IMG/VR virus record: IMGVR_UViG_3300046782_000297 | Coordinates: 3,178 to 67,177 of that record | DNA: 64,000 bases | Source: a virus | Strand: one strand, 5' to 3' | In this document: positions 1 through 64,000 of the stretch, piece after piece | Position numbering within the stretch: position 1 is the stretch's first letter | Layout of the letters: every line of letters starts with the position of its first letter | The notes under the pieces: model-generated | The model's database searches: none | Told to the model about the DNA's origin: nothing | Seen by the model: the letters and a program-made list of their open reading frames with translations, nothing else | Position numbers and translations under genes: made by a program

Positions 1-191
1 TGTGTATCGGCGTCTGTTAACTCAATTCCCAGCAGCCTGCCCTCTCTGTCAAAGTCCAGATGAATCCCACCTATTACACTCTCTGTACGTTCCACCCTAT
101 GCACTGGGATGTCCGGCCTGATGTTTATGTAGGCTATCCCATTGTCACTGTCCATTTCCAGACCTGCCACTATGATGGTGTCCACTTTCAT
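1..191 (-). CDS. DUF2283 (YuzE)-like small protein, truncated by the window edge
   Basis: Own translation MKVDTIIVAGLEMDSDNGIAYINIRP...IHLDFDREGRLLGIEL. The AYI...LDFDxxGRLLGIE pattern is typical of DUF2283. Confidence 0.65.
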   Translation of the reverse strand, partial: MKVDTIIVAGLEMDSDNGIAYINIRPDIPVHRVERTESVIGGIHLDFDREGRLLGIELTDADT

Positions 192-412
192 CTGAACCTC
201 AGTAAGCTATAGGCTCCACGTCTGGACCCCCACAGCATGTGAGTCTCACCGTTAATGGTTTTGCTTTCGTACTTACACTGTAGGCATCGGTGTATTAATA
301 CGTGCTCCTGGATTGTTTCAACCATGATACTGCCATCTTTAGGGCAAAGGTCACCCAGGGGTCTGATAAACTCCAATTTCGCTGACATGGACGTATTCGG
401 TTTTGATTCCAT
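188..412 (-). CDS. Small Zn-ribbon-like hypothetical protein
   Basis: CPKD...CLQC motif, strong GGAGGAG RBS upstream, stop overlaps the next start (ATGA). Confidence 0.55.
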   Translation of the reverse strand: MESKPNTSMSAKLEFIRPLGDLCPKDGSIMVETIQEHVLIHRCLQCKYESKTINGETHMLWGSRRGAYSLLRFR

Positions 413-710
413 TCTTTTTTTCTCCTCCTGTAAAGTTTACATTCTCCCAATAATGTTCCGTAGGGATACCGTAGTGTTGCTCCATATGTAGCCGGACTAG
501 GAAATGGCCAAGGCTGGGGACTTCCTCAGGTTTGGGATAATAGGACCATACAGCCATTACTATAGTGCCTCTGGGGCAGAGGATTCTCCAGCCCCGATAG
601 CTGTCCACCCCAATCCCAAAACTCCCTATGTAGGGGATAAAGCCACAGACGTGGTATCCCAGCAGCCTAGCCGTAATCGCAGCCTGCCGGATGACCTCTG
701 ATGGTTTCAC
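351..710 (-). CDS. Hypothetical protein, TA(R/K)L(L/M)GY paralog family
   Basis: N-terminal AITARLLGYHV motif shared with 1452..1685, 2880..3185 and 57922..58185. Confidence 0.6.
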   Translation of the reverse strand: MKPSEVIRQAAITARLLGYHVCGFIPYIGSFGIGVDSYRGWRILCPRGTIVMAVWSYYPKPEEVPSLGHFLVRLHMEQHYGIPTEHYWENVNFTGGEKKNGIKTEYVHVSEIGVYQTPG

Positions 711-711
711 G

Positions 712-1467
712 CTACCGCCTCTTGTTAGCTATAACCACATCGTAGTAGACTTCCACTCCTGGCATCCATTCTCCTATCCCAGGTTCTTCCAGCCTATAAA
801 ACGCCTCCATCTGACCAGGACTCAACTCCAGCAGGCTACCCAGCTTCTCAAGGTTGGCCGCAACATGGATGATGAACTTGCCCATGTCTGTTATACAGTA
901 GTTGCGGACAGTTCGAGCGGTGCTGGACTGGGCTTTGACGGGCTTAGCTATGCTCTCAGCCCTTCTGCTGTTGGCTAGCCGCTGCTCCAACTCAGCCCTT
1001 TGCTGTGCCAGCTTCAACTTCAAGCTGTCTGATTTTGCCTTGGTCTCAGTAGCCTGCTTGGCTTCTATTTCAGCCCTAAGTTTATCTTCGGCTGCTCTCT
1101 TTTCCTCCTCAGCCGCTTCGATTCGTCTGGCCTCAGCCAACTTGTAGTCACGCATTAGGTCCTTAACGTATCCTTCAGCCGTGGCCATAGGGCCATCAAT
1201 GGCTTCAAACACTTCCTTAAATCCACCCTCCGCTTCTTTGATCTCTGCCTTGGCACGCTTCAAACTGTCACGAGTCTTGGCAGTTTTCTCTAGCCATTCT
1301 CCCCTACGCTGGCGAATAGTAGCTAAAGCCAAGTCCGCTTTGGCGTACTCAATGTCCGAGGTTATTTTAAGGTCGGCTACGAGTCTGCCGATTGGCAAGG
1401 TTAGAGCCATGCCCTCTTTGCGGGTCTGTATTAGGTCATTATCAGGTATGCTTATTTTGGTTGCCAT
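712..1467 (-). CDS. Coiled-coil phage protein of unknown function
   Basis: 251 aa with long A/E/K-rich helical segments, in operon context. Confidence 0.6.
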   Translation of the reverse strand: MATKISIPDNDLIQTRKEGMALTLPIGRLVADLKITSDIEYAKADLALATIRQRRGEWLEKTAKTRDSLKRAKAEIKEAEGGFKEVFEAIDGPMATAEGYVKDLMRDYKLAEARRIEAAEEEKRAAEDKLRAEIEAKQATETKAKSDSLKLKLAQQRAELEQRLANSRRAESIAKPVKAQSSTARTVRNYCITDMGKFIIHVAANLEKLGSLLELSPGQMEAFYRLEEPGIGEWMPGVEVYYDVVIANKRR

Positions 1468-1685
1468 GTTATTCCGTATCTCTCCCTTAGATCCTTCACT
1501 ACGTTTGGATGGGATAAGCTGGTACTATCACCATTTTTTAGGTCATCACTAGTAGTCATAGCCAGAACAGTGTCACCATCAGGAGCAAAGATTACAGACC
1601 AGCTATAACTAGGGGAGATAATGAACTTTCTAACCTCATATCCCATTAGTCTGGCCGTCTTCATTGCCCACTCCTCTAGGTCCAT
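1452..1685 (-). CDS. Hypothetical protein, TA(R/K)L(L/M)GY paralog family
   Basis: KTARLMGYEV motif; ATG directly follows the palindrome at 1686. Confidence 0.6.
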   Translation of the reverse strand: MDLEEWAMKTARLMGYEVRKFIISPSYSWSVIFAPDGDTVLAMTTSDDLKNGDSTSLSHPNVVKDLRERYGITWQPK

Positions 1686-1693
1686 TGTAAACT

Positions 1694-1990
1694 TTACACT
1701 CCCCTCCGTCTCAGCGTTACCAGTTCAGTTTGTAGCCTCTGCATTTTGCACATAAGCTCATGCTCGCGCATATCGCAGATTTTCAGGTCCTCTTGAATTC
1801 TTATAGAGATTTCTCTTTGAGTCTCTTCCTGGCTGGAGTCTCCAGTATAGATAAGTTCGGCATTGTACTCAATGCCCTCAGCCCGTCTATACTGGGCACT
1901 GCATGTATCTCTGATGCACTCAGCTAGTTCGTAGGAGGTTTCCCGGTACTCAGCCATTACAAGCTCCATAGTTCGGTCTGGCCAGATCAT
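1694..1990 (-). CDS. Hypothetical protein
   Basis: Co-oriented ORF whose TAA stop is supplied by the palindrome at 1686. Confidence 0.5.
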   Translation of the reverse strand: MIWPDRTMELVMAEYRETSYELAECIRDTCSAQYRRAEGIEYNAELIYTGDSSQEETQREISIRIQEDLKICDMREHELMCKMQRLQTELVTLRRRGV

Positions 1991-2161
1991 CGGATTTCTA
2001 CCCCCTCCTCTTCAGCCATCATAGCAGCAGCCTGTTTGGCACTCTCCATAGTTACACAGTGGATACTCCTGAAGATGTCGTAGGCGTCATGCCTCCTACT
2101 CCACATCATGTAGTTGACGTGATAAATGCCATTCATGTTAACCACAGTCACGTAGCCCTCT

Positions 2162-2620
2162 TTATCGCTTTCTTCCATTTCCAGCCTCTACGGTGTGATT
2201 GGGAATCACTAATTGATATACTGCAATACCCCCGTCATTCGTTGACTTGACAACCCTATCGTTTGCTACCAGACGTTCCAGACTAGATCGGCAGTTAGGG
2301 GAGAATCCAGCATCCTTAATCTCTTTGGATATGAAGGAGAAAGGGACTGGTTCTGGGTACATGCTGGTAAGTACATCAATCATAACCTTACCGGCCCCTA
2401 TATTCTTCTTTACCCCAATCCGTTTATATTTGCTTTTTGGAAGATCCGGTGTTTCGATCTCGTCATAGTCTGCTAAGAAGTGTTGCAGCCTGTTAAGCTG
2501 CCCATCCAGCTTCTTGGAGTAGTCCTGATGTTTTAGGGCCAAAGCTCTATGTTCGTCCCGGTCAGCCGTGATCCGTTTAAGCTCCTCAGTCAGAGTAGCC
2601 TTGAGTTTGTCTGTTGTCAC
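2162..2620 (-). CDS. Hypothetical protein: N-terminal coiled coil plus winged-helix-like C-terminus
   Basis: AAGGAG RBS; C-terminal ...SSLERLVANDRVVKSTNDGGIAVYQL resembles a winged-helix wing. Confidence 0.45.
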   Translation of the reverse strand: MTTDKLKATLTEELKRITADRDEHRALALKHQDYSKKLDGQLNRLQHFLADYDEIETPDLPKSKYKRIGVKKNIGAGKVMIDVLTSMYPEPVPFSFISKEIKDAGFSPNCRSSLERLVANDRVVKSTNDGGIAVYQLVIPNHTVEAGNGRKR

Positions 2621-2641
2621 TGTTTTCTCCTTTTGTAAACT

Positions 2642-2911
2642 TTACACAGTCCCCAGCACTATGCCCTTATACTTCTTTCTGAATACTTCGCGCATGTGCT
2701 TTCCCTTACTGGGGGCATTCTTTAAAGCATCCCAGTCTGCCCGAGCCACGTCCAGATAGTAATAGAAGAGAGACGTGGCATTAGGGTCCTTTTTGTTCCT
2801 AAAGCTGATGGTCGCCGCTTTGGTGTCTCCATCCCAAGTCCCACCCTCAACGTTAGAGGATTCGGGAGACAGGAACGTATCAATCTGTTCCAGTTTCTTT
2901 TTCTTTGCCAT
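2642..2911 (-). CDS. KTSC domain protein
   Basis: SSNV...WD...ISF...YYYLDV...WDALKNAPSKGKHMREVFRKKY matches the KTSC pattern. Confidence 0.8.
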   Translation of the reverse strand: MAKKKKLEQIDTFLSPESSNVEGGTWDGDTKAATISFRNKKDPNATSLFYYYLDVARADWDALKNAPSKGKHMREVFRKKYKGIVLGTV

Positions 2912-3185
2912 TTAACACCTGCCCGTCATATACTACGTTAAATGTGGTAGCTAGGTCTCTCTCAAGATCCCCAAGAGTCCAGGCTAGAGGCAGATCGAAT
3001 GTCCGGAACCCTCCGTAAGGGGGGCTTACAGCGAAAAATTCGGGAAACCTGCACATAAAAAGTTCTGGCATCCCAGATGGGTCAACTGGGTCAACCTTAT
3101 AACCCAGTAGTTTTGCCGTGCTTATAACCCAAACTTTCCATTGATCGGACCTCTTACTAATCCTCTTCGTCGCCATTACCATCAC
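2880..3185 (-). CDS. Hypothetical protein, TA(R/K)L(L/M)GY paralog family
   Basis: WVISTAKLLGYKV motif. Confidence 0.55.
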   Translation of the reverse strand: MMVMATKRISKRSDQWKVWVISTAKLLGYKVDPVDPSGMPELFMCRFPEFFAVSPPYGGFRTFDLPLAWTLGDLERDLATTFNVVYDGQVLNGKEKETGTD

Positions 3186-3657
3186 CCATATCCGGCCCGC
3201 TGGTCTTGAATGCCCAGGAGGTTGAAATCACTGTACAGGCTGTTATAACATCAGGGGTTATCCCATGCTCTATCAGCTTCTGCCTGCTGATCGTGGCCTT
3301 AGTCTGCTTGTAGTAGGCGCTGCGGTTCCCGTCAGCCATGAACTTGCCCAGACCGTAAAGTTTACACAGGGGCTTAATCTCACTCACGAGGTCAGTTTTC
3401 TGTTTCTTCAGGGTCCCCTGGGTTTTGGTAATAGCAGCCACCTGCTCAATCATTCTCGTGAGCCTGCCCCGCTCATTATCAGGTACATCAAGCTCACGGA
3501 TATCAGGGGGAGGAGGTTCAGGCTCCTTCTTCTTATGCCCAGCCCCAGACCAAGGGTCCATACTGGGGGATGACTTATCCCGAGCCGCTTTAATCTGAGC
3601 TTCCAGAATTTCCCTAGCAGCCTTCTTGTCAGCTAATGCCTTTTTAAAGTCCACCAT
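3157..3657 (-). CDS. Hypothetical phage protein
   Basis: 166 aa co-oriented ORF with an internal palindrome copy at 3354 read as CKLY. Confidence 0.55.
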   Translation of the reverse strand: MVDFKKALADKKAAREILEAQIKAARDKSSPSMDPWSGAGHKKKEPEPPPPDIRELDVPDNERGRLTRMIEQVAAITKTQGTLKKQKTDLVSEIKPLCKLYGLGKFMADGNRSAYYKQTKATISRQKLIEHGITPDVITACTVISTSWAFKTSGPDMGDGNGDEED

Positions 3658-3666
3658 ATAGTTACC

Positions 3667-4200
3667 TTAACAGGAGCAGGAAAAGAAGCTGCCCTTTTGA
3701 TTCTCGTCTACCTCTGTCCCAGTTATCCGTTCATAGTGATCCCAGAATTTATCCGGGACCGATTCACCCTCAAACCTGCCTCCCTCATTCCAGAATCCTC
3801 TGCCAGTCACGTAGTCACCGGCTTTTTCCATAACTTCTTCCATAGTGCTGCCAATAGCCGATGCATATACTTTCATCCAGGCGACAGAGGCAGCTAAGGG
3901 GGTAGGTTTTCCCTCATTCGGCACCTTAGGATGACTCCACATATGCCTAATAGTTGTTACAGAGCGGGGATAGAGGAACAGCCAGAACTTTTCATCCTCC
4001 CGTAAAGGACGGGCTAGGTAAGGGTCCACAATACCTATCTTATCTGAAATCTCGACAGATGCTCTGCCGTCTGATGTCAGTCCCACATGCTGCCCCGGTA
4101 TTAATGGGTGAGCAGCCCGAAGGGGTAGGACAGCCACATGGACAGCATCCCGAAATTGGTCTCCTTCCAACACTGTTCCTAGAGTCTCCTGAGCAGTCAT
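3667..4200 (-). CDS. Conserved-type phage hypothetical protein
   Basis: RDAVHVAV...GIVDPYL...FWLFLYP..VT.IRH.WSHP pattern recalled from phage hypothetical proteins; ends in SCSC. Confidence 0.55.
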   Translation of the reverse strand: MTAQETLGTVLEGDQFRDAVHVAVLPLRAAHPLIPGQHVGLTSDGRASVEISDKIGIVDPYLARPLREDEKFWLFLYPRSVTTIRHMWSHPKVPNEGKPTPLAASVAWMKVYASAIGSTMEEVMEKAGDYVTGRGFWNEGGRFEGESVPDKFWDHYERITGTEVDENQKGSFFSCSC

Positions 4201-4397
4201 TTTTTAACCTCGAAATTAACTGTTTTCTCAATTCCCAGGTACTTCAGGATGGTTGGCCCTGGTGCTCTCTTATTAAGGTAGATGTCAGACAGATACTGGC
4301 GGCTGACTCTGAGGCGTCTGGCGAAAGCGGCTTGATTTAATCCTAGCCGGTCTTGCTCCTCTTTAAGTACTTGAATCAATTGATCTTTACTCATCAT
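4197..4397 (-). CDS. XRE/Cro-like HTH DNA-binding protein
   Basis: LNQAAFARRLRVSRQYLSDIYLNKRAPG is a Cro/CI-type HTH. Likely start is the ATG at 4397. Confidence 0.8.
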   Translation of the reverse strand: MMSKDQLIQVLKEEQDRLGLNQAAFARRLRVSRQYLSDIYLNKRAPGPTILKYLGIEKTVNFEVKK

Positions 4398-4404
4398 GTC
4401 AACC

Positions 4405-4433
4405 ATTGTAGCTTGTCAGCGGACGAATTGCAA
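4405..4433 (-). promoter_or_regulatory. Sigma70-type promoter for the HTH gene and the left accessory operon
   Basis: TTGCAA (4433-4428), 17 bp spacer, TACAAT (4410-4405). AT-rich upstream, with a palindrome copy at 4454. Confidence 0.65.
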
Positions 4434-4703
4434 GCATTATTTTTATTGACCCGTGTAAACTTTACATGGTAGCTTGAATATATACTCTTAGATCGGAGGT
4501 GATAACCTTGTTTGCAGGGTGTGGGAAAACCGTGTGTCCTGTTTGTGACTCCGCAGTCCCCGTGGCTCCTGGAGTCTGCGTCATTTGCGGTTGCATCTTT
4601 CTCAACTCTACCATTGATCGGGACGTAGTTGAAATCAAGGAGGCCGCATAAATCAATGTCAATTCCTAGACGGAGGATACTTATGGGGCAAGGTTGCTTG
4701 AGG

Positions 4704-6161
4704 TTACTTAGGCATCTTGCCCCATACTTGTGCTTTAGCCGTACTGGCCTTCAACGGCACCCTCAGCTTAACAACATTCTCAAAGACGTTAGTAATGTGA
4801 CTGCCAATCTCGTCCGCCCACCTCTCTTGAACACAGCATAGTAGCTCGTCGTGTACATCCAACACCGGCTGGCAAATGTCATTGACCACGCCCATTTCCA
4901 GCAACTCATCATATACCTGAGTCTCACCCAATTTCACAATACCCCGAGCCGTACCCTGGATAGGCAAGTTACCAGCCTCCCTCAAAGCCGCGCTAACCAC
5001 CCAGGGCAACACACTCCTAACAGCCGTAACGTGCAGGTTGCGCCCAAAATCGTCCCAGATCATTGCCGTTTGTCTGGCTGTTTGGTGATCCTTTCGGCGC
5101 ATATCCATTAAGCCACTATATTTTATGTAGAAAGCATTAATCAGGTCCTGGCAGTTGTCCTCCTGCCACAATCCAACAAATTTGCCACAGTCATGCTCGA
5201 TACTGGGCTTGTCACAGGTCTTACAAACTACAGGCATCTGCTCAGCCAGCCCCGGCCCGCTCACCTCATATAGACTAGCCAGTGTACAGGTTTTTGCCGG
5301 GAACCTGTGCTTCTTCTTATGCACTGTAGGGTAATGCCAGCCATGCCCCTTGTGCTCACTGTCCCTGCACTCCCGGTCATCCCCATCAATAGACTTAAAT
5401 CCCTGGCACTCCCACCTCTCATCATCCAACCTGAATGCTGCCGTGGCGAAGTCAGAATAGATGTCCTCATCATTCTCGTATACAGCTACTAATCCCTCAT
5501 CCCCACTTCTATGAGCGGCTACTCTAGGTTCAACTTGGCTGAAGTCCACGGACAGATACACCCACCCGTCTGGGCAAATGAACCCTTCACATAGCTCCCG
5601 GCCCCGCTCAGTCCTATTAGGCATGGCGAGGAGGTTAGGCTCATCGCAGTTATTTCTGCCGGATGGTACTCTAGTAGTCTTGAGGTTGGGAAATATCCGC
5701 CAGTTGGCATGTCCAACTCGTCTTGCAAGTTTATATAAAGGTACTGCATACGTTCCCCTTAGCTTGTCGTACTCCCGATAGTCCTGGACTAACCCCACGG
5801 CGGGATGCTCATGCTGCAATGTCTTAAGTACTTCGTCATCAACAGCTTCCCGCTTCCCAGTGGGAGTCATCTTAGTCTTAAGCTGCTTGATCTTGAGTTT
5901 GCTAAACAACAGGTCCGCTACCTGATCGGCGGACCCCACGTTAATGTAGAATCCCGTAACCTCCCGGATCTTTTCAGTGATGGCATCCATGTCCACCATC
6001 AACACCTTCTCCATCCTCTTGAAATGGTCTGGGTCAACCTGCATCCCAGTCCTCATCATATAGTGTATTAATGAGAGATAGGGTAGGTCTAGGCGCTCTA
6101 TATTGTCCAGGTCCTTATGGGCAAGACCAAACTTGACGCCGTTGTAAAGAGTTTGGATCAC
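4704..6161 (-). CDS. DNA polymerase family A, polymerase domain only
   Basis: Motif A DFSQVEPR, motif B RFPAKTCTLASLY, motif C VHDEL, plus TRVPSGR..DEPNL and NLPIQGTA. Confidence 0.92.
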   Translation of the reverse strand: MIQTLYNGVKFGLAHKDLDNIERLDLPYLSLIHYMMRTGMQVDPDHFKRMEKVLMVDMDAITEKIREVTGFYINVGSADQVADLLFSKLKIKQLKTKMTPTGKREAVDDEVLKTLQHEHPAVGLVQDYREYDKLRGTYAVPLYKLARRVGHANWRIFPNLKTTRVPSGRNNCDEPNLLAMPNRTERGRELCEGFICPDGWVYLSVDFSQVEPRVAAHRSGDEGLVAVYENDEDIYSDFATAAFRLDDERWECQGFKSIDGDDRECRDSEHKGHGWHYPTVHKKKHRFPAKTCTLASLYEVSGPGLAEQMPVVCKTCDKPSIEHDCGKFVGLWQEDNCQDLINAFYIKYSGLMDMRRKDHQTARQTAMIWDDFGRNLHVTAVRSVLPWVVSAALREAGNLPIQGTARGIVKLGETQVYDELLEMGVVNDICQPVLDVHDELLCCVQERWADEIGSHITNVFENVVKLRVPLKASTAKAQVWGKMPK

Positions 6162-6532
6162 ACCTGTACAGTATACAGTGCTAGGGGATGGGTTACTGAG
6201 TTGGTGCAGTAACTACTATAGTAGCTGCTGTGCCTAAACTTCACCCGCAACTTGCAGGGTAGTAGCTCTAAAGTGACTAGAGGGGATTTACAATTTGAAC
6301 AGAGGACCGTTGGGAATTGCATGAACATCCTACCTTTCCCATTGGCGCACCTTCTTACTTTGTTGTTATATCCCAGTTTTGTGGACTCCCCGGCCCTGCT
6401 ACAGGCAATCCCATTGTCGTGTATAATATACTTGAAAGAACCATGTAGGTACAACTTCATCTTGAGCACATTTAACTGGATGTGGCATTCTGGACAGTAG
6501 ATGGGTCTGCTGAGACTTAAGTAGTTCCTCAT
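6158..6532 (-). CDS. Cys/His-rich protein with two repeated CxxC..H..C units
   Basis: PIYCPEC...H..C and FPTVLCSNC...LRVKFRH...C; paralogous to the next two genes. Confidence 0.6.
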   Translation of the reverse strand: MRNYLSLSRPIYCPECHIQLNVLKMKLYLHGSFKYIIHDNGIACSRAGESTKLGYNNKVRRCANGKGRMFMQFPTVLCSNCKSPLVTLELLPCKLRVKFRHSSYYSSYCTNSVTHPLALYTVQV

Positions 6533-6933
6533 GAGTCACGTTCAACAAATACCGTGTACTGGGCCACTGGGCGGATAAACTCTGAGAAGCATCCTTCATA
6601 GCGAGTGGTCATATGGGGGGGCTTATGTGTAAACTTTACACGTAGGTTATCCGGTGGAAACTCCAAGTAATGATAGATTCCCAGGCACGCCCCACATTGG
6701 GTTGGGAATATCTGGATGAATGCCACGCTGTTATTCGTGGGCTTATCCGACAGAGGAATGGTGGAATGGGAGAACACATGACTGGCAGTCCTTGAGCATT
6801 TACCATTACCTGGATGGGTAATAGCAACCTTCCCACTGAAGTGGGATGTAGCCACGAACATAGTTATAAAGCACTGAGGGCATCTAATGGGAGTGTGCAG
6901 GTCCAGTACTCCCATCCCAGCAGCATTTATCAT
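6529..6933 (-). CDS. Cys/His-rich protein, paralog of 6158..6532
   Basis: PIRCPQC...THPGNGKCSR and FPTQCGAC...LRVKFTH...FIRPVAQY. Confidence 0.6.
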   Translation of the reverse strand: MINAAGMGVLDLHTPIRCPQCFITMFVATSHFSGKVAITHPGNGKCSRTASHVFSHSTIPLSDKPTNNSVAFIQIFPTQCGACLGIYHYLEFPPDNLRVKFTHKPPHMTTRYEGCFSEFIRPVAQYTVFVERDS

Positions 6934-7406
6934 ATGAACTCAACAAACTGAGCTATAGGCCGGAAGAATTCAGTCCTCGTTCGGCTGCAAGTATCCATCT
7001 TTATATGCCTGAATCTCACCCGCATCCGGTCAGCCATGAATACAATCTCCAATGTACTACCACATTCTGGGCACATATTAGGGATAGCCTTCATGACTGC
7101 TACCTTCCCATGTTCATCCATAGGGGGTTGTAGGTAGGTTTCAGCTAGGTCCTTCTCCTTCTCCACCAGCTTTTGATAATATTCCTCTAGCTCCCTACGA
7201 TACTTTTCCAGTTCAGCCGCTCGATTGGCAATCACCCGGATAGGGGTCTGGTTATCAGCGGTCTGGTCAGGGATAGGGGAGAATAGGCTAGTAGACTTCG
7301 GAAGTCTCTCTGCTTCCATCCTACCTATTTCCCTATCTATTGCCTGTTTTTCCCTATCTATTGCCTGTTCCTTTATTTCTTTAAGTCTGTCTGACACGTA
7401 TGACAT
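6930..7406 (-). CDS. Coiled-coil protein with one C-terminal CxxC..H..C unit
   Basis: CPECGS...MRVRFRH...CSR..EFFRPIAQF. Confidence 0.6.
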   Translation of the reverse strand: MSYVSDRLKEIKEQAIDREKQAIDREIGRMEAERLPKSTSLFSPIPDQTADNQTPIRVIANRAAELEKYRRELEEYYQKLVEKEKDLAETYLQPPMDEHGKVAVMKAIPNMCPECGSTLEIVFMADRMRVRFRHIKMDTCSRTRTEFFRPIAQFVEFI

Positions 7407-7426
7407 AATCTCCCCCTATGTAAACT

Positions 7427-8800
7427 TTACATTTCCCAATGTTCTTGCAACTTACCAAGTTTAGCATTTTCCTTCATCTTTTGCAAAATTGGCCATAAAC
7501 GTATTGTAGCATCAGCGTCACGGCAGGCATAGTGCAGTACCTCCTCCTCTGGCGCATGGGCTATGTCCATACCTGGGTAAGGCCCCACCTGCTGTTCAAT
7601 TAGTTCCTGCCATTCCACCCAGTTCTCTTCAAACATCTTGAATACATCTTTCTCAGGATTCTTGCTGTAGTCAGTGAAAAACCTTTTCAGCTTAGTAGAC
7701 ATGGACTGGGGCTTGTATACCTTCCACTTCCCAGTTTTGTCATCCACTACTAGCTGTTCTGGGGGCTTTGGCCACTCTGACATCTGAGCCATTTCGAAGT
7801 AGTTCAACACCATCTGGGTAGAGTATGGCCTAACCAGATCCTCAAAGGACTGCATGGCCATACCCAGATAGCGGTAAGCCAAAGCCTTAAGGCCCTGGGG
7901 GACATTGCCCAGGTGGAAACAGGTCACCATAGTATCTCTCACCAGCTTATGGGGAAAGTTTAGACCCATATTTTCAGTCACCAACCAGTCATACAGCCAG
8001 TTGTGGAAGAGAATGGTGCCCTCCCACTCGTCCAGTTTCTCCTGTAAGGCTACTAATAGGTCTGGCCTAGTCGCTCTTATCAACCTGCCGGTGCCAGGAT
8101 ACTGAGAGTAGGTCAGACAATAGGGGCCATACTTCCGGCTGGTCTCAGTGTCGCAAGCCATTGATAATGTTGGGTCAATCTCCCGGATCTCCTTGGCATT
8201 GGTCACCTCAGAATAGTCCACGTCTGGGTGTTGGTCGATAGGCAGCTTGAGCTTGCCCTTAATGTATCTGCCCAGCCTCACCCAGTCCGTACGAATCTGA
8301 AGCATCTTCTTAGGCTCATGGATACCTCCAGCCGGGTGCCACATAGGGAAGGCAATAATGCCCAACCTAGTCTTGACCGGCATCCCATGCTGGGTGTCCA
8401 GGTCTATGTCAGGGTCCACAGCCTTGCAGGCGAAGTTACCCATAGGCACTATGAGCTTTGGCAGACCCAGACTTGTACGGGTTACAGCCCATCGGCCATA
8501 TAGGTGGTTGGCAGCACAGGACTGCAACAGGCTCCGGTCTGCTTCTTTATGCCAATCCAGTTTGCCCTTTGGCCGGTCTGGCATGCAGCTTATGGCGTTG
8601 TCAAACCTGACAAGTTCACGCTTGAGAGGGACTAGAGGCAGGTAATGCTCATTAACTTCCCGGCCTGTCTTGCCGATAAAGGGCCTGCCATGCCTATTCT
8701 CCTCCCAGCCTGGGGCCTCACCTATGAATTCGATCTCACTGGGGGGACCGTCGGGGGCAACACAGGTACTGTTATTTGGGCAAAGTTGGCAGCGGTTCAT
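7427..8800 (-). CDS. Family-4 uracil-DNA glycosylase-like domain fused to a PolA-type 3'-5' exonuclease
   Basis: CxxC...C, GEAPG..E...GRPFIGKTG and WHPA (UDG family 4); ExoI DTETS, ExoII HNWLYD, ExoIII YACRDAD. Confidence 0.85.
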   Translation of the reverse strand: MNRCQLCPNNSTCVAPDGPPSEIEFIGEAPGWEENRHGRPFIGKTGREVNEHYLPLVPLKRELVRFDNAISCMPDRPKGKLDWHKEADRSLLQSCAANHLYGRWAVTRTSLGLPKLIVPMGNFACKAVDPDIDLDTQHGMPVKTRLGIIAFPMWHPAGGIHEPKKMLQIRTDWVRLGRYIKGKLKLPIDQHPDVDYSEVTNAKEIREIDPTLSMACDTETSRKYGPYCLTYSQYPGTGRLIRATRPDLLVALQEKLDEWEGTILFHNWLYDWLVTENMGLNFPHKLVRDTMVTCFHLGNVPQGLKALAYRYLGMAMQSFEDLVRPYSTQMVLNYFEMAQMSEWPKPPEQLVVDDKTGKWKVYKPQSMSTKLKRFFTDYSKNPEKDVFKMFEENWVEWQELIEQQVGPYPGMDIAHAPEEEVLHYACRDADATIRLWPILQKMKENAKLGKLQEHWEM

Positions 8801-9099
8801 TCACCAATCCAATAGACCCTTTTCCGATCCTTCTCTTTAACCCGTTCTTCTATTTTCTTAAAGTCTAGTCCCATATGGTGTACTAGAAATCTAATGCAAG
8901 AGGTTACGTCGGCTACTTCCTCTTCCAACCATTGCTTGTTCGGTTTACCCGTGTGGGGGTCATACCCAGCAATACCCTGTATCAAGCATCTAGCAGACAC
9001 AGCAGATAATTCTCCTAACTCTTCCAAGAGTTTCCCAAAAACTTTAATTTGTTTAGGATCTTCGGTAGGGGTCCAGCAGGGTGGGAATTCAGTACCCAT
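8797..9099 (-). CDS. MazG-like nucleotide pyrophosphohydrolase
   Basis: KLLEELGEL...LEEEVADV (ExxE...ExxD). Confidence 0.75.
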   Translation of the reverse strand: MGTEFPPCWTPTEDPKQIKVFGKLLEELGELSAVSARCLIQGIAGYDPHTGKPNKQWLEEEVADVTSCIRFLVHHMGLDFKKIEERVKEKDRKRVYWIGE

Positions 9100-9838
9100 G
9101 TATCTTCCTCACAATATCCTGAGCCTTGGCTATCCCGATTCCAGGTATTCTAAGCCAGTCTGCCTCATCGGCCTGAGCCAACACAATAGGTTTTCGGAAC
9201 AGCCGCTCTGCATCCTCACTAAGTTTTACACCCACGCCATCTATGTCACTGGCCCATTTCCTAACCAAACTCGCTGTGAAGTTCATCTGGGGTATGGCTA
9301 GCTTAGGAATTTCCCTCAGACTGGTGTGGTCGGCCCACTTTTTCTGATGGTAGTGATAGCACTCTACAATATCCAGAGCAGTGTGGAACACCGTCTGTGT
9401 AAAGTTTACAATCACCCCGCTGTAAGTCATTGAATACAAATACCTGCGGAGTTTGGAGTACATGACTGTTCGGCCATTTGGGCGGCATAGGAACCAATCA
9501 CACCCATTCTTAGACTCCATCAGCATCCCATCCTCACGGGCCTTCCAGAACCCCTCAACAAACAGGAAGCTCACCCTGTACATCTGCTTCATGCCAATAC
9601 GCTGTTTCCCAGCATAGTTGGAGGTGTCAATGGTGTTCAGCATGTCATGCAGGGCCTTACGTTCGATGCCGATGGTCATATTGCCGTCCGGCCCATTACC
9701 ATCAAAGCAGGCATCCCCCCACTGTAGGGGATTGTGCTCACACTCTATATTGAGTGACCTGATGTAGGTTCTCAGGCTGGCCTGATTCTTGTAGTTGGCC
9801 GAGCTTTTGTCACCACGGGGTATGTCTACAAGTATCAT
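9089..9838 (-). CDS. ERCC4/XPF-like nuclease with C-terminal HhH
   Basis: ILVD...GD...IERKALHDMLNTI (ERKxxxD), FVEG, and IPGIGIAKA. Confidence 0.8.
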   Translation of the reverse strand: MILVDIPRGDKSSANYKNQASLRTYIRSLNIECEHNPLQWGDACFDGNGPDGNMTIGIERKALHDMLNTIDTSNYAGKQRIGMKQMYRVSFLFVEGFWKAREDGMLMESKNGCDWFLCRPNGRTVMYSKLRRYLYSMTYSGVIVNFTQTVFHTALDIVECYHYHQKKWADHTSLREIPKLAIPQMNFTASLVRKWASDIDGVGVKLSEDAERLFRKPIVLAQADEADWLRIPGIGIAKAQDIVRKIHGY

Positions 9839-10044
9839 AGGTTTTCTACTAGCTTATCCCTGAGTGTGCTGAGGTAAGTAAACTGGTCAATGTTCTCCAT
9901 TAGGGCCTGATCCAAGAGCCATAAAGGCTCATGATCCCAGAGGTTGCCACCATGCTCAGTCACCCCAGCCTCATACTTGCGGCTCAGGGCCTCTACAAAC
10001 CTCTTACCTAGAGATTCTACATGGGCCTTTTGCTGGGGTGTCAT
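9835..10044 (-). CDS. Small all-alpha protein, possibly MazG/dNTP-diphosphohydrolase-like
   Basis: KYEAGVTEHG...WLLDQALMENIDQFTYL. Confidence 0.4.
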   Translation of the reverse strand: MTPQQKAHVESLGKRFVEALSRKYEAGVTEHGGNLWDHEPLWLLDQALMENIDQFTYLSTLRDKLVENL

Positions 10045-10300
10045 TGTGGCTCAGCACACCCAAGGTCTTTGAGAATCTTCCGGCCAGCTAGAATCATGTC
10101 TTCAGCATGGTGCTTAAGAGTCTGCCTATCCGCCCCATCCAAACTGGGGTTGAGAATATCAATTGATCCATCCCGGTACTGTCTACCAATATCAACTAGT
10201 ACTGATAACTCCCTATCCAGTCTGCCTATACTTAAATTGAATTTATCTGATGGCATTTCTTTCATATCCTCAGCCTTCATACCCTTTTTATTTGATGGCA

Positions 10301-11182
10301 TTAAAACCCCCACTCAGCCGGATCGTTGTCAGGGTATACATGCTCAATCAGTCCCCTCAGGTTGCACCTGTCGCCCCAAAGCTCATCACCCTCCAACCTC
10401 TTATTTGGCTTGCACTTCATTATTCTCAGCCCCCACTGAGGCTCACCCTTACTAATCACTTTCCCTTTAAGAGGTCCAGCCGGGACTACCTTATCCACCC
10501 CAGCCTTGAACAGGTGCCTAATCTGTATCTGCCAGAGGTAATCCTGATCGTTAAATCCCTGGCGCTTATACTCCCCGTTTATCTTTACCTGAACGTTCTT
10601 GCCCTTAGCGTCCTTAGTGGGGTGGCCCCTAGAGTCCAACACATCCTCATATGCATCCTTGAGCTTATGGGTAGCAATAATAATCTTGCCCGAATCCCAC
10701 AGCCGTTTGGTCATGTGGCGCTTCATCCCATACACCATGGGATAGCTTAATGGGTGAATCTGGTCTATCCGGCCAAACTCTGCCAATAACTGGAGTGCCC
10801 ACAGGTCGCTATCCCCATCAATGCAGACCGTTCTAAGTTCTGGGATGGCCACGAAGCTGTACAATTTACTTCTGGTGTCCTTAAAATACTGCGTGTATTC
10901 CTCATCTTTGAGACCAATGTTGGCAGTTGGAACCACGACGTTCTCAATTGCTATATTCTCAAGGCTGCCCCTGGATTCAGGGGGAAAGGGATTATCCAGT
11001 GCCCCATCATAGCTACAGTCCACAGCCAGGATGGCACTAGGCCCAGGTGCCGACAGCAGAAACTCAGTTTTGCCGGTATCCGTAAGTCCATCCGTACCCA
11101 GCATGAGTCTCTTATACTTGGGCTTCTGTTTGGACAATGCTGAGACCATGTTATATTTTGCGAAAATAGCCGGAACTGCCAT
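10301..11182 (-). CDS. P-loop ATPase (AAA_24/Sak4-like, putative recombination function)
   Basis: Walker A GLTDTGKT, Walker B TVCIDG, IIATH; next to a PD-(D/E)XK nuclease and an SSB-like gene. Confidence 0.65.
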   Translation of the reverse strand: MAVPAIFAKYNMVSALSKQKPKYKRLMLGTDGLTDTGKTEFLLSAPGPSAILAVDCSYDGALDNPFPPESRGSLENIAIENVVVPTANIGLKDEEYTQYFKDTRSKLYSFVAIPELRTVCIDGDSDLWALQLLAEFGRIDQIHPLSYPMVYGMKRHMTKRLWDSGKIIIATHKLKDAYEDVLDSRGHPTKDAKGKNVQVKINGEYKRQGFNDQDYLWQIQIRHLFKAGVDKVVPAGPLKGKVISKGEPQWGLRIMKCKPNKRLEGDELWGDRCNLRGLIEHVYPDNDPAEWGF

Positions 11183-11189
11183 GTAAAGT

Positions 11190-11834
11190 TTACGCTCCTG
11201 TCATCCTGAAATCGCGGTATGCGGTTATCATTGCCCAGTTTTCATCAATCTCCTGCTGGGTAAACTCGATCTTGAACCTTATCATCTTGGGCCGCATGAA
11301 TGGCCTATCATAGCTGCCATACAAGAACAGCACATGCAGGTCAGCAAATCTAGTCCCGGCCCCCTTACAGTAAGCCTTAAGCTGAGCCATCCAGATGAAT
11401 TGGTCCCCCACACTGATGGCATCCTCCCCTACTGTGTTAATGGACTTGGCGGTGGTCTTGATCTCGTGAATCCGTAGCTGGTGCTGAGGCCGACTATCTA
11501 TGATGACGGTGGATAGCTGCTCGCCGTCTGGACTCATATAGATCCCGTCTACATGGTATTCGCCAGGGTGGTCGATAACTCCTTCAGGACCAAGGACTTG
11601 GGGGATATACCATTCTTCCCAGGCCAGCCCAATGCTCACCCTCAAGGCCACATCTGGGTCCAGGAACCGCATAGTGGGTTTAACCTCAATCAGGCTAAGT
11701 TCCTCTACCCACTCCGGTCTAAGGTGGCCGGTCTCTACTGCCAGTGCTCGGATAATGGCGCTGACATGGACCCCAGCAGAGCGCCCCACAGACTGGGGTA
11801 TGACTATGGTTACTGGCTCAGAGGTTACTTGCAA
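11190..11834 (-). CDS. PD-(D/E)XK exonuclease
   Basis: HVS...GLAWEE...MSPDG...HEIKTT...QLKAY. Likely TTG start at 11834. Confidence 0.75.
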   Translation of the reverse strand: MQVTSEPVTIVIPQSVGRSAGVHVSAIIRALAVETGHLRPEWVEELSLIEVKPTMRFLDPDVALRVSIGLAWEEWYIPQVLGPEGVIDHPGEYHVDGIYMSPDGEQLSTVIIDSRPQHQLRIHEIKTTAKSINTVGEDAISVGDQFIWMAQLKAYCKGAGTRFADLHVLFLYGSYDRPFMRPKMIRFKIEFTQQEIDENWAMITAYRDFRMTGA

Positions 11835-12312
11835 CGTATTCCCGCCGCTTGCTTTGTATACTGGCCTTAACTCTGGCGATAGCTGATTCCCTGCGCCACT
11901 TCGCAACCTCCGGGGCAACCTGCTGAGTTTCAAACAGGGCAATACTGTAGGAGCCAGATGTCTGGAGCAGTCTACCTCTATACAGGTTGTACACCTCTCT
12001 GGTTGGGTCAGACCCTAAAATCAGGTGGAGAGCTACCCTCTCCTGATAGGAATGCCTCTGGTGGGTCATAATATATAGATGGGCATTGCCCCCTTGGCTC
12101 ATCGTGTATAGCTGGGATACTATGGTGATGTTGTGCATTAGCACTTCACCAGTAGTACTCTTGAATCGGGCTTGCATCTTCATAACTGCTGGAGCATATG
12201 GCTCATCCAGGTCCAGAAATAACTCGTAATCAGATGGAAAGAAAGGCACAAGACCCATTTCTTTGGCCACTTGAATGGCTTCTTCTTTTGTTCTTCCCCT
12301 ATCGCTACTCAT
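11818..12312 (-). CDS. Small protein with AEP/prim-pol-like motifs
   Basis: LFLDLD (DxD) followed by SQGGNAHLYI (sGxH), within the replication operon. Confidence 0.35.
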   Translation of the reverse strand: MSSDRGRTKEEAIQVAKEMGLVPFFPSDYELFLDLDEPYAPAVMKMQARFKSTTGEVLMHNITIVSQLYTMSQGGNAHLYIMTHQRHSYQERVALHLILGSDPTREVYNLYRGRLLQTSGSYSIALFETQQVAPEVAKWRRESAIARVKASIQSKRREYVASNL

Positions 12313-12375
12313 ATTCAGTCCCCTCGAATATATGTAAAGTTTACATGGGGGTGAGTTACCCCACCCCCAAGATTA

Positions 12376-13326
12376 CTAGGCAGGCAGGATCTTCTTAACC
12401 TTCCGGTCAAACTTGAACCCCAGGACTTCAACCACACCCTGCAAGTTGTCATCATCGGAAAGGAAAGACGCCACGGCCTGAGCTACGGAGTCATCGAATG
12501 CCCCAGCAACCTCTTTAAAGGTGCCAGTGCGAACAGCTACAGCGAACCCGCCGTTAGTGTTCTTCTCCAGATAGCCCGCCACTCCAATTTGTGCTGCCTC
12601 AGCAACATCATCGGCTGTGAGAGCGGCCCCAGCTTCTTGCTCCACTGGGGCTGGTTTGGTAGCAACGGGCTTAGGAGCCATCTTGCCATTGGGCTTGGGG
12701 GCTGCCGCTGCTGGAGTTGGTGCATCACCAGGAACCCCACCGCCACCTTCCCAGGGCTTTCCATCGTCCTTGATCTCAGTCACGACCAGGATGAAACCGG
12801 AACCCTTACGTTCCTCCTCCTGCCCGTCACCTTCACCAGTCTTGGTCTTTTTGTTCTTGTAGCCCTTGCGCTCCTCCGGCTCAGGCTCATTGGCCAAGTG
12901 GACATGGACCCCATCAATCGTGCTGAGGTCATTGGTGAACACACCATTTGGAAGTCCACAGTCATACATGGACTTCAGGAAAAGTGCCCAGTTGGTGGAC
13001 CTGTTCAGGTTCCCACCAACATTCTCAGCGTCCGGCTTGACCACCAGCCGCTTGCCGGTATCCGGGTCAGGTGAGAACACCTTATCCGCCGAATCACCCA
13101 TCGCCATGAACTTAGTTTTGGCATCACCACCCTCTAAAGGGGTGCATGTGACCATAACGCCAAGTCTCTCAACGTACTTACCCTCTGGGGGCTTCCAGCG
13201 CATGTTTTGGAACGTAAGGGCGTAGTCTCCCTCTGGTACTGCGGCCCCGCCAGAATACTGGCCCAGGTCGCCAAAGTTAACGTAGGCTGTCGCCACTGCG
13301 GGGGCAGCCTTTTTCGGTAAAGCCAT
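12376..13326 (-). CDS. Putative ssDNA-binding/recombination protein
   Basis: Beta-rich N-terminal part (PEGDY...), Pro/Ala linker, position next to the ATPase and exonuclease. Function inferred from context. Confidence 0.4.
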   Translation of the reverse strand: MALPKKAAPAVATAYVNFGDLGQYSGGAAVPEGDYALTFQNMRWKPPEGKYVERLGVMVTCTPLEGGDAKTKFMAMGDSADKVFSPDPDTGKRLVVKPDAENVGGNLNRSTNWALFLKSMYDCGLPNGVFTNDLSTIDGVHVHLANEPEPEERKGYKNKKTKTGEGDGQEEERKGSGFILVVTEIKDDGKPWEGGGGVPGDAPTPAAAAPKPNGKMAPKPVATKPAPVEQEAGAALTADDVAEAAQIGVAGYLEKNTNGGFAVAVRTGTFKEVAGAFDDSVAQAVASFLSDDDNLQGVVEVLGFKFDRKVKKILPA

Positions 13327-13538
13327 AAGTAACCTATTCTCCTTGTTTAATGTAACCGTCAGTGATCCATTTTCGTGCCTGTGTCAAAGCCTCTCTTGCC
13401 GTTCCCTCCTCTCCATCTGCACCTACTGCATGCCATTGCCATCTGTCTTGGGGGGTTCTCCAGATATGAAAGACCCCCTGCATACCCTTACCATACTCAA
13501 ATGTGATCTTAGTTGCATGGTCAGGGATATTACACATT

Positions 13539-13589
13539 TTAGTCTAAGAACCCTGCCCACGAAGCCAAAGCAATGATTAACTCAAGCAT
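13539..13589 (-). CDS. 16-aa hydrophobic micropeptide MLELIIALASWAGFLD
   Basis: Strong RBS GAAAGGAG 6 nt before the ATG; the stop abuts the start of 13334..13537. Confidence 0.45.
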   Translation of the reverse strand: MLELIIALASWAGFLD

Positions 13590-13620
13590 GGGTATCTCCT
13601 TTCGATGTAAACTTTACACA

Positions 13621-15192
13621 CTAGAACTTTAATGGCTGGGGTAGAATATCAGCCCGTTTATAGACTGCGTGGAATGACTTAGGGGCAAGATGACTGTATT
13701 TGTTCTTGAACCATTCCCCAAAATGATCGTCAAAGATGAATCTCTCAGACCAGTCTGTCTCACTCCGCATATCCCTGCCGAATGCCTGAACCAGATATTG
13801 CATAGCCCTATAGTAAACGTACTCTTTATCATCAGCCTGCCTAGCCTTCTGTATTTTAGATGGCGGCTCAAACGGAGTCTTGAGTACTATCTGGAACCGG
13901 CACTCGTCATCAGGAAAATCATAACCTGTTGATACGCTTGGGCTAACCAGCCTATACCCAGGTCCGGCAGCCTTGTACTCCTCTACCTTTCTCGTAATAG
14001 ACTGCCCTTTTCTGTTGGCAATCATGTAGTCTGAGAATCGGCTGACATCCAGTAACTCCTCCTGTCTGGGATAGCTTATAGTGTGGATGATCCCCTTGAC
14101 CTTCTGCCTAGCGGATAACACCTGATCCACACGAGTCCACAGCGGCCCCAGGTTCCTCCCATACTCCACTTTCATAGTCGGCACCCAGTAGATAGGACAC
14201 CTATTGGGGTCAAACGTGCTGGGATATTCAAAGAAGTCAAACTGCTCCCGGCCAATGCCAGACATGAACATAGTTTTTGGCCGGACAGTGGCACTGAGCA
14301 CAGCCACTTTCGGGACCTTGAGTAGGAGTGCGCTCTCTACGTACCTCCCAGGCCGGATAGGATCAAATTGGAATCCATCCTCTATCTGCTCAACAATCCA
14401 GTCATTGGCTGCTGCCGTGGCCAACACACCCAAGCGTCTTACCAGATGCTTCATGTGGGTGTAGTGCTTTACCCAACTGGCTTTGGGATTGCTATTGTGT
14501 ATGAGCCTGCCTCTGGCCGTGACCATTTCCTGCTCAGCTATCGTCCTGGCCGCACTAGCCCATTGCTTCCACTCCCTCATATCTTCCAACTCACTGCCGC
14601 CAGGGAAGTTAATCTTCAGGTCCTGCTCAATCTCTTTGCTGTGGAAGGTAAGCTGCATTGCCCTGGCCAGAGCCTCGGGCATATGGTGACCCTCATCGAA
14701 TATCACCCGGCTAATATGGTTGAGACCTTGACCATATTTTTTCGAGGATGTCCACTTGTCGTAGTTGGTTAACACGATCGGAGAGATAGCGGCTCGCATT
14801 TCGGCCTGAGAGGCTGGACACATGGGGGTGCCCTTATAGGTGCATCTGGCGTTGTAGCCCTGAGAGCATGTAAAGTTTACATCTCTCCTCATCTCACATA
14901 TGTAGTTGTCTCGGCCCCTCAGATCGGCCACGCCCAAACTCTCGCCATCCTCTAAGTACTGATCCTGCAAGCCCTTAGTGGCTGTGACAATACAGGTGGA
15001 CTCCTTGAACACCTTCCATGCCATGCTGGCAACACCCAACACAACCCCCGTCTTGCCAAACCCAGTCGGAGCGGATATCACAGTCTCCCGCCTGCTGCCC
15101 ATTAGACACTTTTCAATGGCATCTTCCTGGTTACTACGCCAGTCCTGGAATTTTTCAGGCAGCCCTAGCTGCTGTGGTGATGGGATTTTCAC
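13621..15192 (-). CDS. DinG/XPD-like SF2 helicase
   Basis: APTGFGKT, DEGHH, LSAT, STGYDFPDDECR and QAFGRDMR, plus a Cys cluster after motif Ia. Confidence 0.85.
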   Translation of the reverse strand: MKIPSPQQLGLPEKFQDWRSNQEDAIEKCLMGSRRETVISAPTGFGKTGVVLGVASMAWKVFKESTCIVTATKGLQDQYLEDGESLGVADLRGRDNYICEMRRDVNFTCSQGYNARCTYKGTPMCPASQAEMRAAISPIVLTNYDKWTSSKKYGQGLNHISRVIFDEGHHMPEALARAMQLTFHSKEIEQDLKINFPGGSELEDMREWKQWASAARTIAEQEMVTARGRLIHNSNPKASWVKHYTHMKHLVRRLGVLATAAANDWIVEQIEDGFQFDPIRPGRYVESALLLKVPKVAVLSATVRPKTMFMSGIGREQFDFFEYPSTFDPNRCPIYWVPTMKVEYGRNLGPLWTRVDQVLSARQKVKGIIHTISYPRQEELLDVSRFSDYMIANRKGQSITRKVEEYKAAGPGYRLVSPSVSTGYDFPDDECRFQIVLKTPFEPPSKIQKARQADDKEYVYYRAMQYLVQAFGRDMRSETDWSERFIFDDHFGEWFKNKYSHLAPKSFHAVYKRADILPQPLKF

Positions 15193-15193
15193 T

Positions 15194-15388
15194 TTAACTC
15201 ACGATATTCTGCGTTGATTGGCTGTCAGGTAGAGGGGAGTCGAGATAGCATTCCAGAGCATACTTGACTACATGGGAATAGAGTCTACGCTCCTGACATG
15301 CCCTTTCTTTCAGTCTATCTATTAGGGGTATGGGGATTCTTACTGCGACTAGGCGGGTCTTTGGTCTTTTCGGTAGCTTCTTATTCAT
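15194..15388 (-). CDS. Ribbon-helix-helix (Arc/CopG-like) regulator
   Basis: TRLVAVRIPIPLIDRLKERACQERRLYSHVVKYALECYL; first gene after a promoter. Confidence 0.7.
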   Translation of the reverse strand: MNKKLPKRPKTRLVAVRIPIPLIDRLKERACQERRLYSHVVKYALECYLDSPLPDSQSTQNIVS

Positions 15389-15401
15389 AAACGATAGACA
15401 G

Positions 15402-15430
15402 TATATACCTACTGATATACACTCTGTCAA
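15402..15430 (-). promoter_or_regulatory. Sigma70-type promoter of the replication operon
   Basis: TTGACA (15430-15425), 17 bp spacer, TATATA. A-rich upstream and just after a terminator. Confidence 0.6.
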
Positions 15431-15445
15431 CATTTATTTTTGGGC

Positions 15446-15476
15446 AAAAAATAACCGGGGCTGGTAAGGCCCCGGC
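15446..15476 (-). terminator. Rho-independent terminator ending the late/lysis block
   Basis: CCGGGGC-CTTACCA-GCCCCGG followed by TTATTTTTT on the minus strand. Confidence 0.8.
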
Positions 15477-15677
15477 TCTTTAAGAGGGGAGAAAAAGAGA
15501 AAGCAAAGACTAACTGACTGACACGAGCACCGACAGAACTGGTTCAACTACTATGGTCACTTCTTTAGCAGACTTCTGGAGTTGGAGTTCGTCCTCACCT
15601 AGTTGCATATCCAGTTGCATTTCGCCAAAGCAGATGTGACCACAACAATCCATAGTGTAAACTTTACACCCACAACC

Positions 15678-15706
15678 AGTATACTACTTAACTACTGTTG
15701 TGTCAA
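15678..15706 (-). promoter_or_regulatory. Near-consensus sigma70 promoter with a palindrome just downstream
   Basis: TTGACA (15706-15701), 17 bp spacer, TATACT (15683-15678); palindrome at 15656-15668. Confidence 0.65.
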
Positions 15707-15900
15707 GGCAGTAGGCGGTGGGATGACCGGAGGCACAATGCCCTCAGCAATGTAAATCTCATTCGCCAGGGCAATCAGCATTGGCCGATACTTCGCTTGG
15801 CTTGTGGGATTCTTGACGGTTGAGAGCAAATAGCCGACACCGTTCTGTACAAGATTCATTTCAAGCATTTCCAGATATGGGTTATCCATTAGGTTATCTC

Positions 15901-16152
15901 CTAGGGTGTGTTTGTTGGTAGTGGGTCCGACCCGTTTGGGTCTTTCTTAACGTCTGGGACAATGATGGAAACCAGTCTTCCCAGGACGAATGCCGCCTGG
16001 GCCTCTCCCCATGCAATGAACGCAGCATCATTCCCACCTGCATCCTGTTTGTGCATCAGATGAACGCACATCGAACAGGTTGCAATGAAGATGAAGGCGA
16101 GGAGAAGTTTGTTGAAGTGGTCACCTACTTTTATTTCTTTAAGGAACGACAT
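15901..16152 (-). CDS. Small membrane protein, holin-like
   Basis: Two hydrophobic segments, located at the end of the late block. Confidence 0.4.
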   Translation of the reverse strand: MSFLKEIKVGDHFNKLLLAFIFIATCSMCVHLMHKQDAGGNDAAFIAWGEAQAAFVLGRLVSIIVPDVKKDPNGSDPLPTNTP

Positions 16153-16155
16153 AAG

Positions 16156-16446
16156 CTACTCCGGTTTTTTCGGGATGTCAATGCCCGACTTTATAGACAG
16201 CGTTGTCAAGCTCTCAGAAGACCAATTGGTCATTCTCTTCAGCCAGCTTACGTTACTCTTAATAGGCGCTATGGTGGCGTCCACTATGGCCTTATTATGT
16301 TTCATCTCCAACATTACGCCCTTAACCAGCATCTTTACATAACCAGTCAATAGGCCCATAAGTATTAGGGCAACAAAGTGTACTACCCAATCAGGTACAG
16401 TAATCGCACTAACATCAGCCAACCAGAGCAGCAACAGGTGCAGCAT
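16156..16446 (-). CDS. Small membrane protein, holin-like
   Basis: Hydrophobic N-terminus and TM segment WVVHFVALILMGLLTGYV, followed by a charged tail. Confidence 0.4.
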   Translation of the reverse strand: MLHLLLLWLADVSAITVPDWVVHFVALILMGLLTGYVKMLVKGVMLEMKHNKAIVDATIAPIKSNVSWLKRMTNWSSESLTTLSIKSGIDIPKKPE

Positions 16447-17401
16447 CTTTTTTATCCTCCTTGGAACGTCTTACATAGATGCCTACGTCATCAAGTTTAA
16501 GTGAGCTATAGCAGAAGTTTTGATGGGGGCAAGTATAAGGTTTGTCGCAGGCATATCTGCTCATAGGTATTTCCCTTGGCTGGATGTCCGCATAATGCTC
16601 CATCTGTTGAGCCTCAGTTCGCACCTGTTTTTCCCATGATTCAATATGCTGGGGCGACAATTCCTTAACTGAAATGTGCCTAACTAGATCGCCAATAACC
16701 CCATCACGTATCATAAGGTCAACCCATTCTTTGGGGTTGTTCTCTGTACGCTCAGAAAACCATAGCTCCCGCCAGCCTTCAGTGAGTTGTCCGCCACCCT
16801 TTTTCTTGAACTTATATACTCTGGCCACTTTAGGGTGAGCGTAAACTTTACACCACTGAATATTCTGGTGGGACTTCCTCCTCTGTCCAATAGCTACTAA
16901 GTGAAGTGTCATTGGAGCGTCAGCCGCAGCTATGTCCCCAAACACCTCCCAAGAGTGTAGGTACTCCAATATGTCTTCTGGGATGTAGTCAACAAACTTC
17001 CAACGGTGCAGTGCTCCTGCCTCATCTATGTGGGATAGGAATTGCCAGGATAGACTAGGGGATAAACTAACTGGGGTTACTTCGCGGAGGGTTAACAGGC
17101 TGAGACGAGACAGGTATTCCAGCACGTTCTTAATGATCGCAACAAAGTCCATAGACAGCGTATAGGTGTCAATCCCACCTACATCTAGTCCAGGGTTTCT
17201 GGCCTCACCGAGAAACCCATTCACTGCCAGATTCGTGGCTATGGTTTTATCCATGCCATTACTCAAGTTGAACACACTCATCCTAAGCACAGCCGACAGC
17301 AAAGATGGAGGAAACCAGCGGGATAGCCGGTGAGTCCGGCCAATAGCCTGGGGCCTCTTACATCTTTGGAACTGTTCTAGTGTGTATCCGTTTATGACCA
17401 T
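16415..17401 (-). CDS. PD-(D/E)XK / Cas4-AddB-like nuclease-fold protein, possibly degenerate
   Basis: TLEQFQRCKR at the N-terminus and CDKPYTCPHQNFC at the C-terminus (Fe-S staple pattern). A catalytic D/ExK was not clearly seen. Confidence 0.5.
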   Translation of the reverse strand: MVINGYTLEQFQRCKRPQAIGRTHRLSRWFPPSLLSAVLRMSVFNLSNGMDKTIATNLAVNGFLGEARNPGLDVGGIDTYTLSMDFVAIIKNVLEYLSRLSLLTLREVTPVSLSPSLSWQFLSHIDEAGALHRWKFVDYIPEDILEYLHSWEVFGDIAAADAPMTLHLVAIGQRRKSHQNIQWCKVYAHPKVARVYKFKKKGGGQLTEGWRELWFSERTENNPKEWVDLMIRDGVIGDLVRHISVKELSPQHIESWEKQVRTEAQQMEHYADIQPREIPMSRYACDKPYTCPHQNFCYSSLKLDDVGIYVRRSKEDKKDAAPVAALVG

Positions 17402-17536
17402 ACTACATCTTGGGGCTTGACACGCTATGGTATAATTTAGGGGCTTCCCAGGGGAAGGCTGCAAAGCAACTTCCCCGCAACCGGCTTCGCACCCTCCCCC
17501 CAGAAAGCCCCTAAATTCTAACTGATTGTGTAAACT

Positions 17537-19654
17537 TTACAAGTTCTTTTTGCTCTGCCTCTTTGGTGGTTCAGGTGGTTTGTGGCCGCTAAATGTTTGG
17601 GCCTGCACTCTGTCACCTTTATCCAAATCCAGTTCTCTATCCGATGAAATCATCTCCCCTTCAGGTGTCTGGTAGTGGTACATCGTCCGGCCATCCAGGG
17701 TCTTACTCTGAAACACATACTTGCTGCCAACCGGCACCTCAATATTTTGGTGTGCCTGGGTCTCACCCAGACTGGTTTGCCGCTCGCCAAAAATAGGTGT
17801 AGATGGCCTCCCAGTAGGCTTAATTACAGTGGGCTGTAGTGGCGGCTGCTCCCCTTCAATTGTGGTCGGAGGGGCTTCACCATGTACAGTCTCTCCATGC
17901 TTGATCTGGGTAACCGTCCCACCAGCCGTCTTAGTCTTGATCTTACTGAGTTTCTGGGGCGGCAGGGTTAACTCTCCAGTCGTGGGGTCTCGACGTTCAG
18001 TATCAGCAACCGCCTGGGTGGGTTCGCCGCCCATCCTCAACCTGTCCGCCTCCGATATCTTTGTAACGCTGGGACTTACTGGGGTTGGCGGCATTAGGAT
18101 TTCCCCTGTAATAGGGTCACGATTGGTGGTGTCCTGTTGCCCAGCCTGATTGGCTAGCCGCTCAGCATGTTGCCTTCTAACCTCATCACTGCTGATGCCC
18201 AGCTTATCCAACTCAGCAAGCTGCTGGGGGGTTAGCTGATCCCACGGTGTAGTACCCACATTCATTGTAGTAGGTGCATTAGCTGCCGTTCCAGCAATCC
18301 TGTTCTTTACCAAATTTGGCCGGATGGGCGCTGAGGTATTTTTCCAGGACTTCATGGCACTGGCTATGCCCTCGTTGATTGTGGGCGGACTGGTCACCTG
18401 AGTCATCCTCTTAAATCTCGGCACGGTCGCCTGAACCCTGGCAGCCTTCTCAGCCGTATCAATGGAGTCCTCGATTTTTATGAGACTGCCAATACGTTGG
18501 TTAATTCCCCTTAATTCCTCAGCCCCACCCAGACCCTGTTTATCCATTCCCTCCTGCATGATATTGCGGGCAGCCTGCTCAGTAGCCACGTTAATAGCGC
18601 CATTGGCATTCTCCACTTTGCTTAGTGCCTGACTGAGTTTGGCCTGATGGTAGGCCCTATTCTGTGAATTCAGGCTGGTTGACATATCCTCAAGCTGCCC
18701 AATATTAAGGTCAGTCGGGATACTCTTGTTAATGCTGTCAACAAGTTGCGTATATTCAGGCGAACCCGGTAGGATATCCTTGGGTATCGCGGCAACCTTA
18801 GCGTCTACCAGCATCCTCCTAGACCCAGGTATAGTAATGTGTGCTTGAGGGTCAATGATCGCCCGTCGAGTAGGCATTAGCTCCTGTTTGAACTGGGCCT
18901 GAGCGGCTTCCCTGGCGCTGTCAACATCCTTGACGGGCTTACCAATCTTACCCTCACCAGCCTTCAACTCATTCCCAGCAACCTTAATTCCAGCATCATC
19001 CAGGTCTGGCTTGAGTGATGCTCTCAGATGACCCTCAGGCTGGGTGAAGAACATAGGGCCATTCTGGGAATAGTTTAGAGCTTTTTTCCCAGTAGCCACG
19101 CCAGAACCTACTAATTCCTCAGCAGCCTTCCCAGCCAGCGTATAGCCAAGGGCTTTACCGGCACCCCTCATGGTTTCGCCATGAGCAACTTCCTGCAATA
19201 CATCTTTAACAGCAGGGCCTATGCCGGGGATCATGCCCATAGCATTGGACAAATTATCCAGATAGGTGTCCATATTGCTAAGTGGTTGATCTGATTGGGC
19301 TTGTGCCTTCATGCCCTCCCACCACGCTTTGGCATTCTCCACTGTAGGCTCTGCTAATAGACGTTTTGCAGCTAGTGCTATGAATGGGTACTTCTCCTCT
19401 CCTGGGTTCTTGACAGTAGTGGCCGCATTGTAGATATCAATAGGGCTGTGGGCTACAGCTTTGCCAGCCTCTACTGCACCTTGACCAAGGTTGGCCAGAG
19501 GACTGAGCAACATCCTGGTGCCCTTCTCTACTGGGGACATTTCTGTCCATGAGCCTGTAGCCCCAGGTGTTTTCGGAGCAGACTCTAGTTGGGAAGAGTC
19601 TATAGTTTTGCCCGCTGGTGCCTCTAAGTCGTTGGCCGATATGACTTTTGACAT
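17537..19654 (-). CDS. Large internal virion/ejection-type protein
   Basis: 705 aa, A/G-rich helical with a Pro-rich C-terminus and no Cys; typical position after the tail genes in podoviruses. Confidence 0.55.
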   Translation of the reverse strand: MSKVISANDLEAPAGKTIDSSQLESAPKTPGATGSWTEMSPVEKGTRMLLSPLANLGQGAVEAGKAVAHSPIDIYNAATTVKNPGEEKYPFIALAAKRLLAEPTVENAKAWWEGMKAQAQSDQPLSNMDTYLDNLSNAMGMIPGIGPAVKDVLQEVAHGETMRGAGKALGYTLAGKAAEELVGSGVATGKKALNYSQNGPMFFTQPEGHLRASLKPDLDDAGIKVAGNELKAGEGKIGKPVKDVDSAREAAQAQFKQELMPTRRAIIDPQAHITIPGSRRMLVDAKVAAIPKDILPGSPEYTQLVDSINKSIPTDLNIGQLEDMSTSLNSQNRAYHQAKLSQALSKVENANGAINVATEQAARNIMQEGMDKQGLGGAEELRGINQRIGSLIKIEDSIDTAEKAARVQATVPRFKRMTQVTSPPTINEGIASAMKSWKNTSAPIRPNLVKNRIAGTAANAPTTMNVGTTPWDQLTPQQLAELDKLGISSDEVRRQHAERLANQAGQQDTTNRDPITGEILMPPTPVSPSVTKISEADRLRMGGEPTQAVADTERRDPTTGELTLPPQKLSKIKTKTAGGTVTQIKHGETVHGEAPPTTIEGEQPPLQPTVIKPTGRPSTPIFGERQTSLGETQAHQNIEVPVGSKYVFQSKTLDGRTMYHYQTPEGEMISSDRELDLDKGDRVQAQTFSGHKPPEPPKRQSKKNL

Positions 19655-19669
19655 GATGTAAACTTTACA

Positions 19670-21892
19670 CTACTCAGGCTTCCACTTGCCTGTCTTTTTG
19701 TTCTGTCTGGCCTTGATGGGCTTGCCATCCACAACAATATCCTCAACCGGCCCATAGTCATCAGCATTAGGTGTTGACCCCCTCTGAGGAGGTGCCGCCA
19801 ATCCACCATGAGCAAGTCTGGTTTCCTCCTGAGCACGCTTGCGCCATTCAGCTTTCTCAGGTAGTACATCATCATTGATGCGGTTATCTTCTGAGGCCCT
19901 AGCCAGAGACTCGGCCATTGATGCCACTTTGTCATGGAAACTGGCCGCACTGATGACGTTGTTCTTACCGGGTATGGGGATAGTGTTCTGGATCTGCTCC
20001 ACACTGAACTTGTAAGCCCCACCCTTAGTGATGGTTCTCATGCCGGATGCAGCTTCATAGACAGCCAGCATTCTGGTTAACATCTCATTCTCAGGCTTGG
20101 ACAGATTCGAGGTGGCCTGCTCAATAGGGGCAAGCTCGGACTGCGTAAGTTTGTTGGTAATCCCCGTGTAGTTCTTGATGAGAGTCCACAGGCCCCCGGT
20201 ACTGGCGTGGCCACCAAACCCACCCATAGAGGCCCCAATATCCTCAGGGGTAATCCCAGCCCTTTCAGTGCCCTCCACAATCTGCCGGAATGCCTCACCG
20301 ATCTTATCCCGACTATCCTTGCTATCCATCAGGTATGCATAGTCTGCCAGACCCTTGAAATCCGGGTTTTTCGGATCTCCAAACAATTCCACGCTCAGGT
20401 CTCTGAGTGGCATAGCAAAGGCAGTCTGCCTCTTAACCTCCTGTTCAGGCAGCGCCCCATGAATAACCCTACCTGCTGAATTGGGTGCCCAGCCTTTAGG
20501 GGCCGCTGGGGCAGTCTGTGATTGCCGGACAGGAGGTGCCGGTGGCGCTGCTCCCCCTGTAACTGGGGGGGTAGTAGCTCCTGCCGCTGGAGGTGTAGCC
20601 GCAGCTTCTGGTGTAGCTGCCGGTGCTGCCCCTGTAACTGGCGGGGTTACTGGGGGAGTCACTGGCCCAGCCGGGGCTGAGGACGTAGGCCCAGCAGTCC
20701 CAGGAGGGACTACACCGGCAGGCTTACGTGTAGAGTAGGCTGGGACCATAACGGTATTCCCCTGGTTATCCACCATAGGAACCTCCCTGGCCGTCTCAAA
20801 ACCCAGACCTTGAGGAGGAGTCAGACCCAAATCCTTCTCGATCTTGATGGGGTAGTGACCCTTTCTGTCTCTCTGATACTGAATCCAATGATGATCCTGA
20901 TTAACTGCCCACTGGGCAATCCCACCATAGTCCGGTGTCTCCTTAGTGATGACTACACCAGCAGGACCAGTCCCAGTATCCCTAATGTTGTAGAAAGCAT
21001 TCTTGTCGATGGGTTCATTGCTGGCATCTACGGCAGGGATACCATTAGCATTGGCAAGGCTGATGACAGCCTCACCACCCTGGGCAGTCGGGAAGTTAAA
21101 GGGCTTAGTGGCGATACTGCCGGAACCCTGCATGTATTGGGCTAACTGTACGCCCTTCAGTCCAAGTTCCTCACCTTCTTTACGGCGGGTTTTTCTACGT
21201 TTCTCATCAAGTTGAGTCTCATAATCAAGCTGCTCCTCCCGCTGTTTCTTGGCAATCAGAGCAGCCTTGTCCGCTTGAGCATTCTGAGTAGCAATAGTGG
21301 TGGCCTGAGTCTGCCTCCCTGGACTACCAGCCGCTATGAGCGAAGCCGTACTTCTGGCCGGTGGGGGAGTCGGCCCAGCGGCTGCCGGTGCAACCTGAGG
21401 CTGAGAGGTCTTAGCCGGGGGCACAGGTAGTGTAGGTGGCTGTGTGCTACTACCACCTATTGGGGTCTGTTCGGACATCGGGCCAACCCCAGGAGTAGGG
21501 GGTGTAGCTGCTGGGGGTTGTCCAGGAACCAATGATCCACCTTGACCACCAGAAAGAGCGTCAGTAGTCTGCTGGCCAGCCCTCTGGGCCATAGCTGGAT
21601 TACTACCCCCGGCAGACCCATGGATCTTGCTGAATATGTCCTGGGCCTTAGTGATAATGTCCTTAGCCGGTTTGTTGTGGCTGTGGAGCTTGCTAATACG
21701 TTCCCAGGCGTCATTCATCTCGGCTGGACTGAGACGGGGCTGTCCGTTCTCATCCACTGCCTGAATGGAGTTGATAAGGGCTGAGGTCTGGGTGTCCCTC
21801 ATCTCCTTATCCATCTGTTGGGATTGCTCAATACGCTCTTTAAGCCGCTCCCCAGTGGTATCTAAAATTGTAGAGAGAAGTCCGCTAGGCAT
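19670..21892 (-). CDS. Large internal virion/ejection-type protein with Pro/Ala/Thr linkers
   Basis: 740 aa with low-complexity PAAT/PPVT tracts and no Cys; podoviral position. Confidence 0.55.
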   Translation of the reverse strand: MPSGLLSTILDTTGERLKERIEQSQQMDKEMRDTQTSALINSIQAVDENGQPRLSPAEMNDAWERISKLHSHNKPAKDIITKAQDIFSKIHGSAGGSNPAMAQRAGQQTTDALSGGQGGSLVPGQPPAATPPTPGVGPMSEQTPIGGSSTQPPTLPVPPAKTSQPQVAPAAAGPTPPPARSTASLIAAGSPGRQTQATTIATQNAQADKAALIAKKQREEQLDYETQLDEKRRKTRRKEGEELGLKGVQLAQYMQGSGSIATKPFNFPTAQGGEAVISLANANGIPAVDASNEPIDKNAFYNIRDTGTGPAGVVITKETPDYGGIAQWAVNQDHHWIQYQRDRKGHYPIKIEKDLGLTPPQGLGFETAREVPMVDNQGNTVMVPAYSTRKPAGVVPPGTAGPTSSAPAGPVTPPVTPPVTGAAPAATPEAAATPPAAGATTPPVTGGAAPPAPPVRQSQTAPAAPKGWAPNSAGRVIHGALPEQEVKRQTAFAMPLRDLSVELFGDPKNPDFKGLADYAYLMDSKDSRDKIGEAFRQIVEGTERAGITPEDIGASMGGFGGHASTGGLWTLIKNYTGITNKLTQSELAPIEQATSNLSKPENEMLTRMLAVYEAASGMRTITKGGAYKFSVEQIQNTIPIPGKNNVISAASFHDKVASMAESLARASEDNRINDDVLPEKAEWRKRAQEETRLAHGGLAAPPQRGSTPNADDYGPVEDIVVDGKPIKARQNKKTGKWKPE

Positions 21893-21899
21893 GTAAAGT

Positions 21900-22211
21900 T
21901 TACACTCTCTTTCTAGCTGTTTTCTTACCGGCAGTCTTCTTGCTGGCCGTCTTCTTGGGCACTACCTTTTCACCCTTATGCAGCTTAATGTAGCCAGTCT
22001 TCTTGACAGTCCCACCAGTTTTAGCCTGAGCCTCACCGCTACTCATCTGGCCAAGGTCACCGGCACCCTTATCCCCAATCTGGCGCTTCATCATGGCTGA
22101 CTTAATAGCACCGGCAACAGTCTGGCCCTGAGACCCGCTGCTGCTGCCATCAGTGTCCAGAGCGGTCTTGGCCATCCCACCAATTGACTTAACAAGTCCA
22201 GTGAATCCCAT
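21900..22211 (-). CDS. Small Gly/Lys-rich protein with histone-H1-like tail
   Basis: GGTVKKTG...LHKGEKVVP then KKTASKKTAGKKTARKRV. Confidence 0.6.
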   Translation of the reverse strand: MGFTGLVKSIGGMAKTALDTDGSSSGSQGQTVAGAIKSAMMKRQIGDKGAGDLGQMSSGEAQAKTGGTVKKTGYIKLHKGEKVVPKKTASKKTAGKKTARKRV

Positions 22212-22212
22212 A

Positions 22213-22809
22213 TTAGAACCCCAAGCCTCCCAGGAAGTTAGACCATTGCTGTCTCACCTCAGCATTGGCCTTCATTGAAATTGGCCGGGACTGAATGGAG
22301 GAGTTGATAATCTCATTGGCCACATCCTCAGACAGACCCAGAGCGGTCAACGCATTCTTCATCTGACTCTGGCCCACATTGGCCTCAGCCGTACCAGCCT
22401 GCATAGAGCCAGTAGCCGCAGCCGGTAGCTGTCCAGCAAGTATGTCACTCTCCTTGCCAATCTTGTTAAACTCCAATTGCTGGTTTCCAGCCCCAGTACC
22501 CCCACCTCTACTGGTGCCCATCTCAGCTTCCTGGGCTTTAGCCGCATCAGCTTGAGACTCTACAGCACTTAGGGCAGGCTGGGCTGCGTGCATAGCCGAG
22601 GGACCCCCGGCCATAATCTGCTTGAAGTACTGTTGAGCGGCCTGCAATCCCCCAACCCCAGCTTGAGTAGTGGCAGTACCCTGAGCAGTCTGGTTCTCTG
22701 ATAGAGGCAGGCTACGGTTGTAGACGTTCCAGTCCGCATTAACCCCAGCTAACTGGTTACCCCTGTCGGTCTTAGCCGAACTGTTTCCAATCCCAAGGAA
22801 GCCGCCCAT
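22213..22809 (-). CDS. Small ejection/pilot-like protein
   Basis: MGGFLGIG start, A/G/Q-rich, amphipathic Gly-rich C-terminus. Confidence 0.5.
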   Translation of the reverse strand: MGGFLGIGNSSAKTDRGNQLAGVNADWNVYNRSLPLSENQTAQGTATTQAGVGGLQAAQQYFKQIMAGGPSAMHAAQPALSAVESQADAAKAQEAEMGTSRGGGTGAGNQQLEFNKIGKESDILAGQLPAAATGSMQAGTAEANVGQSQMKNALTALGLSEDVANEIINSSIQSRPISMKANAEVRQQWSNFLGGLGF

Positions 22810-22994
22810 TAGGCCTTCTTTCTTTGTGATACTTTTTTGGCATTGGCCGCGAAGATGGCACGTTTGGCTGCTAGACCCCCGGCCTTCTTGCCAGCCGCAA
22901 TCTTCTTGGGGGTGGCCTTACCAAAAGCCCCAGTCGTGCCCTTCTCTTCCATTTTCTCCGCAGCGTGTTCCATCCATTTTGGATCATCACCCAT
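22809..22994 (-). CDS. Small Lys/Ala-rich basic protein
   Basis: GGAGG RBS; ATPKKIAAGKKAGGLAAKRAIFAANAKKVSQRKKA. Confidence 0.6.
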   Translation of the reverse strand: MGDDPKWMEHAAEKMEEKGTTGAFGKATPKKIAAGKKAGGLAAKRAIFAANAKKVSQRKKA

Positions 22995-23023
22995 AAGCGC
23001 CACCTCCAAATGTAAACTTTACA

Positions 23024-23386
23024 CTATGACCGGATGTAAACTGGGCTACTAACCAGCTTCATGCCCAGACTCTCACATAGCTTGGCCGCATGTGGGCTAT
23101 CGGCTATGCACATGATTCTATTGGTGTTGGTAGAGTCCAGAAAATCATTCATCTCTCCCGCCAAGTCAGCCGCTAGCCCAGTGCCTTCCATATCTGGCCT
23201 GACCCAGAGAGGTTCTGGATGGGCTACCACCTGAAGGGCATGGAACCCAGCCACGCCCTTATCATCCATCATGACTATGGCCACTGAGCTTATGGGTAAA
23301 GGTGACCATCCCTTTTCTTCGAAGATTGGGGAAAGTATCTTTAAATCGTCGCCCGTCAAGAATACAGTTTGCATAGTATGTTCCAC
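23024..23386 (-). CDS. GNAT-fold acetyltransferase-like protein
   Basis: LWVRPDMEGTGLAADL (motif A-like) and LCESLGMK; such genes often precede ejection genes. Confidence 0.6.
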   Translation of the reverse strand: MEHTMQTVFLTGDDLKILSPIFEEKGWSPLPISSVAIVMMDDKGVAGFHALQVVAHPEPLWVRPDMEGTGLAADLAGEMNDFLDSTNTNRIMCIADSPHAAKLCESLGMKLVSSPVYIRS

Positions 23387-23794
23387 TTATGCGACTAGAC
23401 CACAGGCATAAATCCCATCGCCATCCTGGTCTGTATCGACGGCAAGAGAATTCGGGTTGAGTTTGCTGCTGCCCAGGTAGTGCTTGAGGGATACCGGGGC
23501 ATTTCCTTTGGGAATGTAGATGACAATAGAGCTTGTGGCGTTCTTGCTGCCGGTAGCTCCATTAATGTCATAGATTACGATAAAGACACCCCCCTGATTG
23601 TTGGTCTTGGGGCTGATGATGATGTCCTCAAAGCTAATAGCATACTCTGGCACAGAGCCACCCTGGGTTGTAGGGGTCTCTGGATTATAGTCCGGACTCC
23701 AGTTGATGCTGAGCGGGATTGCTGTTCCAGCAGCAGCAACTATTATCTCCCCAGTCGGGCAAAGCGGTCCACGGATGTTTGGTCTAAATGCCAT
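23387..23794 (-). CDS. Beta-rich virion accessory protein
   Basis: 135 aa beta-strand-rich ORF in the virion block. Confidence 0.4.
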   Translation of the reverse strand: MAFRPNIRGPLCPTGEIIVAAAGTAIPLSINWSPDYNPETPTTQGGSVPEYAISFEDIIISPKTNNQGGVFIVIYDINGATGSKNATSSIVIYIPKGNAPVSLKHYLGSSKLNPNSLAVDTDQDGDGIYACGLVA

Positions 23795-23806
23795 ATAGGT
23801 CTCCTT

Positions 23807-26659
23807 CTAGTGTCTACCCCTTAAAGCTCCTGCCCCTATTCCGACAGCCCCAGGGTTTGATATACTGAATGCTGTACTTGTAGTCCCTGTCACCCCTGAG
23901 GCATTAGCATCAAGACTGCACGAGCCAGTCAGGGAACCAGAGAGCATACTCATATTTGTGGTTGTGAATAACCCAGCCACAGCAGCACCGGATGTAGTCC
24001 CGCTCAGTGTCATCCCTATGCAGGTTCCTGCATGGTTGGTTAGGGTTATCACTCTGGTATCTGTGCAGGTGACGCCCCCACCATCTTTTACCGCCACAGT
24101 GACAGTCCCAAGACTGCCCCCAACTACGGCACTTCCAGGCTGGGCTGTAAATGCCAAATGGTCAGGAGTACATGGGGTTGATATTGTGAATGTGTTACTG
24201 ACTCCAGCCGTTAAAGCTGCATCCGTAGCCGTGATTGATCCACTGCCCGTAGTAGTCGTGACGCTTAAGTCCGTAAAAGTAGCAATTCCGGCTACGGCTG
24301 CTTTGGTCAGAGTACCGGCAAGAGTCCCCCAAGTTGCCCCAGCAGTCTTAGCCACCGTGACGTTACTGGTGTCAGTATTACAAAGGACTCCACCAGCATT
24401 GTAGACACCCACTGTGACTGTGTTCAGTGTGGCATTTAACCCTGCGTTTTGAGGCTGGCTAATAAATACCAGATGGTCGGGTGTGCAGCTTCCAGCATTG
24501 GCCTCATAGTACCCAATGCTTGGAAATGCAGTGGAGTAAGTCCAGGGGGTGTTAGGTCCGTTGAACCCCGTCAGCGCCTTACCCACATTAGCCGCTGGAC
24601 TTGTGTTTAAGATGACCATGCTGGTAACATCAGAGCCACCGCTACAACCACCGGCCCCATTCTGAAAACATGGGTTAGTGGTCTTACCGATGCTGTTAAG
24701 GTCCTGACCAATGACGTTCTGGAATGTTCCAGCCGTGCCAGCTGGCCCCAATGCAAAGAAACTCAGAGTGGTTGGAGATGTAGTGCTATCCGTTAAGTCC
24801 CACTGCTTGCCAACATTATTCCCGTTGTTGACCTGATAGAAGAGGTTATTATCCCCAGTGTATCCAACAATTGAAGCCACTGTTATCGTTAGATCATTCA
24901 TAGGGGACAAGCCACCTGTGAATACCGTCCCAGGAATAACAAGCGTATCGTTCACCGCACAGCGCCCACCCAAATATCCAGGGTCCCTGATTGTGATATC
25001 TGTAAAGGCATTGGCAGCTACAACTACATCAAAGGAAACTTGGTAGATGCCCCCAGAGGCTTTGACACATGAGTTAGTCCCACTTGTTGGCTTCTTGGCA
25101 ATATAGGTTCCGGCAGTGACCCCGGACCCTGATCCAGTGAACGTCACAGAGTTTAGTAGCCCGCTCTGACCATTCACCATGATATTCCCATCAAGAGTCT
25201 TAATGATGTTGTTATAGGACTGGGTGTAACCACCCATGATATAGTAGCCGTCCCAGTTCACACTCCCACTAGTATTTGTATTGATTGACTCATGAAAGAT
25301 TCGATAGGGATAGAGGGTCTGCATCTTGAACATTGCCTCACCACCAGCCCCAGCAAAGTCCGTGTAACAATCATTGCGGAAGATCCAGATGGGGCCATAA
25401 GCTATTGAGGTGCTGTTCGTGTTAAAGGCATGGCAGGTGTTGCCAAAAGCACTAGGCTGCCCATTAGTCCCACATTGAGGTGCAGTGGCAGTATTACAGA
25501 CTGGCACCAGGGCCTGAGTCACCTTAATGTGGTTATTCCAACTCTTGGTATTAATATTCCATCCCTTGCTTTCATTCCCGTCATCCTTGTATCCGTTCGT
25601 CGTGTTGTCATGAATGTCGTTATTCTCTGTCTGGCAGTCATCGCTATCCGCCGTGATGGCATCCCGGAAAGATCCGGTGACAACATTAAATGCAAATACA
25701 TTATGGGAATTATTGCAGAATGCAATTCCAGCCGCTGGGGAATCGTATATGGGATTCTGATTACAGAGGCTTAATCCGTTAGCCGCTGCAACTACATTAT
25801 TCAATACATAGATTTTGGATGCTCCCCCAGTCAAGAAAATGCCGGTGTTGTTATACCCAGTGGGTGTTCCAGTGCCGGGACAGTCGGCAGCGACTGTGCT
25901 AGCGGAGACAGACTGTAGGGCATTGCCCTTAAGGATAATGTCATGAGCCGCAGCACCAATGACAATTCCAGACTTATTCGACTGAGGAAGGACCAACTGT
26001 CTGACAATCGTATAACTGCCTGTGATAGAAATATCGGCAGCAGTTCCCCCTGTCAATAGAGTCCCCCCAGCCGGGTCACCCTCAACCACAACATATGATC
26101 CAGCAGACCCATTAGCGGTAATCGTGAAGGCTGTAGTTTGGACTTGGTTGTAGGTTCCGGCATTGATATGCAGGAAATTATTAGTCCCATTATTAATGTT
26201 GGTGATGCAGGAATTGAGTGTTGTCAGATTCGTTGCGGTGCAGACACTAGCCCCCTCAACTGGGGCTGTGTTATATGTTGAAGTATTATCCACCTCGACC
26301 GGGTTAGATCCACTCACGCCGTCTGCATCACTAAAGGTGATACGTACATCGAAACTAGTGGCAATGGGAAGACCAACAACCACTGTGCGGGCTTCATTGA
26401 CATTGACGTTGGCAATTCCAGTCAGGAACTTCCGATGGTCAATGAACGGGGCATAAGCTGTAAGCCAAGTCATGGAGCTAGACGCCTTGTACTCGACTAC
26501 GGCGGAGTTGTTGGCATTGTCATCCCCAGTAAACTTAGCTCGAATTGACAAAGTTGTGTCTGTCACATTCACAGTCATAACGCCAGTGGTTGTGGCGTTA
26601 GTGGCAGCAAAAGCTGAGGAGGCAAAAAGTGTAAATATTACAAGTAGGAGCTTCTTCAC
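23807..26659 (-). CDS. Signal-peptide protein: FnIII/Ig-like domain, right-handed beta-helix and two Ig-like repeats (adhesin/depolymerase-like)
   Basis: MKKLLLVIFTLFASSAFA signal; HINAGTY lyase-like start; repeated CTPDHL.F..QP...GxATFT units; many paired Cys. Confidence 0.7.
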   Translation of the reverse strand: MKKLLLVIFTLFASSAFAATNATTTGVMTVNVTDTTLSIRAKFTGDDNANNSAVVEYKASSSMTWLTAYAPFIDHRKFLTGIANVNVNEARTVVVGLPIATSFDVRITFSDADGVSGSNPVEVDNTSTYNTAPVEGASVCTATNLTTLNSCITNINNGTNNFLHINAGTYNQVQTTAFTITANGSAGSYVVVEGDPAGGTLLTGGTAADISITGSYTIVRQLVLPQSNKSGIVIGAAAHDIILKGNALQSVSASTVAADCPGTGTPTGYNNTGIFLTGGASKIYVLNNVVAAANGLSLCNQNPIYDSPAAGIAFCNNSHNVFAFNVVTGSFRDAITADSDDCQTENNDIHDNTTNGYKDDGNESKGWNINTKSWNNHIKVTQALVPVCNTATAPQCGTNGQPSAFGNTCHAFNTNSTSIAYGPIWIFRNDCYTDFAGAGGEAMFKMQTLYPYRIFHESINTNTSGSVNWDGYYIMGGYTQSYNNIIKTLDGNIMVNGQSGLLNSVTFTGSGSGVTAGTYIAKKPTSGTNSCVKASGGIYQVSFDVVVAANAFTDITIRDPGYLGGRCAVNDTLVIPGTVFTGGLSPMNDLTITVASIVGYTGDNNLFYQVNNGNNVGKQWDLTDSTTSPTTLSFFALGPAGTAGTFQNVIGQDLNSIGKTTNPCFQNGAGGCSGGSDVTSMVILNTSPAANVGKALTGFNGPNTPWTYSTAFPSIGYYEANAGSCTPDHLVFISQPQNAGLNATLNTVTVGVYNAGGVLCNTDTSNVTVAKTAGATWGTLAGTLTKAAVAGIATFTDLSVTTTTGSGSITATDAALTAGVSNTFTISTPCTPDHLAFTAQPGSAVVGGSLGTVTVAVKDGGGVTCTDTRVITLTNHAGTCIGMTLSGTTSGAAVAGLFTTTNMSMLSGSLTGSCSLDANASGVTGTTSTAFSISNPGAVGIGAGALRGRH

Positions 26660-27393
26660 TTACCTACACCCATAGATGTTAACCTGCCAACACGCACTGA
26701 ACCCCCGGCAGCTACCGCTGGAACATGAAAACCGCTAGCCCCCCAGATGCCGCTGGAGGCTGTCCAATTGTGGGCGTTCGTTCCAGAACCGCCGATAATG
26801 TAGCTCCCGGCACCTAGAACAACGGTGTTGTCGGTATACACAGCCGTTCCTGTACTTAAAGTAAATGAGTGAACCCCTTGGATAAATGCGAGCGTTGCTC
26901 CGGTAGCATCAGCCCCACTGACCGTTAGAGTTGGATTCGTACTGGTTGTTGGCCCCGTAGTTACCACGTTATCAATCAGGGAGCAAGATGCTGCACCCTG
27001 GAATGCAATAACAGACAAAGCAACCGGGCGTGAGGTATTCCATGTTGAATGAAGAGTCAAAGTGGTCCCATTGGTTGGGGAGTCCCGGCAGAATTCCAGT
27101 AGAGAGAAGTTGCCAGCCGAGTTAATAGTGCTGCTGGGAATCAATGTCATCGCTTGGGCTGTGCCACCATTATCCCAAGTGAGGGCAATAGGGTTGCTGA
27201 TGGTATTCTGCGAAGCAAGACCTGCAAGAAGGATACAGTTTGATGTGCAGGACGAAAGCGTATACGTCCGATCCACAGACACACCTGGATTGACAGTGAT
27301 AAAAGACCCTGCCGTATTGTTAGCCACTGCCGCTAATAGGACCTGACCAAGTAGAAGCCCTATCAGAACTGCTCTGTATACCCGATGCCTCAT
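26656..27393 (-). CDS. Signal-peptide beta-sandwich protein
   Basis: MRHRVYRAVLIGLLLGQVLLA signal-like N-terminus; SCTSNC; T/S/G-rich. Confidence 0.55.
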   Translation of the reverse strand: MRHRVYRAVLIGLLLGQVLLAAVANNTAGSFITVNPGVSVDRTYTLSSCTSNCILLAGLASQNTISNPIALTWDNGGTAQAMTLIPSSTINSAGNFSLLEFCRDSPTNGTTLTLHSTWNTSRPVALSVIAFQGAASCSLIDNVVTTGPTTSTNPTLTVSGADATGATLAFIQGVHSFTLSTGTAVYTDNTVVLGAGSYIIGGSGTNAHNWTASSGIWGASGFHVPAVAAGGSVRVGRLTSMGVGK

Positions 27394-28371
27394 TTAGTTC
27401 TTCCTTATCAGGTTAATCCCACACCATGTCCCAGCCTGAGTTGCCCCACCCGGCACAGTCGTGCAGGCCCATGACAATGCAGTAGAGAAGGGGATGCCAA
27501 TAGGGGTGCCAAAGGGTATTGGGTTATTGCCGCCTCCAGTAGGGGCTGTACCTCCAGGTACTTTGAAGGACATCAGGACCGGGGTGCTCCCAAGGGTCAC
27601 ATTAGCTGAAAGTGAATTGAATAGGGAGACATACACGTCACCCGTATTAGCCCCAGAGTCCACCGCAAGCCCATATATCTGTCCAGCCGCATTGGATATC
27701 TGGGTAACCGCAGAACCTGTAGCCATGTAGGTGGTCACACCGCTACCAGTGGCAGTGGCTGAAGAGAGCACCGCCACTATGTCTGTAGTGTTGACAGGAA
27801 CCCAGTTAGCCCCATTCCAGTTGAATAAGAGGGCGGCTGTTGGCAGCGCCGTCCCAGTGCCAGGGATGGTTGAGGCTCCCGCGCTAACAGGGGCCGGACT
27901 GATAATGGATGCCTGAATGGTAGATGCCTTGAAACCCAGATAAGATATAGTAACCGTCCCAGATCCCGTTATGGGTGTGGACTCAAATAGCCTAAAGTAG
28001 GGGGCATTGCAAGTGGTTAGTGTGATAGCCCCGGCACTTGAGGTAACTGTCTGAGCACCGATGCAGTCAGAGGGTGAGGAAAAATCTCTAGTCCCAGACT
28101 GTTGTAGTTTTATGGCCCCAGCACTCACTGTGCCCACAACAGCAACCACGATGGTGTGAAGATAGACTCCAGCCGTGTTGCCCTGTGTGGCGTCAATAAT
28201 AGGTCCAGTTGTGGAGGCAGAACACCCTGGCGAACAGCTTGTGGATGTAAAGTTTACAACCTGACCGGCAGGAGAGTTTACAGCATTCTGCTGGGCATGC
28301 ACCCCTTTGGGCGGTATTTCCGCCAGAAGCGCAACAATCACCAGCACCACTAATAGGGCTAATCTCTTCAT
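27394..28371 (-). CDS. Signal-peptide beta-rich virion-accessory-like protein
   Basis: GAGG RBS then MKRLALLVVLVIVALLAEIPPKGVHA-QQ; Cys pairs such as SCSPGCS and WACTT...WCG. Confidence 0.6.
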   Translation of the reverse strand: MKRLALLVVLVIVALLAEIPPKGVHAQQNAVNSPAGQVVNFTSTSCSPGCSASTTGPIIDATQGNTAGVYLHTIVVAVVGTVSAGAIKLQQSGTRDFSSPSDCIGAQTVTSSAGAITLTTCNAPYFRLFESTPITGSGTVTISYLGFKASTIQASIISPAPVSAGASTIPGTGTALPTAALLFNWNGANWVPVNTTDIVAVLSSATATGSGVTTYMATGSAVTQISNAAGQIYGLAVDSGANTGDVYVSLFNSLSANVTLGSTPVLMSFKVPGGTAPTGGGNNPIPFGTPIGIPFSTALSWACTTVPGGATQAGTWCGINLIRKN

Positions 28372-28495
28372 AGTTACCTCATTCGGCTGTATTGAAATCC
28401 TGCCCACTATGCCTATAGGTTGGCAAGACCTTTAAGTTACTAATTCTAAACCAGTTAAGTCAAACTCCAGCATGCAAAAGTGTAAACTTTACACC

Positions 28496-28633
28496 TCACT
28501 GAATTTGTTTTGAAAGCCACACGTCGAGGCACCATTTCGAACAGAAAAAAATCAGAGTGTCTCCAACTGTGACGCACCATCCGGGGCGTGGTTTTTTGCG
28601 TTTGATTTCTTCTTCACACTGCGAACAGTTCAT
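28496..28633 (-). CDS. 45-aa TRASH/MYM-type Zn-finger protein (not in the ORF track)
   Basis: MNCSQC...IFFCSKWC; AGGAG RBS. Confidence 0.55.
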   Translation of the reverse strand: MNCSQCEEEIKRKKPRPGWCVTVGDTLIFFCSKWCLDVWLSKQIQ

Positions 28634-28665
28634 TCACGGATCTCCTAATTGGATATTCGTCCCAC

Positions 28666-29727
28666 TTATGTGGGAGGCACGTAGGCCGTAATGAATCCAT
28701 TAACCACGGTGAGACTCCCATTAGTTCCAAAACCAGGGGTTATACTCTCTAAAACTACTGTTCCAGAGAATAAGACCGGAGGTAGGGCTACTCCGGAGTC
28801 CTTTATCTCCTCCCCTGTAACCCCTACTACAATATCGGTGGCGACAAACCCCCCACTAGTATCTATCGTCAAATTCCCATTGGAGTCTGGATAGGTGTAG
28901 GTCCTGTTGGCTGTATTGTTATGGACTAAGGTTCCTGTGAACAGTGTCCCGGAGAACCATATGAAATTGCCTACCAGTAAAGTTAGACCAGCAGCAGCCC
29001 AGTCTATAAACTCAGTGAGCACCCCAGCCAGTCTAATAGAGAACCTTCGTATTACATTGTTGGTAGCTGGACTGGACCACTCTGAGGAGTCTTGGTAGAC
29101 CACACGGGAGACTGCTCCACTGTCCTGTAGACTCTCTTGAGAGGACATTCCAAATCCAGTTGTTGCTGCCCCACTAGTAAGTCTCTCTTTTAGCCGGACA
29201 TTTTTGATGATGTTGGTGTCGGCATTCTTAAGCTGCTGAAGATAGCCCCCAGTAGTCACGAACTTGGACCCTATCCAAGTGTACTGAGTCTCCTTACCAG
29301 TATCGTTCTCAGTGAAGATGAATCCAAGGTCAGGAGTACCCAGGTCTCCTGGTATGCTAGCAATGGCTCCAACCATATCCCCAGCTACCCAGGTCCACAC
29401 TACTGGGCCGGTGAAGTCTGAGCCTATATAGAGACTGTCACGATCCTCTTCATAGAACAGACCCCCCAGAGCGGCTGGTGTGGTCAGCCGAATGGCATGA
29501 GTCCCAGTCTGAGCACTCCCCCCAAGATTGGTTACAGTGTTGGTTAGGGTCTGGGTGATAAGCTGCTTTATCTGCTGCTGAGTAATCATCTGGGAGGCAG
29601 TTGGTAGGGATGCTACCTGCCGTCTCAGCGCAAACAGATTATCAAATACCATCTTCAACGCCGCATGGTCTGGGTTGGACTCTATGAGGTGCTGGGGATA
29701 TTGCAGTCCTGGGTCTGGTCTGCTCAT
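28666..29727 (-). CDS. Tail needle/fibre-like protein
   Basis: N-terminal coiled coil, TANRTYTYPD motif and C-terminal GSLTVVNGFIT; follows the nozzle-like gene. Confidence 0.55.
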   Translation of the reverse strand: MSRPDPGLQYPQHLIESNPDHAALKMVFDNLFALRRQVASLPTASQMITQQQIKQLITQTLTNTVTNLGGSAQTGTHAIRLTTPAALGGLFYEEDRDSLYIGSDFTGPVVWTWVAGDMVGAIASIPGDLGTPDLGFIFTENDTGKETQYTWIGSKFVTTGGYLQQLKNADTNIIKNVRLKERLTSGAATTGFGMSSQESLQDSGAVSRVVYQDSSEWSSPATNNVIRRFSIRLAGVLTEFIDWAAAGLTLLVGNFIWFSGTLFTGTLVHNNTANRTYTYPDSNGNLTIDTSGGFVATDIVVGVTGEEIKDSGVALPPVLFSGTVVLESITPGFGTNGSLTVVNGFITAYVPPT

Positions 29728-32700
29728 GACCTGATTCCTACTGGTGCCTCAATATCGTGGGCAAGCTGATAGGGACCTTGCCTGCCCCACTCACCTACAT
29801 ATAGGTCAGACTCACTCAGATAGGGTGCCCATTCCTCACTGGACACTCCCGTGAAGAAGTAGAGCATGGCCTTATTGAAGGTGAACGGGAACATTGTCTT
29901 TTTTAATAATCCTCCAGTTGATGGTAGTACCAATGGCAGGGGGGCTGTTCCATCCTGCACCGTAATAGTTATGGTTACTGGGGCTGTGGCTCTATAGGCA
30001 AAGTTCCATTGTCTCAGATGACCATAGCTGGCCCACCCAAATGAGGTGCCCTGAGTCTTCCATTGGGTTACTGAAACTGGCACCCCCTGATACATGGGCT
30101 GCCAAGCAAAGATGGTAGTAGGTCCATCAATTAAATCGAAGTGGTCCGACCAGTTAAAGGTAACCCCCATGTACTTCAGTTCCATACCTATTGGGGCATT
30201 GGTCTGGATTCTATTTGTGCTGACTGGAACTATGTGGCTACCTACTGAGACCCCACCGACTACTGGGACCACATTCACACTAGACCTAGGGGTTAGGTCA
30301 AGGAAGGCATCATTAAACAACTGATCCTCCCGAATATCCCCACCATTGTATTCGAATGTGCCGTAGACCCCAATGATGGGGGCAGAATTATCATTGTGGT
30401 TGGCAACCTCAGTGTAAACTTTACCCGCCGTATCCGTCAGCACCATCATGGCATACCTAGTGGAGGCTGTAAGTACAGTGCCTTCCGGCTGTTCTACCGT
30501 ATAATGCCTGATGATTAGGTCAGCATAGTTGTCCACAATCCAGGCAGGGTTAGCCATGTCCCTCAGGTCACAGACTAAGGTTCTGGCCACTCCATTGCTG
30601 TCCCGATAGTCAAAGAACAGGTAAGAGTTACAGTAGGCTAGCCGGAAATCCCCAGCATATTTATAGTCCGGGGCAGCTACCTCACGACTATTGTATATGT
30701 AATCTACTGGGGTATTGATTCCCTCATGGGGGAATAGGGGATACAAGTCTGTATCGGTCAGGGATACTCCAATCCCCCCGGATGTCATCCAGATCCCATC
30801 CTTGGCCACAAAGTAGATGATCTTTCCATCTGTACAGTGGGCGTAGGGTGCTGCAAGCCCCCTGCTTACTGGGGCCTCAACCGGCTGGTAGCGGGTAGCT
30901 ACTGAACCAAAATTGGGGTATAGCTTCCACCATCTGCTAGAGGAGGCTACCAGAGCGATGCCGTTGATAACTTCTCCACCCAGTAAAGGCTCAGAAGGCT
31001 GAGTGATCTCCTGATTATAGCTATCTGGGGCTGAGTCCGGCTGATTTAACTTGGAGAAGTAAAAGTTCCCTGGCCGGAACGGATCTCCCGTACCAAATAC
31101 CGTACCCTCAGCATCAGGCCCCCACAGATAGGGCAGGTGCTGATTGGCAACCTTCGGCTCCAATACGGACAAGGTTGTAGGCGTGGCAGTCCCAGCATTC
31201 TCAACAAGTTGGAACAGATAAGCATAGTAGTTGGCTGCCGGGGGTGCCGCTAGTGTCTGGGCTGTTGGCCTAGTCCAGAACGTGTAGGCTGTCTGGGAAC
31301 CTACAGTAACCAGAGTGCCGGGTAGCCACCTCAATATAGTAGCTGGAGCGGGATTGGTAAACGGGGCTGCCGCAGACCAGATAACCAGGATAGTTGTGCC
31401 AGTCACCCTGATGGTAGTGGTGATTCCATTGACAGTCCCAGCCGTGATGTTGAAAGGCACATCAATAGTTGGCCAAGGCTCAAAGTTGTCATATTCCAGT
31501 AGATCCCCAGCCGCAGCAGCCGTATCAAAGTAGTTGTCTACAAATGAGTCCGTCCCCCCAGTCTTACGGGTTGACCCAACATACCGCCAAGAGGTAATGG
31601 TGCCACCAAACCTGAATATGTCCCAGGTGTCCATTTGGGCATCCCCAGTAGTATCAGTCATAAAAAGGATATTAGGCTGCCTTCTGGGACTGACATTGTA
31701 TCTGGTAGCTGGGGATGGATTGGACTTAACCCCAGTAACTGAGCTTCTACCACGGGTGATATAGAACAGGGGGGTATTGGCCCCCACATCTGGATGACCA
31801 CCCCCACCTACGAACAGCCCACCAAAAGCAATGGTAACCACGTCAGTAGTCTGCACCTCAATACGGATACCATTGCAATCGGATAGGGTCCGGTTGAGGT
31901 TATTGCCTGCTCGTATTAGCTGCCTAGTAGGAACAAAGAGCGTAGTCCACTGATTGGATGGCAACGGCACAGTGGTAGTTACTACTACTGGATTCGGCTG
32001 GACATTACCCTGAAAGGACAAGTCTGTATTATTGGCGGCTGGATTATCCACAACCTGAGTAACCTGGGTTGCCGCTGGGGGGTGGAATACCAAATCGTTT
32101 ACAGTGAACTGGATGTAGAAGTAGTTATCTGTATAGTTTACAGTCTGGTCAACATTGAACTTTATAGTCCCGATGACCAATTTGGACAGATCACTAATGT
32201 TGATGCCAATACCAATGTAATCATCCTGTTGGGCTATCTCATTGGTGGGATTCATCAACTGCTCGAATGGGTTGGTGCCCAGAGCTTGGGCGTAGTTAGC
32301 CGTGCCAGTTCCACTTGTTGTGCTGGATACGCTGGCAGACTGGATAGTATCCCCAGCCGTGACAAGGTTGGCCCCTGTCACTACAATAGCCCCAATACCT
32401 GAGATTACGTCTCCAGCCACGAAAGCATTAGCGGTGCTAACTTCAAAACAGATGGTTCCGTCCGGCCCTGTAGTGGTGGACAGCACAAAGCACTTCTCAG
32501 TAGTAGCCCCATGAGCCAACTTGACTAGGGCCGACCGGCGCAAAGAGGCTATAACTGAATCTGTATAGATGGAGGCTGCCTGAGGGTTGCCTGCCTGAAA
32601 TGTTGGTGATGTGGCATTGGACGGGAATTGGGTAGCCGCGATAACACAGCGCCCAGTAGTCCCAGCATAGTAGAAGATGGAAGCGATAACAAGATTGGTA

Positions 32701-33446
32701 TTCCCGTTGATCGGGGGTAACACATCCTGCACCACCGTGATGATATTGTCCCCTCCTTTATCAAGCTCGATAACCATGCCAAGCTGGAACTCATCAGTGT
32801 TAGCCACCTCTAGGCTATACCGCTTATCTACTCCTGAGGCTGGGTCTGCGAAAATGGACCCAATGTTAGATACTGGTAGTCTAAATGTATCTGAGGTGGC
32901 TCCTCCAGTTCCTCCAGGTGTCCAAGCTGCTGCATTTCCAGTAAACTCATAAACAGCAAAGGATTCGGGGCAAGCACTAGGAGGATTCTGCTGTTCCTCC
33001 AGTCCCACATTAGACATAGTTACTGCATTCAGGCTGTCGGGCACAGAGAACTTCTGGTAATCATTCTGGGTCCCTATGTACATATAGGGATTGGGTGACT
33101 GGTTGGGGCGGAACGGAATCATCCAGGCCCCCAGAGAAGTTCCAGCTAGAGTCCCAACCAAAGTCCCATTGTCCAGATAAATCTGGTTATTGGCATTGCG
33201 GGCCAGGAATCTGGGCATACTGTCTGTAGCCAAAGCTGCATAGGCTCTGATGTCCGTAATAGCTGCATTGGTTGTGGCAAACAGCAAATCATATCCCGGA
33301 CGAGTGGCCACAGTCTGAATATCATAAGATCGAATGTTCTGAGAGTAGGGAGACTTAGTAGCCTCAATAGAATCAGCCGGGGCATTGATTTTAATGCCCT
33401 GAAAGTGTGCTCTCCAGCCTCCCTCCGGCCTTTGGAATCCTGCCAT
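29724..33446 (-). CDS. Tail nozzle / DNA stabilisation protein (P22 gp10 or T7 gp12 analogue) with large insertions
   Basis: 1240 aa; FQGI...QNIR...TRPG start, beta-propeller-like YFSK..QPDS and IYFVAKDGIW; gene order. Confidence 0.6.
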   Translation of the reverse strand: MAGFQRPEGGWRAHFQGIKINAPADSIEATKSPYSQNIRSYDIQTVATRPGYDLLFATTNAAITDIRAYAALATDSMPRFLARNANNQIYLDNGTLVGTLAGTSLGAWMIPFRPNQSPNPYMYIGTQNDYQKFSVPDSLNAVTMSNVGLEEQQNPPSACPESFAVYEFTGNAAAWTPGGTGGATSDTFRLPVSNIGSIFADPASGVDKRYSLEVANTDEFQLGMVIELDKGGDNIITVVQDVLPPINGNTNLVIASIFYYAGTTGRCVIAATQFPSNATSPTFQAGNPQAASIYTDSVIASLRRSALVKLAHGATTEKCFVLSTTTGPDGTICFEVSTANAFVAGDVISGIGAIVVTGANLVTAGDTIQSASVSSTTSGTGTANYAQALGTNPFEQLMNPTNEIAQQDDYIGIGINISDLSKLVIGTIKFNVDQTVNYTDNYFYIQFTVNDLVFHPPAATQVTQVVDNPAANNTDLSFQGNVQPNPVVVTTTVPLPSNQWTTLFVPTRQLIRAGNNLNRTLSDCNGIRIEVQTTDVVTIAFGGLFVGGGGHPDVGANTPLFYITRGRSSVTGVKSNPSPATRYNVSPRRQPNILFMTDTTGDAQMDTWDIFRFGGTITSWRYVGSTRKTGGTDSFVDNYFDTAAAAGDLLEYDNFEPWPTIDVPFNITAGTVNGITTTIRVTGTTILVIWSAAAPFTNPAPATILRWLPGTLVTVGSQTAYTFWTRPTAQTLAAPPAANYYAYLFQLVENAGTATPTTLSVLEPKVANQHLPYLWGPDAEGTVFGTGDPFRPGNFYFSKLNQPDSAPDSYNQEITQPSEPLLGGEVINGIALVASSSRWWKLYPNFGSVATRYQPVEAPVSRGLAAPYAHCTDGKIIYFVAKDGIWMTSGGIGVSLTDTDLYPLFPHEGINTPVDYIYNSREVAAPDYKYAGDFRLAYCNSYLFFDYRDSNGVARTLVCDLRDMANPAWIVDNYADLIIRHYTVEQPEGTVLTASTRYAMMVLTDTAGKVYTEVANHNDNSAPIIGVYGTFEYNGGDIREDQLFNDAFLDLTPRSSVNVVPVVGGVSVGSHIVPVSTNRIQTNAPIGMELKYMGVTFNWSDHFDLIDGPTTIFAWQPMYQGVPVSVTQWKTQGTSFGWASYGHLRQWNFAYRATAPVTITITVQDGTAPLPLVLPSTGGLLKKTMFPFTFNKAMLYFFTGVSSEEWAPYLSESDLYVGEWGRQGPYQLAHDIEAPVGIRS

Positions 33447-34798
33447 TACTGCTCATCCTCTGGTGTAAAGTTTACATCGTCATATACTGGATTAGCCTCA
33501 GCCTGTAGCTGACTAAGCTCATAGGTGGGTTTAGTGAACTCCCCTAACTCATTGAGCTTATGGTTGTAGACTAATGCCTGTTTGTGGAACCTCTGGACTA
33601 GAGGGATAGTGCTGATAAACTCAGTCCCGCCCATCTTTAATGCCGCCATATGCTGGGCATAGTCCAGGATGGCTTCTAGGTCATCCTTACTAACCTGAAC
33701 AAAGTCCCCATCATTAACTGGGACTGGGGCATTCTCCACCACCATCATGGTCACGGCATAAACTGCATCAGGTCTAGGGCCTATAGCAATTAGATTCAGG
33801 CCAGCCACTCCCAGCATGTCGGGTGACCCTACTGGTTCTGCCTGCCAGCCCACCCGGTAATCATCATAGTTTTGGATTGCATCAATATCCAAAGGCAGGT
33901 TATTGATACGGGCATAGAGGATAGCTGGAGAATTCATCAGTATGGCTAGCCCCTGCCTATACCTCATCTCGCAGTACTGTGCCCTGATCGGGTCCTTAGC
34001 ATTGCTCTCCCGGCTAAATAGGTCAGCCAAGGCACCCCACTTAATAACCCATGCGAAGTCATCCGGCACACCCAGCAGTGTGGAATTCTGGTCAGTCAGG
34101 GCTGGGCCAGCATCCACGGTGAGCACATCATATTGCCCAGGTACAGCGGGCTGAGTATCCACATCAAAACTTAATGGAGGCTCAGAGGACTGCCGGTAAG
34201 ACGTAGGTTCACCAGGATCATTGGTTGTGTAGTTGGTGTCAAAAGCCTGCAATGCCCATTGGTCATCGGCCAGCAATGGGCTGGCTGTGAAACCTGATGG
34301 AGTAGTGACCGGCAACCACGCCACCCTCCTAATGTCAATCACTGAATCCGGCAGAATAGTCCGACCTGGATTGGCGGGCACATTGCGCTGAGTGATCGTA
34401 CAGCCAGTTATAGAAAGTACTTCGTCACGTCTCCTCTGGATGGCATTGAGAATGTCGGCAATACTGAACTGGGCTGAACCTGTCCATGCCAATGGATATA
34501 CTGAGGTGACTGGCTCTAATAGATGATACTGGATCATCTGAATAAGGTCATTGTCGGTAAGTGTGTATGCCCTCAGAGTGTTGGCAAGAGCCGGGATGTT
34601 GTACCAGAATTGGCTATTGTCTGTCTGGAATATAAACTCAGACTTCCAGAAGGAAGTCAGTCCATTCCAAGTCCTAAGTGCCTCCACAATGTAGGCATTC
34701 TTTTCAGCATTAGACCAGAAAGAATTAGCTGTTGTATCAAATAGCCGCTCAGAGAGTTGGGTGCGGATCTGACCTAAGTTAGAATAGGTATAGGGCAT
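33446..34798 (-). CDS. Head-tail adaptor-like protein
   Basis: LGQIRTQLSERL..FWSNAE..YIVEAL, PRPDAVY and AILDYA patterns typical of adaptor proteins. Confidence 0.55.
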   Translation of the reverse strand: MPYTYSNLGQIRTQLSERLFDTTANSFWSNAEKNAYIVEALRTWNGLTSFWKSEFIFQTDNSQFWYNIPALANTLRAYTLTDNDLIQMIQYHLLEPVTSVYPLAWTGSAQFSIADILNAIQRRRDEVLSITGCTITQRNVPANPGRTILPDSVIDIRRVAWLPVTTPSGFTASPLLADDQWALQAFDTNYTTNDPGEPTSYRQSSEPPLSFDVDTQPAVPGQYDVLTVDAGPALTDQNSTLLGVPDDFAWVIKWGALADLFSRESNAKDPIRAQYCEMRYRQGLAILMNSPAILYARINNLPLDIDAIQNYDDYRVGWQAEPVGSPDMLGVAGLNLIAIGPRPDAVYAVTMMVVENAPVPVNDGDFVQVSKDDLEAILDYAQHMAALKMGGTEFISTIPLVQRFHKQALVYNHKLNELGEFTKPTYELSQLQAEANPVYDDVNFTPEDEQ

Positions 34799-36955
34799 TT
34801 AGTTCCACTTCTTCCGCACTTTGATAAATAGCGTTAACGACCCAAGGTCTACCGGAAAAATCGTGGTGTTTGTGAGCAACACAACAACTGTGTCCAGCGC
34901 GGCGTAGGCATAGAAGATCAGCCCATCCGACTGAAGATTGGTAGCTAGCTCAACGAAATCACCTACCGCAGACCCTGTTACAGATATCGTTGTTTTAACG
35001 CTGTTCCCGGCCATCCCAACGGCGGGTACGCTTGGCGGGTCCCATGTCGCTTCAACATATAGCGGGATGAACACTGGATCTGGGACATTCGAGATGTAGT
35101 TGTCGCCCCACGACTGGTCATATACATCGACACTGAACGGGGCGTAGTCCAGTCTATTGTTATCAATGGTGTTGCCAGATGAACTGACCTTAATCCCAAT
35201 CTTTCCATTCCCGGTGTTGTAAAAATCGGCAACCGAGTTCCCTGTGATGACGTTGTTTGCTCCAGTCTTGATGCCGCCGACCGTGGTAACTGGGCCATTA
35301 TTATTGTTCAGCGTGTTATTGCTTATCAGGTGAAAAAACCCAAGACCTCCATCAATCCAAAATCCCGATGCGACCGTTGCTGAATTCCAGGCATTTCCCT
35401 GGCAGATGTTTGAAGTGCTGCCACTGCCGCCCATATAGATCTGGCCAGAGAAGTAGCCGACGTTCCCACTGAATACGCAGCCGCCGGAGTTCATGAAGTC
35501 AATTTCGCGGCCCGTGCGTGTTGTGCCAAAGGTGTTATTGCTGATGATATTCACTCCACCGTTGACGACGATGCTCGTTGTGCTGAAGGCTCCGGTCTGG
35601 AAACAGCTACTGCAAATCGAGTTATTTCGACCGTCGATCTGAATGACTGTGCCAGTATTGCGATTAAATTGGCACCCCCAGACATTGACATAATCTCCCT
35701 TGAGGTAGATGAACAACTGGTTACTGTCCGGCTCCGTGATCGTCTCCGCCTCAAATCTGATATCTGATATGTTATTCGTGCTTACACCTGTCAACTCCGC
35801 CTGAATATAAGGAGCAAGGTGGTTGACTTCCATCCGTCCACCGTGGATTCCAATTGACTCACATGCACCATTACCTCCGGTCGGATTCAGCCAGAGCGCA
35901 GGTTTCCCAACATCCCCACATTCGGTTATCACAAAGTCTGTGATCTGCGACTTCACCACAAAGTCGCAATTAATCGCGCACCCTTTAATGAAATGGAAAT
36001 TACAGTTGCTGACGGTAGACTCCGTGAAGTCATGAAGATCCAGTGCTGCCGTACAGGTGTAGAATCGGTTCAGGACATCCATAAAGCACAGGCCTTGAAC
36101 CTTTCCACCGTTAGTCCCTCGATCAGGCAAGTATATTGGCTGGGCTTGAAAGCGGAATATAGGACCAGAGATATCTGCTCCAAGAACAATAGCAGGACCA
36201 TCCGTAGTGAACGTGTCTCCGGCCATCTCCGATAGTAGAGTGATCGGCTTCAACGAGGACCATACCACCGTATCTTTCACAAGATATTTTTCATTATGTG
36301 ACGATGGGAAGAATACCGTTCCACCATTTGCTACAACAGCCGCCGCGACAGCCTTCAGAGCAGGAGTCGCGTCCGTAATCCCGTCCGTTGGGGTAAAGAA
36401 CGGAGCAGCGGTCACATCGAGCCAGAGAGGGGTTGGGTCGAATGCCCGCAAATCTCCAATGGTAAACGGTGAGGCAATACCCAATCCAGAAAAGTTCACA
36501 TCGTAGTTGCCATTCGGGACATAGAAGAACCATGTACCGTCAACGGATGCCGTGAAAGGATTCGCTTTCGGCGTTCCGACATCATCGGAATAGAGCGTTG
36601 CCAACCCGAGGGAGGTAGCTGTACCCCCACCAGATGCAGTATCACCCCCAAACTGAGCAAAAGTGAATGTAGTTGGTGCAACAGAGGTTATAATGAAAGT
36701 GCCATCAAAGGAGGAGTCTGTGACCCCTGTAATATTTACACTCTGGCCCTGAGCAAACCCGTACCCGGCAGGCATAGTTACCGTAACAATGTTGCCATTC
36801 CTAACTATATTGCTGATATTCAGGGAAATTGGGGTATGGATATACACGGTCACAGTAGCTAATGGGAAAGACCCCTGCACCTTAGTGGTGGAAGAGAGTC
36901 CTCCCAGAGCTACAATTGTGTTACCTTTTTCAACCCAGCCTTGTGCTTTCTGCAT
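34799..36955 (-). CDS. Tail spike, pectate-lyase-like beta-helix, no signal peptide
   Basis: LYSD....ANPFTA..DG.W.FY attachment domain, DGITDATPAL...GGTVFFP, Asn-ladder repeats. Confidence 0.8.
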   Translation of the reverse strand: MQKAQGWVEKGNTIVALGGLSSTTKVQGSFPLATVTVYIHTPISLNISNIVRNGNIVTVTMPAGYGFAQGQSVNITGVTDSSFDGTFIITSVAPTTFTFAQFGGDTASGGGTATSLGLATLYSDDVGTPKANPFTASVDGTWFFYVPNGNYDVNFSGLGIASPFTIGDLRAFDPTPLWLDVTAAPFFTPTDGITDATPALKAVAAAVVANGGTVFFPSSHNEKYLVKDTVVWSSLKPITLLSEMAGDTFTTDGPAIVLGADISGPIFRFQAQPIYLPDRGTNGGKVQGLCFMDVLNRFYTCTAALDLHDFTESTVSNCNFHFIKGCAINCDFVVKSQITDFVITECGDVGKPALWLNPTGGNGACESIGIHGGRMEVNHLAPYIQAELTGVSTNNISDIRFEAETITEPDSNQLFIYLKGDYVNVWGCQFNRNTGTVIQIDGRNNSICSSCFQTGAFSTTSIVVNGGVNIISNNTFGTTRTGREIDFMNSGGCVFSGNVGYFSGQIYMGGSGSTSNICQGNAWNSATVASGFWIDGGLGFFHLISNNTLNNNNGPVTTVGGIKTGANNVITGNSVADFYNTGNGKIGIKVSSSGNTIDNNRLDYAPFSVDVYDQSWGDNYISNVPDPVFIPLYVEATWDPPSVPAVGMAGNSVKTTISVTGSAVGDFVELATNLQSDGLIFYAYAALDTVVVLLTNTTIFPVDLGSLTLFIKVRKKWN

Positions 36956-36958
36956 ATA

Positions 36959-39088
36959 TTAACAGGTTGTCGATGTGAGCAGCCCAAGTGTGAAGGTCAT
37001 AGTGCAGGTCCCACTACCCGCCGCATTCCTGACTGTCACTACGGCTGATACTGCATTAGAGCCATCTAGTAAGGCCAACCACCCAGTATTCGTTCCATTA
37101 CCAGTCGCTTTTCCCCAGATTGTAGTATTAGCCCCACCACTCTCATTCAAATACACATCCCCAACATTGCCGGTGACAACCCCGTTTGGGTTCCCAGCCC
37201 CTCTGACAATTTGGCTTCCATTAGCTCCTCCCATCCTGATAACCGAGGGGTTAAATACAGCATCCTTGTTGGGGTCCTCCCCTAAGGTGACCCTTCCGCT
37301 GGAATCTATCTTGACCATTCCTTTCGGATTAGTCCCATCATTAGCTGCTAGCCACTTCTCATTAGCAATCACAAGAGGATTACCATTCGTGGTACGGTCG
37401 CCAGCCAGAGATAGGGTTCCGCCAGTATAGGCATTTTGGGCATCCCCATCAATTTCAACATGGTCATTAGTATTGCTGATACGGATAATCTTCTTCTCTA
37501 CCCCAGATGCAATGGTGGATGCCAAGGCATTGTTGTCAACCAAGGCAATGGAGTTGACGGGGTTTGCAACCCCTAGACCTAACCGGGGAACCTGGGTATT
37601 AGATGCTGTTGCATCATTGTAATCCCAGTCGATAAAAACAGACCCCCCAGTTACAATTGTAGCCCCGGCATTAATGTCAAAGAAATTACCAGAGGCTTTA
37701 ATACTGACGGAGGTATCAACGTTTAACGCTACCCCAGTACGAGAATACAAGTTGTCTAGGAGCTTTACACCACCAATGGAATTTCTGAAGTAATACCCAT
37801 TCTGATTAACCGAAGCCGCCGCATAGCAATTCCGAACTGTGGTATTGAACGTTGATATGTTCCCTGGAGACCAGAAAATAGTATATCCAGCCGCATTGGT
37901 GGACTGCTCCGTCCGGCAATTGTTAATCGAGTTGTTGTAGCTAGTAACCAATTCCCCAGAACTTAAATAATAGAACCCGTAGGTTCCACCAACCCATGCC
38001 TGATAGCCGTCCCATGTATTGTTGGTCAGCCATACCCCGGAATCAACTATCCAAATGGGATTTATACTGACAGCACTACCGTTAATGCAATTGCAGGCAT
38101 ATATGTTATAGAAGTGGGAGTGATCCATCTGAACAATGTTGCTATTCGGATCGGCCACAATATGGAATGGCTTATCAGCGAAGTCTGTAATGTCATGAAC
38201 ATCAAATGTCTGTCTCCCCCCAAGTTGCATCCCAGTGCTGGCATTAGTGGTATCATGCCAATTTGATATAGCAACATGGGAGATTACTAACTCCTCGGCA
38301 TCCACAACATTGATGGCAGTTTTAACTCTGGAGGTATTCACAATGGCATCCAGAGTGAGTCCCGTTATTTGACCATAGCCTATGGTCACGGATGAGAGAG
38401 CTTTCCATAATATGAGGTTGGCTGTACCGGAAGGATTGAATTCCAATACAGTTACTGCTTCCCCCAACCCCACAATGGTTGTACCACTAAATGCCACCCT
38501 CTGCTCTACTGTAGTGGTGAAGACAGCGGCACCCAGCAGCAGATTGACCGGCCCATTTGCACTAGCAAATATGTTCTGGGTGATGTTCTGATTACCACGA
38601 AAATTACGGGCATCAGCAGTTCCACCCGTACTGGGCAGAGCGGCTATGCAGGAAGCTATCTTAGCCCCTGCATTGGCCCCAATATATCGAGGAGTGGAAC
38701 AGTCAAATACTGGCCCCGTAGATGGATCATATATGGTGACACTGGGAAGAGTGATAGGGGATGGAATCCCAGCCCCAGACCTAACTATGTCGTATTGACC
38801 ATTGTTGGTAAAGAACGTCCAAGAACCATTGAGGTTTGCCGTAAATGGGTTACTCAGAGGAGTTGGCACAGTCCCATTGTCGGAGTAGATAGTTGCCAGA
38901 GTAACAGTTCCAGCACCATAGACTGTAATGACACACTGGGGGAAACTCCGCTGGACATTAGTGGAACTATTCAGCCCACCGGAAACTACCTTCTGGTTGC
39001 CAGTTTCGCAGAACCCATTGGCTGCCCCCAGGGAGTAGCCCATGCAGGGGAAGAGTAGGAAGAGTAGAAGTGTAAACTTTACACGCAT
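36959..39088 (-). CDS. Tail spike-like beta-helix protein with N-terminal signal peptide; paralog of 34799..36955
   Basis: MRVKFTLLLFLLFPCMGYS then the same IYSD..SNPFTA..NGSW.FF domain; GAKIASCIAALPSTGGT; GAGNPNGVVTGNVGDVY. Confidence 0.75.
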   Translation of the reverse strand: MRVKFTLLLFLLFPCMGYSLGAANGFCETGNQKVVSGGLNSSTNVQRSFPQCVITVYGAGTVTLATIYSDNGTVPTPLSNPFTANLNGSWTFFTNNGQYDIVRSGAGIPSPITLPSVTIYDPSTGPVFDCSTPRYIGANAGAKIASCIAALPSTGGTADARNFRGNQNITQNIFASANGPVNLLLGAAVFTTTVEQRVAFSGTTIVGLGEAVTVLEFNPSGTANLILWKALSSVTIGYGQITGLTLDAIVNTSRVKTAINVVDAEELVISHVAISNWHDTTNASTGMQLGGRQTFDVHDITDFADKPFHIVADPNSNIVQMDHSHFYNIYACNCINGSAVSINPIWIVDSGVWLTNNTWDGYQAWVGGTYGFYYLSSGELVTSYNNSINNCRTEQSTNAAGYTIFWSPGNISTFNTTVRNCYAAASVNQNGYYFRNSIGGVKLLDNLYSRTGVALNVDTSVSIKASGNFFDINAGATIVTGGSVFIDWDYNDATASNTQVPRLGLGVANPVNSIALVDNNALASTIASGVEKKIIRISNTNDHVEIDGDAQNAYTGGTLSLAGDRTTNGNPLVIANEKWLAANDGTNPKGMVKIDSSGRVTLGEDPNKDAVFNPSVIRMGGANGSQIVRGAGNPNGVVTGNVGDVYLNESGGANTTIWGKATGNGTNTGWLALLDGSNAVSAVVTVRNAAGSGTCTMTFTLGLLTSTTC

Positions 39089-40110
39089 TAGATTGCTGCT
39101 CCTGGGTAGGCAGTCTGGCTAATCGTATTGTACAAAGCGTAGTATTTACCATATAGAGAACTACGCCTAACTCTAAACCAGTTGTCGATAAACTCCCTAT
39201 CCTGCATCCTCAGTTTCCTATACAGAGATTGATAATTAGCCTGGGTCTCACCCATCAGGAACTTCCAATCCGGCCCTTGATTTCTAGGCAATGCTCCTTT
39301 ATTGGCCTCAGCCCACTCGTAGGCGTATACTTTGGCTCTGGCAATTACAGCTTCCTCAGTAACCTGTGGAGGCAGTGTGTCAGAATTACTCACAAGGTCT
39401 GGGAACTTCCTGATGCCATAAAGCTGGTAGGCCCGGTTGGTGAGTGGCACACCCCACAGTTCAAAGATAGGAAACCTGTAAGTGGCTGTGTTGTTCGGGT
39501 CTGTCCCCGTAATGAAGGGCACCACATGAGTGGGAAAATAGTACCAAGTCCTCTGGGGGTCCTGCTCATTCAACCACGCCATGTTCTGGTCAAGTATCAG
39601 GTCAGTGAAATTCACCATATCCCTAACCGACACAAAACTCAGATGATCCTGAAACGGCGCGGGATAGTAGCACTGATATATCTGGTATCCGTTGCCGGTC
39701 ACTGCCGGTGCATCTGGAAAGCCCCTATCAAGGGTAAGGATGCTGGCACCATCCCAAGCAGTGATATTACATACTGTGGATATACCAACCCGGAACTGTC
39801 TTTGATTGATGGGGTTGAAGGTAGTCAGTGATGCATTGACAGCAGCAGCCGCAACACCATTGAGGGTGACTAGGTTGGAACCCTGGACAGCCGTGGCCGT
39901 GCCGGTATTAACCAGTGGAGGAGCTATCCAGTTGCTGTCATAGCACTGAAAGGACCAGAGATTCTGTCGCCTCAGGTCGGCCCAGGCCCTATTAACTATT
40001 GTTTTGCAATAGCTTATAGCTATCTTGGGGACCGTACCGCGTATCTCCCTAACCATGTTAATAAAAGCCACAGTACCCCCAGATGTGGCAAAGGGGTTGG
40101 GAAGCCCCAA
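39088..40110 (-). CDS. Head-tail adaptor/tail tubular-like protein
   Basis: VNRAWADL...WSF and GTATAVQGSNLVT insertion; gene order after the capsid genes. Confidence 0.5.
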   Translation of the reverse strand: MGLPNPFATSGGTVAFINMVREIRGTVPKIAISYCKTIVNRAWADLRRQNLWSFQCYDSNWIAPPLVNTGTATAVQGSNLVTLNGVAAAAVNASLTTFNPINQRQFRVGISTVCNITAWDGASILTLDRGFPDAPAVTGNGYQIYQCYYPAPFQDHLSFVSVRDMVNFTDLILDQNMAWLNEQDPQRTWYYFPTHVVPFITGTDPNNTATYRFPIFELWGVPLTNRAYQLYGIRKFPDLVSNSDTLPPQVTEEAVIARAKVYAYEWAEANKGALPRNQGPDWKFLMGETQANYQSLYRKLRMQDREFIDNWFRVRRSSLYGKYYALYNTISQTAYPGAAI

Positions 40111-40136
40111 CCCCCTGCCTGTAAGTGTGCTACGGA

Positions 40137-40319
40137 CTACTTACCAGCGTGCTTGCGGTGTCCACCCTTACGTTCCATCTTCTTGCGTTCTTCCTTCTTC
40201 TCTTCTTTCTTACTCTCGTGCTTGCCACCCATGTGCTCTTTTGCCACAACTGCCTCCTTTAGGAACTTTTTGCCGTGCTCTTTCGCTTCATATCTAGGGG
40301 TTTCTTCTGACTCTTTCAT
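40137..40319 (-). CDS. Small highly charged K/E/H-rich protein
   Basis: HESKKEEKKEERKKMERKGGHRKHAGK; AGGAG RBS; ATGA overlap. Confidence 0.6.
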   Translation of the reverse strand: MKESEETPRYEAKEHGKKFLKEAVVAKEHMGGKHESKKEEKKEERKKMERKGGHRKHAGK

Positions 40320-40486
40320 GCTCTCCTACCCGCAGACTTCCTAGGCTCTGACTTGATCCTACCTTCTTTACGAAGATAGGAGAGCAGGATGGCCTTAGCC
40401 TGCTTCTTCTTCTTTACTATCGGGCCACCCTTGCCGCTGTGTAGCGTGCCCTCCTTGAAGTCAGTCATTACCTCGGAGGCTGGCAT
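40316..40486 (-). CDS. DUF6496-like small basic protein (not in the ORF track)
   Basis: Own translation MPASEVMTDFKEGTLHSGKGGPIVKKKKQAKAILLSYLRKEG... matches the recalled VMxEFKxGxLHSG...KQAxAI pattern. Confidence 0.7.
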   Translation of the reverse strand: MPASEVMTDFKEGTLHSGKGGPIVKKKKQAKAILLSYLRKEGRIKSEPRKSAGRRA

Positions 40487-40698
40487 TTTAGTAGTCCTTA
40501 GTGCTGTCGGGGCAGTAGTCCGGGTGGTCTACCCGTCTTCCAGTCTCAGGATTGGTGTGGTAGTGGTGACCCACCTCAACCTGGAGGGGCCTGGGATTGT
40601 GGGCAATCTCCTTGACATTATTGCCATCACAGTCAGCCCTAGCTGTGGGAGTGTAAACCGGAATCTGACTCTTCTTGGCCATGTAAACTTTACACCTC

Positions 40699-40730
40699 AA
40701 AAAAGGGGGTAGAGTGACAGCCCTACCCCG
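40699..40730 (-). terminator. Rho-independent terminator after the capsid gene cluster
   Basis: GGGGTAGGG-CTGTCA-CTCTACCCC followed by a T-run; palindrome copy immediately downstream at 40682. Confidence 0.7.
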
Positions 40731-40744
40731 TAGTGTGCGCTCGC

Positions 40745-41101
40745 CTAGGAGAAAACTGCTTTGAACCTAACGACCTCGCCAGACAAATCAACGGCGGGGG
40801 CGACTTCGGCATTGGTTGCTAGCACGTACCAGAGGATGTTGACCTTATATACACTCTGATTCTGGGCTGTTGGGGCCGCATCAATCGGAAGATACTGCAC
40901 ACGGCAGTAATAGGTTCCGGAGTATGACAGACCCTGGCCGGTGTCCACGAAGTCAAACCCACCTTTACCAAACTGAGCAGCCGTAACTAGCTGACCCCCA
41001 GTGGCATAAGATAGGGGACCCGCTAACTCATAGATCCCTACATCTTTAGTGCCCCAAGCCTGCTGGTAGCCAGGAAGTGAGGCTGCTTGTTGTGCGTTCA
41101 C
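40745..41101 (-). CDS. Small virion (head decoration-like) protein
   Basis: GPLSYATGG...EVAPAVDLSGEVVRF pattern; GGAGG RBS; capsid operon. Confidence 0.5.
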   Translation of the reverse strand: MNAQQAASLPGYQQAWGTKDVGIYELAGPLSYATGGQLVTAAQFGKGGFDFVDTGQGLSYSGTYYCRVQYLPIDAAPTAQNQSVYKVNILWYVLATNAEVAPAVDLSGEVVRFKAVFS

Positions 41102-41110
41102 AGATACCTC

Positions 41111-41803
41111 CTAGTTACCAATGCAGCGGTAGTCGATAACAGTTGTGACAGTATTGGGTCCGGTGAGGGTCATGGCTGTCCCAGAAGTCTTGTTGATGGC
41201 AATACCGCCAGCGGCCACAGCCGCAGTAGTGCCTTCGGGGGTTGCCGTACAGACGTAGCTGGTGCTGGTGGTAAATGGCAACTGAGTTATAGAGGCAATG
41301 GATGGGCTAGCAGAACTCAGAGCCACAGTACCATATGCCTCAATCAGACCCGCAGCACCAACACCCGTATTGGCGCAAGTTGCTGTAGTTCCACAACTTT
41401 GATTCACCTTAACCAAATATGCTGTAGACGCCTGCTGGGGTCCGGCAATTCGAGTAATGGCAGATCCAGAAGTCTCCACATAAGCCATCAGGGTATTGCC
41501 TGATGCCATAGCTGTGACTGGGTTGGTAGTAATGGCCACAGTTCCAGAAGAATTGGCATAGACAAAGTTGCAACCCGCATAAGACGGCGAGGAGCAATCA
41601 GACTTAGATGTGGTAACTGAGCCGGTCCCCGCTGTAATGGTGACCGCATGGCCACCATTAAGAACAGTCCCTGCCGTCCATTTCACCACGGTAGCAGTGG
41701 ACTGAGCCACATTGGGTAGTCTCAGGTTGGTCTGAGCCAGTGCCGTGCCTTGCAAGATGAGGCAGAAGACAACAGCCAAAGACGCAATGTAAAGTTTACG
41801 CAT
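41111..41803 (-). CDS. Signal-peptide, T/S/A-rich beta protein in the capsid operon
   Basis: MRKLYIASLAVVFCLILQGTALA-Q; Cys pairs DCSSPSYAGC, SCGTTATC and YVC...YRC. Confidence 0.65.
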   Translation of the reverse strand: MRKLYIASLAVVFCLILQGTALAQTNLRLPNVAQSTATVVKWTAGTVLNGGHAVTITAGTGSVTTSKSDCSSPSYAGCNFVYANSSGTVAITTNPVTAMASGNTLMAYVETSGSAITRIAGPQQASTAYLVKVNQSCGTTATCANTGVGAAGLIEAYGTVALSSASPSIASITQLPFTTSTSYVCTATPEGTTAAVAAGGIAINKTSGTAMTLTGPNTVTTVIDYRCIGN

Positions 41804-42037
41804 GTTCAAATTCCTCTCTACCTTCGATGATAGGCTTTGGGGTATCTGTTCCGGCAGTATTCAATCCCGTAAACTGATTCCACCAGCTTGCGCTGCTCTG
41901 GATTCACACGGAGATTTTCTTCTGCCATCCTACGGCCTCTTTCAGCCGCCTCATCCCACCCAGTCAGCAGCCCCCTGTCTTGAAACAAGCGGGCTGCATT
42001 CTCGTGGGGCTGTAAATCCTGCTGGTTCATAACCAAC

Positions 42038-42715
42038 CTAGAAACGGACCCTCTTCATATCAATATCAATGACAGAGGCCGTGGCGTTGGCCGGGGCCGT
42101 TTCAGCCAAGCCCAAAAACGCTCCCTGCATGTTCTGGACATCATCGAATGTAGGGTTCGCAACATTACCAGCGAACACATCCAGAGTCCCGACATCAGCA
42201 CCGGCACCAGCACCAGCCGCGTAAACACCGCAACCAGCAGCCGGGGTAACTCCGGTCAGCACTGCCCTGAACAGAGCTTTGACCTTGCCAGCCGTCTGCA
42301 TCCACCAGGAGTTACCGGAAACCAGCGTGTTGATAGACACGCCAGCCCAGTAGTTGGCTCCCATAGCACCAGACTCATCAGGTGTGGTGGTGTAGCTGTC
42401 ATCTGTAGAGGCAATCCGCCAGAACAGAAGACGGTTAATAGTTGGGGTGGCTGTGGCAGTCAGGAAGGTGGTCATATACTGATACAGACCCCCATACAGA
42501 GTGCCAACAGATGTCTTAGACATGGCCAGTGCATCAGCCATGCCCAAAACCAGACGATCACCGGGGATATCCTGAATGCCCTGTGTCGCCCCCACTGAAG
42601 CAGGTACGGTGGTCAGGGCACCCTGGATAACAGAGTCCCCAGAGCCACCGTTAAGGTAGAAGCCGCCCGCAGCAGCACTTAACTGTTGCGGCTGTTTTGT
42701 CCAATTTGAAGGCAT
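42038..42715 (-). CDS. Capsid decoration/cement-like protein
   Basis: Immediately downstream of the MCP, GGAGG RBS, A/G-rich, WWMQTAG. Confidence 0.55.
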   Translation of the reverse strand: MPSNWTKQPQQLSAAAGGFYLNGGSGDSVIQGALTTVPASVGATQGIQDIPGDRLVLGMADALAMSKTSVGTLYGGLYQYMTTFLTATATPTINRLLFWRIASTDDSYTTTPDESGAMGANYWAGVSINTLVSGNSWWMQTAGKVKALFRAVLTGVTPAAGCGVYAAGAGAGADVGTLDVFAGNVANPTFDDVQNMQGAFLGLAETAPANATASVIDIDMKRVRF

Positions 42716-42753
42716 ATCGTGTAATCCTCCGGTGTAAAGTTTACGCTTCCGCC

Positions 42754-43896
42754 TTAGAAGCCTATCCCGTAAAACTGCTTGTTGTTGCGCGGGGTGGGGG
42801 TATAGAAGTTAATACCCTCTTTCAGGAACATCACAACCAAGTCCGGGTTGTTCTGGGACCTGATCGGGGGCGTAAAGGCAAAGTTGTACTCTGCCGCAGC
42901 AGCTTGGCGAACCTTCCAGCCCTTCAGGCGGAACAGGAACAGCACTTCACCAACGTGAATGGTGGTAGCTGCCGGGAGATTGGACAGACTGGACGGGGCA
43001 GCCGCCGATGTGAAATTGGCAGGCTGAATAGCCGTAGTCTGGGACAACCCAGAGGGCAAAATCTGGCCATACTTGGTAGACGGGCAGAGTTTGTCCACAT
43101 AGATGTAGGCATCCAGAATCTTGAGACCGGCCACGCCGATGCTCATGTCTGTCTCAATCGTGAATCTTTGCTTGGTCTCCTGGCGCTCTGCCAGATAAGC
43201 CCAAGCGGCTTTGTTGGTGCTACCGCTATCAGGCGGTTCAACACAGTCCAGATAGCCTTCCAGAACTGTCTTGTAGCTGATCTGGCCAGTATTCCCAGCC
43301 TGATCGCCGCACCAGAACGGGATGGAATTGAGGGCCACACCCACCGCGCCGTTACGGGCCTGTCCGCCATAATTGGCAAACACATTGCCGTCCCAGCTAT
43401 TGGTGACTCCATCATTCAGCGCCTCTGAAGCACCGTTGATGAAGAACTGCCGGTTATCCACCACGGCAGTACCAGACTGAGGTTGGCCGTGCCGGTAGAA
43501 GTCAATGCCCAAATCGGTGTTGAGTGCCTGGACCGCATTGGTCATGTACAGGTCAGACAACTTGATGCGGCCAGCAGGCCCAGCATTGATAACATCAGTC
43601 TGCCAAAGGTTCAAGGGTACAGTTTCAATGTACTCCTTGGGCGCGAAGGCAGTTGCCGCCAGAATCTGAGTCTGCATGATGTTGACATCAGCACCGGGCT
43701 GATGGGCACCACCTGAGACACGGTTAAACTGGAAGGGTTCCTGCATAACCGTCCCACCCAGGTACTCATCCAGCACGCCCGAAGCACGCATTTTCCGCTG
43801 AATGCCTGGATCTACAAAGAAGTTGTCATAAACTACATCTTCCCTAAGATCCGCAATCGTTGCGGCTGATATTTGGTCATAGATTGGATCGGCCAC
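42754..43896 (-). CDS. Major capsid protein
   Basis: 380 aa after the scaffold; T.ADLREDVVYDNFF..P and GG..MQEP..F pattern; strong RBS and biased codon usage. Confidence 0.8.
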   Translation of the reverse strand: MADPIYDQISAATIADLREDVVYDNFFVDPGIQRKMRASGVLDEYLGGTVMQEPFQFNRVSGGAHQPGADVNIMQTQILAATAFAPKEYIETVPLNLWQTDVINAGPAGRIKLSDLYMTNAVQALNTDLGIDFYRHGQPQSGTAVVDNRQFFINGASEALNDGVTNSWDGNVFANYGGQARNGAVGVALNSIPFWCGDQAGNTGQISYKTVLEGYLDCVEPPDSGSTNKAAWAYLAERQETKQRFTIETDMSIGVAGLKILDAYIYVDKLCPSTKYGQILPSGLSQTTAIQPANFTSAAAPSSLSNLPAATTIHVGEVLFLFRLKGWKVRQAAAAEYNFAFTPPIRSQNNPDLVVMFLKEGINFYTPTPRNNKQFYGIGF

Positions 43897-43917
43897 GGCT
43901 ACCCTCCAGTGTAAAGT

Positions 43918-44754
43918 TTACGAAGGAATCAAGTCCCCACGTTTGGCTGCCGCTTGCACAGCCCGTTCAATTCGGCCCCGAGAAATTTCATTCTCGTTCT
44001 TCTCCCAGGGCTGCTTGCCAGCATCAGCCTTCTTGCGCTCAACGAAGGGGTTGCTGGAAGGCCTGAGAGTTTGCAGGTTGGGGTTGGAACCCCCATACTG
44101 CACCATCAGTTCCTGTTCCCGCTTGGATACCGCGTCAGAAATCTCTTTCTGGCGGGCAGCTTTATCCAACTCATCCCGTTTGGCGGTAAAGTTGAACTTG
44201 CTTTCCACATACTGCCGGACACTCTGTTTTGCCGCCTTGGCCTCAGTCCGCATCTGCTTCAGATTCAGGCGCTGGCCAGGATAGAGTTGCATGAAATCCG
44301 ACACCAAATCCTGGGCGTCCGCAATCGCATCCCCTGTGGATTCAAAGGCTTTGGTGAAGACATCTGCCGGGACATAGCGAGGATCAATCCGCTCTTGCCG
44401 GTCTCGTTCCTCGGCAGCCTTGCGGGCAACCTCAGCTTCCTCAGCAGCAATCTGGGCCTCAGTCTTGCCACCGGCCCTGGCAGCCGCAGCACGCTTGAGA
44501 GCTTCAGTACGGGCTTTCTCAGCCGCAGCTTCCGCCTTGGCTTCATCCCGCTCTCTCAGCAATTTGGCATGCTCAGGAGTGATCTCATTTGTGAACCACT
44601 TGTCATAAGCGTCCAGGTCGGTCAGGGCCTTTTCACCATTGCTCAGTTCTGCTTCAAGATCGGCCCGAAACTTGGCATTGGACAGGAGAGGTTTCAGGTC
44701 TGTCATCTCCTGCTCTGTGTACCCTTTACTTTTCATCAATGCTTCTAATGTCAT
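43918..44754 (-). CDS. Capsid scaffolding protein
   Basis: Charged helical A/E/K-rich 278 aa directly upstream of the MCP. Confidence 0.65.
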   Translation of the reverse strand: MTLEALMKSKGYTEQEMTDLKPLLSNAKFRADLEAELSNGEKALTDLDAYDKWFTNEITPEHAKLLRERDEAKAEAAAEKARTEALKRAAAARAGGKTEAQIAAEEAEVARKAAEERDRQERIDPRYVPADVFTKAFESTGDAIADAQDLVSDFMQLYPGQRLNLKQMRTEAKAAKQSVRQYVESKFNFTAKRDELDKAARQKEISDAVSKREQELMVQYGGSNPNLQTLRPSSNPFVERKKADAGKQPWEKNENEISRGRIERAVQAAAKRGDLIPS

Positions 44755-44766
44755 GATGTTTGTCTC

Positions 44767-45081
44767 CTATTGGGGTGGTGCTGCTGGTTGCGCTGGGGGC
44801 TGTACCGTCATTATTTTCATCTGAAGTTGCTGTACGGCATTGTTAATAGTCTGCACTTCAGGGGTGGCGTTGGGATACTTCTGAGCAATTCTCCTAGCAG
44901 CAGCCACAATTGCCAGGATGTTACTTGCATCCTCCATTGCCCCAGGGTCCTTCTCAGGAGGTGCTGGTGAGGCATCTGCACTGGGATTCCCAGGTGTAGG
45001 TTGCTGTTCTCCGGTTGTAAAAGAGCCGGGATCACCACCGCCTGGGGGACCTTGTAATCTTGGGGGAGGAGTGAGAGGCAC
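44767..45081 (-). CDS. Pro/Gln-rich small virion-region protein
   Basis: Low-complexity ends around a helical core; lies between portal and scaffold. Confidence 0.5.
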   Translation of the reverse strand: MPLTPPPRLQGPPGGGDPGSFTTGEQQPTPGNPSADASPAPPEKDPGAMEDASNILAIVAAARRIAQKYPNATPEVQTINNAVQQLQMKIMTVQPPAQPAAPPQ

Positions 45082-45092
45082 AAGTGTAAACT

Positions 45093-45251
45093 TTACGCTT
45101 TCCCGCCGGACATTTTGCCGGGATTCTTTTTCATGCTGCCAACGATCTTAGGCTTGGACTTTCCACTGCCTATGCCGCCCATATCCGATTTCAGCTTAAG
45201 ACCATGATCCTTTTTGCCGCCGATCTTGGGAACCACTGGAAGATGAGCCAT
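45093..45251 (-). CDS. 52-aa Gly/Lys-rich basic protein (not in the ORF track)
   Basis: AAAGGAG RBS; MAHLPVVPKIGGKKDHGLKLKSDMGGIGSGKSKPKIVGSMKKNPGKMSGGKA; stop supplied by the palindrome at 45085. Confidence 0.65.
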   Translation of the reverse strand: MAHLPVVPKIGGKKDHGLKLKSDMGGIGSGKSKPKIVGSMKKNPGKMSGGKA

Positions 45252-45271
45252 CTAAAACTCCTTTGAAAAGC

Positions 45272-45305
45272 AAAAAGCCCCAAACTCCCTACTGGAAGCT
45301 GGGGC
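45272..45305 (-). terminator. Rho-independent terminator upstream of the capsid cluster
   Basis: GCCCCAGCTTCC-AGTA-GGGAGTTTGGGGC followed by TTTTT. Confidence 0.65.
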
Positions 45306-45937
45306 CGATTGGTAGGGCCTAAGCCCTCAACTCGGATACCTCAACAAGATACTAAGCTAGATATTGCGTTTATATCCTGTCAAGGATAATTTTCGTTCAG
45401 CACGCCTACCACGCTTGGTTCTATGTAACTTCTTTGGAATCAGTAACTTAGGGCATCTTTGGCAGGTCTTACTAGACTGGGCGGGTTCAGGATGAGTGAC
45501 TACCTGTAGAGCAAAGGTGACTCCACATAAGGCCATACTCTGGCCTTCTTTAAAGTAGTGGTCTATACGCCCGTAACTAGCAGGGACGGTGATCCATCCT
45601 GGCTCTCGCTGGAACATTTTGATGTCTCCGTGACCTTGATACTACTGACATTTCCACTACCATTACAGTTAAGTTCTATCCGGCCTATAAAGCCCTTTTT
45701 GATTATGCCATGCAACGTCAAAACCATCTGGGCCAGCGCGTCCTTGCCATCCTGTCTCTTACAGACAAGTTCAAACACTCTCTCCCTGGTAAGTCTATCG
45801 GATACTGGCTGTACTGTAGCTTCAGTCGGCAAAATAGTCCCTCTTGTAAACTTTACATACTACGAAGTCAAACAAACACACGGCTACAATGGGTAGATTG
45901 GACAGGAGCACTGCTATAGTTTCCCACTCAACAAGCA

Positions 45938-48037
45938 TCAGCTACCTGTCTGGCTAACAGCACTCCTAGTTCCGCCATCCTTCTGGACTAGTTGGGGGGC
46001 CTGTTGGCCTACTGGGGGCCGTCCTTCCTGGTCGCCACCCTGCAACTTCTTCAGTGTCTCAACCATATTGGGTGTAGGATTGACCCCGGCCTGCATGAGA
46101 GCATCCACCATTTGCTTTAATTTGAGGGCTTCAATGGCGGCATCCCTTTGCTCTGCCATGTACCTTTCGTACTCAGTCGGTGCATCCGGCCCGCCAAAAT
46201 CAGTAATGTTCCAAGCCCCAGCAATAGTCTTAGAACTGATCGGCACACCCGCTTTTCTGAGTTGGATGTATCCCAACTTAACTGCCATCTGGGTAATCTC
46301 ATGGGCAGTGTGGGGAGCAATGACGTACTTGAGGTTTTCGGCAAACCATCTGGCCCGCTGTTGGAGACTGTATTTGCTGGCTGGAGCCTCACCCCGCTTG
46401 ATAGGGTCTGGAACCTCATGGGGCATGTGGGAGGGTATCAGTTTCTCCGGGTCAAAATCGTAAGTCATCTTACTGATTTTATCAGCACCCACATATGTCA
46501 TTAACTCCCTGACATCATAATACTGGGGGATGATGTACCGGACCTGATTGCCGATGATAGAAAGAGTCTGCTCAATACTCCGGGTGATATCGCTGACTAT
46601 TGGTCCTGAGGCTTCCAGTAACTTCTCCATTGCCGTCTCAGAATTGACCAAACCCTGTGCTCTGGCCATAGCCGCCACGTCATTGACTCCCATCTGGTAG
46701 TCCATAGTGGCCTCCAGATGCTGGATAGCCGTGAATATTTCCGGCTGGACTCGTAACACTTCGGGGGGTACAACACTAGTGAAGGGCTGAGTAACTACGG
46801 AGCCATCATAACCCACACGGCCACGGGGCTGCATCGGATCATACTCCATAGCCTCCTTAGTGGTAGTCGAGTTAATGTCATACGCCAGGGACATATCCAT
46901 CTGTGCCCTATTCTTATCCATAGTCCCCCGCTCAAGCTCATTGAGGGACATCTGAATCTCATAGCCGTCTCTAACAAGTGAGTATCCAGCCGGATCGAAG
47001 GCCCAGCTATCCAAGCATAAGGGTGTTAATGGGAGTTCTCCATGCCAGTCAAAGGCTGGTCCATCGTACATTACACACTGTTCGGAGGATATCATCAGGC
47101 GACGGTAGGGGTAGACTCTGGCATCATTCTCATCGGCTCTCTTGCCGTGGGGCATTTCAGCGCCCACTGGGTAGACTAGATAGGACCAGGAATTTAGGGG
47201 TTTGCGGCTACCCCTCTCCCCATAAAAATCACCCATCTCAAGAGGGTCATCTCCCTCATGTATAGATAGGTCTTGTATCCAAGTTTTGCGGATTGGCACA
47301 TAACAATCCGCCATAGTGTTATCCCCACCGGATGGCTTAAGCCAACTGCCAAACATCCTCTGGAGCAGATTGCCTCTGGCTGCCGTCCTAATCTCAGTGG
47401 CATACCACACTCTGGAGGTTGTTGGGTTCAGTCTATTCTGGAATTTTGGGTAGAGACCATGCGCCATGTAAATGGGCATTTCGTCAAGCAGGCTTACTGC
47501 ATACGCCTTTTGGTAATCCCCACTTGAAGGTAACTGGCTGGGCAGGATTGAAGGTTGGCCGTAAGCATCCAGAAATAGTGACCCACGGCCCCGGCCTGCT
47601 TGTGCCCTCCTATATCCAGTATGTAGCCACCCTGTATTGGTAGCTGCCGCCCAGTCAAAAGCACTCTTCAAGGACCTGTCCAGAAATTGCTCCTGATAAA
47701 TTGCCGTAACTGCCTGATTCATCATCATGGCATTTTCGGCAAACATGGGATTGTTGGAGGAGAACCCTGCCAGAGGCCGGATATTAGTTACAGCCCCTCT
47801 AACCTGACGGAGGTTCCTTTTTAGACGGGCAGTGGATATAGTTGAGCGATATGATGGAATTTTAGATAGGTCTACCCGTCCAGCAATGATCTCGAACGCC
47901 TTGTGATGGTCACTCCACCCTCTCTGCGTCTTATTCCAGGCCATCCCATCTTCACAGTGCTCATTCAGCCAGCCTAGCTTGTAGTTCTCACTGACTTCTC
48001 TAGGTGGAACTTGCCATTCCCGCCAGGACTTAGCCAT
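45938..48037 (-). CDS. Portal protein
   Basis: 699 aa downstream of TerL, helical with a Q/P-rich tail (EGRPP); size and position fit a podoviral portal. Confidence 0.75.
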   Translation of the reverse strand: MAKSWREWQVPPREVSENYKLGWLNEHCEDGMAWNKTQRGWSDHHKAFEIIAGRVDLSKIPSYRSTISTARLKRNLRQVRGAVTNIRPLAGFSSNNPMFAENAMMMNQAVTAIYQEQFLDRSLKSAFDWAAATNTGWLHTGYRRAQAGRGRGSLFLDAYGQPSILPSQLPSSGDYQKAYAVSLLDEMPIYMAHGLYPKFQNRLNPTTSRVWYATEIRTAARGNLLQRMFGSWLKPSGGDNTMADCYVPIRKTWIQDLSIHEGDDPLEMGDFYGERGSRKPLNSWSYLVYPVGAEMPHGKRADENDARVYPYRRLMISSEQCVMYDGPAFDWHGELPLTPLCLDSWAFDPAGYSLVRDGYEIQMSLNELERGTMDKNRAQMDMSLAYDINSTTTKEAMEYDPMQPRGRVGYDGSVVTQPFTSVVPPEVLRVQPEIFTAIQHLEATMDYQMGVNDVAAMARAQGLVNSETAMEKLLEASGPIVSDITRSIEQTLSIIGNQVRYIIPQYYDVRELMTYVGADKISKMTYDFDPEKLIPSHMPHEVPDPIKRGEAPASKYSLQQRARWFAENLKYVIAPHTAHEITQMAVKLGYIQLRKAGVPISSKTIAGAWNITDFGGPDAPTEYERYMAEQRDAAIEALKLKQMVDALMQAGVNPTPNMVETLKKLQGGDQEGRPPVGQQAPQLVQKDGGTRSAVSQTGS

Positions 48038-48057
48038 AGAATACTCCTGTGTAAAGT

Positions 48058-48522
48058 TTACAGTTTGTCAAGGACACTGTGAGTGTGCTGTATGGGGTTG
48101 TCAAATTCCAGAGCATCCAGATGCCCAATCTGAGAGGTGAACTTCTTCTCGAAAATTTCCCGCTTCTTCTCTCTCATTTCCAACCACATCCTGATGAAGT
48201 CCTTTTCGTATTCACTGGTGTTGGAACTGTTCAAACGGGCTGTCAGGCGGCTCTTTATCTGTGCTCGGCGGGCAGATGTCATCAAATTGTCCCTATACAA
48301 CTCAGCCTGTTGCTCCGCCTGTAGCTGGTTTTGCAGTTTCTCCTGCAATTTCTTGGCCTGAGGAAGGGTCTCAGCAATCATCATTTCAAACCCCATCTTC
48401 CTCATGTGCTTTCTGAACCGTCTGGACAGATCATCAGACGGGAGGATATGGGCATACCCCGCTTCATTGATAAAGTAGATAATGGGACTGATTTTACCCT
48501 GTGCAAGATGCTCTACGGCCAT
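48058..48522 (-). CDS. Hypothetical protein between TerL and portal
   Basis: 154 aa, flanked on both sides by palindrome copies (48050 and 48540). Confidence 0.55.
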   Translation of the reverse strand: MAVEHLAQGKISPIIYFINEAGYAHILPSDDLSRRFRKHMRKMGFEMMIAETLPQAKKLQEKLQNQLQAEQQAELYRDNLMTSARRAQIKSRLTARLNSSNTSEYEKDFIRMWLEMREKKREIFEKKFTSQIGHLDALEFDNPIQHTHSVLDKL

Positions 48523-48557
48523 AGCATACCCCCGAAAAGTGTAAACTTTACACTCTA

Positions 48558-50831
48558 TTAGTGTCTAAATCTATCTAAATTTCGCCTATTAAGCAGCAAT
48601 TGGTCAAGTGTGCCCACCGCAGCCGGTGCATTGGGGTTCATAACCCACCCCATACTGGGCACAATACTGATTTCCGGCATTTCATCCTCAGTTTGTGGGA
48701 CTAGCTTCTTATTACCCCGCTCAGCTAGGGTGTCCATGTCGTGATTGATGAAGGTGGCTATGGCGTTTCCAAACAGTCCATCATCATGAGCAATGGAGGA
48801 GTGTTCATACTTTTCCTTGCCAGTTGTGGTGTAATGCACCTCAAATGTACGACACTCATCAATGGTAAAAGGGCTGTTAAGTTTGTACCATCCATTCTTA
48901 ATGGCATGGATGAAGTACCCCAAGAGTAAATCTCTTGACCACCTGACTGTATACCATCCCACTTTCTGACTGGACTTCTTATTAAGTTCAACTGAGTCAT
49001 ACCGGCCAAAACGGAAGAACCGTCCCAGCGGATAACCCATGCGTCTAAGTTGGACTTGGCAGGTGTCTCCAACGGCTGCAATCTGCTCAATGGCACACCA
49101 AGGCCACTTAAGAATATCATTAGGATGATTGCTAAAGCCCCTAAGAAAAAGAGCAATTGGAAAAGCGAAGGCAAAAGCCTCAACGTGGTTGACGTACTCG
49201 CTTCTAAACTCAGCAACTTGGATGTCAGGGACAAGGCCGTTTCCTTTCGTGGCTCCCGCTATTACAGTGGAGTCCTGAGAAATTCCGTTTGATGTGTCTA
49301 TGCCCAGACTGGTCTCAAGCGTATCCTTCTGCATGGCCTTAGGGAAAACAAATAGCTTGCCGTCAGCATAGGGCAGCTTCTTCTTAATAATGTCATAATC
49401 ATCCACCCTAGCATTAACCATATCCTCAAACAGGCTATACTTGATGGGGATAAGCTCATACCTATAGGTGATGTCATCCCTCCTATTCACATGGGAGAGG
49501 AGGATTCTGTTTTTGTCGTAGTCGATTTCGTCTTCCGGCGGATCAAATTTCGAATCAATCGCAGTACCAACAATAGAATAAACATCAAACTCCTTATCTC
49601 TATTGGTATTGGCTATATTGATGGTCTCCCGGCCAAATACGTTATCATAGCTGCTCTGCATGGCCTCAACATCATCGCAGCACAATTCCTGCATCAATGT
49701 GGTCATACTTCCTGAACTATAGTGCTCAAAGTAGTTGACGAAGTAAAACCACATCTGTTCTGGGGGCATAATCCAATCCTTGCCGAACACATCAGCAAGG
49801 GGTGGAGAATTCCGCATGAACAACTCAGCCTTAATAATCTGCTCAGTGACCTTGCTGGCCAATTCATGCCCAGACCAGTCCTGCATGGGATGCATGCTCA
49901 TCCAGGTCTTAGTAGGATAAATGTCCCTCGCACAGGGCCAATGGAAGAATAATGCCCTCAGTCTGGACAGCCCATTAGCCCATTGCTCTTTAGCGAACTT
50001 ATACTTATCTGGGAACCATCCGGTATCGCCTGCGAAAGTTGACTCCAGCACACCAAACACCTTGGGTGAAGCATGAACAGCTTTAAAGATGGCGGCTTCA
50101 ATTTGTTGAACTGGGTTAGGGTATGATGAAACCTCGGATAGGTGATAGACGGTAGGAGTCGCGCCTCTAGCGATCCCAACCTTCTGGCCGCCCTTAGATT
50201 TGCTAACACCAGAGCCGTGCTGGATAGAAAGCCTAGAGTTGAGGGTGTTAAACTCAAGAATTCCAGGAACAGTTTCAACTCGTCGGCTATACTTTCGTTT
50301 GATCCACCAGGGCAAGTTGTCATAGGCAAACAGTACCTTCCTTCCCATTTCCTCCGATTTAATACGATCCGCTGAGGCTGTAACTGCTGCCACGTCTTTA
50401 TGAAAAAATACGCGGTGTCCAACCAACAACTCAACAATGGTAGTGACGAACTGTTGTCGGCCCTTACCAGTTATCAACTCAATGGCGTGACCCTGGCCCT
50501 CCATACTCGCAATGGTCCTGAAAAATACCCTCTGGGTATCTCTGAACTTGAAGGGTACGGCAGTGTTGGTCTCATCCAGCAGCCTTGCGTAACGAGTGAG
50601 GTAGTAGGCGGCATCACAAGCACAGAGTACCTTCTCATTTCTGATAAACTGGTACTCTTTGGGGGTCAGGTCTCGTGTAAACTTTACATTTCCCTGCTCA
50701 TCTTGTTCTTCCCACTTCTTCAAACTATTAGTGAAGTTGGTTACCTCCGTTTTGGAGTGGTAAATGGGCACAAAACCAAAGGAGTGCTGGGCGAAGTCAA
50801 GGCGCTGGGCTATTACGTCCTTATGGTACAT
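48558..50831 (-). CDS. terL: Terminase large subunit
   Basis: PFKFRDTQ, KGRQQFVTT (Walker A variant), ARGAT..YHLSEVS (Walker B), LEST, nuclease GIDTSNG and HDDGLFG. Confidence 0.9.
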   Translation of the reverse strand: MYHKDVIAQRLDFAQHSFGFVPIYHSKTEVTNFTNSLKKWEEQDEQGNVKFTRDLTPKEYQFIRNEKVLCACDAAYYLTRYARLLDETNTAVPFKFRDTQRVFFRTIASMEGQGHAIELITGKGRQQFVTTIVELLVGHRVFFHKDVAAVTASADRIKSEEMGRKVLFAYDNLPWWIKRKYSRRVETVPGILEFNTLNSRLSIQHGSGVSKSKGGQKVGIARGATPTVYHLSEVSSYPNPVQQIEAAIFKAVHASPKVFGVLESTFAGDTGWFPDKYKFAKEQWANGLSRLRALFFHWPCARDIYPTKTWMSMHPMQDWSGHELASKVTEQIIKAELFMRNSPPLADVFGKDWIMPPEQMWFYFVNYFEHYSSGSMTTLMQELCCDDVEAMQSSYDNVFGRETINIANTNRDKEFDVYSIVGTAIDSKFDPPEDEIDYDKNRILLSHVNRRDDITYRYELIPIKYSLFEDMVNARVDDYDIIKKKLPYADGKLFVFPKAMQKDTLETSLGIDTSNGISQDSTVIAGATKGNGLVPDIQVAEFRSEYVNHVEAFAFAFPIALFLRGFSNHPNDILKWPWCAIEQIAAVGDTCQVQLRRMGYPLGRFFRFGRYDSVELNKKSSQKVGWYTVRWSRDLLLGYFIHAIKNGWYKLNSPFTIDECRTFEVHYTTTGKEKYEHSSIAHDDGLFGNAIATFINHDMDTLAERGNKKLVPQTEDEMPEISIVPSMGWVMNPNAPAAVGTLDQLLLNRRNLDRFRH

Positions 50832-50840
50832 TTATATAGC

Positions 50841-51107
50841 TCATCCAATCCCCAGCTTAATTCCAGCCTCATAGCTGGACATGATACGACCCTGAATTAC
50901 CCCATGTACAATATATATGGCTTCTACCCGATGTACACCAAAAGCCTTTAATCTCCTATACATTGTAGAACACCACTCTGGATGTCCGTAGAATGGATTC
51001 AAAAGTGAGGTGAAGTTTGGATACTCCCCAAGTACATTGAAGACCACCTCATTTCGCAAGTACTCTATAGTTCGGACACTAATTTCATCATATATTGGGT
51101 TAGCCAT
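50841..51107 (-). CDS. 88-aa protein whose N-terminus resembles the MCP N-terminus
   Basis: GGAGG RBS; MANPIYDEISVRTIEYLRNEVV versus MCP MADPIYDQISAATIADLREDVV. Confidence 0.6.
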   Translation of the reverse strand: MANPIYDEISVRTIEYLRNEVVFNVLGEYPNFTSLLNPFYGHPEWCSTMYRRLKAFGVHRVEAIYIVHGVIQGRIMSSYEAGIKLGIG

Positions 51108-51756
51108 CTGATTCCTCCGCAAGGATATCAACAACTGTAACTTCAGCATTACGCTTGATGCTCGCTGAGTCATACCTCTCTACCGCCTCCGCTATCTTAT
51201 CGTCATCGGAGTTGAGTTGGTTTACGTTGATGCTCTGCTGCTTTCGGTTATCTACACTCCCATAGTTGTTGAATACCTGATTTTTTGGGGCTGGCATGAA
51301 TCCCTGTTTTTGCAGGACAATCTTGCGTTCATCCCCACCCCTGGTGGTCTTAGCCAGCTTAATCGTCTTCTTGACAATCTCTGGGTGGGCTGCTGCCGCC
51401 ATCATGTCACTAGCCAGAGTGCCCTGCTCTAACACAGCCTGCATCAGCACTCCAATCATGGTTTTCGGCGTGGACTTGGCTGCCAAACAGAAAACCTCGA
51501 AAGGCACCTTGTCCCTATACGCCACCGCTACAGAATCCCACCTCCTGATAAGCTCTAGGGCATCCCTGTTGTCAGACCCCCTTAGGTAATCTATTGCTTT
51601 AGATATACTCCCTAAGCTACTGACAATTATAGGGGTTATCGTTGCGTGACGAGTGGGGGCATTGATGTCAACCTCAAGCTCCTCATAGATTCTCTCAATC
51701 GCAGCTTCCTGCTTTCTAAACGCAGTACTAGTTTTCTTCTGGATGGTTGAGGGCAT
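51100..51756 (-). CDS. Putative terminase small subunit
   Basis: Helical 218 aa upstream of terL with a QVFNNYG...INVNQ beta tail. Positional inference only. Confidence 0.4.
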   Translation of the reverse strand: MPSTIQKKTSTAFRKQEAAIERIYEELEVDINAPTRHATITPIIVSSLGSISKAIDYLRGSDNRDALELIRRWDSVAVAYRDKVPFEVFCLAAKSTPKTMIGVLMQAVLEQGTLASDMMAAAAHPEIVKKTIKLAKTTRGGDERKIVLQKQGFMPAPKNQVFNNYGSVDNRKQQSINVNQLNSDDDKIAEAVERYDSASIKRNAEVTVVDILAEESDG

Positions 51757-52783
51757 ACTTTTTATTTAAATCCTCCACATTCACATGGCCAATAGTGGTC
51801 TTGAGCTTATTTTCAGGCAACTTACGCCCTGCCTGCTCCCATTTTGGGAACTGCATGGACATTCTCTCCCGGTCAAGGTCTAGTCTAGCCTGCTCGATAT
51901 CCGCCAGTCTGTCAACTGACTTCCAGAGCCTACGCAACATTACTATCAGCCGGACTAGACCTATAGCGCCTACTCGCATGTAAAGTTTACACTCCTACTC
52001 CATCAGAAAATCGTAAGTTCTATCCCCAACCACCTGAGAGAGGATAATCTTACCGTTCCGCATCTCCTTTAGCACTTCCTGAATTCTGGCCTTCTCCACA
52101 CCCATACCGACCATGCGCTTAGCGGCATTGTTAGCCCAGGCCGGACATTTAGGATGAGGCCACAGGTCTCCTTTCCAATCCTTACCTCCCCATACTATGA
52201 GTATCATTTTCCTGCCTTTGGGTTTGTGAATTTAAGCAGAAGACCCGCCAAGTATATATCAAACTCAGTTATAGGCGTAGTTCCCGGCAGACTCTCCCTT
52301 ACCTTTTTTCTGCGGGCAATCTCCATCTGTTCTATGTGCTGTTTGATGGTACTCAGACCAATGCTGGGACTGGCCTGCTGGATGCGGCGAGCATAGGTAT
52401 TAGCCCATTCTGGCAGGGCCTCATCTGGGAAACTCACCACATTTCTGAGAATCCCCAGACTAACACCTAATTTAGATGTAAAAGCTGCCCCTTTAATCGC
52501 CATCACGGCACCAGCTTTATCCCGGTCTTGCTCTCAGCATTAATCACAACCGGGTCCCTAGGGTCTGCCTCTTGTATAATATACACGTCGGACACCTTCC
52601 CGTCCGGCCCAATAAACGGGGTGGCTGGGATGGTTATGACAACATGAGGGTGAATGGTTTGTCCAGGACCCAAAGCAATACTGGTCTCTTTGATGTCCAG
52701 AATTTTGCCGTTGAACATACCAGCCATGAACACATCCACAATCTGCCCGACTTTCAACTTACGCCCAGTTCTATCGCAAATAA

Positions 52784-53308
52784 TCATTTTCGTGGTCTCC
52801 TGTACTCTTTTCTAGCAACTTCCGTGGTGTCCTTGTCTGTATGAGTATTCCCAACACTTTCAGGCTCCCCCTTATCCCCGGTATAGGTAACCGGCACCAG
52901 TTTGGGCATGCCCGTATCCATATCCCTCTTTTCCACCAATATGGGCATGTCGTTCTCAATCCTGGCCATATTTGGAGAGGCAATCTGCCTAGTTCGCTCC
53001 TGAGAAACCATAGCATCCTCCTCAGAATTTTCTGACAAGGGCATAGTCTCAATGGACCCTAGAGTGGGGTCCTTGGCGACTTCCTGTTTAGATGCCGGTT
53101 TGGAGAGAATGTTGGTCACATGCTGGGGATAGCTGGGATTATCCAGATGTAGAGTCACCCGAACATCATAGCTCACCCGGCCAAAAGCAATATTCTGGGT
53201 GAACATACCATCCTTATTTAGTATGGCATCCACATCCTTCTTTATAATCTCCCTCAGTTCCGCCCCGGATAGGGGCCTTTGGGGAACTCTTTCATGACTT
53301 GCTGGCAT
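52784..53308 (-). CDS. Hypothetical protein
   Basis: AAGGAG RBS, 174 aa, co-oriented. Confidence 0.5.
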   Translation of the reverse strand: MPASHERVPQRPLSGAELREIIKKDVDAILNKDGMFTQNIAFGRVSYDVRVTLHLDNPSYPQHVTNILSKPASKQEVAKDPTLGSIETMPLSENSEEDAMVSQERTRQIASPNMARIENDMPILVEKRDMDTGMPKLVPVTYTGDKGEPESVGNTHTDKDTTEVARKEYRRPRK

Positions 53309-53364
53309 TACGTTTCTCCTTTGTTTTCTGCACTTTAGCCCTATCTAAAAAGACCTCAATCCAC

Positions 53365-53925
53365 TCATTTCTTACGATCTCCCCCACCATCGGGCTGTCC
53401 AGATTGTACTTGTCCATCACTCCCAAGCTGATCCCGCCGTCTAGCATTCGCCTCACGCACTCCCCGTGTGATTGCCTCACGGACCTTACGTCTATATGCT
53501 TTTTGTTGCAGGGACAGACCTGTCTCTCGCACTCTGGCCCGTGAATTCTTCCCGAAAAACATATCAGTATGATTGGCTCCCAGATCCTCCATCTTTTCAA
53601 GATCCTTGGGTCTTCTAAATTTAATTGGGAGAAGGAGGACACCGCCTCTCCGTCTGTGTAGCCGATTGAAGCGGACTGGGGCTTTCTTGTATTGCTTGAG
53701 GACATCTTCGTATGCTTTCTCCATATTCTTTAATTTACGGATAACCTCAATGCGGGGCTTAAGCACATCCCCCCTCTCCAGATTCTCTATAGTGTATATA
53801 GAGAGGTCCAGGGCATCGGCCAGCTTCTGCTGAGTCCACCCTAGAGCGCACCTCAACTGAAGACACCTATAATTCCAGCTATTACGCTCAAAACCAAGAG
53901 GGTTATGAGGAGGGGTTTTACGCAT
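53365..53925 (-). CDS. XRE-family HTH DNA-binding protein
   Basis: LRCALGWTQQKLADALDLSIYTIENLERG...P; the ATG overlaps the palindrome at 53925. Confidence 0.8.
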   Translation of the reverse strand: MRKTPPHNPLGFERNSWNYRCLQLRCALGWTQQKLADALDLSIYTIENLERGDVLKPRIEVIRKLKNMEKAYEDVLKQYKKAPVRFNRLHRRRGGVLLLPIKFRRPKDLEKMEDLGANHTDMFFGKNSRARVRETGLSLQQKAYRRKVREAITRGVREANARRRDQLGSDGQVQSGQPDGGGDRKK

Positions 53926-54160
53926 GTAAACTTTACACTTCCATCTCTTTCAAGGCTGCGGACTTCCAACAGTCGCATGGTCTCCCGCTATACCAAATCC
54001 AGCAGGTCTCTTCATTTGAATAGATTCCTGATCTCTTGGATGTCTTGGGCGAAGCAGAAAATGCCAGCGATGATAACGGTTACGGCAATAAACCCTACCC
54101 CTGCCCCGTCAGCGCCGGACTTCTTCAGTAGGGCAAGCGCAATCAGCCAGATCGCAATTC

Positions 54161-54829
54161 TCATCTTCCCTCCAGTTCTTTCAAGGCTGCGGCTATCTCA
54201 GCAAGTGCTTCTTTAGAACAATTGCATTTCTTGTGCCTGCGGTCGCAATGCTCCAAGGCATTCACGCCGATTGCGACAATCTCCTTCACCCTCGCCAGTC
54301 GCTGCTCGGCCTTAACCAACTGCGGCGAATGGTGCATACATACATTTCCAGGCTTGTCATAGGAGCACCCGCAAGTTCCGTGAGGGGCCAAGGACTTGAC
54401 CTTCTCGGACATCGCTTCTGCTGACCGCTCCGCTTCCTCTGCGCGGGATTCGGCAGCGTTTCTCTTTCCAGTGATATCTGCTAGTTTCGGCTCCAGACCG
54501 TCTCGCAGCGCCTTGTAGCTTTCATTTAGTGCGATAATCGCGCGAGCTTTTCTAGCTATGTCAAATTCAGCCTGCTTCAACTCGGCTTGAAGTTCACGAA
54601 TGTGTGAACCGTGGGCCTGACAGTCGGCAAGGAGCGTATCAATTTGCTCCTGCGCCTGCTTCAACTCGGCGCGGATGGCGGAAAACTGCTCCAGCTTTTG
54701 TTCAAACCGCTGACGCAGCAGGAACCAGTCCGGGCTAAATGCTTTTTCCTTGATATCAGGAGTAAGCCGGTTGATCTCCTGCATAGCGTCATACAGCCAG
54801 TCTTCTTCTTCCTTCCCTAATCGGCTCAT
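54161..54829 (-). CDS. Coiled-coil accessory protein, paralog of 55401..55979
   Basis: Shared AAESRAEEAE, LAPHGTC.CS.DKPG..CMHHSPQLVKAE and LKELEG. Confidence 0.6.
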   Translation of the reverse strand: MSRLGKEEEDWLYDAMQEINRLTPDIKEKAFSPDWFLLRQRFEQKLEQFSAIRAELKQAQEQIDTLLADCQAHGSHIRELQAELKQAEFDIARKARAIIALNESYKALRDGLEPKLADITGKRNAAESRAEEAERSAEAMSEKVKSLAPHGTCGCSYDKPGNVCMHHSPQLVKAEQRLARVKEIVAIGVNALEHCDRRHKKCNCSKEALAEIAAALKELEGR

Positions 54830-55400
54830 GCGTTTTTCTCCACCTTGTGTTTTTTCTCCTGTGGATATGCAAAAATCGGCGCTGGCGTCGAGGTCAATGA
54901 CTCTCTTGCGTAGAATAAGCATCGACACGCGTCACACGTCGCACATGTCCCTTCCTCGTAGAAATCATGCCCACACGATGGGCAGATGAAGTGATTTATC
55001 TTCATTTCCTTTTCTCCTCTGCTTCCACTATCGCCCACCCCTTCAGTCCAGTCAGTTCGAACCGCTGGGCCGAATATCCAACCGCCTCGCACGCCTTCCG
55101 CCTCAAAGCCAGTCCGGTGAGTTCTGTAGTCATCACCATTCCTTCCAAGGTATAAGATTGCCAAGAACTAGTCCGATAAGGAAAAACACGATTAACAGCG
55201 GTGCGCACACGACTAACCGCCTCCGATGCATCGCCGGGCCGTCCAATCATGTGCTCGCTGCGCCCATTCAGGTTCAAACGGTAACGCGAGAAGTGGGTGA
55301 ATTAGCCCGTTGTGTACAAATTTCCACCAGTACCAGCGCCATTCGTGTTCAAACGGAGTCATTAAGACTCCATCGCTATGCCACGGTGCAGGAGTGTGCT

Positions 55401-55979
55401 TCATTTTCCCTCCAGTTCTTTCAAGGCTTTTCTAGCCATGTGGGTATACGCGCAGAAATCATCTTTAGCAACAAGTTCCAACACTTCCCTCACCCTCGCC
55501 AACCGCTGCTCTAAATCTTCCTTCCCGCAGTCGGTTGGTGCAATAAAGCGACCCTCTTTGGAATCCGTGCGTACCTTGCAGCGTGGACCGTCATCATTGA
55601 ATTTGCGCTCCCATTGCTCGGCGCGGGCCTCAGCCTTAACCAACTGCGGCGAATGGTGCATGCACAAGTCACCCGGCTTGTCCCGGGAACACGCGCATGT
55701 TCCATGAGGAGCCAAGGAATTGATCTTCTCAGATTTCGCTTTCTCTGACAGCTCCGCTTCCTCGGCGCGGGATTCGGCAGCGGCGAGCTTGGAGGTTAAA
55801 TCTATCCAATCACCTAGTTTTTTACCCGCCACATTCAGATCGCGGAGTTCTTGATTAGCGCACTGCGCCTGCTTCAACTCGGCGCGGAGTGCGTCGATTT
55901 CGTCATGAAGGCATCTAACGCAGAGTGGGATTGGGTTGCCATGTTTACAGAATTTCTCTTCTTCCGCTGACAGTCTCAT
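55401..55979 (-). CDS. Coiled-coil accessory protein, paralog of 54161..54829
   Basis: Same shared blocks and the same GGAGAAAAACGCATG initiation region. Confidence 0.6.
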   Translation of the reverse strand: MRLSAEEEKFCKHGNPIPLCVRCLHDEIDALRAELKQAQCANQELRDLNVAGKKLGDWIDLTSKLAAAESRAEEAELSEKAKSEKINSLAPHGTCACSRDKPGDLCMHHSPQLVKAEARAEQWERKFNDDGPRCKVRTDSKEGRFIAPTDCGKEDLEQRLARVREVLELVAKDDFCAYTHMARKALKELEGK

Positions 55980-56382
55980 GCGTTTTTCTCCTGGAAGACT
56001 GAATAAAGTAAGCAGGAAGCGCCGATTATGAGGACTACCGCTGCAACCTGCCAGCCATCCACATGATCGTAGATCCACTGAAAGAATCGGTCGGTGATGC
56101 CGAGATGGAAGAGTATCCAGAGAATACCCATGTACAGTAAAAAGATTCCGATATTCCTGAAAACGATCTTTTTCATTTCCTTTTCTCCTCTGCTTCCACG
56201 CTGGGCGCTGATGGATTGGCCGAACACCCGCAGCATCGCTCTCCGTCATACCAGCAGACACAGTGCAATCTATCTTCACGCTTAGGACATACGCTTTCAT
56301 CGTCTTGATTGATTAAATGATGACCGCCTGAACATGGCAGGCAATCACAGGTGCATAAAGAGGCACATTCGCAACTCATAAT

Positions 56383-56793
56383 TTAATTACTTCCTGCTTC
56401 CACGATGGCGCGGGCGCGGGCCTCAGATGGGGTAGCGCCTTCTACATTTGATAAGGTATAAGCGTTCCCGGTGCGGAATTCACCAACACTGCAATAATAG
56501 TATTTGCACCCATCTTCGACGTAGCCGCTGCCCGTGTTCCACCAATAGTGGTGCGATTTGCACCACTCCAAAAACATCGGCTCGCTGACGGCTGGGTCAG
56601 ACTCGATGGCGGGGAGGTCCTTCTCAAGTCTATGTGAAGAATAATCGCAGAGGTCGGATGTATAGTCACGATGTCCACTTTGATCGGTACGACAAGCCGA
56701 AGAATGCCACCAGCCATCGCCATCACGAGCACGCTTCCATCCTATCGCCTCGCACGCCTTCCGCCTCAGTTCCAGTCCGGTTAGTTCGGTCAT
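56383..56793 (-). CDS. NinX/ABA-sandwich-like phage protein
   Basis: LTGLELRRKACEAIGW...LPAIESD...GATPSEARARAIV pattern. Confidence 0.4.
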   Translation of the reverse strand: MTELTGLELRRKACEAIGWKRARDGDGWWHSSACRTDQSGHRDYTSDLCDYSSHRLEKDLPAIESDPAVSEPMFLEWCKSHHYWWNTGSGYVEDGCKYYYCSVGEFRTGNAYTLSNVEGATPSEARARAIVEAGSN

Positions 56794-56819
56794 CGTGCCT
56801 CCTTATCGGCTTTCATCAG

Positions 56820-57347
56820 TTATGCCTTCTCACTACGCCACTGCTCAGCCCACATAAATGGGATACCGGCATTGGCCGCACACTCAGCATCCTCTGCACT
56901 ATCCCCAACCATTAGACAGTTATAGGGCCTATAAAACTCCCCATCATGATGCATGCCCAAATCCATTAAAGCCGTTAGAATCATACCGATACGGGGTTTT
57001 CGGCAGAAACAGATACTCTTCTCATCCTTGCTTACTACGTCATCCCCGACCGCATCCGGGTGGTGATTGCACCATAGCATCTTGTCAAACAAATTTCCGC
57101 AGAGCCTGTTGGTCTCTTGCATAGCCCTGGCCACGGCATTTTCCGGCACCAAACCCATGGCAATTCCGCCCTGATTGGACACTCCCACAATCCTCCAACC
57201 ACTATCCTTATACTGCTGCAACTTCTCAGCAACCCCCTCAAATACCTCAACATCAGCAGGGCTGTTCACGAATTTTCCGCCCATTTCTTTAGGGCCAAAC
57301 CGCACAGTACCGTCAATATCCAAAAACAAGACTGGTGTTGGCTTCAT
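56820..57347 (-). CDS. HAD-IIIA phosphatase (GmhB/HisB-N/polynucleotide 3'-phosphatase-like)
   Basis: FLDIDGT, VSNQGG, CFCRKP and MVGDSAED. Confidence 0.85.
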   Translation of the reverse strand: MKPTPVLFLDIDGTVRFGPKEMGGKFVNSPADVEVFEGVAEKLQQYKDSGWRIVGVSNQGGIAMGLVPENAVARAMQETNRLCGNLFDKMLWCNHHPDAVGDDVVSKDEKSICFCRKPRIGMILTALMDLGMHHDGEFYRPYNCLMVGDSAEDAECAANAGIPFMWAEQWRSEKA

Positions 57348-57921
57348 ATCCCAGTCCCCTTACTTGATTTTATATAAAGTTCAGGCCCCCTAATTTCATG
57401 CCAAGACCACTGGCTAGGGCCGGTGCCATAATCAGCCCAATCCTGATGCTGCCCTTTAGGCCCAAACACAAAAATCTGCACCCTTCCCTCTACATTAAGG
57501 TCTACCTCTCTGATAATAGCAGGGGATTGCTGAGGTGCATATTTCCCATCAGCACTGCCTGGGTGGTGGTAGATCACAATTTGTCCAATAGTAGGCTGCT
57601 GCATTTTCTTCTTCTCCAATTCTATAATTGCCCTATCCCCATCCAGCCACTCTTGAAAACTTGTCATACTTCCTCCTCAGATCTTGCCCGAACACTACCC
57701 ACCTCTCCCGCGATCTCAATATCATAGGTAGAGTTACAGCAGCAGCACTGCCAGACGGCAGGCTTGCCTATAAGCTTTTTGCTGCCTCTAACAAAAAATA
57801 ACCTACGTTTTAAATTGGTATTGAAGAGACAGGTGGGACAGATCGGTGGAAGCGTGTATGCCATATACGAGAGGGCCTTAGTAAACGCTGGGTTTTTAAG
57901 GCTGCTGGCACTATATACACA

Positions 57922-58185
57922 CTACATAGGAGGGTCAAGTGTAAAGTTTACAGTACTATTAGGCTGCTCAGCCAAATTCCAGCCCAACTTATGCCTCTCA
58001 TTTATTATGCAGGCAGTCAAATAGGAGCCTAAAGCGTCAAAACCGGGTTCAGTGCTGGGCATATGCCAGCAAGCCAAACACCGACCCTCAGTATCAAACA
58101 AATAGGTATACTTGGGACTATTGCGAAAATCCCGTGTAGTGTAGCCCAGCAACCTTGCCGTAGCTTTAATTACCTGTGGATTCAT
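57922..58185 (-). CDS. Hypothetical protein, TA(R/K)L(L/M)GY paralog family
   Basis: QVIKATARLLGYTT; first gene of the minus-strand arm. Confidence 0.6.
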   Translation of the reverse strand: MNPQVIKATARLLGYTTRDFRNSPKYTYLFDTEGRCLACWHMPSTEPGFDALGSYLTACIINERHKLGWNLAEQPNSTVNFTLDPPM

Positions 58186-59875
58186 GTGGTCCCTACGAGG
58201 GTAGGCCGTCCCCCGGCCTTTAGAGCGGCTGGCCTATCGGCTATCACCCGCTCTACGGCCTCATTATATCATACCTGTCAAGCTTTTCCTCACTTTATTT
58301 TACCCCCCACGATGTGTATGATTCCGCGCCTGCGGCGCTCCATCATAAACATCTCCCCCCGCTACCCCCCACACCCCCAGTGTAAAGTTTACACATGTGG
58401 CGAGGGAGGGAGGCCGTAGGGGGTTCAGATGGAGGCGCGTAGCGCCGGAATCTTAACACCCGTAGGCTTATAGTGTTTTTTGCTCAAAACCAAACCCCCC
58501 AGCTATAGGTTAACTGGGGGGCTTGATCGGAACTATTGTCAACGTCAGCCTAGACAGAACACCTGTTACATAGTTGACAATAAGCGGTCATGAATTGTGC
58601 CACCAGCCAATTGCTGATGGATGTCTAAGAGCCACAGCGTAATGGGCTATTTAAGCTCGCCCATAAGAAACATCCTAGACGGTGTAAACTTTACACTGAG
58701 TCCTCTGGGCCTGTCTATGATTTTTATTTTTTTTTGGTGCCGTGCATGCCCCAAAACATGCCCCCGTCGTACCCGCCCCCCACTGTGGCGACAACTCGAC
58801 TAAGCCTATTGCCAACCTAATGAGCGGCCTACAACATTGCTGGGTGAGCTAACAGGTGCTGGGCGCTGGGTGGCCGGGGGCATGAGGCTGGGGGGTTATG
58901 TGTTACAGGCTGTAGCGTGTGACAGGGTGTAACAGGCTGGCAGACTTGTACAGGCAGCCTATAGGGGCTGTCGCGTATCAGTGACACTGACGTGTATAAT
59001 GTACAGCAGCGTTTCGGGCATGGTTCCACCCCCCCTCCACCGCTCTGGCAAGTGGCAGGGACTAGCATGTGAGGGGTAAGCTGTTGGTATAATTGGGAGT
59101 TTACAGGCAGATGAAAAGCATTCTCAATTAGCTATGCGAATCGGCAAAATGTACATGCTCCAACCCCAATAACGCATGCAGGGGTCCAAAGTCATTTAAT
59201 GCCCCTGGCTGCCCCGTAGTGAGCATCGGCTGAAAACTGGGGGGGTAGTAAGGGGCAAGGGCTGAACGTGCAGCCTGAGCGAAATTCCATTTCTCATATT
59301 ACCTGCCGAATTCATAATAGTCTAGTTACTCAATAGAGTTAGTAGGGCAGTCATTTGGGGGGCTGCTGTTGGCTGCTATATAGTAAGGTCGGGGGGCTGT
59401 TGGAGGCTGACTGGCTAGGCTGGCAGGGCTGGCCAATAGCCTATTAGGGGGCTATAGCAGCTATGCCCCTGTTAGGGTTAGGTTTAGACCTAGTAAGATA
59501 TTACTAGATGTGGGGACGTGACAAAAAATGTCATTTTTGCCTGTTGTAGATATTGGCTTTAGGGGCCGGACAGGGCAAAAGTCAGTATTGTGACACTGTA
59601 AACTTTACACTCTGTCAGCATGACAGCAGAAAATTTTACAATTGCAATAAAGCCATATGCTACAATGGTATACGGGTTACATGGCTGGGGGATAGCGTAG
59701 GGGTAGGGGTAGAGGGTGGTATTGTGTAGCAGGAGGCTATCAGATGTTTATTGTGTCTAGTGATACAGGGTTGACGTTCCTTCATATGACATTGGGGCTG
59801 CTGGCTGCCGATGTTTGCCTACTGTTTGCTGTCCTTCTGTCCATGTGCAACAGGCCGAAAAAAACTCAACTATAT
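58186..59875. other. Large non-coding strand-switch region (divergent control region, origin or terminus candidate)
   Basis: No credible ORFs; hairpins, G/C runs, TGACA/TGTCA inverted repeats and three palindrome copies. Confidence 0.55.
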
Positions 59876-59892
59876 AAGGGAGAAAAAAGACC

Positions 59893-60933
59893 ATGGTAAC
59901 AATGAAACCGTCCGAGGTGATTACACTGCTGTCCGCTACTATTCCAGCCTGCCTGCCTGTCTTGCTGACTGGTTCCCCTGGCACCGGCAAAACTAGCCTA
60001 GTTGAGCAGGCTGCTGCTGCCTGCGATGCTGACGTTATTGTATCCCATCCTGTCACTGCTGATCCTACGGACGCAAAAGGGCTGCCCGCACGTATCAGTG
60101 ATACTGAGGCTGGCTTCCTGCCCTTTGGAGACCTATTAAGGGCTAGCAGGGCTACAAAGCCCACGGTATGGCTGTTGGACGATATCGGGCAGGCTGCCCC
60201 CAGCGTGCAGGCTTCCTTTATGAACTTGATTCTCGCCAGACAGTCAGGAGGGGAGAGGATTTCTGACTTTGTTACATTCGTCGCTGCTACCAACAGACGG
60301 GCAGACAGGGCAGGGGTACAGGGCATACTTGAACCTGTCAAGTCACGTTTTGTCACGATCGTGGAAGTTAAGGCAGACATGCAAGAATGGTGTGGTTGGG
60401 CTATGACTTCTGGCAAAATTAGCCCCAATATGATTGCCTTTATTCGAATGAAGCCAGACTTGCTATCTGCCTTTGTGGCCACTGCCGACATGACCAACAG
60501 CCCCAGCCCCCGCACATGGGCTAATGCTGCCAAGGTTGAAGCTCTTAAGCTCCCCAGAGACGTGGAGCACGCTGCCATGTCTGGTAGTGTAGGCGAGGGT
60601 CCCGCTACAGAGTACCTTGCATTCCGTAAACTTTGCTCTGCCATGGTTTCTGTTGACGCTATCCTTGCAGCCCCAAAGACAGCCCCCCTTCCTAAGAATG
60701 CATCCGAGCGTTACGCTATTTGCACGGGGCTGGCTGCCCGAGCAAATGAAAAGACCCTTGCCAGAATTGGCCAGTATGCTGTCAGGCTGGCAGACTCTGA
60801 CATGGGTGAATTTGCTGCCCTGACTATTAGGGACTCTATTCGTAGGGTGCCGTCCCTGGCGAATTTACAGGATTATGTTCAGCTAATGTGCGGCCCTATC
60901 GGCAGCCTGATTTCTGGTCAGACCATAGCCTAG
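59893..60933 (+). CDS. MoxR/dynein-related AAA+ ATPase
   Basis: GSPGTGKT, LLDDIGQA, AATNR, SRF and SPRTW. Confidence 0.85.
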   Translation: MVTMKPSEVITLLSATIPACLPVLLTGSPGTGKTSLVEQAAAACDADVIVSHPVTADPTDAKGLPARISDTEAGFLPFGDLLRASRATKPTVWLLDDIGQAAPSVQASFMNLILARQSGGERISDFVTFVAATNRRADRAGVQGILEPVKSRFVTIVEVKADMQEWCGWAMTSGKISPNMIAFIRMKPDLLSAFVATADMTNSPSPRTWANAAKVEALKLPRDVEHAAMSGSVGEGPATEYLAFRKLCSAMVSVDAILAAPKTAPLPKNASERYAICTGLAARANEKTLARIGQYAVRLADSDMGEFAALTIRDSIRRVPSLANLQDYVQLMCGPIGSLISGQTIA

Positions 60934-61007
60934 GTTTCACGTAATGCGGGGGATCATACCCCCGCCTAGGATTGACAGAGACGGACAATAAAGGGAGAAA
61001 AAAGACC

Positions 61008-61907
61008 ATGACAGAGACAATGATCCAGGAACAAACGGCAGTAGCCAGCCCCATACATACAAGGGCTATGCTGGTATCTTGCAGGCTGTCTACATGGACA
61101 GCCAGAAAGTACGATAGAAAGGTTTCGGCAGAAGTGGCAGCAAACCATGGGGCAGCCATGGACGCGGGCAGATACAATAAAATGCTAATTCCAGCAGATA
61201 GCCTGTCCTACAAGGCGATTATGCAGCATGTAGGGGCAGTCAGGACCCAGCACTATGCCAATACCTTGGCATGGTCTGACGAAGGTTGGAGAATGCTGCC
61301 CACAGCGAACTACATGCATTACGCTCAATTCACAAGGCAGGCTAAGGCTATATTTAGCACTCTGTTGGATGACTTCATGGCGGAGTATCCCGCATTGCGA
61401 GACGGGGCAAAACTACGCCTTAATGGCCTATACCGCGAAGAGGACTACCCGGCTATTTCGCAAATACGGAGCAAGTTTGGCTTTTACCTCGATTTTAGCC
61501 CTGTCCCTGCCCAAGGCGATTTCAGACTTGACTTGCCCCAGGAGGACATACGGCGCATTGAGGCTGAGACCCAGGGCAAGGTTAAAGGGGCTACAGCAGA
61601 AGCCATGCGAGACGCATGGGGCAGGCTGTACGATTGCGTCAAACACGTTCAAGAAAGGCTGGCTACCCCTGACGCGATTTTCAGAGACAGCCTGATAGAC
61701 AATGCCCGTAATCTTTGTGACATGCTGACAAGGTTGAATGTGGAAGGGGACCCTAACCTTGAAGCAATGCGGGCAGAAGTGGCGGACAGTATCGCCAGTC
61801 AGGACCCAGACAGTCTACGGGAAGACGATACCATGAGGTCTGACGTGGCTACAGTAGCAGAAGATATTTTTAACAGGATGGCTGCCTTCTACAGCCCCCA
61901 GGAGTAA
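61008..61907 (+). CDS. Helical protein associated with the AAA/VWA pair (DUF3150-like)
   Basis: WTARKYD...K.L...YP....IRSKF pattern; initiation region identical to that of the AAA gene. Confidence 0.5.
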   Translation: MTETMIQEQTAVASPIHTRAMLVSCRLSTWTARKYDRKVSAEVAANHGAAMDAGRYNKMLIPADSLSYKAIMQHVGAVRTQHYANTLAWSDEGWRMLPTANYMHYAQFTRQAKAIFSTLLDDFMAEYPALRDGAKLRLNGLYREEDYPAISQIRSKFGFYLDFSPVPAQGDFRLDLPQEDIRRIEAETQGKVKGATAEAMRDAWGRLYDCVKHVQERLATPDAIFRDSLIDNARNLCDMLTRLNVEGDPNLEAMRAEVADSIASQDPDSLREDDTMRSDVATVAEDIFNRMAAFYSPQE

Positions 61908-61912
61908 CCCGA

Positions 61913-63052
61913 ATGAACAGCAAACTTCAATCTGCAAAAGTCAGCGTAGTACTAGATCAGCCCTTTTTCGGGGTCCTAATTTGTAACCTGAAATTTCAGG
62001 AGGACCCAACCTGTCAGACAGCATGGACAGACGGCACAAGGTTGGGCTATAACCCCGCCTATATCGACAGCCTGACGCATGCTGAAATCGTAGGGCTGTT
62101 GTGCCATGAGGTTCTACATTGCGCTGGAGGTCACCCCTTTCGAAGAGACGGTAGAGACCCCAAAAAATGGAACTATGCCTGTGACTATGCCATTAATCCA
62201 ATCGTGGGGGAGTCTGGCATGGTGTTGCCAAGTGGCAGCTTAGAATGCCCTTCTGACATGCTGGGGAAGTCTGCCGAGTATATCTATGACAGGCTGCCCG
62301 ACATGCCCCAGGATGGTCAGGGGGACGGTACAGGAGAAGGTCAGGGGCAAGGGGCATCGGCCCCTGGGGAAGTCAGGGATAGCCCTGGGGGGCGGTCTGA
62401 CGATAAAGACGGGGCAGATAGCGAGACTCCCACAAAGTCAGATGGGGAGTGGCAAGAAATCACTAGACAGGCTGCTGTACAGGCTAAAGCCCAAGGGCAG
62501 TGTCCGGCCAGCATGGACAGGTTTGCTACAGCAGCCGCCCAAAGCAAAATTGACTGGAAGTCTGCCTTACGTAAGTTTGTTGAGCAGGCTGCTAAGGCGG
62601 ACTACTCATGGTCTCATCCTAGCAGACGTTATGCTTCCATGGGGCTGTACTTGCCAGGGCTGCATTCCGAATCCTGCCCTGGTATCGCTATAGGAGTTGA
62701 TACGTCAGGCAGCATGGACGATATCGCATTAGCCAAAGCCAAGGCAGAAGTAATAGCAGTCATGGACGAGGTACAGCCTGACTTTGTTGAGATTATGTAC
62801 GCCGATGCGAGAGTGGCCAGAGTGGACAGGTTTGAACGTGGGGAAGAAATTGTTTTCCAGCCTGCTGGGGGCGGGGGTACAGATTTTCGGCCCGTGTTTG
62901 AGCACGTAGACGGTATGGAAGAAAAGCCCGCTTGCATTATCTATATCACTGACTTGTATGGGAGTTTCCCTGAGGGATCAGATATCCCTACACTTTGGGT
63001 TACTGACACCGATCAGTCCGCCCCATTCGGGGATACTCTGAAAATCGAATAG
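61913..63052 (+). CDS. HExxH metallopeptidase-like plus VWA domain protein (DUF2201-type)
   Basis: TAWTDG, HEVLH, WNYACDYAIN, MIDAS DTSGS, GGGGTDF and ITDLYG. Confidence 0.88.
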   Translation: MNSKLQSAKVSVVLDQPFFGVLICNLKFQEDPTCQTAWTDGTRLGYNPAYIDSLTHAEIVGLLCHEVLHCAGGHPFRRDGRDPKKWNYACDYAINPIVGESGMVLPSGSLECPSDMLGKSAEYIYDRLPDMPQDGQGDGTGEGQGQGASAPGEVRDSPGGRSDDKDGADSETPTKSDGEWQEITRQAAVQAKAQGQCPASMDRFATAAAQSKIDWKSALRKFVEQAAKADYSWSHPSRRYASMGLYLPGLHSESCPGIAIGVDTSGSMDDIALAKAKAEVIAVMDEVQPDFVEIMYADARVARVDRFERGEEIVFQPAGGGGTDFRPVFEHVDGMEEKPACIIYITDLYGSFPEGSDIPTLWVTDTDQSAPFGDTLKIE

Positions 63053-63059
63053 TAACAGG

Positions 63060-63088
63060 GCTGGGGGGCTATTACAGCCCCCCTAGTT
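63060..63088 (+). terminator. Hairpin after the VWA gene, probable terminator
   Basis: GGGGGGCT-ATTAC-AGCCCCCC stem with only a weak U-tract. Confidence 0.45.
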
Positions 63089-63521
63089 AGGAGTGACATG
63101 ATACGTAGGTCCATTAGGCCCCCGTAAGGCCTAGCCCCCTGCTAGGTGGCAAGTAAAGCCACCTAGGGGCTAATGCATGCTGCTGTACTCACTCAGCAGC
63201 CCTGATAGAACCTAGGACCCTGGAGGTTACCTGTCAGGTATTGATACGCCAGGGCATAAATGTAAAGTTTACAGTCTGACGATTCCAAGGGGGCTGGGTT
63301 ATGGGTAGGTTTCGGGTAGGGCTGCTGGACATAGTGACTACTAGGTTCGACAGGGCAGCAGCAGCAGACAGCATCGTAAGGCGTATGGGAACCCAGCCCC
63401 CCCAGATACTTGAAAAGATACTGGACAATTTAGAGACGGAGTACAACAGGGCAGCATTCGAGAAAGCCATAGGGCTGCTGCCGAAAAGCAAAAAAGACCA
63501 TATGTTTAAAGGGGGGAAGAA

Positions 63522-63857
63522 ATGAGTAATTGTCAGCATGCATCCTGTACGGGTCCCGTATGTACCAAAGCCAATGTACCTAATAGGCCACTAATAGGAG
63601 TGTCCAGAGACAGGGCTGCCATTGTCGCGGCTGTCAAAGATCAAGTAAAGTGCTATAGGTTCGAAGCCAAAGGGGGCAGGATAACTATGGGATTCCTGTC
63701 CATTGGCAGCCTAGTTACAGCCATGATGGGAGCAGAGACAGCTATAAGGGCAGCAGCCCCCTACACTGACAGTGGCCATTGGACCTATACCATGAAAGCT
63801 GAGGCAGAGCCGTATATCTTCGAATTGACTATTCGATTGGAGCATGTAAAAAAATGA
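63522..63857 (+). CDS. Hypothetical protein
   Basis: Plus-strand ORF with ATGA overlaps on both sides. Confidence 0.45.
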   Translation: MSNCQHASCTGPVCTKANVPNRPLIGVSRDRAAIVAAVKDQVKCYRFEAKGGRITMGFLSIGSLVTAMMGAETAIRAAAPYTDSGHWTYTMKAEAEPYIFELTIRLEHVKK

Positions 63858-64000
63858 GTGACACTAACCCTGTTCTACTCATGTTTCATGCTGTCCGTAG
63901 GGACAAACAAATAGCCGACAGGCTATACACTAAGTTCCATGAGGTTAGAGAGCGCATGAGGCTAACAACGGAAGCCCTGTGCATGTTTGCAAAATACAAG

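What the first reader, a model, noticed from the sequence alone, without database searches (positions are those of the whole stretch)
429..63273. Genome-wide lattice of a 13-bp palindrome (YGTAAA-S-TTTACR, 39 copies): candidate undescribed phage DNA-marking or organising system
Seen in the sequence: 39 copies with an invariant 11-bp core GTAAA(C/G)TTTAC, where about 0.03 are expected in 64 kb at uniform base composition. The central base is C in 22 copies and G in 17, so the site is non-polar. 26 copies are intergenic or at gene junctions. 13 sit inside genes (helicase, ERCC4, TerL, nozzle, adaptor) and are read in different frames as VNFT/VKFT or CKVY/CKLY/RKLY/GKVY, so selection acts on the DNA and not on the peptide. 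Established knowledge: dispersed short palindromes bound by dimeric proteins are known for RK2 KorB (TTTAGCSGCTAAA, also 13 bp with a central S), E. coli MatP/matS, SlmA and Noc. Mycobacteriophage L5 stoperators are 13 bp and junction-associated, but asymmetric and polar. I do not recognise this motif as any of these. Inference: one dimeric protein coats the whole genome. Possible purposes are global silencing by roadblock, compaction or segregation, self-marking against a defence system, DNA-entry ratcheting, or titration of a host regulator.
Basis: partly seen in the sequence, partly recalled or inferred. Interest (0 to 1): 0.93.

Follow-up and report, generated by a model that had tools for sequence, protein, structure and literature searches.

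The report
Phage-wide docking sites for orphan ParB
An uncultured soil phage repeats one exact 13-letter DNA palindrome about every 1,600 letters, and comparison with related phages indicates these are most likely docking sites for the phage's own partner-less ParB-type DNA clamp protein, a plasmid- and chromosome-style system not yet described for such phages.

Summary
Confirmed: 39 exact GTAAASTTTAC in the window and 41 in the 67.2-kb phage record, against 0.03 expected. Only 2 copies carry one mismatch.

- **Placement:** about two thirds lie in gene junctions; 12-14 lie inside genes.
- **Relatives:** 12 further uncultured phage contigs carry the same frame, TGTAnn-N-nnTACA. Most use TGTAATSATTACA, one uses TGTATAWTATACA, and two or three add hybrid half-sites.
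- **Selection:** sites are spaced more evenly than chance. In-gene sites keep the same codon position in orthologous genes while following each genome's own motif (ERCC4: VIIT versus VNFT).
- **What travels with the lattice:** a replication module plus an orphan ParB-family protein (CTPase-fold domain plus HTH), encoded 0.8-2.1 kb before the window. The virion module does not travel with it. All 13 ParB-bearing contigs have the lattice. Three ParB-less structural relatives have none. No ParA or integrase was found.

Best reading (about 0.6): these are dispersed parS/OB-like loading sites for this ParB. In this phage they also overlap its two strongest promoters.

The closest known systems are KorB/OB, Noc/NBS and the unexplained Cluster O mycobacteriophage palindromes. 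Earlier unchecked notes of this scan report similar lattices on other phage DNA. Binding is untested.

The parts
430..440 (.). site; junction, AGGAGG and the ATG of gene 188-412 follow 17 nt downstream
1687..1697 (.). site; its TAA is the stop of gene 1694-1990; 1 nt before the ATG of gene 1452-1685
2635..2645 (.). site; its TAA is the stop of gene 2642-2911; 14 nt before the start of gene 2162-2620
3355..3365 (.). site inside core gene 3157-3657 (read CKLYG); G009 has its own motif at the same alignment column (CILY)
4455..4465 (.). site; its TAA is the stop of ORF 4462-4614; 48 nt upstream of the Xre-type gene 4197-4406
6629..6639 (.). site inside ORF 6529-6933 (VKFTH)
7420..7430 (.). site; its TAA is the stop of the UDG-exonuclease gene 7427-8800
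9399..9409 (.). site inside the ERCC4 gene 9089-9838 (GTA AAC TTT ACA = VNFT). Six other genomes have GTA ATC ATT ACA (VIIT) within 2 alignment columns.
11183..11193 (.). site; its TAA is the stop of gene 11190-11672; it abuts the ATG of gene 10301-11182
12334..12344 (.). site; intergenic, 21 nt before the ATG of gene 11818-12312
13607..13617 (.). site; 3 nt after the stop of the helicase gene 13621-15192
14870..14880 (.). site inside the helicase gene (VNFTC), in a one-codon insertion relative to 9 of the 11 orthologues
15657..15667 (.). site at about +3..+15 of the near-consensus promoter 15706-15678
15678..15706 (-). sigma-70-type promoter match TTGACA-17-TATACT (11 of 12)
16841..16851 (.). 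site inside gene 16415-17275 (CKVYA)
17530..17540 (.). site; its TAA is the stop of gene 17537-19654
19658..19668 (.). site filling the junction between genes 19670-21892 and 17537-19654
21893..21903 (.). site; its TAA is the stop of gene 21900-22211; it abuts the ATG of gene 19670-21892
23012..23022 (.). site; junction, 17 nt before the start of gene 22809-22994
28247..28257 (.). site inside gene 27394-28371 (VNFTS)
28482..28492 (.). site; intergenic
30414..30424 (.). site inside the 1240-aa gene 29724-33446 (GKVYT)
33465..33475 (.). site in the last 30 nt of gene 33446-34798, 18 nt before the ATG of gene 29724-33446
39072..39082 (.). site at the junction 39088; 6 nt inside the called start of gene 36959-39088
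40683..40693 (.). site abutting the ATG of gene 40488-40682
41789..41799 (.). site 3 nt inside the called TTG start of gene 41111-41803
42734..42744 (.). site; junction after gene 42754-43896 (64-65% identical in the ParB-less structural relatives G001-G003; called capsid protein only from recall and the first-stage notes)
43911..43921 (.). site; its TAA is the stop of gene 43918-44754; 14 nt before the start of gene 42754-43896
45086..45096 (.). site; its TAA is the stop of gene 45093-45251
45846..45856 (.). site 13 nt before the start of gene 45563-45832
48051..48061 (.). site; its TAA is the stop of gene 48058-48522; 13 nt before the portal ATG. Relative L154 has TGTAATCATTACA at this junction.
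48541..48551 (.). site; junction between the terminase large-subunit gene and gene 48058-48522
50677..50687 (.). site inside the terminase large-subunit gene 48558-50831 (VKFTR)
51980..51990 (.). site abutting the ATG of gene 51728-51979
53926..53936 (.). site abutting the ATG of the 186-aa HTH_3 gene 53365-53925
57941..57951 (.). site abutting the -35 of promoter match 57938-57910 (TTGACC-17-TATAGT, 10 of 12)
58382..58392 (.). site; non-coding control region
58684..58694 (.). site; non-coding control region
59598..59608 (.). site; 135 nt before the first + strand gene (59744)
63262..63272 (.). site; 28 nt before + strand gene 63301-63525
4197..4406 (-). 69-aa Xre-type HTH protein. It is a possible accessory regulator and is not conserved across the lattice genomes by BLAST.
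4704..15192 (-). replication-recombination module that, together with parB, is the only gene set shared by all lattice genomes. It holds the two halves of polymerase A, ERCC4, three unknown core genes and a helicase. Core gene 3157-3657 lies just outside this range.

Best explanation
**What it is.** The 13-bp palindromes are dispersed parS/OB/NBS-type docking sites for a phage-encoded, partner-less ParB-family protein (430 aa, protein id P0121). Its gene lies on the + strand at G000:1077-2369, which is 2,100 to 808 bases before the first base of the window.

**How it works, step by step.**
- **Step 1 (inferred from co-occurrence and family knowledge).** A ParB dimer reads each palindrome with its two helix-turn-helix domains.
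- **Step 2 (inferred only by analogy with ParB, Noc and KorB).** The N-terminal CTPase-fold domains close the dimer into a clamp that slides off the site. About 40 evenly spaced loading sites would then keep the whole 67-kb genome coated despite roadblocks.
- **Step 3 (site positions shown, repression inferred).** Where a site overlaps a strong host-type promoter it acts as an operator. This holds for the parB promoter and for the promoter at window 15706-15678 ahead of the replication genes. ParB would thus autoregulate and time early genes.

**What is shown.**
- The lattice is under strong selection on the DNA.
- It is conserved in kind across a family of phages.
- Its inner letters switch together genome-wide.
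- It is inherited with parB and the replication module, not with the virion module.

This is the weakest step.
- Global transcription timing or silencing, KorB-like: 0.35.
- Compaction or condensate formation of replicating phage DNA: 0.3.
- Protection or self-marking: 0.15.
- Other: 0.2.
For: **(1) The protein is a ParB-family member.**
- phmmer against PDB sequences hits Spo0J 6sdk (5e-7) and HpSpo0J-parS 4umk (3e-6). The alignments run through the ENxxRExLSP box and the HTH.
- A 17-sequence profile hits Spo0J 1e-13, Noc 1e-12, Caulobacter ParB 1e-10 and KorB 8e-5.
- PHROG 4715 'ParB-like partition protein' scores 9e-22.
- G65/R68 (GxxR) and E104-N105-R108 are invariant, and S112 nearly so, in 17 homologues.

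**(2) Co-occurrence.**
- All 13 contigs found to encode this ParB carry the lattice: G000, G006-G015, G020 and L329.
- Seven were reached by protein scans and not by motif: G006-G010 and L329, which were first found that way, and G020, which was re-found by the protein scan.
- All 8 near-complete lattice genomes have it.
- The three 93-100% complete relatives that share the virion module (gene 42754-43896 64-65% identical, portal 43-44%) lack ParB. They hold 1-3 GTA-N5-TAC words against 23-79 in the lattice genomes.

**(3) Nothing else fits as well.** Exactly 9 protein families are shared by the 8 near-complete lattice genomes, and ParB is the only one with a recognisable sequence-specific DNA-binding domain.

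**(4) Selection acts on the sites.**
- The coefficient of variation (CV) of the gaps between sites is 0.55-0.74 in 11 genomes against about 0.95 for random placement. In 8 of 11 genomes at most 5% of random sets reach it.
- In-gene sites sit at the same column of orthologous genes. In ERCC4 this holds for 7 of 12 genomes. G000 has GTA AAC TTT ACA where six others have GTA ATC ATT ACA. G009 and G012 have a 1-mismatch copy of their own motif there.
- Some sites sit in in-frame micro-insertions.

**(5) Specificity hint.** His at position 4 of the recognition helix occurs only in G000 and G020. These are the only 2 of 13 genomes that use GTAAA half-sites. G020 mixes GTAAA and GTAAT halves.

**(6) Promoters.** Both sigma-70 matches of at least 11 of 12 in the whole record carry a site at about +3..+15, where 0.1 is expected.

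**(7) Orphan status.** No ParA (PF13614 or PF01656) and no tyrosine integrase was found in up to 8 genomes; the controls ring in 14 of 14.

**(8) Established knowledge.** KorB loads at OB sites and slides, read in passages of PMC11790492. Noc binds dispersed palindromes (recalled).
Against: - **No binding test was possible.** The link rests on co-occurrence within one related set of replication modules. Eight other proteins co-occur equally well, and four of them have unknown function.
- **Covariation is not clean.** Genomes with the same TGTAATSATTACA motif have F, M, L or H at helix position 4 and M or I at position 7. The two alternative motif types have one genome each.
- **Weak domain score.** Pfam HTH_ParB scores below its cut-off for P0121 (21.0 against 22.6 bits).
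- **Motif departures.** The GERRxRA box is reduced to GxxR, and the Q of the PNPxQPR box is not evident. CTP binding and clamp closure are therefore open.
- **Most sites lack a promoter.** Over 12 genomes only 6 of 27 near-consensus promoters have a nearby site, with 2.0 expected.
- **A closer relative may lack the sites.** L131 (2 kb), whose portal is 75% identical, has no site at the two junctions where G000 has one.
- **Location of the gene.** parB lies outside the window, in a record estimated to be 78% complete.
Confidence: 0.6

Rival explanations
1. Another phage-encoded dimeric DNA-binding protein reads the sites. Candidates are a small Xre-type HTH or ribbon-helix-helix-like protein, or one of the unknown core proteins such as the product of 3157-3657. 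It would act as a stoperator-like roadblock or global repressor, and ParB would do something else.
For: - A small Xre-type HTH gene sits next to the helicase gene in 9 of 12 lattice genomes.
- G000 has a 69-aa Xre protein (4197-4406) with a site 48 nt upstream. It also has a 186-aa HTH_3 protein (53365-53925) whose ATG abuts a site.
- Small HTH dimers can read compact palindromes (recalled: controller C-proteins).
- Core family 3 is universal, and its gene often lies within a few kb of parB.
Against: - The Xre family is not detected in G000 or G014 by BLAST.
- The G000 HTH and RHH-like proteins have no homologue in G006-G010.
- Recognition helices of the Xre family also differ between genomes with the same motif.
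- The family 3 model (pLDDT 77) gave only weak HU/IHF-like rows (E 0.5-3, TM about 0.3) and coiled-coil rows.
Confidence: 0.15
2. The palindromes are action sites of the conserved replication-recombination module. They could be nicking, priming, origin or recombination-initiation sites used by the ERCC4 nuclease, the helicase or the unknown core proteins. On this view they are not protein-coating sites.
For: The lattice is inherited with the replication module and not with the virion module. Even spacing would also suit multiple initiation or repair entry points. Site-specific nicks are known in some phages (recalled: T5, and Pseudomonas phage tf).
Against: - No sequence-specific nuclease or primase domain was recognised among the core proteins. 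ERCC4-type enzymes are structure-specific (family knowledge).
- A perfect two-fold symmetric site with a C:G centre in either orientation fits a dimeric binder.
- The contig data showed no pile-up of molecule ends, but contigs cannot show ends. This is therefore no evidence either way.
Confidence: 0.1
3. A host protein reads the sites, for example a global regulator, a nucleoid protein, or the host's own ParB/Noc-type protein. The phage would hijack or titrate it.
For: The host is unknown, so this could not be tested. Motif types could in principle track hosts.
Against: The motif type changes between phages that share the same replication module. It also changes between G000 and L154, which share the virion module. 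The lattice is absent from structural relatives that lack parB. The motif does not resemble the canonical chromosomal parS (recalled).
Confidence: 0.07
4. The sites are targets of sequence-specific DNA modification, with ParB as activator or targeting subunit. Phage thymine dioxygenases that need a ParB-like activator are a known case.
For: PMC13229309 (abstract read) describes phage ParB homologues that activate 5-methylpyrimidine dioxygenases, which have sequence preferences. The sites are T-rich.
Against: - Those ParBs lack an obvious DNA-binding domain (same abstract). This one has an HTH.
- No Tet_JBP match was found in G000, but the control genomes did not ring either, so that search is uninformative.
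- No methyltransferase or dioxygenase is among the 9 universal families.
Confidence: 0.04
5. The motif works at the RNA level as translational punctuation, for example a stop-restart signal, a processing site or a translational operator. The argument is that it supplies stop and start codons and sits next to Shine-Dalgarno sequences.
For: - At 10 of 41 sites the motif supplies the upstream TAA.
- At 5 of 41 it supplies the A of the ATG.
- At 19 of 41 a gene start follows within 30 nt.
Against: - Sites occur at a convergent junction (G000:2917).
- They occur in non-coding control regions and deep inside genes in two frames.
- They occur ahead of genes on both strands with no bias of the centre letter.
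- The G009 motif (TGTATAWTATACA) holds no TAA, and 0 of its 27 sites supply a stop.
- Tight packing alone explains the overlaps with stops and starts.
Confidence: 0.03

Closest known systems
KorB and its OB operators on IncP-1 plasmid RK2 (PMC11790492, abstract and passages read; PMC13768133 and PMC13584720, search listing only)
   Same: - A ParB-family protein with an HTH.
- One palindrome with a C/G centre, dispersed over a mobile replicon of about 60 kb.
- Some sites lie next to or on promoters and others far from any.
- The regulator gene has a site at its own promoter.
- A small HTH partner (KorA) exists there, and small Xre proteins exist here.
   Different: - About 40 sites at 0.4-0.8 per kb, against 12 (number recalled), evenly spaced, with a third inside genes.
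- No IncC/ParA partner.
- The replicon is apparently a lytic phage: no integrase, and terminal repeats in G009 and G013.
- By sequence the protein is nearer to chromosomal ParB/Noc (1e-13, 1e-12) than to KorB (8e-5).
- It has a long Ala/Lys/Glu-rich coiled-coil region and an invariant PGGRKG loop before the recognition helix.
Noc and its NBS sites on the Bacillus subtilis chromosome (recalled; Noc structures hit)
   Same: An orphan ParB paralogue without ParA. It reads some tens of dispersed palindromes and spreads from them.
   Different: Noc acts on a chromosome in cell-division control and needs a membrane-targeting N-terminal helix; that feature was not examined here. Site density here is far higher, and the replicon is a virus.
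17-bp palindromes of Cluster O mycobacteriophages (Corndog and relatives; PMC4351075, passages read)
   Same: - More than 30 copies per genome (34 in the roughly 70-kb Corndog genome).
- Invariant arms and a variable centre, with no orientation.
- Mostly between genes or near gene starts, and mostly not at promoters.
- The phages are not obviously temperate and have no parA.
- They encode a ParB-like protein, gp90. I find gp90 has ParB_N (2.7e-6) and aligns to this family's profile through the start of the HTH (hhalign 95.9%, E 5.5e-9).
   Different: - Different sequence (TGTTCGGNNNCCGAACA), with 7-bp arms and a 3-bp centre.
- Siphoviruses of actinobacteria with no shared genes detected: tblastn of P0121 against 50,697 phage records found nothing at 1e-5.
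- The authors left the function open and did not link the repeat to gp90.
Stoperators of mycobacteriophage L5 and other Cluster A phages (recalled, and as described in PMC4351075)
   Same: About 13-bp sites, tens per genome, in short intergenic gaps.
   Different: Stoperators are asymmetric, oriented with transcription, and read by the immunity repressor of a temperate phage. Here the sites are two-fold symmetric, show no orientation bias, and no integrase was found.
Plasmid-prophage partition systems (P1 ParB/parS, and the dispersed SopB sites of N15; recalled)
   Same: A phage-borne ParB-family protein reading palindromic sites. N15 has several dispersed sites.
   Different: Those systems have a ParA/SopA partner and one to four sites, and they serve plasmid inheritance in lysogens. 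Here there is no ParA, there are about 40 sites, and nothing points to lysogeny.

Membership tests
ParB-CTPase superfamily (ParB/Noc/KorB), for protein P0121 | N-terminal ParB/Srx-fold domain with conserved nucleotide-binding boxes | tested here: met
   PDB sequence hits Spo0J, Noc, ParB and KorB. PHROG 4715 scores 9e-22. GxxR and ENxxRExLSP are conserved in 17 homologues. GERRxRA is reduced to GxxR.
ParB-CTPase superfamily (ParB/Noc/KorB), for protein P0121 | helix-turn-helix DNA-binding domain after the N-terminal domain | tested here: met
   Alignments to 6sdk and 4umk run through the HTH (SNSHINNSLAML.. against SRPHIANHLRLL..). Pfam HTH_ParB scores 3.7e-4, just under its cut-off.
ParB-CTPase superfamily (ParB/Noc/KorB), for protein P0121 | CTP binding, site-stimulated clamp closure and sliding | not testable with these tools
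ParB-CTPase superfamily (ParB/Noc/KorB), for protein P0121 | specific binding to a palindromic site on its own replicon | tested here: inconclusive
   Only indirect evidence. 13 of 13 ParB-bearing contigs carry the lattice, and 3 of 3 ParB-less relatives lack it. His at helix position 4 goes with GTAAA half-sites in 2 of 2 genomes.
ParABS partition system | ParA-type ATPase partner encoded with ParB | tested here: not met
   PF13614 absent in G000. PF01656 absent in 8 of 8 genomes. Controls ring in 14 of 14.
KorB-OB global regulon | palindromic operators dispersed over the replicon, some at promoters, including that of the regulator's own gene | tested here: met
   41 sites. 2 of 2 near-consensus promoters in G000, including the parB promoter, carry a site at about +3..+15.
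KorB-OB global regulon | clamp-locking small partner (KorA/TrbA type) bound beside promoters | not tested
   Small Xre HTH genes are present in 9 of 12 lattice genomes, and one is present in G000. No interaction or second operator motif was examined.
Noc-NBS nucleoid occlusion | N-terminal amphipathic membrane-targeting helix | not tested
   The N-terminus was not analysed for amphipathicity.
Cluster A stoperators | asymmetric site oriented with transcription | tested here: not met
   Perfect dyad. The centre is C in 22 and G in 17 on one strand, with no bias at gene starts.
Cluster A stoperators | read by the immunity repressor of a temperate phage | tested here: not met
   No PF00589 integrase in 8 of 8 genomes, with controls 14 of 14. 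Serine integrases were not searched.
Promoter for a phage RNA polymerase or sigma factor | asymmetric conserved element at a fixed distance upstream of gene starts only | tested here: not met
   The site is palindromic. 12-14 of 41 lie inside genes, and one lies at a convergent junction. No RNA polymerase was seen among the proteins scanned, but not all genes were scanned.

The most novel reading that the evidence does not exclude
An orphan ParB plus an evenly spaced lattice of loading sites is a general, so far unrecognised way in which lytic phages coat and mark their whole genome. It would amount to a virus-encoded 'chromatin' or membrane-less DNA compartment.

The same principle would explain the decade-old puzzle of the Cluster O mycobacteriophage palindromes (reader: gp90). 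It would also explain the other phage lattices noted earlier in this scan.

The coat would distinguish phage DNA from host DNA for replication, packaging, or protection from nucleases.
Probability: 0.25. Interest if true: 0.9.

Novelty: new variant of a known kind. Interest (0 to 1): 0.75.

Why it matters
ParB-family CTP switches are known from chromosome and plasmid segregation (ParB), division control (Noc) and plasmid gene silencing (KorB). Surveys note many orphan ParBs in phages whose function is unknown (PMC12704722, passages read).

This case offers a concrete, testable function for one such family: a genome-wide set of loading sites in apparently lytic phages.

It also comes with a natural experiment in specificity change:
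- three motif types and hybrid intermediates;
- sites that are conserved in position inside orthologous genes, while the encoded peptide changes to keep the site.

Finally, it suggests an explanation for the unexplained Cluster O mycobacteriophage palindromes. Those phages are cultured and genetically tractable.

Tried and rejected
**Closer relatives.**
- A megablast of window 20000-32000 against GenBank phages found nothing.
- A tblastn of ParB found nothing. A tblastn of the UDG-exonuclease found one 25% hit. There is therefore no cultured relative.
- The closest relatives by portal (63-75% identity, P0001-P0014) and by ParB (P0123-P0179) lie on Logan/ENA contigs of 44-67 kb.
- The genome-contig scan gave one irrelevant 31% hit.
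- IMG/VR scans with the portal alignment and with single ParB peptides found nothing.

**Unrelated matches.**
- The motif scan of IMG/VR with GTGTAAASTTTACAC gave only single or clustered matches in unrelated phages. L027, L076, L039 and L058 have operator-like clusters beside primase genes, with no protein in common.
- G024 (3 sites within 140 bp) and G025 (1 site) are unrelated proviruses.

**Unknown core proteins.**
- Profiles of four unknown core families gave no PDB sequence hit.
- The model of family 3 (pLDDT 77) gave only weak HU/IHF-like and coiled-coil rows.

**Promoters.** My looser promoter scan is confounded. The motif itself resembles -35 and -10 hexamers, which produces peaks at +21 and +26. 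I rely only on matches of at least 11 of 12.

**Other blanks.**
- The Tet_JBP search is uninformative, because the controls did not ring.
- No RNA holder was listed among the sequencing runs.
- Of the differences between the window and contigs of four runs, only 40 of 222 were shown (places 142-2501). None falls in a site, and this has too little power to count.
- The 14-fold 11-mers in G003 are an 18-bp coding tandem repeat, not a lattice.

**Not used.** Complex prediction and the second structure job were not used, because I make no claim that needs them. Supplementary files of the papers were not opened. Supplements of PMC12704722 and PMC4351075 may list phage ParB groups or site tables that bear on novelty.

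Full report
**Observation.** The window holds 39 exact copies of GTAAASTTTAC. In 100 dinucleotide-preserving shuffles the mean was 0.03 and the largest count 1.
- The window is bases 3178-67177 of a 67,177-base IMG/VR virus record (G000, linear, estimated 78% complete). The whole record holds 41 copies.
- The motif is all-or-none. There are 41 perfect copies, 2 with one mismatch and 15 with two. Shuffles give about 0.8 and 9.3.
- The flanks extend the dyad weakly to AGTGTAAASTTTACACT.
- The centre is always C or G, 22 to 17 on the + strand of the window. For a two-fold symmetric reader this means a C:G pair in either orientation.

**Placement.** I called genes with a codon-usage score of my own, so the calls are approximate. 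Nearly all genes from 1 to about 59,400 lie on the - strand.
- 29 of 41 sites lie in junctions or non-coding DNA, although about 91% of the record is coding. 12 of 41 lie deep in genes.
- 14 of 41 have the whole 11-mer inside a called CDS, read in two frames as VNFT/VKFT or CKLY-type peptides.
- Synonymous-codon shuffles keep 0.92 in-CDS copies on average, with a maximum of 4 in 300.
- The motif's TAA ends the upstream gene at 10 of 41 sites. Its last A starts an ATG at 5 of 41. I read this as a consequence of squeezing a 13-bp site into very short gaps. One site sits at a convergent junction (G000:2917). Sites also precede genes on either strand with no bias of the centre letter.

**Relatives.**
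- Structural relatives in IMG/VR (portal 44-50% identical) have high G+C and no repeated palindrome.
- A 1-kb metagenome contig (L154, portal N-terminus 62% identical) carries TGTAATGATTACA and TGTAATCATTACA at two gene junctions. One of these is the junction before the portal gene, where G000 has its own motif. This is a mirrored change next to the centre.
- A 2-kb contig with a 75% identical portal (L131) has no palindrome at those junctions.

Pfam and PHROG scans covered 76 of the 96 ORFs in my first gene call (ten not listed in it were scanned as well).
- In the window they showed two HTH_3 proteins (4197-4406 and 53365-53925), a zinc-ribbon protein and replication genes.
- Just before the window they showed a 430-aa protein, P0121 (G000:1077-2369), with a weak HTH_ParB match.
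- P0121 is a ParB-family protein. The single sequence hits PDB Spo0J 6sdk (5e-7) and 4umk (3e-6). PHROG 4715 scores 9e-22. The family profile hits Spo0J 1e-13, Noc 1e-12, Caulobacter ParB 1e-10 and KorB 8e-5.
- Homologues at 40-62% identity sit on contigs of the same lengths as three carrying the portal relatives (61,738, 63,349 and 67,465 bases).
- The alignment shows conserved GxxR and ENxxRExLSP boxes, an invariant GGRKG loop, the recognition helix, a long Ala/Lys/Glu-rich stretch and a C-terminal domain.

**Co-occurrence.**
- An IMG/VR scan with the ParB alignment returned five contigs, G006-G010. All five carry an iterated 13-bp palindrome. The counts are 25, 19, 19 and 44 copies of GTAATnATTAC, and 27 copies of GTATAwTATAC in G009 (49 kb, with terminal repeats).
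- A motif scan then found more lattice contigs. Among the 15 records tested, ParB was found in G011, G012, G013, G014, G015 and G020. It was not found in seven fragments of 26-54% completeness, nor in two unrelated proviruses.
- A third scan added L329, which has ParB and 5 sites in 11 kb.
- In total, 13 of 13 ParB-bearing contigs have the lattice and 8 of 8 near-complete lattice genomes have ParB.
- The three 93-100% complete relatives that share the virion module lack both.

**Which genes travel with the lattice.**
- Gene-by-gene comparison shows that G000 shares only ParB and a replication-recombination module with the lattice genomes G006-G009. G010 adds only weak virion similarity (21-30% identity). 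G000 shares only virion and a few other genes with the ParB-less relatives.
- Clustering gives exactly nine families present in all eight near-complete lattice genomes. These are ParB, the two polymerase A halves, ERCC4, the helicase and four unknowns.
- No ParA-type ATPase and no tyrosine integrase was found.

**Selection on the lattice.**
- Gaps between sites are more even than chance in all 11 genomes tested. The coefficient of variation (CV) is 0.55-0.74 against about 0.95. In 8 of 11 genomes at most 5% of random sets reach it.
- In-gene sites are conserved in position across proteins that are only 35-55% identical.
- In ERCC4, seven genomes carry a site within two alignment columns. G000 has GTA AAC TTT ACA (VNFT) where six others have GTA ATC ATT ACA (VIIT). 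G009 and G012 have one-mismatch copies of their own motif there.
- In core gene 3157-3657, G000 (TGT AAA CTT TAC) and G009 (TGT ATA TTA TAC) share a column.
- In the UDG-exonuclease gene, the site of five genomes lies in a small in-frame insertion (four codons relative to G000 and G009).
- The G000 helicase site lies in a one-codon insertion.
- The peptide therefore changes to keep the DNA site, and the inner letters switch together across a genome.

**Intermediates and specificity.**
- G020 uses 12 GTAAAsATTAC, 4 GTAATsATTAC and 1 GTAAAcTTTAC.
- G012 mixes GTAAC and GTAAT halves. G014 is more degenerate.
- His at position 4 of the ParB recognition helix occurs only in G000 and G020, the only genomes with GTAAA half-sites. 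Asn at position 7 is unique to G000. G009 has Tyr and Ile at these positions.
- This is suggestive, not proof. Genomes with the same motif differ at these positions, and the alternative types have one genome each.

**Promoters.**
- Both sigma-70 matches of at least 11 of 12 in G000 have a site at about +3..+15. These are the parB promoter and the promoter at window 15706-15678.
- A 10-of-12 match at 57938-57910 has a site abutting its -35.
- In eight of the eleven other genomes with upstream sequence, a site lies 71-271 nt upstream of parB; in six of them it lies beside a promoter-like element.
- Over 12 genomes, 6 of 27 near-consensus promoters have a site nearby, with 2.0 expected.
- Most sites have no promoter.

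**Literature.**
- KorB of RK2 loads at OB sites as a CTP-dependent clamp. It slides and is locked by KorA at promoters. OB lies 4-10 bp, or 45 to more than 1,000 bp, upstream of the promoters (PMC11790492, passages read).
- Orphan ParB proteins are common on mobile elements and in phages, with functions largely unknown (PMC12704722, passages read).
- Some phage ParBs without a DNA-binding domain activate thymine dioxygenases (PMC13229309, abstract read).
[quoted passage not shown] The authors did not connect the two (PMC4351075, passages read).
- I find that this protein, Corndog gp90, has ParB_N (2.7e-6). It aligns with the present family through the start of the HTH (hhalign 95.9%, E 5.5e-9).
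- Searches for a paper linking a phage ParB to a genome-wide palindrome lattice found none. These cover only the held open-access library.

**Earlier notes of this scan.** These are unchecked, and I read them only after reaching my own reading. They report similar palindrome lattices read as orphan-ParB sites in at least eight other phage genomes. No look-alike of P0121 was among them.

**Verdict.**
- The best explanation is a lattice of docking sites for the phage's own orphan ParB (confidence about 0.6), with an operator role at a few promoters.
- Clamp sliding and the purpose of genome-wide coverage are inferred by analogy only.
- It is a new variant of a known kind (KorB/OB, Noc/NBS, Cluster O repeats), not a categorically new system.

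Noticed in passing
window 4704-6161 and 7427-8800: The family A DNA polymerase is split into two separate genes: a polymerase half and a UDG-plus-exonuclease half. Three small ORFs lie between them. Both halves are conserved as separate genes in all 12 lattice genomes.
   Followed up: partly
window 15453-15706: The near-consensus promoter (15706-15678) is followed about 200 nt downstream by a terminator-like hairpin (15477-15453, 9 pairs plus a T run). No convincing ORF lies between them. This may be a small RNA or an attenuated leader ahead of the RHH-like gene 15194-15433 and the helicase gene.
   Followed up: no
window 10041-10299: A 65-kb contig of run X2, about 1% different from the window, lacks these 257 bases. 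That removes the 86-aa gene 10041-10301. This looks like a natural deletion or insertion variant.
   Followed up: no
G011:21146-22393: The parB homologue of this 92%-complete lattice genome (33 sites) has one in-frame TAG. The cause could be an error, a pseudogene or recoding; it was not examined.
   Followed up: no
G020 and G012 (whole records): These genomes use hybrid, asymmetric sites. G020 has GTAAAsATTAC and G012 has GTAACsATTAC, each beside the symmetric GTAATsATTAC. They look like evolutionary intermediates of a specificity switch.
   Followed up: partly
window 59893-63052 (+ strand): A MoxR-type AAA ATPase (AAA_5) and a DUF2201 metallopeptidase/VWA protein form a + strand block, divergent from the rest of the genome. 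A phage lysozyme gene follows parB at G000:2453-2920.
   Followed up: no
L027:4920-5010, L076:4892-4972, L039:3435-3700, L058: Unrelated phages, some of low G+C, have clusters of GTGTAAA..TTTACAC-type half-sites. In L027 and L076 these lie beside a primase/helicase gene with a C-terminal HTH. They are probably origins or operators of another family.
   Followed up: partly
G008, about 60-130 nt upstream of parB (start 4967): The sequence between the promoter-like element and parB ends like the 3' part of a tRNA (GGTTCGAATCC...CCA). It was not checked with ARAGORN.
   Followed up: no
G003:19690-20260 (- strand coordinates of my script): An 18-bp tandem repeat inside a gene explains the 14-fold 11-mers in this ParB-less relative. 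It is not a lattice.
   Followed up: yes

Follow-up and report, generated by a model that had tools for sequence, protein, structure and literature searches.

Five late genes of an uncultured short-tailed soil phage, here called A to E, encode proteins with Sec-type export leaders and paired cysteines, and the export leader is a property of the whole clade to which the phage belongs, not of one phage. The window analysed is a stretch of 64,000 nt (positions 3,178 to 67,177 of IMGVR_UViG_3300046782_000297). The explanation that we rate highest, giving it about an even chance, is that A–E are exported, disulfide-folded host-surface gear that stays in the periplasm until lysis, with D docking on the tail.

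Five leader-bearing genes in the late region

All five ORFs lie on the minus strand. An earlier note on this DNA had described them as co-oriented genes with signal-like N-termini embedded among capsid and tail genes, and both points were borne out: capsid, adaptor, and nozzle genes surround A–E, and each product carries a textbook leader, its start being either coupled or preceded by a Shine-Dalgarno-like motif. Pfam and homology to phage Tunturi_1 identified the major capsid protein, portal, terminase, SU10-type adaptor, and nozzle. The major capsid protein (42754..43896) aligns over 99% of its length, at 30% identity, with the protein annotated as the major head protein in Tunturi_1 and Tunturi_2, and the nozzle-type large tail protein (29724..33446, 1240 aa) shows 34% identity over 1075 aa to Tunturi_1 gp31. 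The tail adaptor of the SU10_adaptor family (33446..34798; Pfam PF24175, E = 1.5e-10) is homologous to Tunturi_1 gp30, and p340, a conserved tail or connector protein encoded directly upstream of D (39088..40110), is homologous to the Tunturi_1 gp11 "tail protein". These four proteins, also encoded on the minus strand, have no leader, and neither does the 353-aa protein encoded after the nozzle. No lysis genes were identified in the window.

The start sites are as follows. A (23807..26659, 950 aa; leader 1–18, 26606–26659) starts at a GTG that overlaps the stop codon of B (GTGA), and its predicted cleavage falls between MKKLLLVIFTLFASSAFA and AT. B (26656..27393, 245 aa; leader 1–24, 27322–27393) starts at an ATG immediately after the TAA of C, with AAGGAAG upstream and predicted cleavage between MRHRVYRAVLIGLLLGQVLLAAVA and NN. 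C (27394..28371, 325 aa; leader 1–26, 28294–28371) has its ATG at 28371, with GAGGT 5 nt upstream, and would be cleaved between MKRLALLVVLVIVALLAEIPPKGVHA and QQ; a longer start at the GTG at 28407 was judged less likely. The ATG of D (36959..39088, 709 aa; leader 1–22, 39023–39088) overlaps the stop codon of the upstream gene (TAATG) and has AGGAG upstream, the predicted cleavage being between MRVKFTLLLFLLFPCMGYSLGA and AN. E (41111..41803, 230 aa; leader 1–23, 41735–41803) starts at the ATG at 41803, preceded by GAGAGGAA, with predicted cleavage between MRKLYIASLAVVFCLILQGTALA and QT.

The leader calls are based on a crude Sec-leader scorer of our own (threshold 4.5) together with conservation in homologues. 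The scorer looks for a positive n-region, an uncharged hydrophobic h-region of about 8–20 residues, and small residues at −3/−1 within about 16–35 residues of the start. A–E showed this Sec-type (signal peptidase I) pattern with heuristic scores of 4.9–7.3 (6.5 for A; 4.9 for D, the weakest) and were exactly the ORFs flagged, 5 of the 61 window ORFs of at least 100 aa. Among 92 greedily selected ORFs, no others combined a positive n-region with so hydrophobic an early N-terminus. As controls, 0 of 30 T7 proteins and 3 of 49 lambda proteins were flagged (Lom, RexB, and Rz, each a membrane or exported protein and none a virion protein). A lipoprotein signal has a lipobox, L-[ASTVI]-[GAS]-C, at the cleavage site, and a Tat signal has a twin-arginine in a long n-region; by eye, neither was present in the leaders of A–E, the F-P-C of D not fitting the lipobox. 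Signal peptidase I is the enzyme predicted to cleave all five.

Leaders and cysteines across the clade

The clade sample comprised 79 related IMG/VR loci. The earlier note had proposed surveying homologues for signal conservation, and leaders proved to be a conserved feature of four families (A, C, D, and E). The scorer found leaders on five of the six A homologues that share its N-terminus, and inspection by eye added the sixth; in the E family the scorer found 41 of 45, the other four being leader-positive by eye, and nearly all members have six cysteines. The N-terminal module of D bears a leader on 55 of 91 unique cores. Among the C homologues the scorer flagged 43 of 148 (31 of the 85 above 170 aa and 12 of the 63 at or below that length). 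The leader character was kept while the leader sequence drifted, and conservation begins directly after the predicted cut: a 76%-identical relative of A retains a leader though only 7 of its 18 leader residues are identical.

Only one of 289 core-protein homologues, a truncated ORF, was flagged. By family, the clade homologues gave 0/50 for the major capsid protein, 0/48 for p340, 0/40 for the tail adaptor, and 1/33 for the nozzle (a truncated ORF at a locus edge). Among non-core clade proteins of at least 400 aa, 51 of 142 have a leader. Leaders are restricted to variable non-core late proteins, whose genes occupy variable slots and occur in clusters.

Closely spaced cysteine pairs, another feature claimed for all five proteins, were found in each. 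Short-range pairs include 140/151, 388/396, and 664/672 in A; 49/53 (C-x3-C) in B; 46/50 and 303/317 in C; 27/52, 130/147, 332/334, and 695/709 in D; and 72/80 and 139/145 in E, numbered from the 232-aa TTG start at 41809 (2 is to be subtracted for the 230-aa ATG start at 41803). The mature cysteine counts are all even (A 20, B 4, C 6, D 10, and E 6). Across the clade loci, even and odd counts stand at 62:17 for leader-bearing mature proteins versus 300:343 for the rest (binomial p = 3.6e-7), and the median cysteine content is 1.67% versus 0.75%. Cys27 and Cys52 are both present in 48 of 55 leader-bearing D modules versus 2 of 36 leaderless ones (Fisher p ~1e-15, with the modules treated as independent of phylogeny); the exceptions are seven leader-bearing modules without one or both cysteines and two leaderless modules with both. 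A phylogeny-aware test of the same association, underpowered with four supported independent pairs, about three in the same direction and none in the opposite one, gave a median p of 0.25.

The cysteine parity and the association of the cysteine pair with the leader indicate an oxidising compartment. Taken together with the conserved leaders and their restriction to variable genes, they make genuine export and oxidative folding well supported. The products of A–E very probably fold outside the cytoplasm, in which the remainder of the particle is assembled, and we infer that they contain disulfide bonds.

The tailspike-like protein D and its leaderless paralogue

In D, the leader is followed by a conserved spike module (residues ~23–125, 38714–39022) containing the Cys27–Cys52 pair, and then by a tailspike-like beta-helix. 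The predicted structure (pLDDT 66; residues 50–490 at about 80–90) has as its best Foldseek matches the P22, Sf6, Dettilon, and CBA120 tailspikes (E = 6e-5 to 1e-3), AlgE4, and WceF, and the modelled body has the form of a right-handed parallel beta-helix of the tailspike type. No sequence similarity to known tailspike families was detectable (Pfam negative). WceF of Pantoea (6tgf) is reportedly a glycan-modifying enzyme with a tailspike fold; it is a chromosomal, bacterial protein, whereas D carries the phage clade's spike module in the spike slot.

D thus resembles the podovirus tailspikes (P22 gp9, Sf6, Dettilon gp208, and CBA120 TSP2/3) in layout as well as in fold: a conserved N-terminal module precedes variable, exchangeable distal parts, and the gene adjoins those of the adaptor and nozzle. 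It differs from them in that known spikes are leaderless and fold in the cytoplasm, whereas D, with its cysteine pair, and 55 of 91 module relatives have a Sec-type leader. We found no paper describing export leaders on phage tailspike-type proteins.

Proteins bearing the module range from ~200 to 2150 aa and differ in their C-terminal domains; whether leader-bearing or leaderless, they fill the same slot between p340, the adaptor, and the nozzle. It is ~50% identical across phages whose capsid proteins are ~30% identical. All five complete relatives have a single copy, always leader-bearing. The conserved module, the syntenic slot, and the sole copy in complete relatives lead us to favour attachment of D to the virion. 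In one complete genome, G001, the large non-core late proteins are only the leader-bearing D homologue, a 679-aa protein whose N-terminus is leader-like by eye, and a 377-aa post-nozzle protein.

The window also encodes F (34799..36955, minus strand, 718 aa), a leaderless paralogue of the N-terminal module of D. F begins at the position that corresponds to residue 20 of D, and the leaderless module starts exactly at the N-terminus of F. F has W and A at the positions of the D cysteine pair, a ~67-aa insert in the module, and a beta-helix-type C-terminal part; it contains 12 cysteines though leaderless. Counting against our explanation, F, with the same module as D, could be the particle's only spike.

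Comparable leaders occur in cultured phages. Tunturi_1 (PP887698) and Tunturi_2 (PP885685) are plaque-forming podoviruses of Tunturiibacter, of the Acidobacteriota (PMC11924767), and the window shares with them a syntenic late module (terminase, portal, capsid, p118, p340, adaptor, nozzle, p135, and p740 homologues) at 24–38% identity. In Tunturi_1, leaders are present on gp12, gp13, gp14 ("tail spike"), gp16, and gp17, which have 20, 10, 21, 2, and 32 cysteines, respectively. gp12 has the D module including the leader and the cysteine pair, but tblastn showed no homology between the other leader-bearing proteins and A, B, C, or E. The searched passages of the Tunturi report mention neither signal peptides nor virion proteomics. 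In Cellulophaga phage phi10:1 (KC821618), gp091–094 are likewise consecutive late-operon proteins, with MKK...-type leaders, adjoining a pectate lyase gene, and GenBank annotates them as "structural protein, experimental MS/MS". By analogy they offer a precedent for leader-bearing proteins in particle preparations, MS/MS being no proof of attachment or cleavage; phi10:1 differs in being a siphovirus of a Bacteroidota host, and gp091–094 have few cysteines (0–2).

Attachment, free action, and other explanations

In the mechanism that we propose, the host Sec machinery would export A–E, signal peptidase I would remove the leaders, and the proteins would acquire disulfide bonds as they fold in the periplasm of the host, a diderm soil bacterium probably belonging to the Acidobacteriota. 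The five would make up the phage's variable host-surface gear, with D as a tailspike combining the clade's N-terminal module with a depolymerase-like beta-helix and A as a bacterial-type beta-helix glycanase with Ig-like repeats. They would be held in the periplasm until lysis. Once a holin breached the inner membrane, the finished leaderless particles would meet the periplasmic pool, and D would join the tail via its N-terminal module, beside the cytoplasmically made spike F. A, and perhaps also B, C, and E, may remain free, digesting or binding matrix polysaccharide.

In P22, tailspike addition is the last assembly step and works in vitro. No description of assembly across the inner membrane was found in the literature. 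Phage late proteins that are exported by the host Sec system, as proposed for A–E, and then wait until the holin fires include the Sec-leader endolysin Lys44 of phage fOg44 and, as the same source describes, the SAR endolysins (PMC6116005). These are muralytic enzymes and not spike- or fibre-type proteins, whereas no muralytic domain (lysozyme, amidase, or peptidase) was found in A–E with Pfam and PHROGs. Lambda lom is similarly leader-bearing and located between tail genes, but Lom is a small outer-membrane protein, while A and D are large proteins modelled as beta-helices.

The earlier note had left two alternatives, attachment or free action at the host surface; their common premise of export and oxidative folding has strong comparative support. 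Free action of all five proteins, periplasmic or released and never on the particle, is the strongest competitor, with an appreciable chance short of even. Depolymerases and lectin-like binders would cut or mask receptor polysaccharide from inside the envelope, for superinfection exclusion, for keeping progeny off debris, or for loosening the matrix for egress after lysis, and the particle itself would be built from leaderless parts alone, F and the 353-aa post-nozzle protein among them, both of which the window indeed encodes. A fits this picture. Behind the leader it has an FN3-like N-domain, then a putative right-handed beta-helix, and at the C-terminus a pair of Ig-like repeats, with no Pfam family above the cut-off. 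The model is of low confidence (pLDDT 47; residues 140–380 reach 70–90) and matches GH87 glucanase, GH28 exopolygalacturonase, alginate and fucoidan lyases, and the HK620 tailspike; residues 140–380 drive the GH87, GH28, and PL6 matches, with E down to 5e-8 and low TM scores. The modelled beta-helix looks like that of a glycanase or lyase, A has no spike module, and the best structural matches of this low-confidence model are free bacterial enzymes of the secreted kind. The resemblance of A to a free bacterial-type glycanase and the presence of the leaderless spike F in the window speak for free action by at least some of the five. The clustering of leader-bearing genes in variable, cargo-like slots and the example of lambda lom, an exported non-virion gene among tail genes, point the same way, as does the well-known free depolymerase activity around plaques (PMC6116005). 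D is harder to accommodate: it retains, at ~50% identity, the module with which leaderless spikes begin; the sole module copy of complete relatives is leader-bearing; the large non-core late set of G001 offers little else; and the leader-bearing phi10:1 proteins are annotated as detected structural proteins.

B, C, and E are small, cysteine-paired proteins that possibly bind sugars; no fold could be assigned to any of the three, which counts against our explanation, and no test supported the label "decorations" given to them earlier. B has no Pfam or PHROG match and falls in the ESM Atlas with viral hypothetical clusters only. C has two domains, of which the ~120-aa C-terminal one also occurs as leaderless stand-alone small proteins, and none of 10 homologues had a PHROG match. 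E is small and beta-rich, its gene lying between the post-capsid gene and those of p118 and p340, with weak leads in the Atlas to H-type lectin and Gp53-like_C clusters (scores 0.84–0.90).

It is improbable that the N-termini are something other than cleaved Sec leaders, namely uncleaved inner-membrane anchors, structural helices, or products of mis-called starts. The calls are heuristic and sequence-based, the h-region of the low-scoring D contains Pro-Cys, and in-frame Met codons follow the called starts at residue 28 of A and residue 16 of D. However, all five proteins have small −3/−1 residues after the h-region in addition to their well-placed starts, the close relative of A has Leu at Met28, leaderless homologues begin exactly at the module, and both the persistence of leader character despite drift and the cysteine statistics fit export to an oxidising compartment. 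Least probable of all is that A–E are lysogenic-conversion morons, prophage-expressed host-surface modifiers unrelated to lytic growth: exported morons are familiar from genes such as lom and bor, A–E sit in variable slots, and related phage contigs were binned with Acidobacteriota and Gemmatimonadota MAGs, but A–E all run in one direction and are closely linked to the late structural genes (in two of the five, the start codon overlaps the preceding stop), Tunturi_1 and Tunturi_2, the cultured relatives, are podoviruses that were isolated as plaque formers, no integrase was present among the scanned window proteins (part of the ORFs), and two of the five products are spike- or enzyme-type proteins of 700–950 aa, not small exclusion proteins.

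Leader peptides of five late proteins

Almost all genes of the window lie on the minus strand, including a late block whose homologues in the cultured Acidobacteriota podophage Tunturi_1 show 24–38% identity. On the basis of Tunturi_1 homology and Pfam, this block starts with the large terminase, portal, scaffold, major capsid protein, a 225-aa protein, and E, continues with p118, p340, D, F, an SU10-type adaptor, a 1240-aa nozzle, and p353, and ends with C, B, A, p135, an acetyltransferase-like protein, and large Pro/Ala-rich proteins. A (23807–26659), B (26656–27393), C (27394–28371), D (36959–39088), and E (41111–41803), all on the minus strand, had been singled out in the earlier note as bearing signal-like N-termini. 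All five ORFs exist, and each has a credible start. The GTG start of A overlaps the stop of B, the ATG of B directly abuts the stop of C, and the ATG of D overlaps the stop of the upstream gene; B, C, D, and E are preceded by Shine-Dalgarno-like purine runs at the right spacing. Each leader is composed of two or three Lys/Arg residues, an uncharged hydrophobic run of 13–17 residues, and a site of the A-x-A or a similar type.

Leaders were called using a purpose-written, crude Sec-leader scorer (threshold 4.5), which flagged five of the 61 window ORFs of at least 100 aa, exactly A–E. In the controls, 0 of 30 proteins of T7 and 3 of 49 of lambda were flagged; the latter were Lom, RexB, and Rz, true membrane or exported proteins, none of which is a virion part. 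The lipoprotein and Tat routes were ruled out for A–E, which possess neither a lipobox nor a twin-arginine motif. The first residue past the predicted cut is very often Gln (VHA↓QQ, ALA↓QT, ASA↓QT, GFA↓QT, and AGA↓QT) in the leaders of C and E, of Tunturi_1 gp12, gp13, and gp17 (L002), and of the E-family proteins P0047–P0091. Either a signal peptidase preference specific to the host or the formation of pyroglutamate at the N-terminus may account for this.

Conservation of leaders and cysteines in the clade

A search with D gave 33 homologues, and the alignment of the N-terminal spike module that D shares with its clade (residues ~23–125 of D) gave 79 IMG/VR loci, mostly on contigs of 57–68 kb. 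Core homologues were present at these loci for the capsid (50 loci), p340 (48), adaptor (40), portal (35), and nozzle (33); querying viral contigs with the nozzle alone gave no relatives. The scorer flagged one of the 289 core particle protein homologues, a truncated ORF of the nozzle lying at the edge of its locus. Among the non-core ORFs, 99 of 683 co-oriented ones of at least 100 aa and 51 of 142 of at least 400 aa were flagged, and genes with leaders are concentrated in the variable slots, the expected sites of spikes and fibres.

The survey of homologues that the earlier note had proposed showed that leaders are kept as leaders in the E and A families. In the E family, 41 of 45 homologues were leader-positive with the scorer, inspection by eye showed a longer n-region and a hydrophobic stretch in each of the remaining four, and nearly all possess six Cys residues. 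Five of the six homologues sharing the N-terminus of A were leader-positive, as was the sixth by eye. The leader of a 76%-identical relative of A matches at just 7 of 18 residues. A true start downstream of the leader, which the earlier note had named as grounds for abandoning its reading, is unlikely for A, because this relative has Leu at the position of the next in-frame Met of A. The C family was leader-positive in 43 of 148 homologues, and its leaderless members are mostly small proteins aligning to the C-terminal domain alone (residues ~200–324, ~120 aa). This is a common phage domain: 63 of the 148 matches were stand-alone copies of at most 170 aa, 51 of them leaderless. None of ten tested C homologues, seven of which were of at most 170 aa, belonged to a PHROG family.

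F (34799–36955, minus strand), the leaderless paralogue encoded next to D, aligns its residue 1 to residue 20 of D, and many relatives begin directly with the module as F does. The module copy of F carries an insert of ~67 residues (F residues 39–105), of a type that three related loci (L007, L015, and L061) also have in leaderless proteins, and F possesses 12 Cys residues despite having no leader.

The mature forms of A, B, C, D, and E contain 20, 4, 6, 10, and 6 Cys residues, respectively, many in short-range pairs. Leader state was defined for 91 unique module sequences by a hydrophobic window of at least 2.5 upstream of the module. Cys27 and Cys52 were both present in 48 of 55 leader-bearing modules versus 2 of 36 leaderless ones (Fisher p ~1e-15, relatedness ignored); of the latter two, one shows a weaker leader-like segment and the other is possibly a gene call that was cut short. 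When the tree was built with the two Cys columns removed, leader state changed at least 15 times, and the supported branches held four independent pairs, about three pointing the same way and none the opposite way (median p = 0.25). The phylogeny-aware test is thus underpowered by too few supported pairs and is not contradictory.

Disulfide pairing predicts an even number of Cys residues. Among the co-oriented ORFs of at least 100 aa in the clade, the even-to-odd ratio was 62:17 for leader-bearing mature proteins (17 with no Cys) versus 300:343 for the rest (binomial p = 3.6e-7, odds ratio 4.2), and the median Cys density was 1.67% versus 0.75%. The leader conservation, the Cys pair tracking the leader, and the even parity support at the sequence level the premise of export and oxidative folding put forward in the earlier note; that A–E are exported and oxidatively folded is well supported and very probable.

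The same traits occur in a cultured phage. Tunturi_1 gp12, gp13, gp14, gp16, and gp17 all begin with leaders of the A–E type and contain 20, 10, 21, 2, and 32 Cys residues, respectively; gp12 (1190 aa) carries the module of D, and gp14 and gp17 are annotated as 'tail spike' and 'virion structural protein'. The passages of the Tunturi_1 paper (PMC11924767) covered by our search make no mention of signal peptides or of mass spectrometry on virions. An alignment search of genome contigs located four related phage contigs in metagenome-assembled genomes, three of Acidobacteriota and one of Gemmatimonadota, which fits an Acidobacteriota host without proving it.

Attachment to the particle or free action

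The model of D was good at residues 50–490 and consists of a leader helix, a beta-sandwich module (22–119), and a long beta-helix, with the best structural matches to the tailspikes of P22, Sf6, Dettilon, and CBA120, AlgE epimerases, alginate lyases, and WceF. The model of A had low confidence overall (pLDDT 47), its usable part being a beta-helix core at residues 140–380; its matches were GH87 glucanases, a GH28 exopolygalacturonase, lyases acting on alginate and fucoidan, and the HK620 tailspike. The C-terminal repeats of A had matches in bacterial proteins with Ig-like domains. Look-alikes of B were viral hypotheticals only, and the matches of E to H-type lectin and Gp53-like clusters were under the level that counts as evidence. 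Searches of A–E and their neighbours against Pfam and PHROGs gave the SU10 adaptor, an acetyltransferase-like match, and little else; the C-x3-C common to B and C prompted a BLASTP comparison of the two, which was not significant, and tblastn of A and of E gave no match in cultured phages. An endolysin identity was ruled out for A–E, which have no muralytic domain.

Several observations favour docking of D on the particle. Its module retains ~50% identity across phages that share ~30% identity in their capsid proteins, and the distal parts behind it differ greatly between proteins. The slot is the same with or without a leader: p340, a 585-aa D homologue, the adaptor, and the nozzle follow one another in L036, where the homologue bears a leader, as they do in L013, where the homologue (805 aa) is leaderless. 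All five complete relatives possess exactly one copy of the module, and it is leader-bearing. One of these (G001, 61.7 kb) encodes just three large non-core late proteins: the leader-bearing spike, a protein of 679 aa whose N-terminus looks leader-like by eye, and a post-nozzle protein of 377 aa. Docking is also favoured by Cellulophaga phage phi10:1, whose gp091–094 have leader-like N-termini and are described in GenBank as 'structural protein, experimental MS/MS proteomics'. The predicted complex of the adaptor with the N-terminal module of D scored 0.00, which counts neither for nor against binding.

Alternatively, the exported proteins may act purely free, with none on the particle. The leaderless F may be the sole spike on the particle in this phage, A resembles a free enzyme, and the MS/MS detection of gp091–094 indicates presence in the preparation without proving attachment. 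Literature searches on phage leaders turned up endolysins with leaders, spanins, and tailspike-like enzymes of bacteria; none of the papers found described exported phage spikes or such a docking route. However, the conservation of the module of D, the slot it shares with leaderless spikes, and its single leader-bearing copy in the complete relatives stand against purely free action, which we consider less likely than not. We favour a combined reading, to which we give an even chance: D would dock late on the particle, once the holin opens the inner membrane, and A, and perhaps also B, C, and E, would act free.

According to textbook knowledge, the whole particle of a tailed phage is built in the cytoplasm. 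Extended to the whole Acidobacteriota podophage clade, including the cultured Tunturi_1 and Tunturi_2, late docking would mean that the receptor-binding tailspikes are synthesised as Sec pre-proteins, fold oxidatively in the periplasm, and join spike-less, cytoplasm-built particles only once the holin has opened the inner membrane. We propose this tentatively, its chance falling a little short of even. If true, it would represent a two-compartment assembly route for tailed phages, with disulfide-hardened spikes for life in acidic soil. These tailspike-type host-recognition proteins would thus follow an extracytoplasmic maturation route; in a large group of soil phages with cultured members, the parts deciding host range bear both export signals and signatures of disulfides. 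Should spikes join the particle after export, their folding would depend on the host Sec and Dsb systems, and periplasmic routes would be needed to express spikes and depolymerases for engineering and host-range prediction. If the proteins act free, the phages would export a large arsenal editing the host surface before lysis. On either reading, such proteins would be mislabelled by annotation pipelines that count the presence of a leader against the label 'virion protein'.

Other features of the window

The window covers 64,000 of the 67,177 bases of the IMG/VR record, the completeness of which is estimated at 78%. No endolysin, holin, or spanin was recognised in the window, where 10 small ORFs were searched for lysis genes, and the lysis cassette may lie in the absent part of the genome. 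An 83-aa ORF with a TM-like N-terminus is found at 51728–51979.

The replication genes include a helicase and a family A DNA polymerase that appears to be split (4704–8800, minus strand): a uracil-DNA-glycosylase-like domain with a weak 3'-5' exonuclease match (7427–8800) and the polymerase domain (4704–6161) are separated by three small Cys-rich ORFs (6158–7406), all on the minus strand. At the right end, a plus-strand trio (59893–63052) encodes an AAA_5 ATPase, a 311-aa protein to which no family was assigned, and a DUF2201_N/DUF2201 protein, a VWA-like putative metallopeptidase. The acetyltransferase-like gene inside the tail module (23024–23386; phrog_1249, E = 8e-4) occupies the same relative position as Tunturi_1 gp34, annotated as 'acetyltransferase'.
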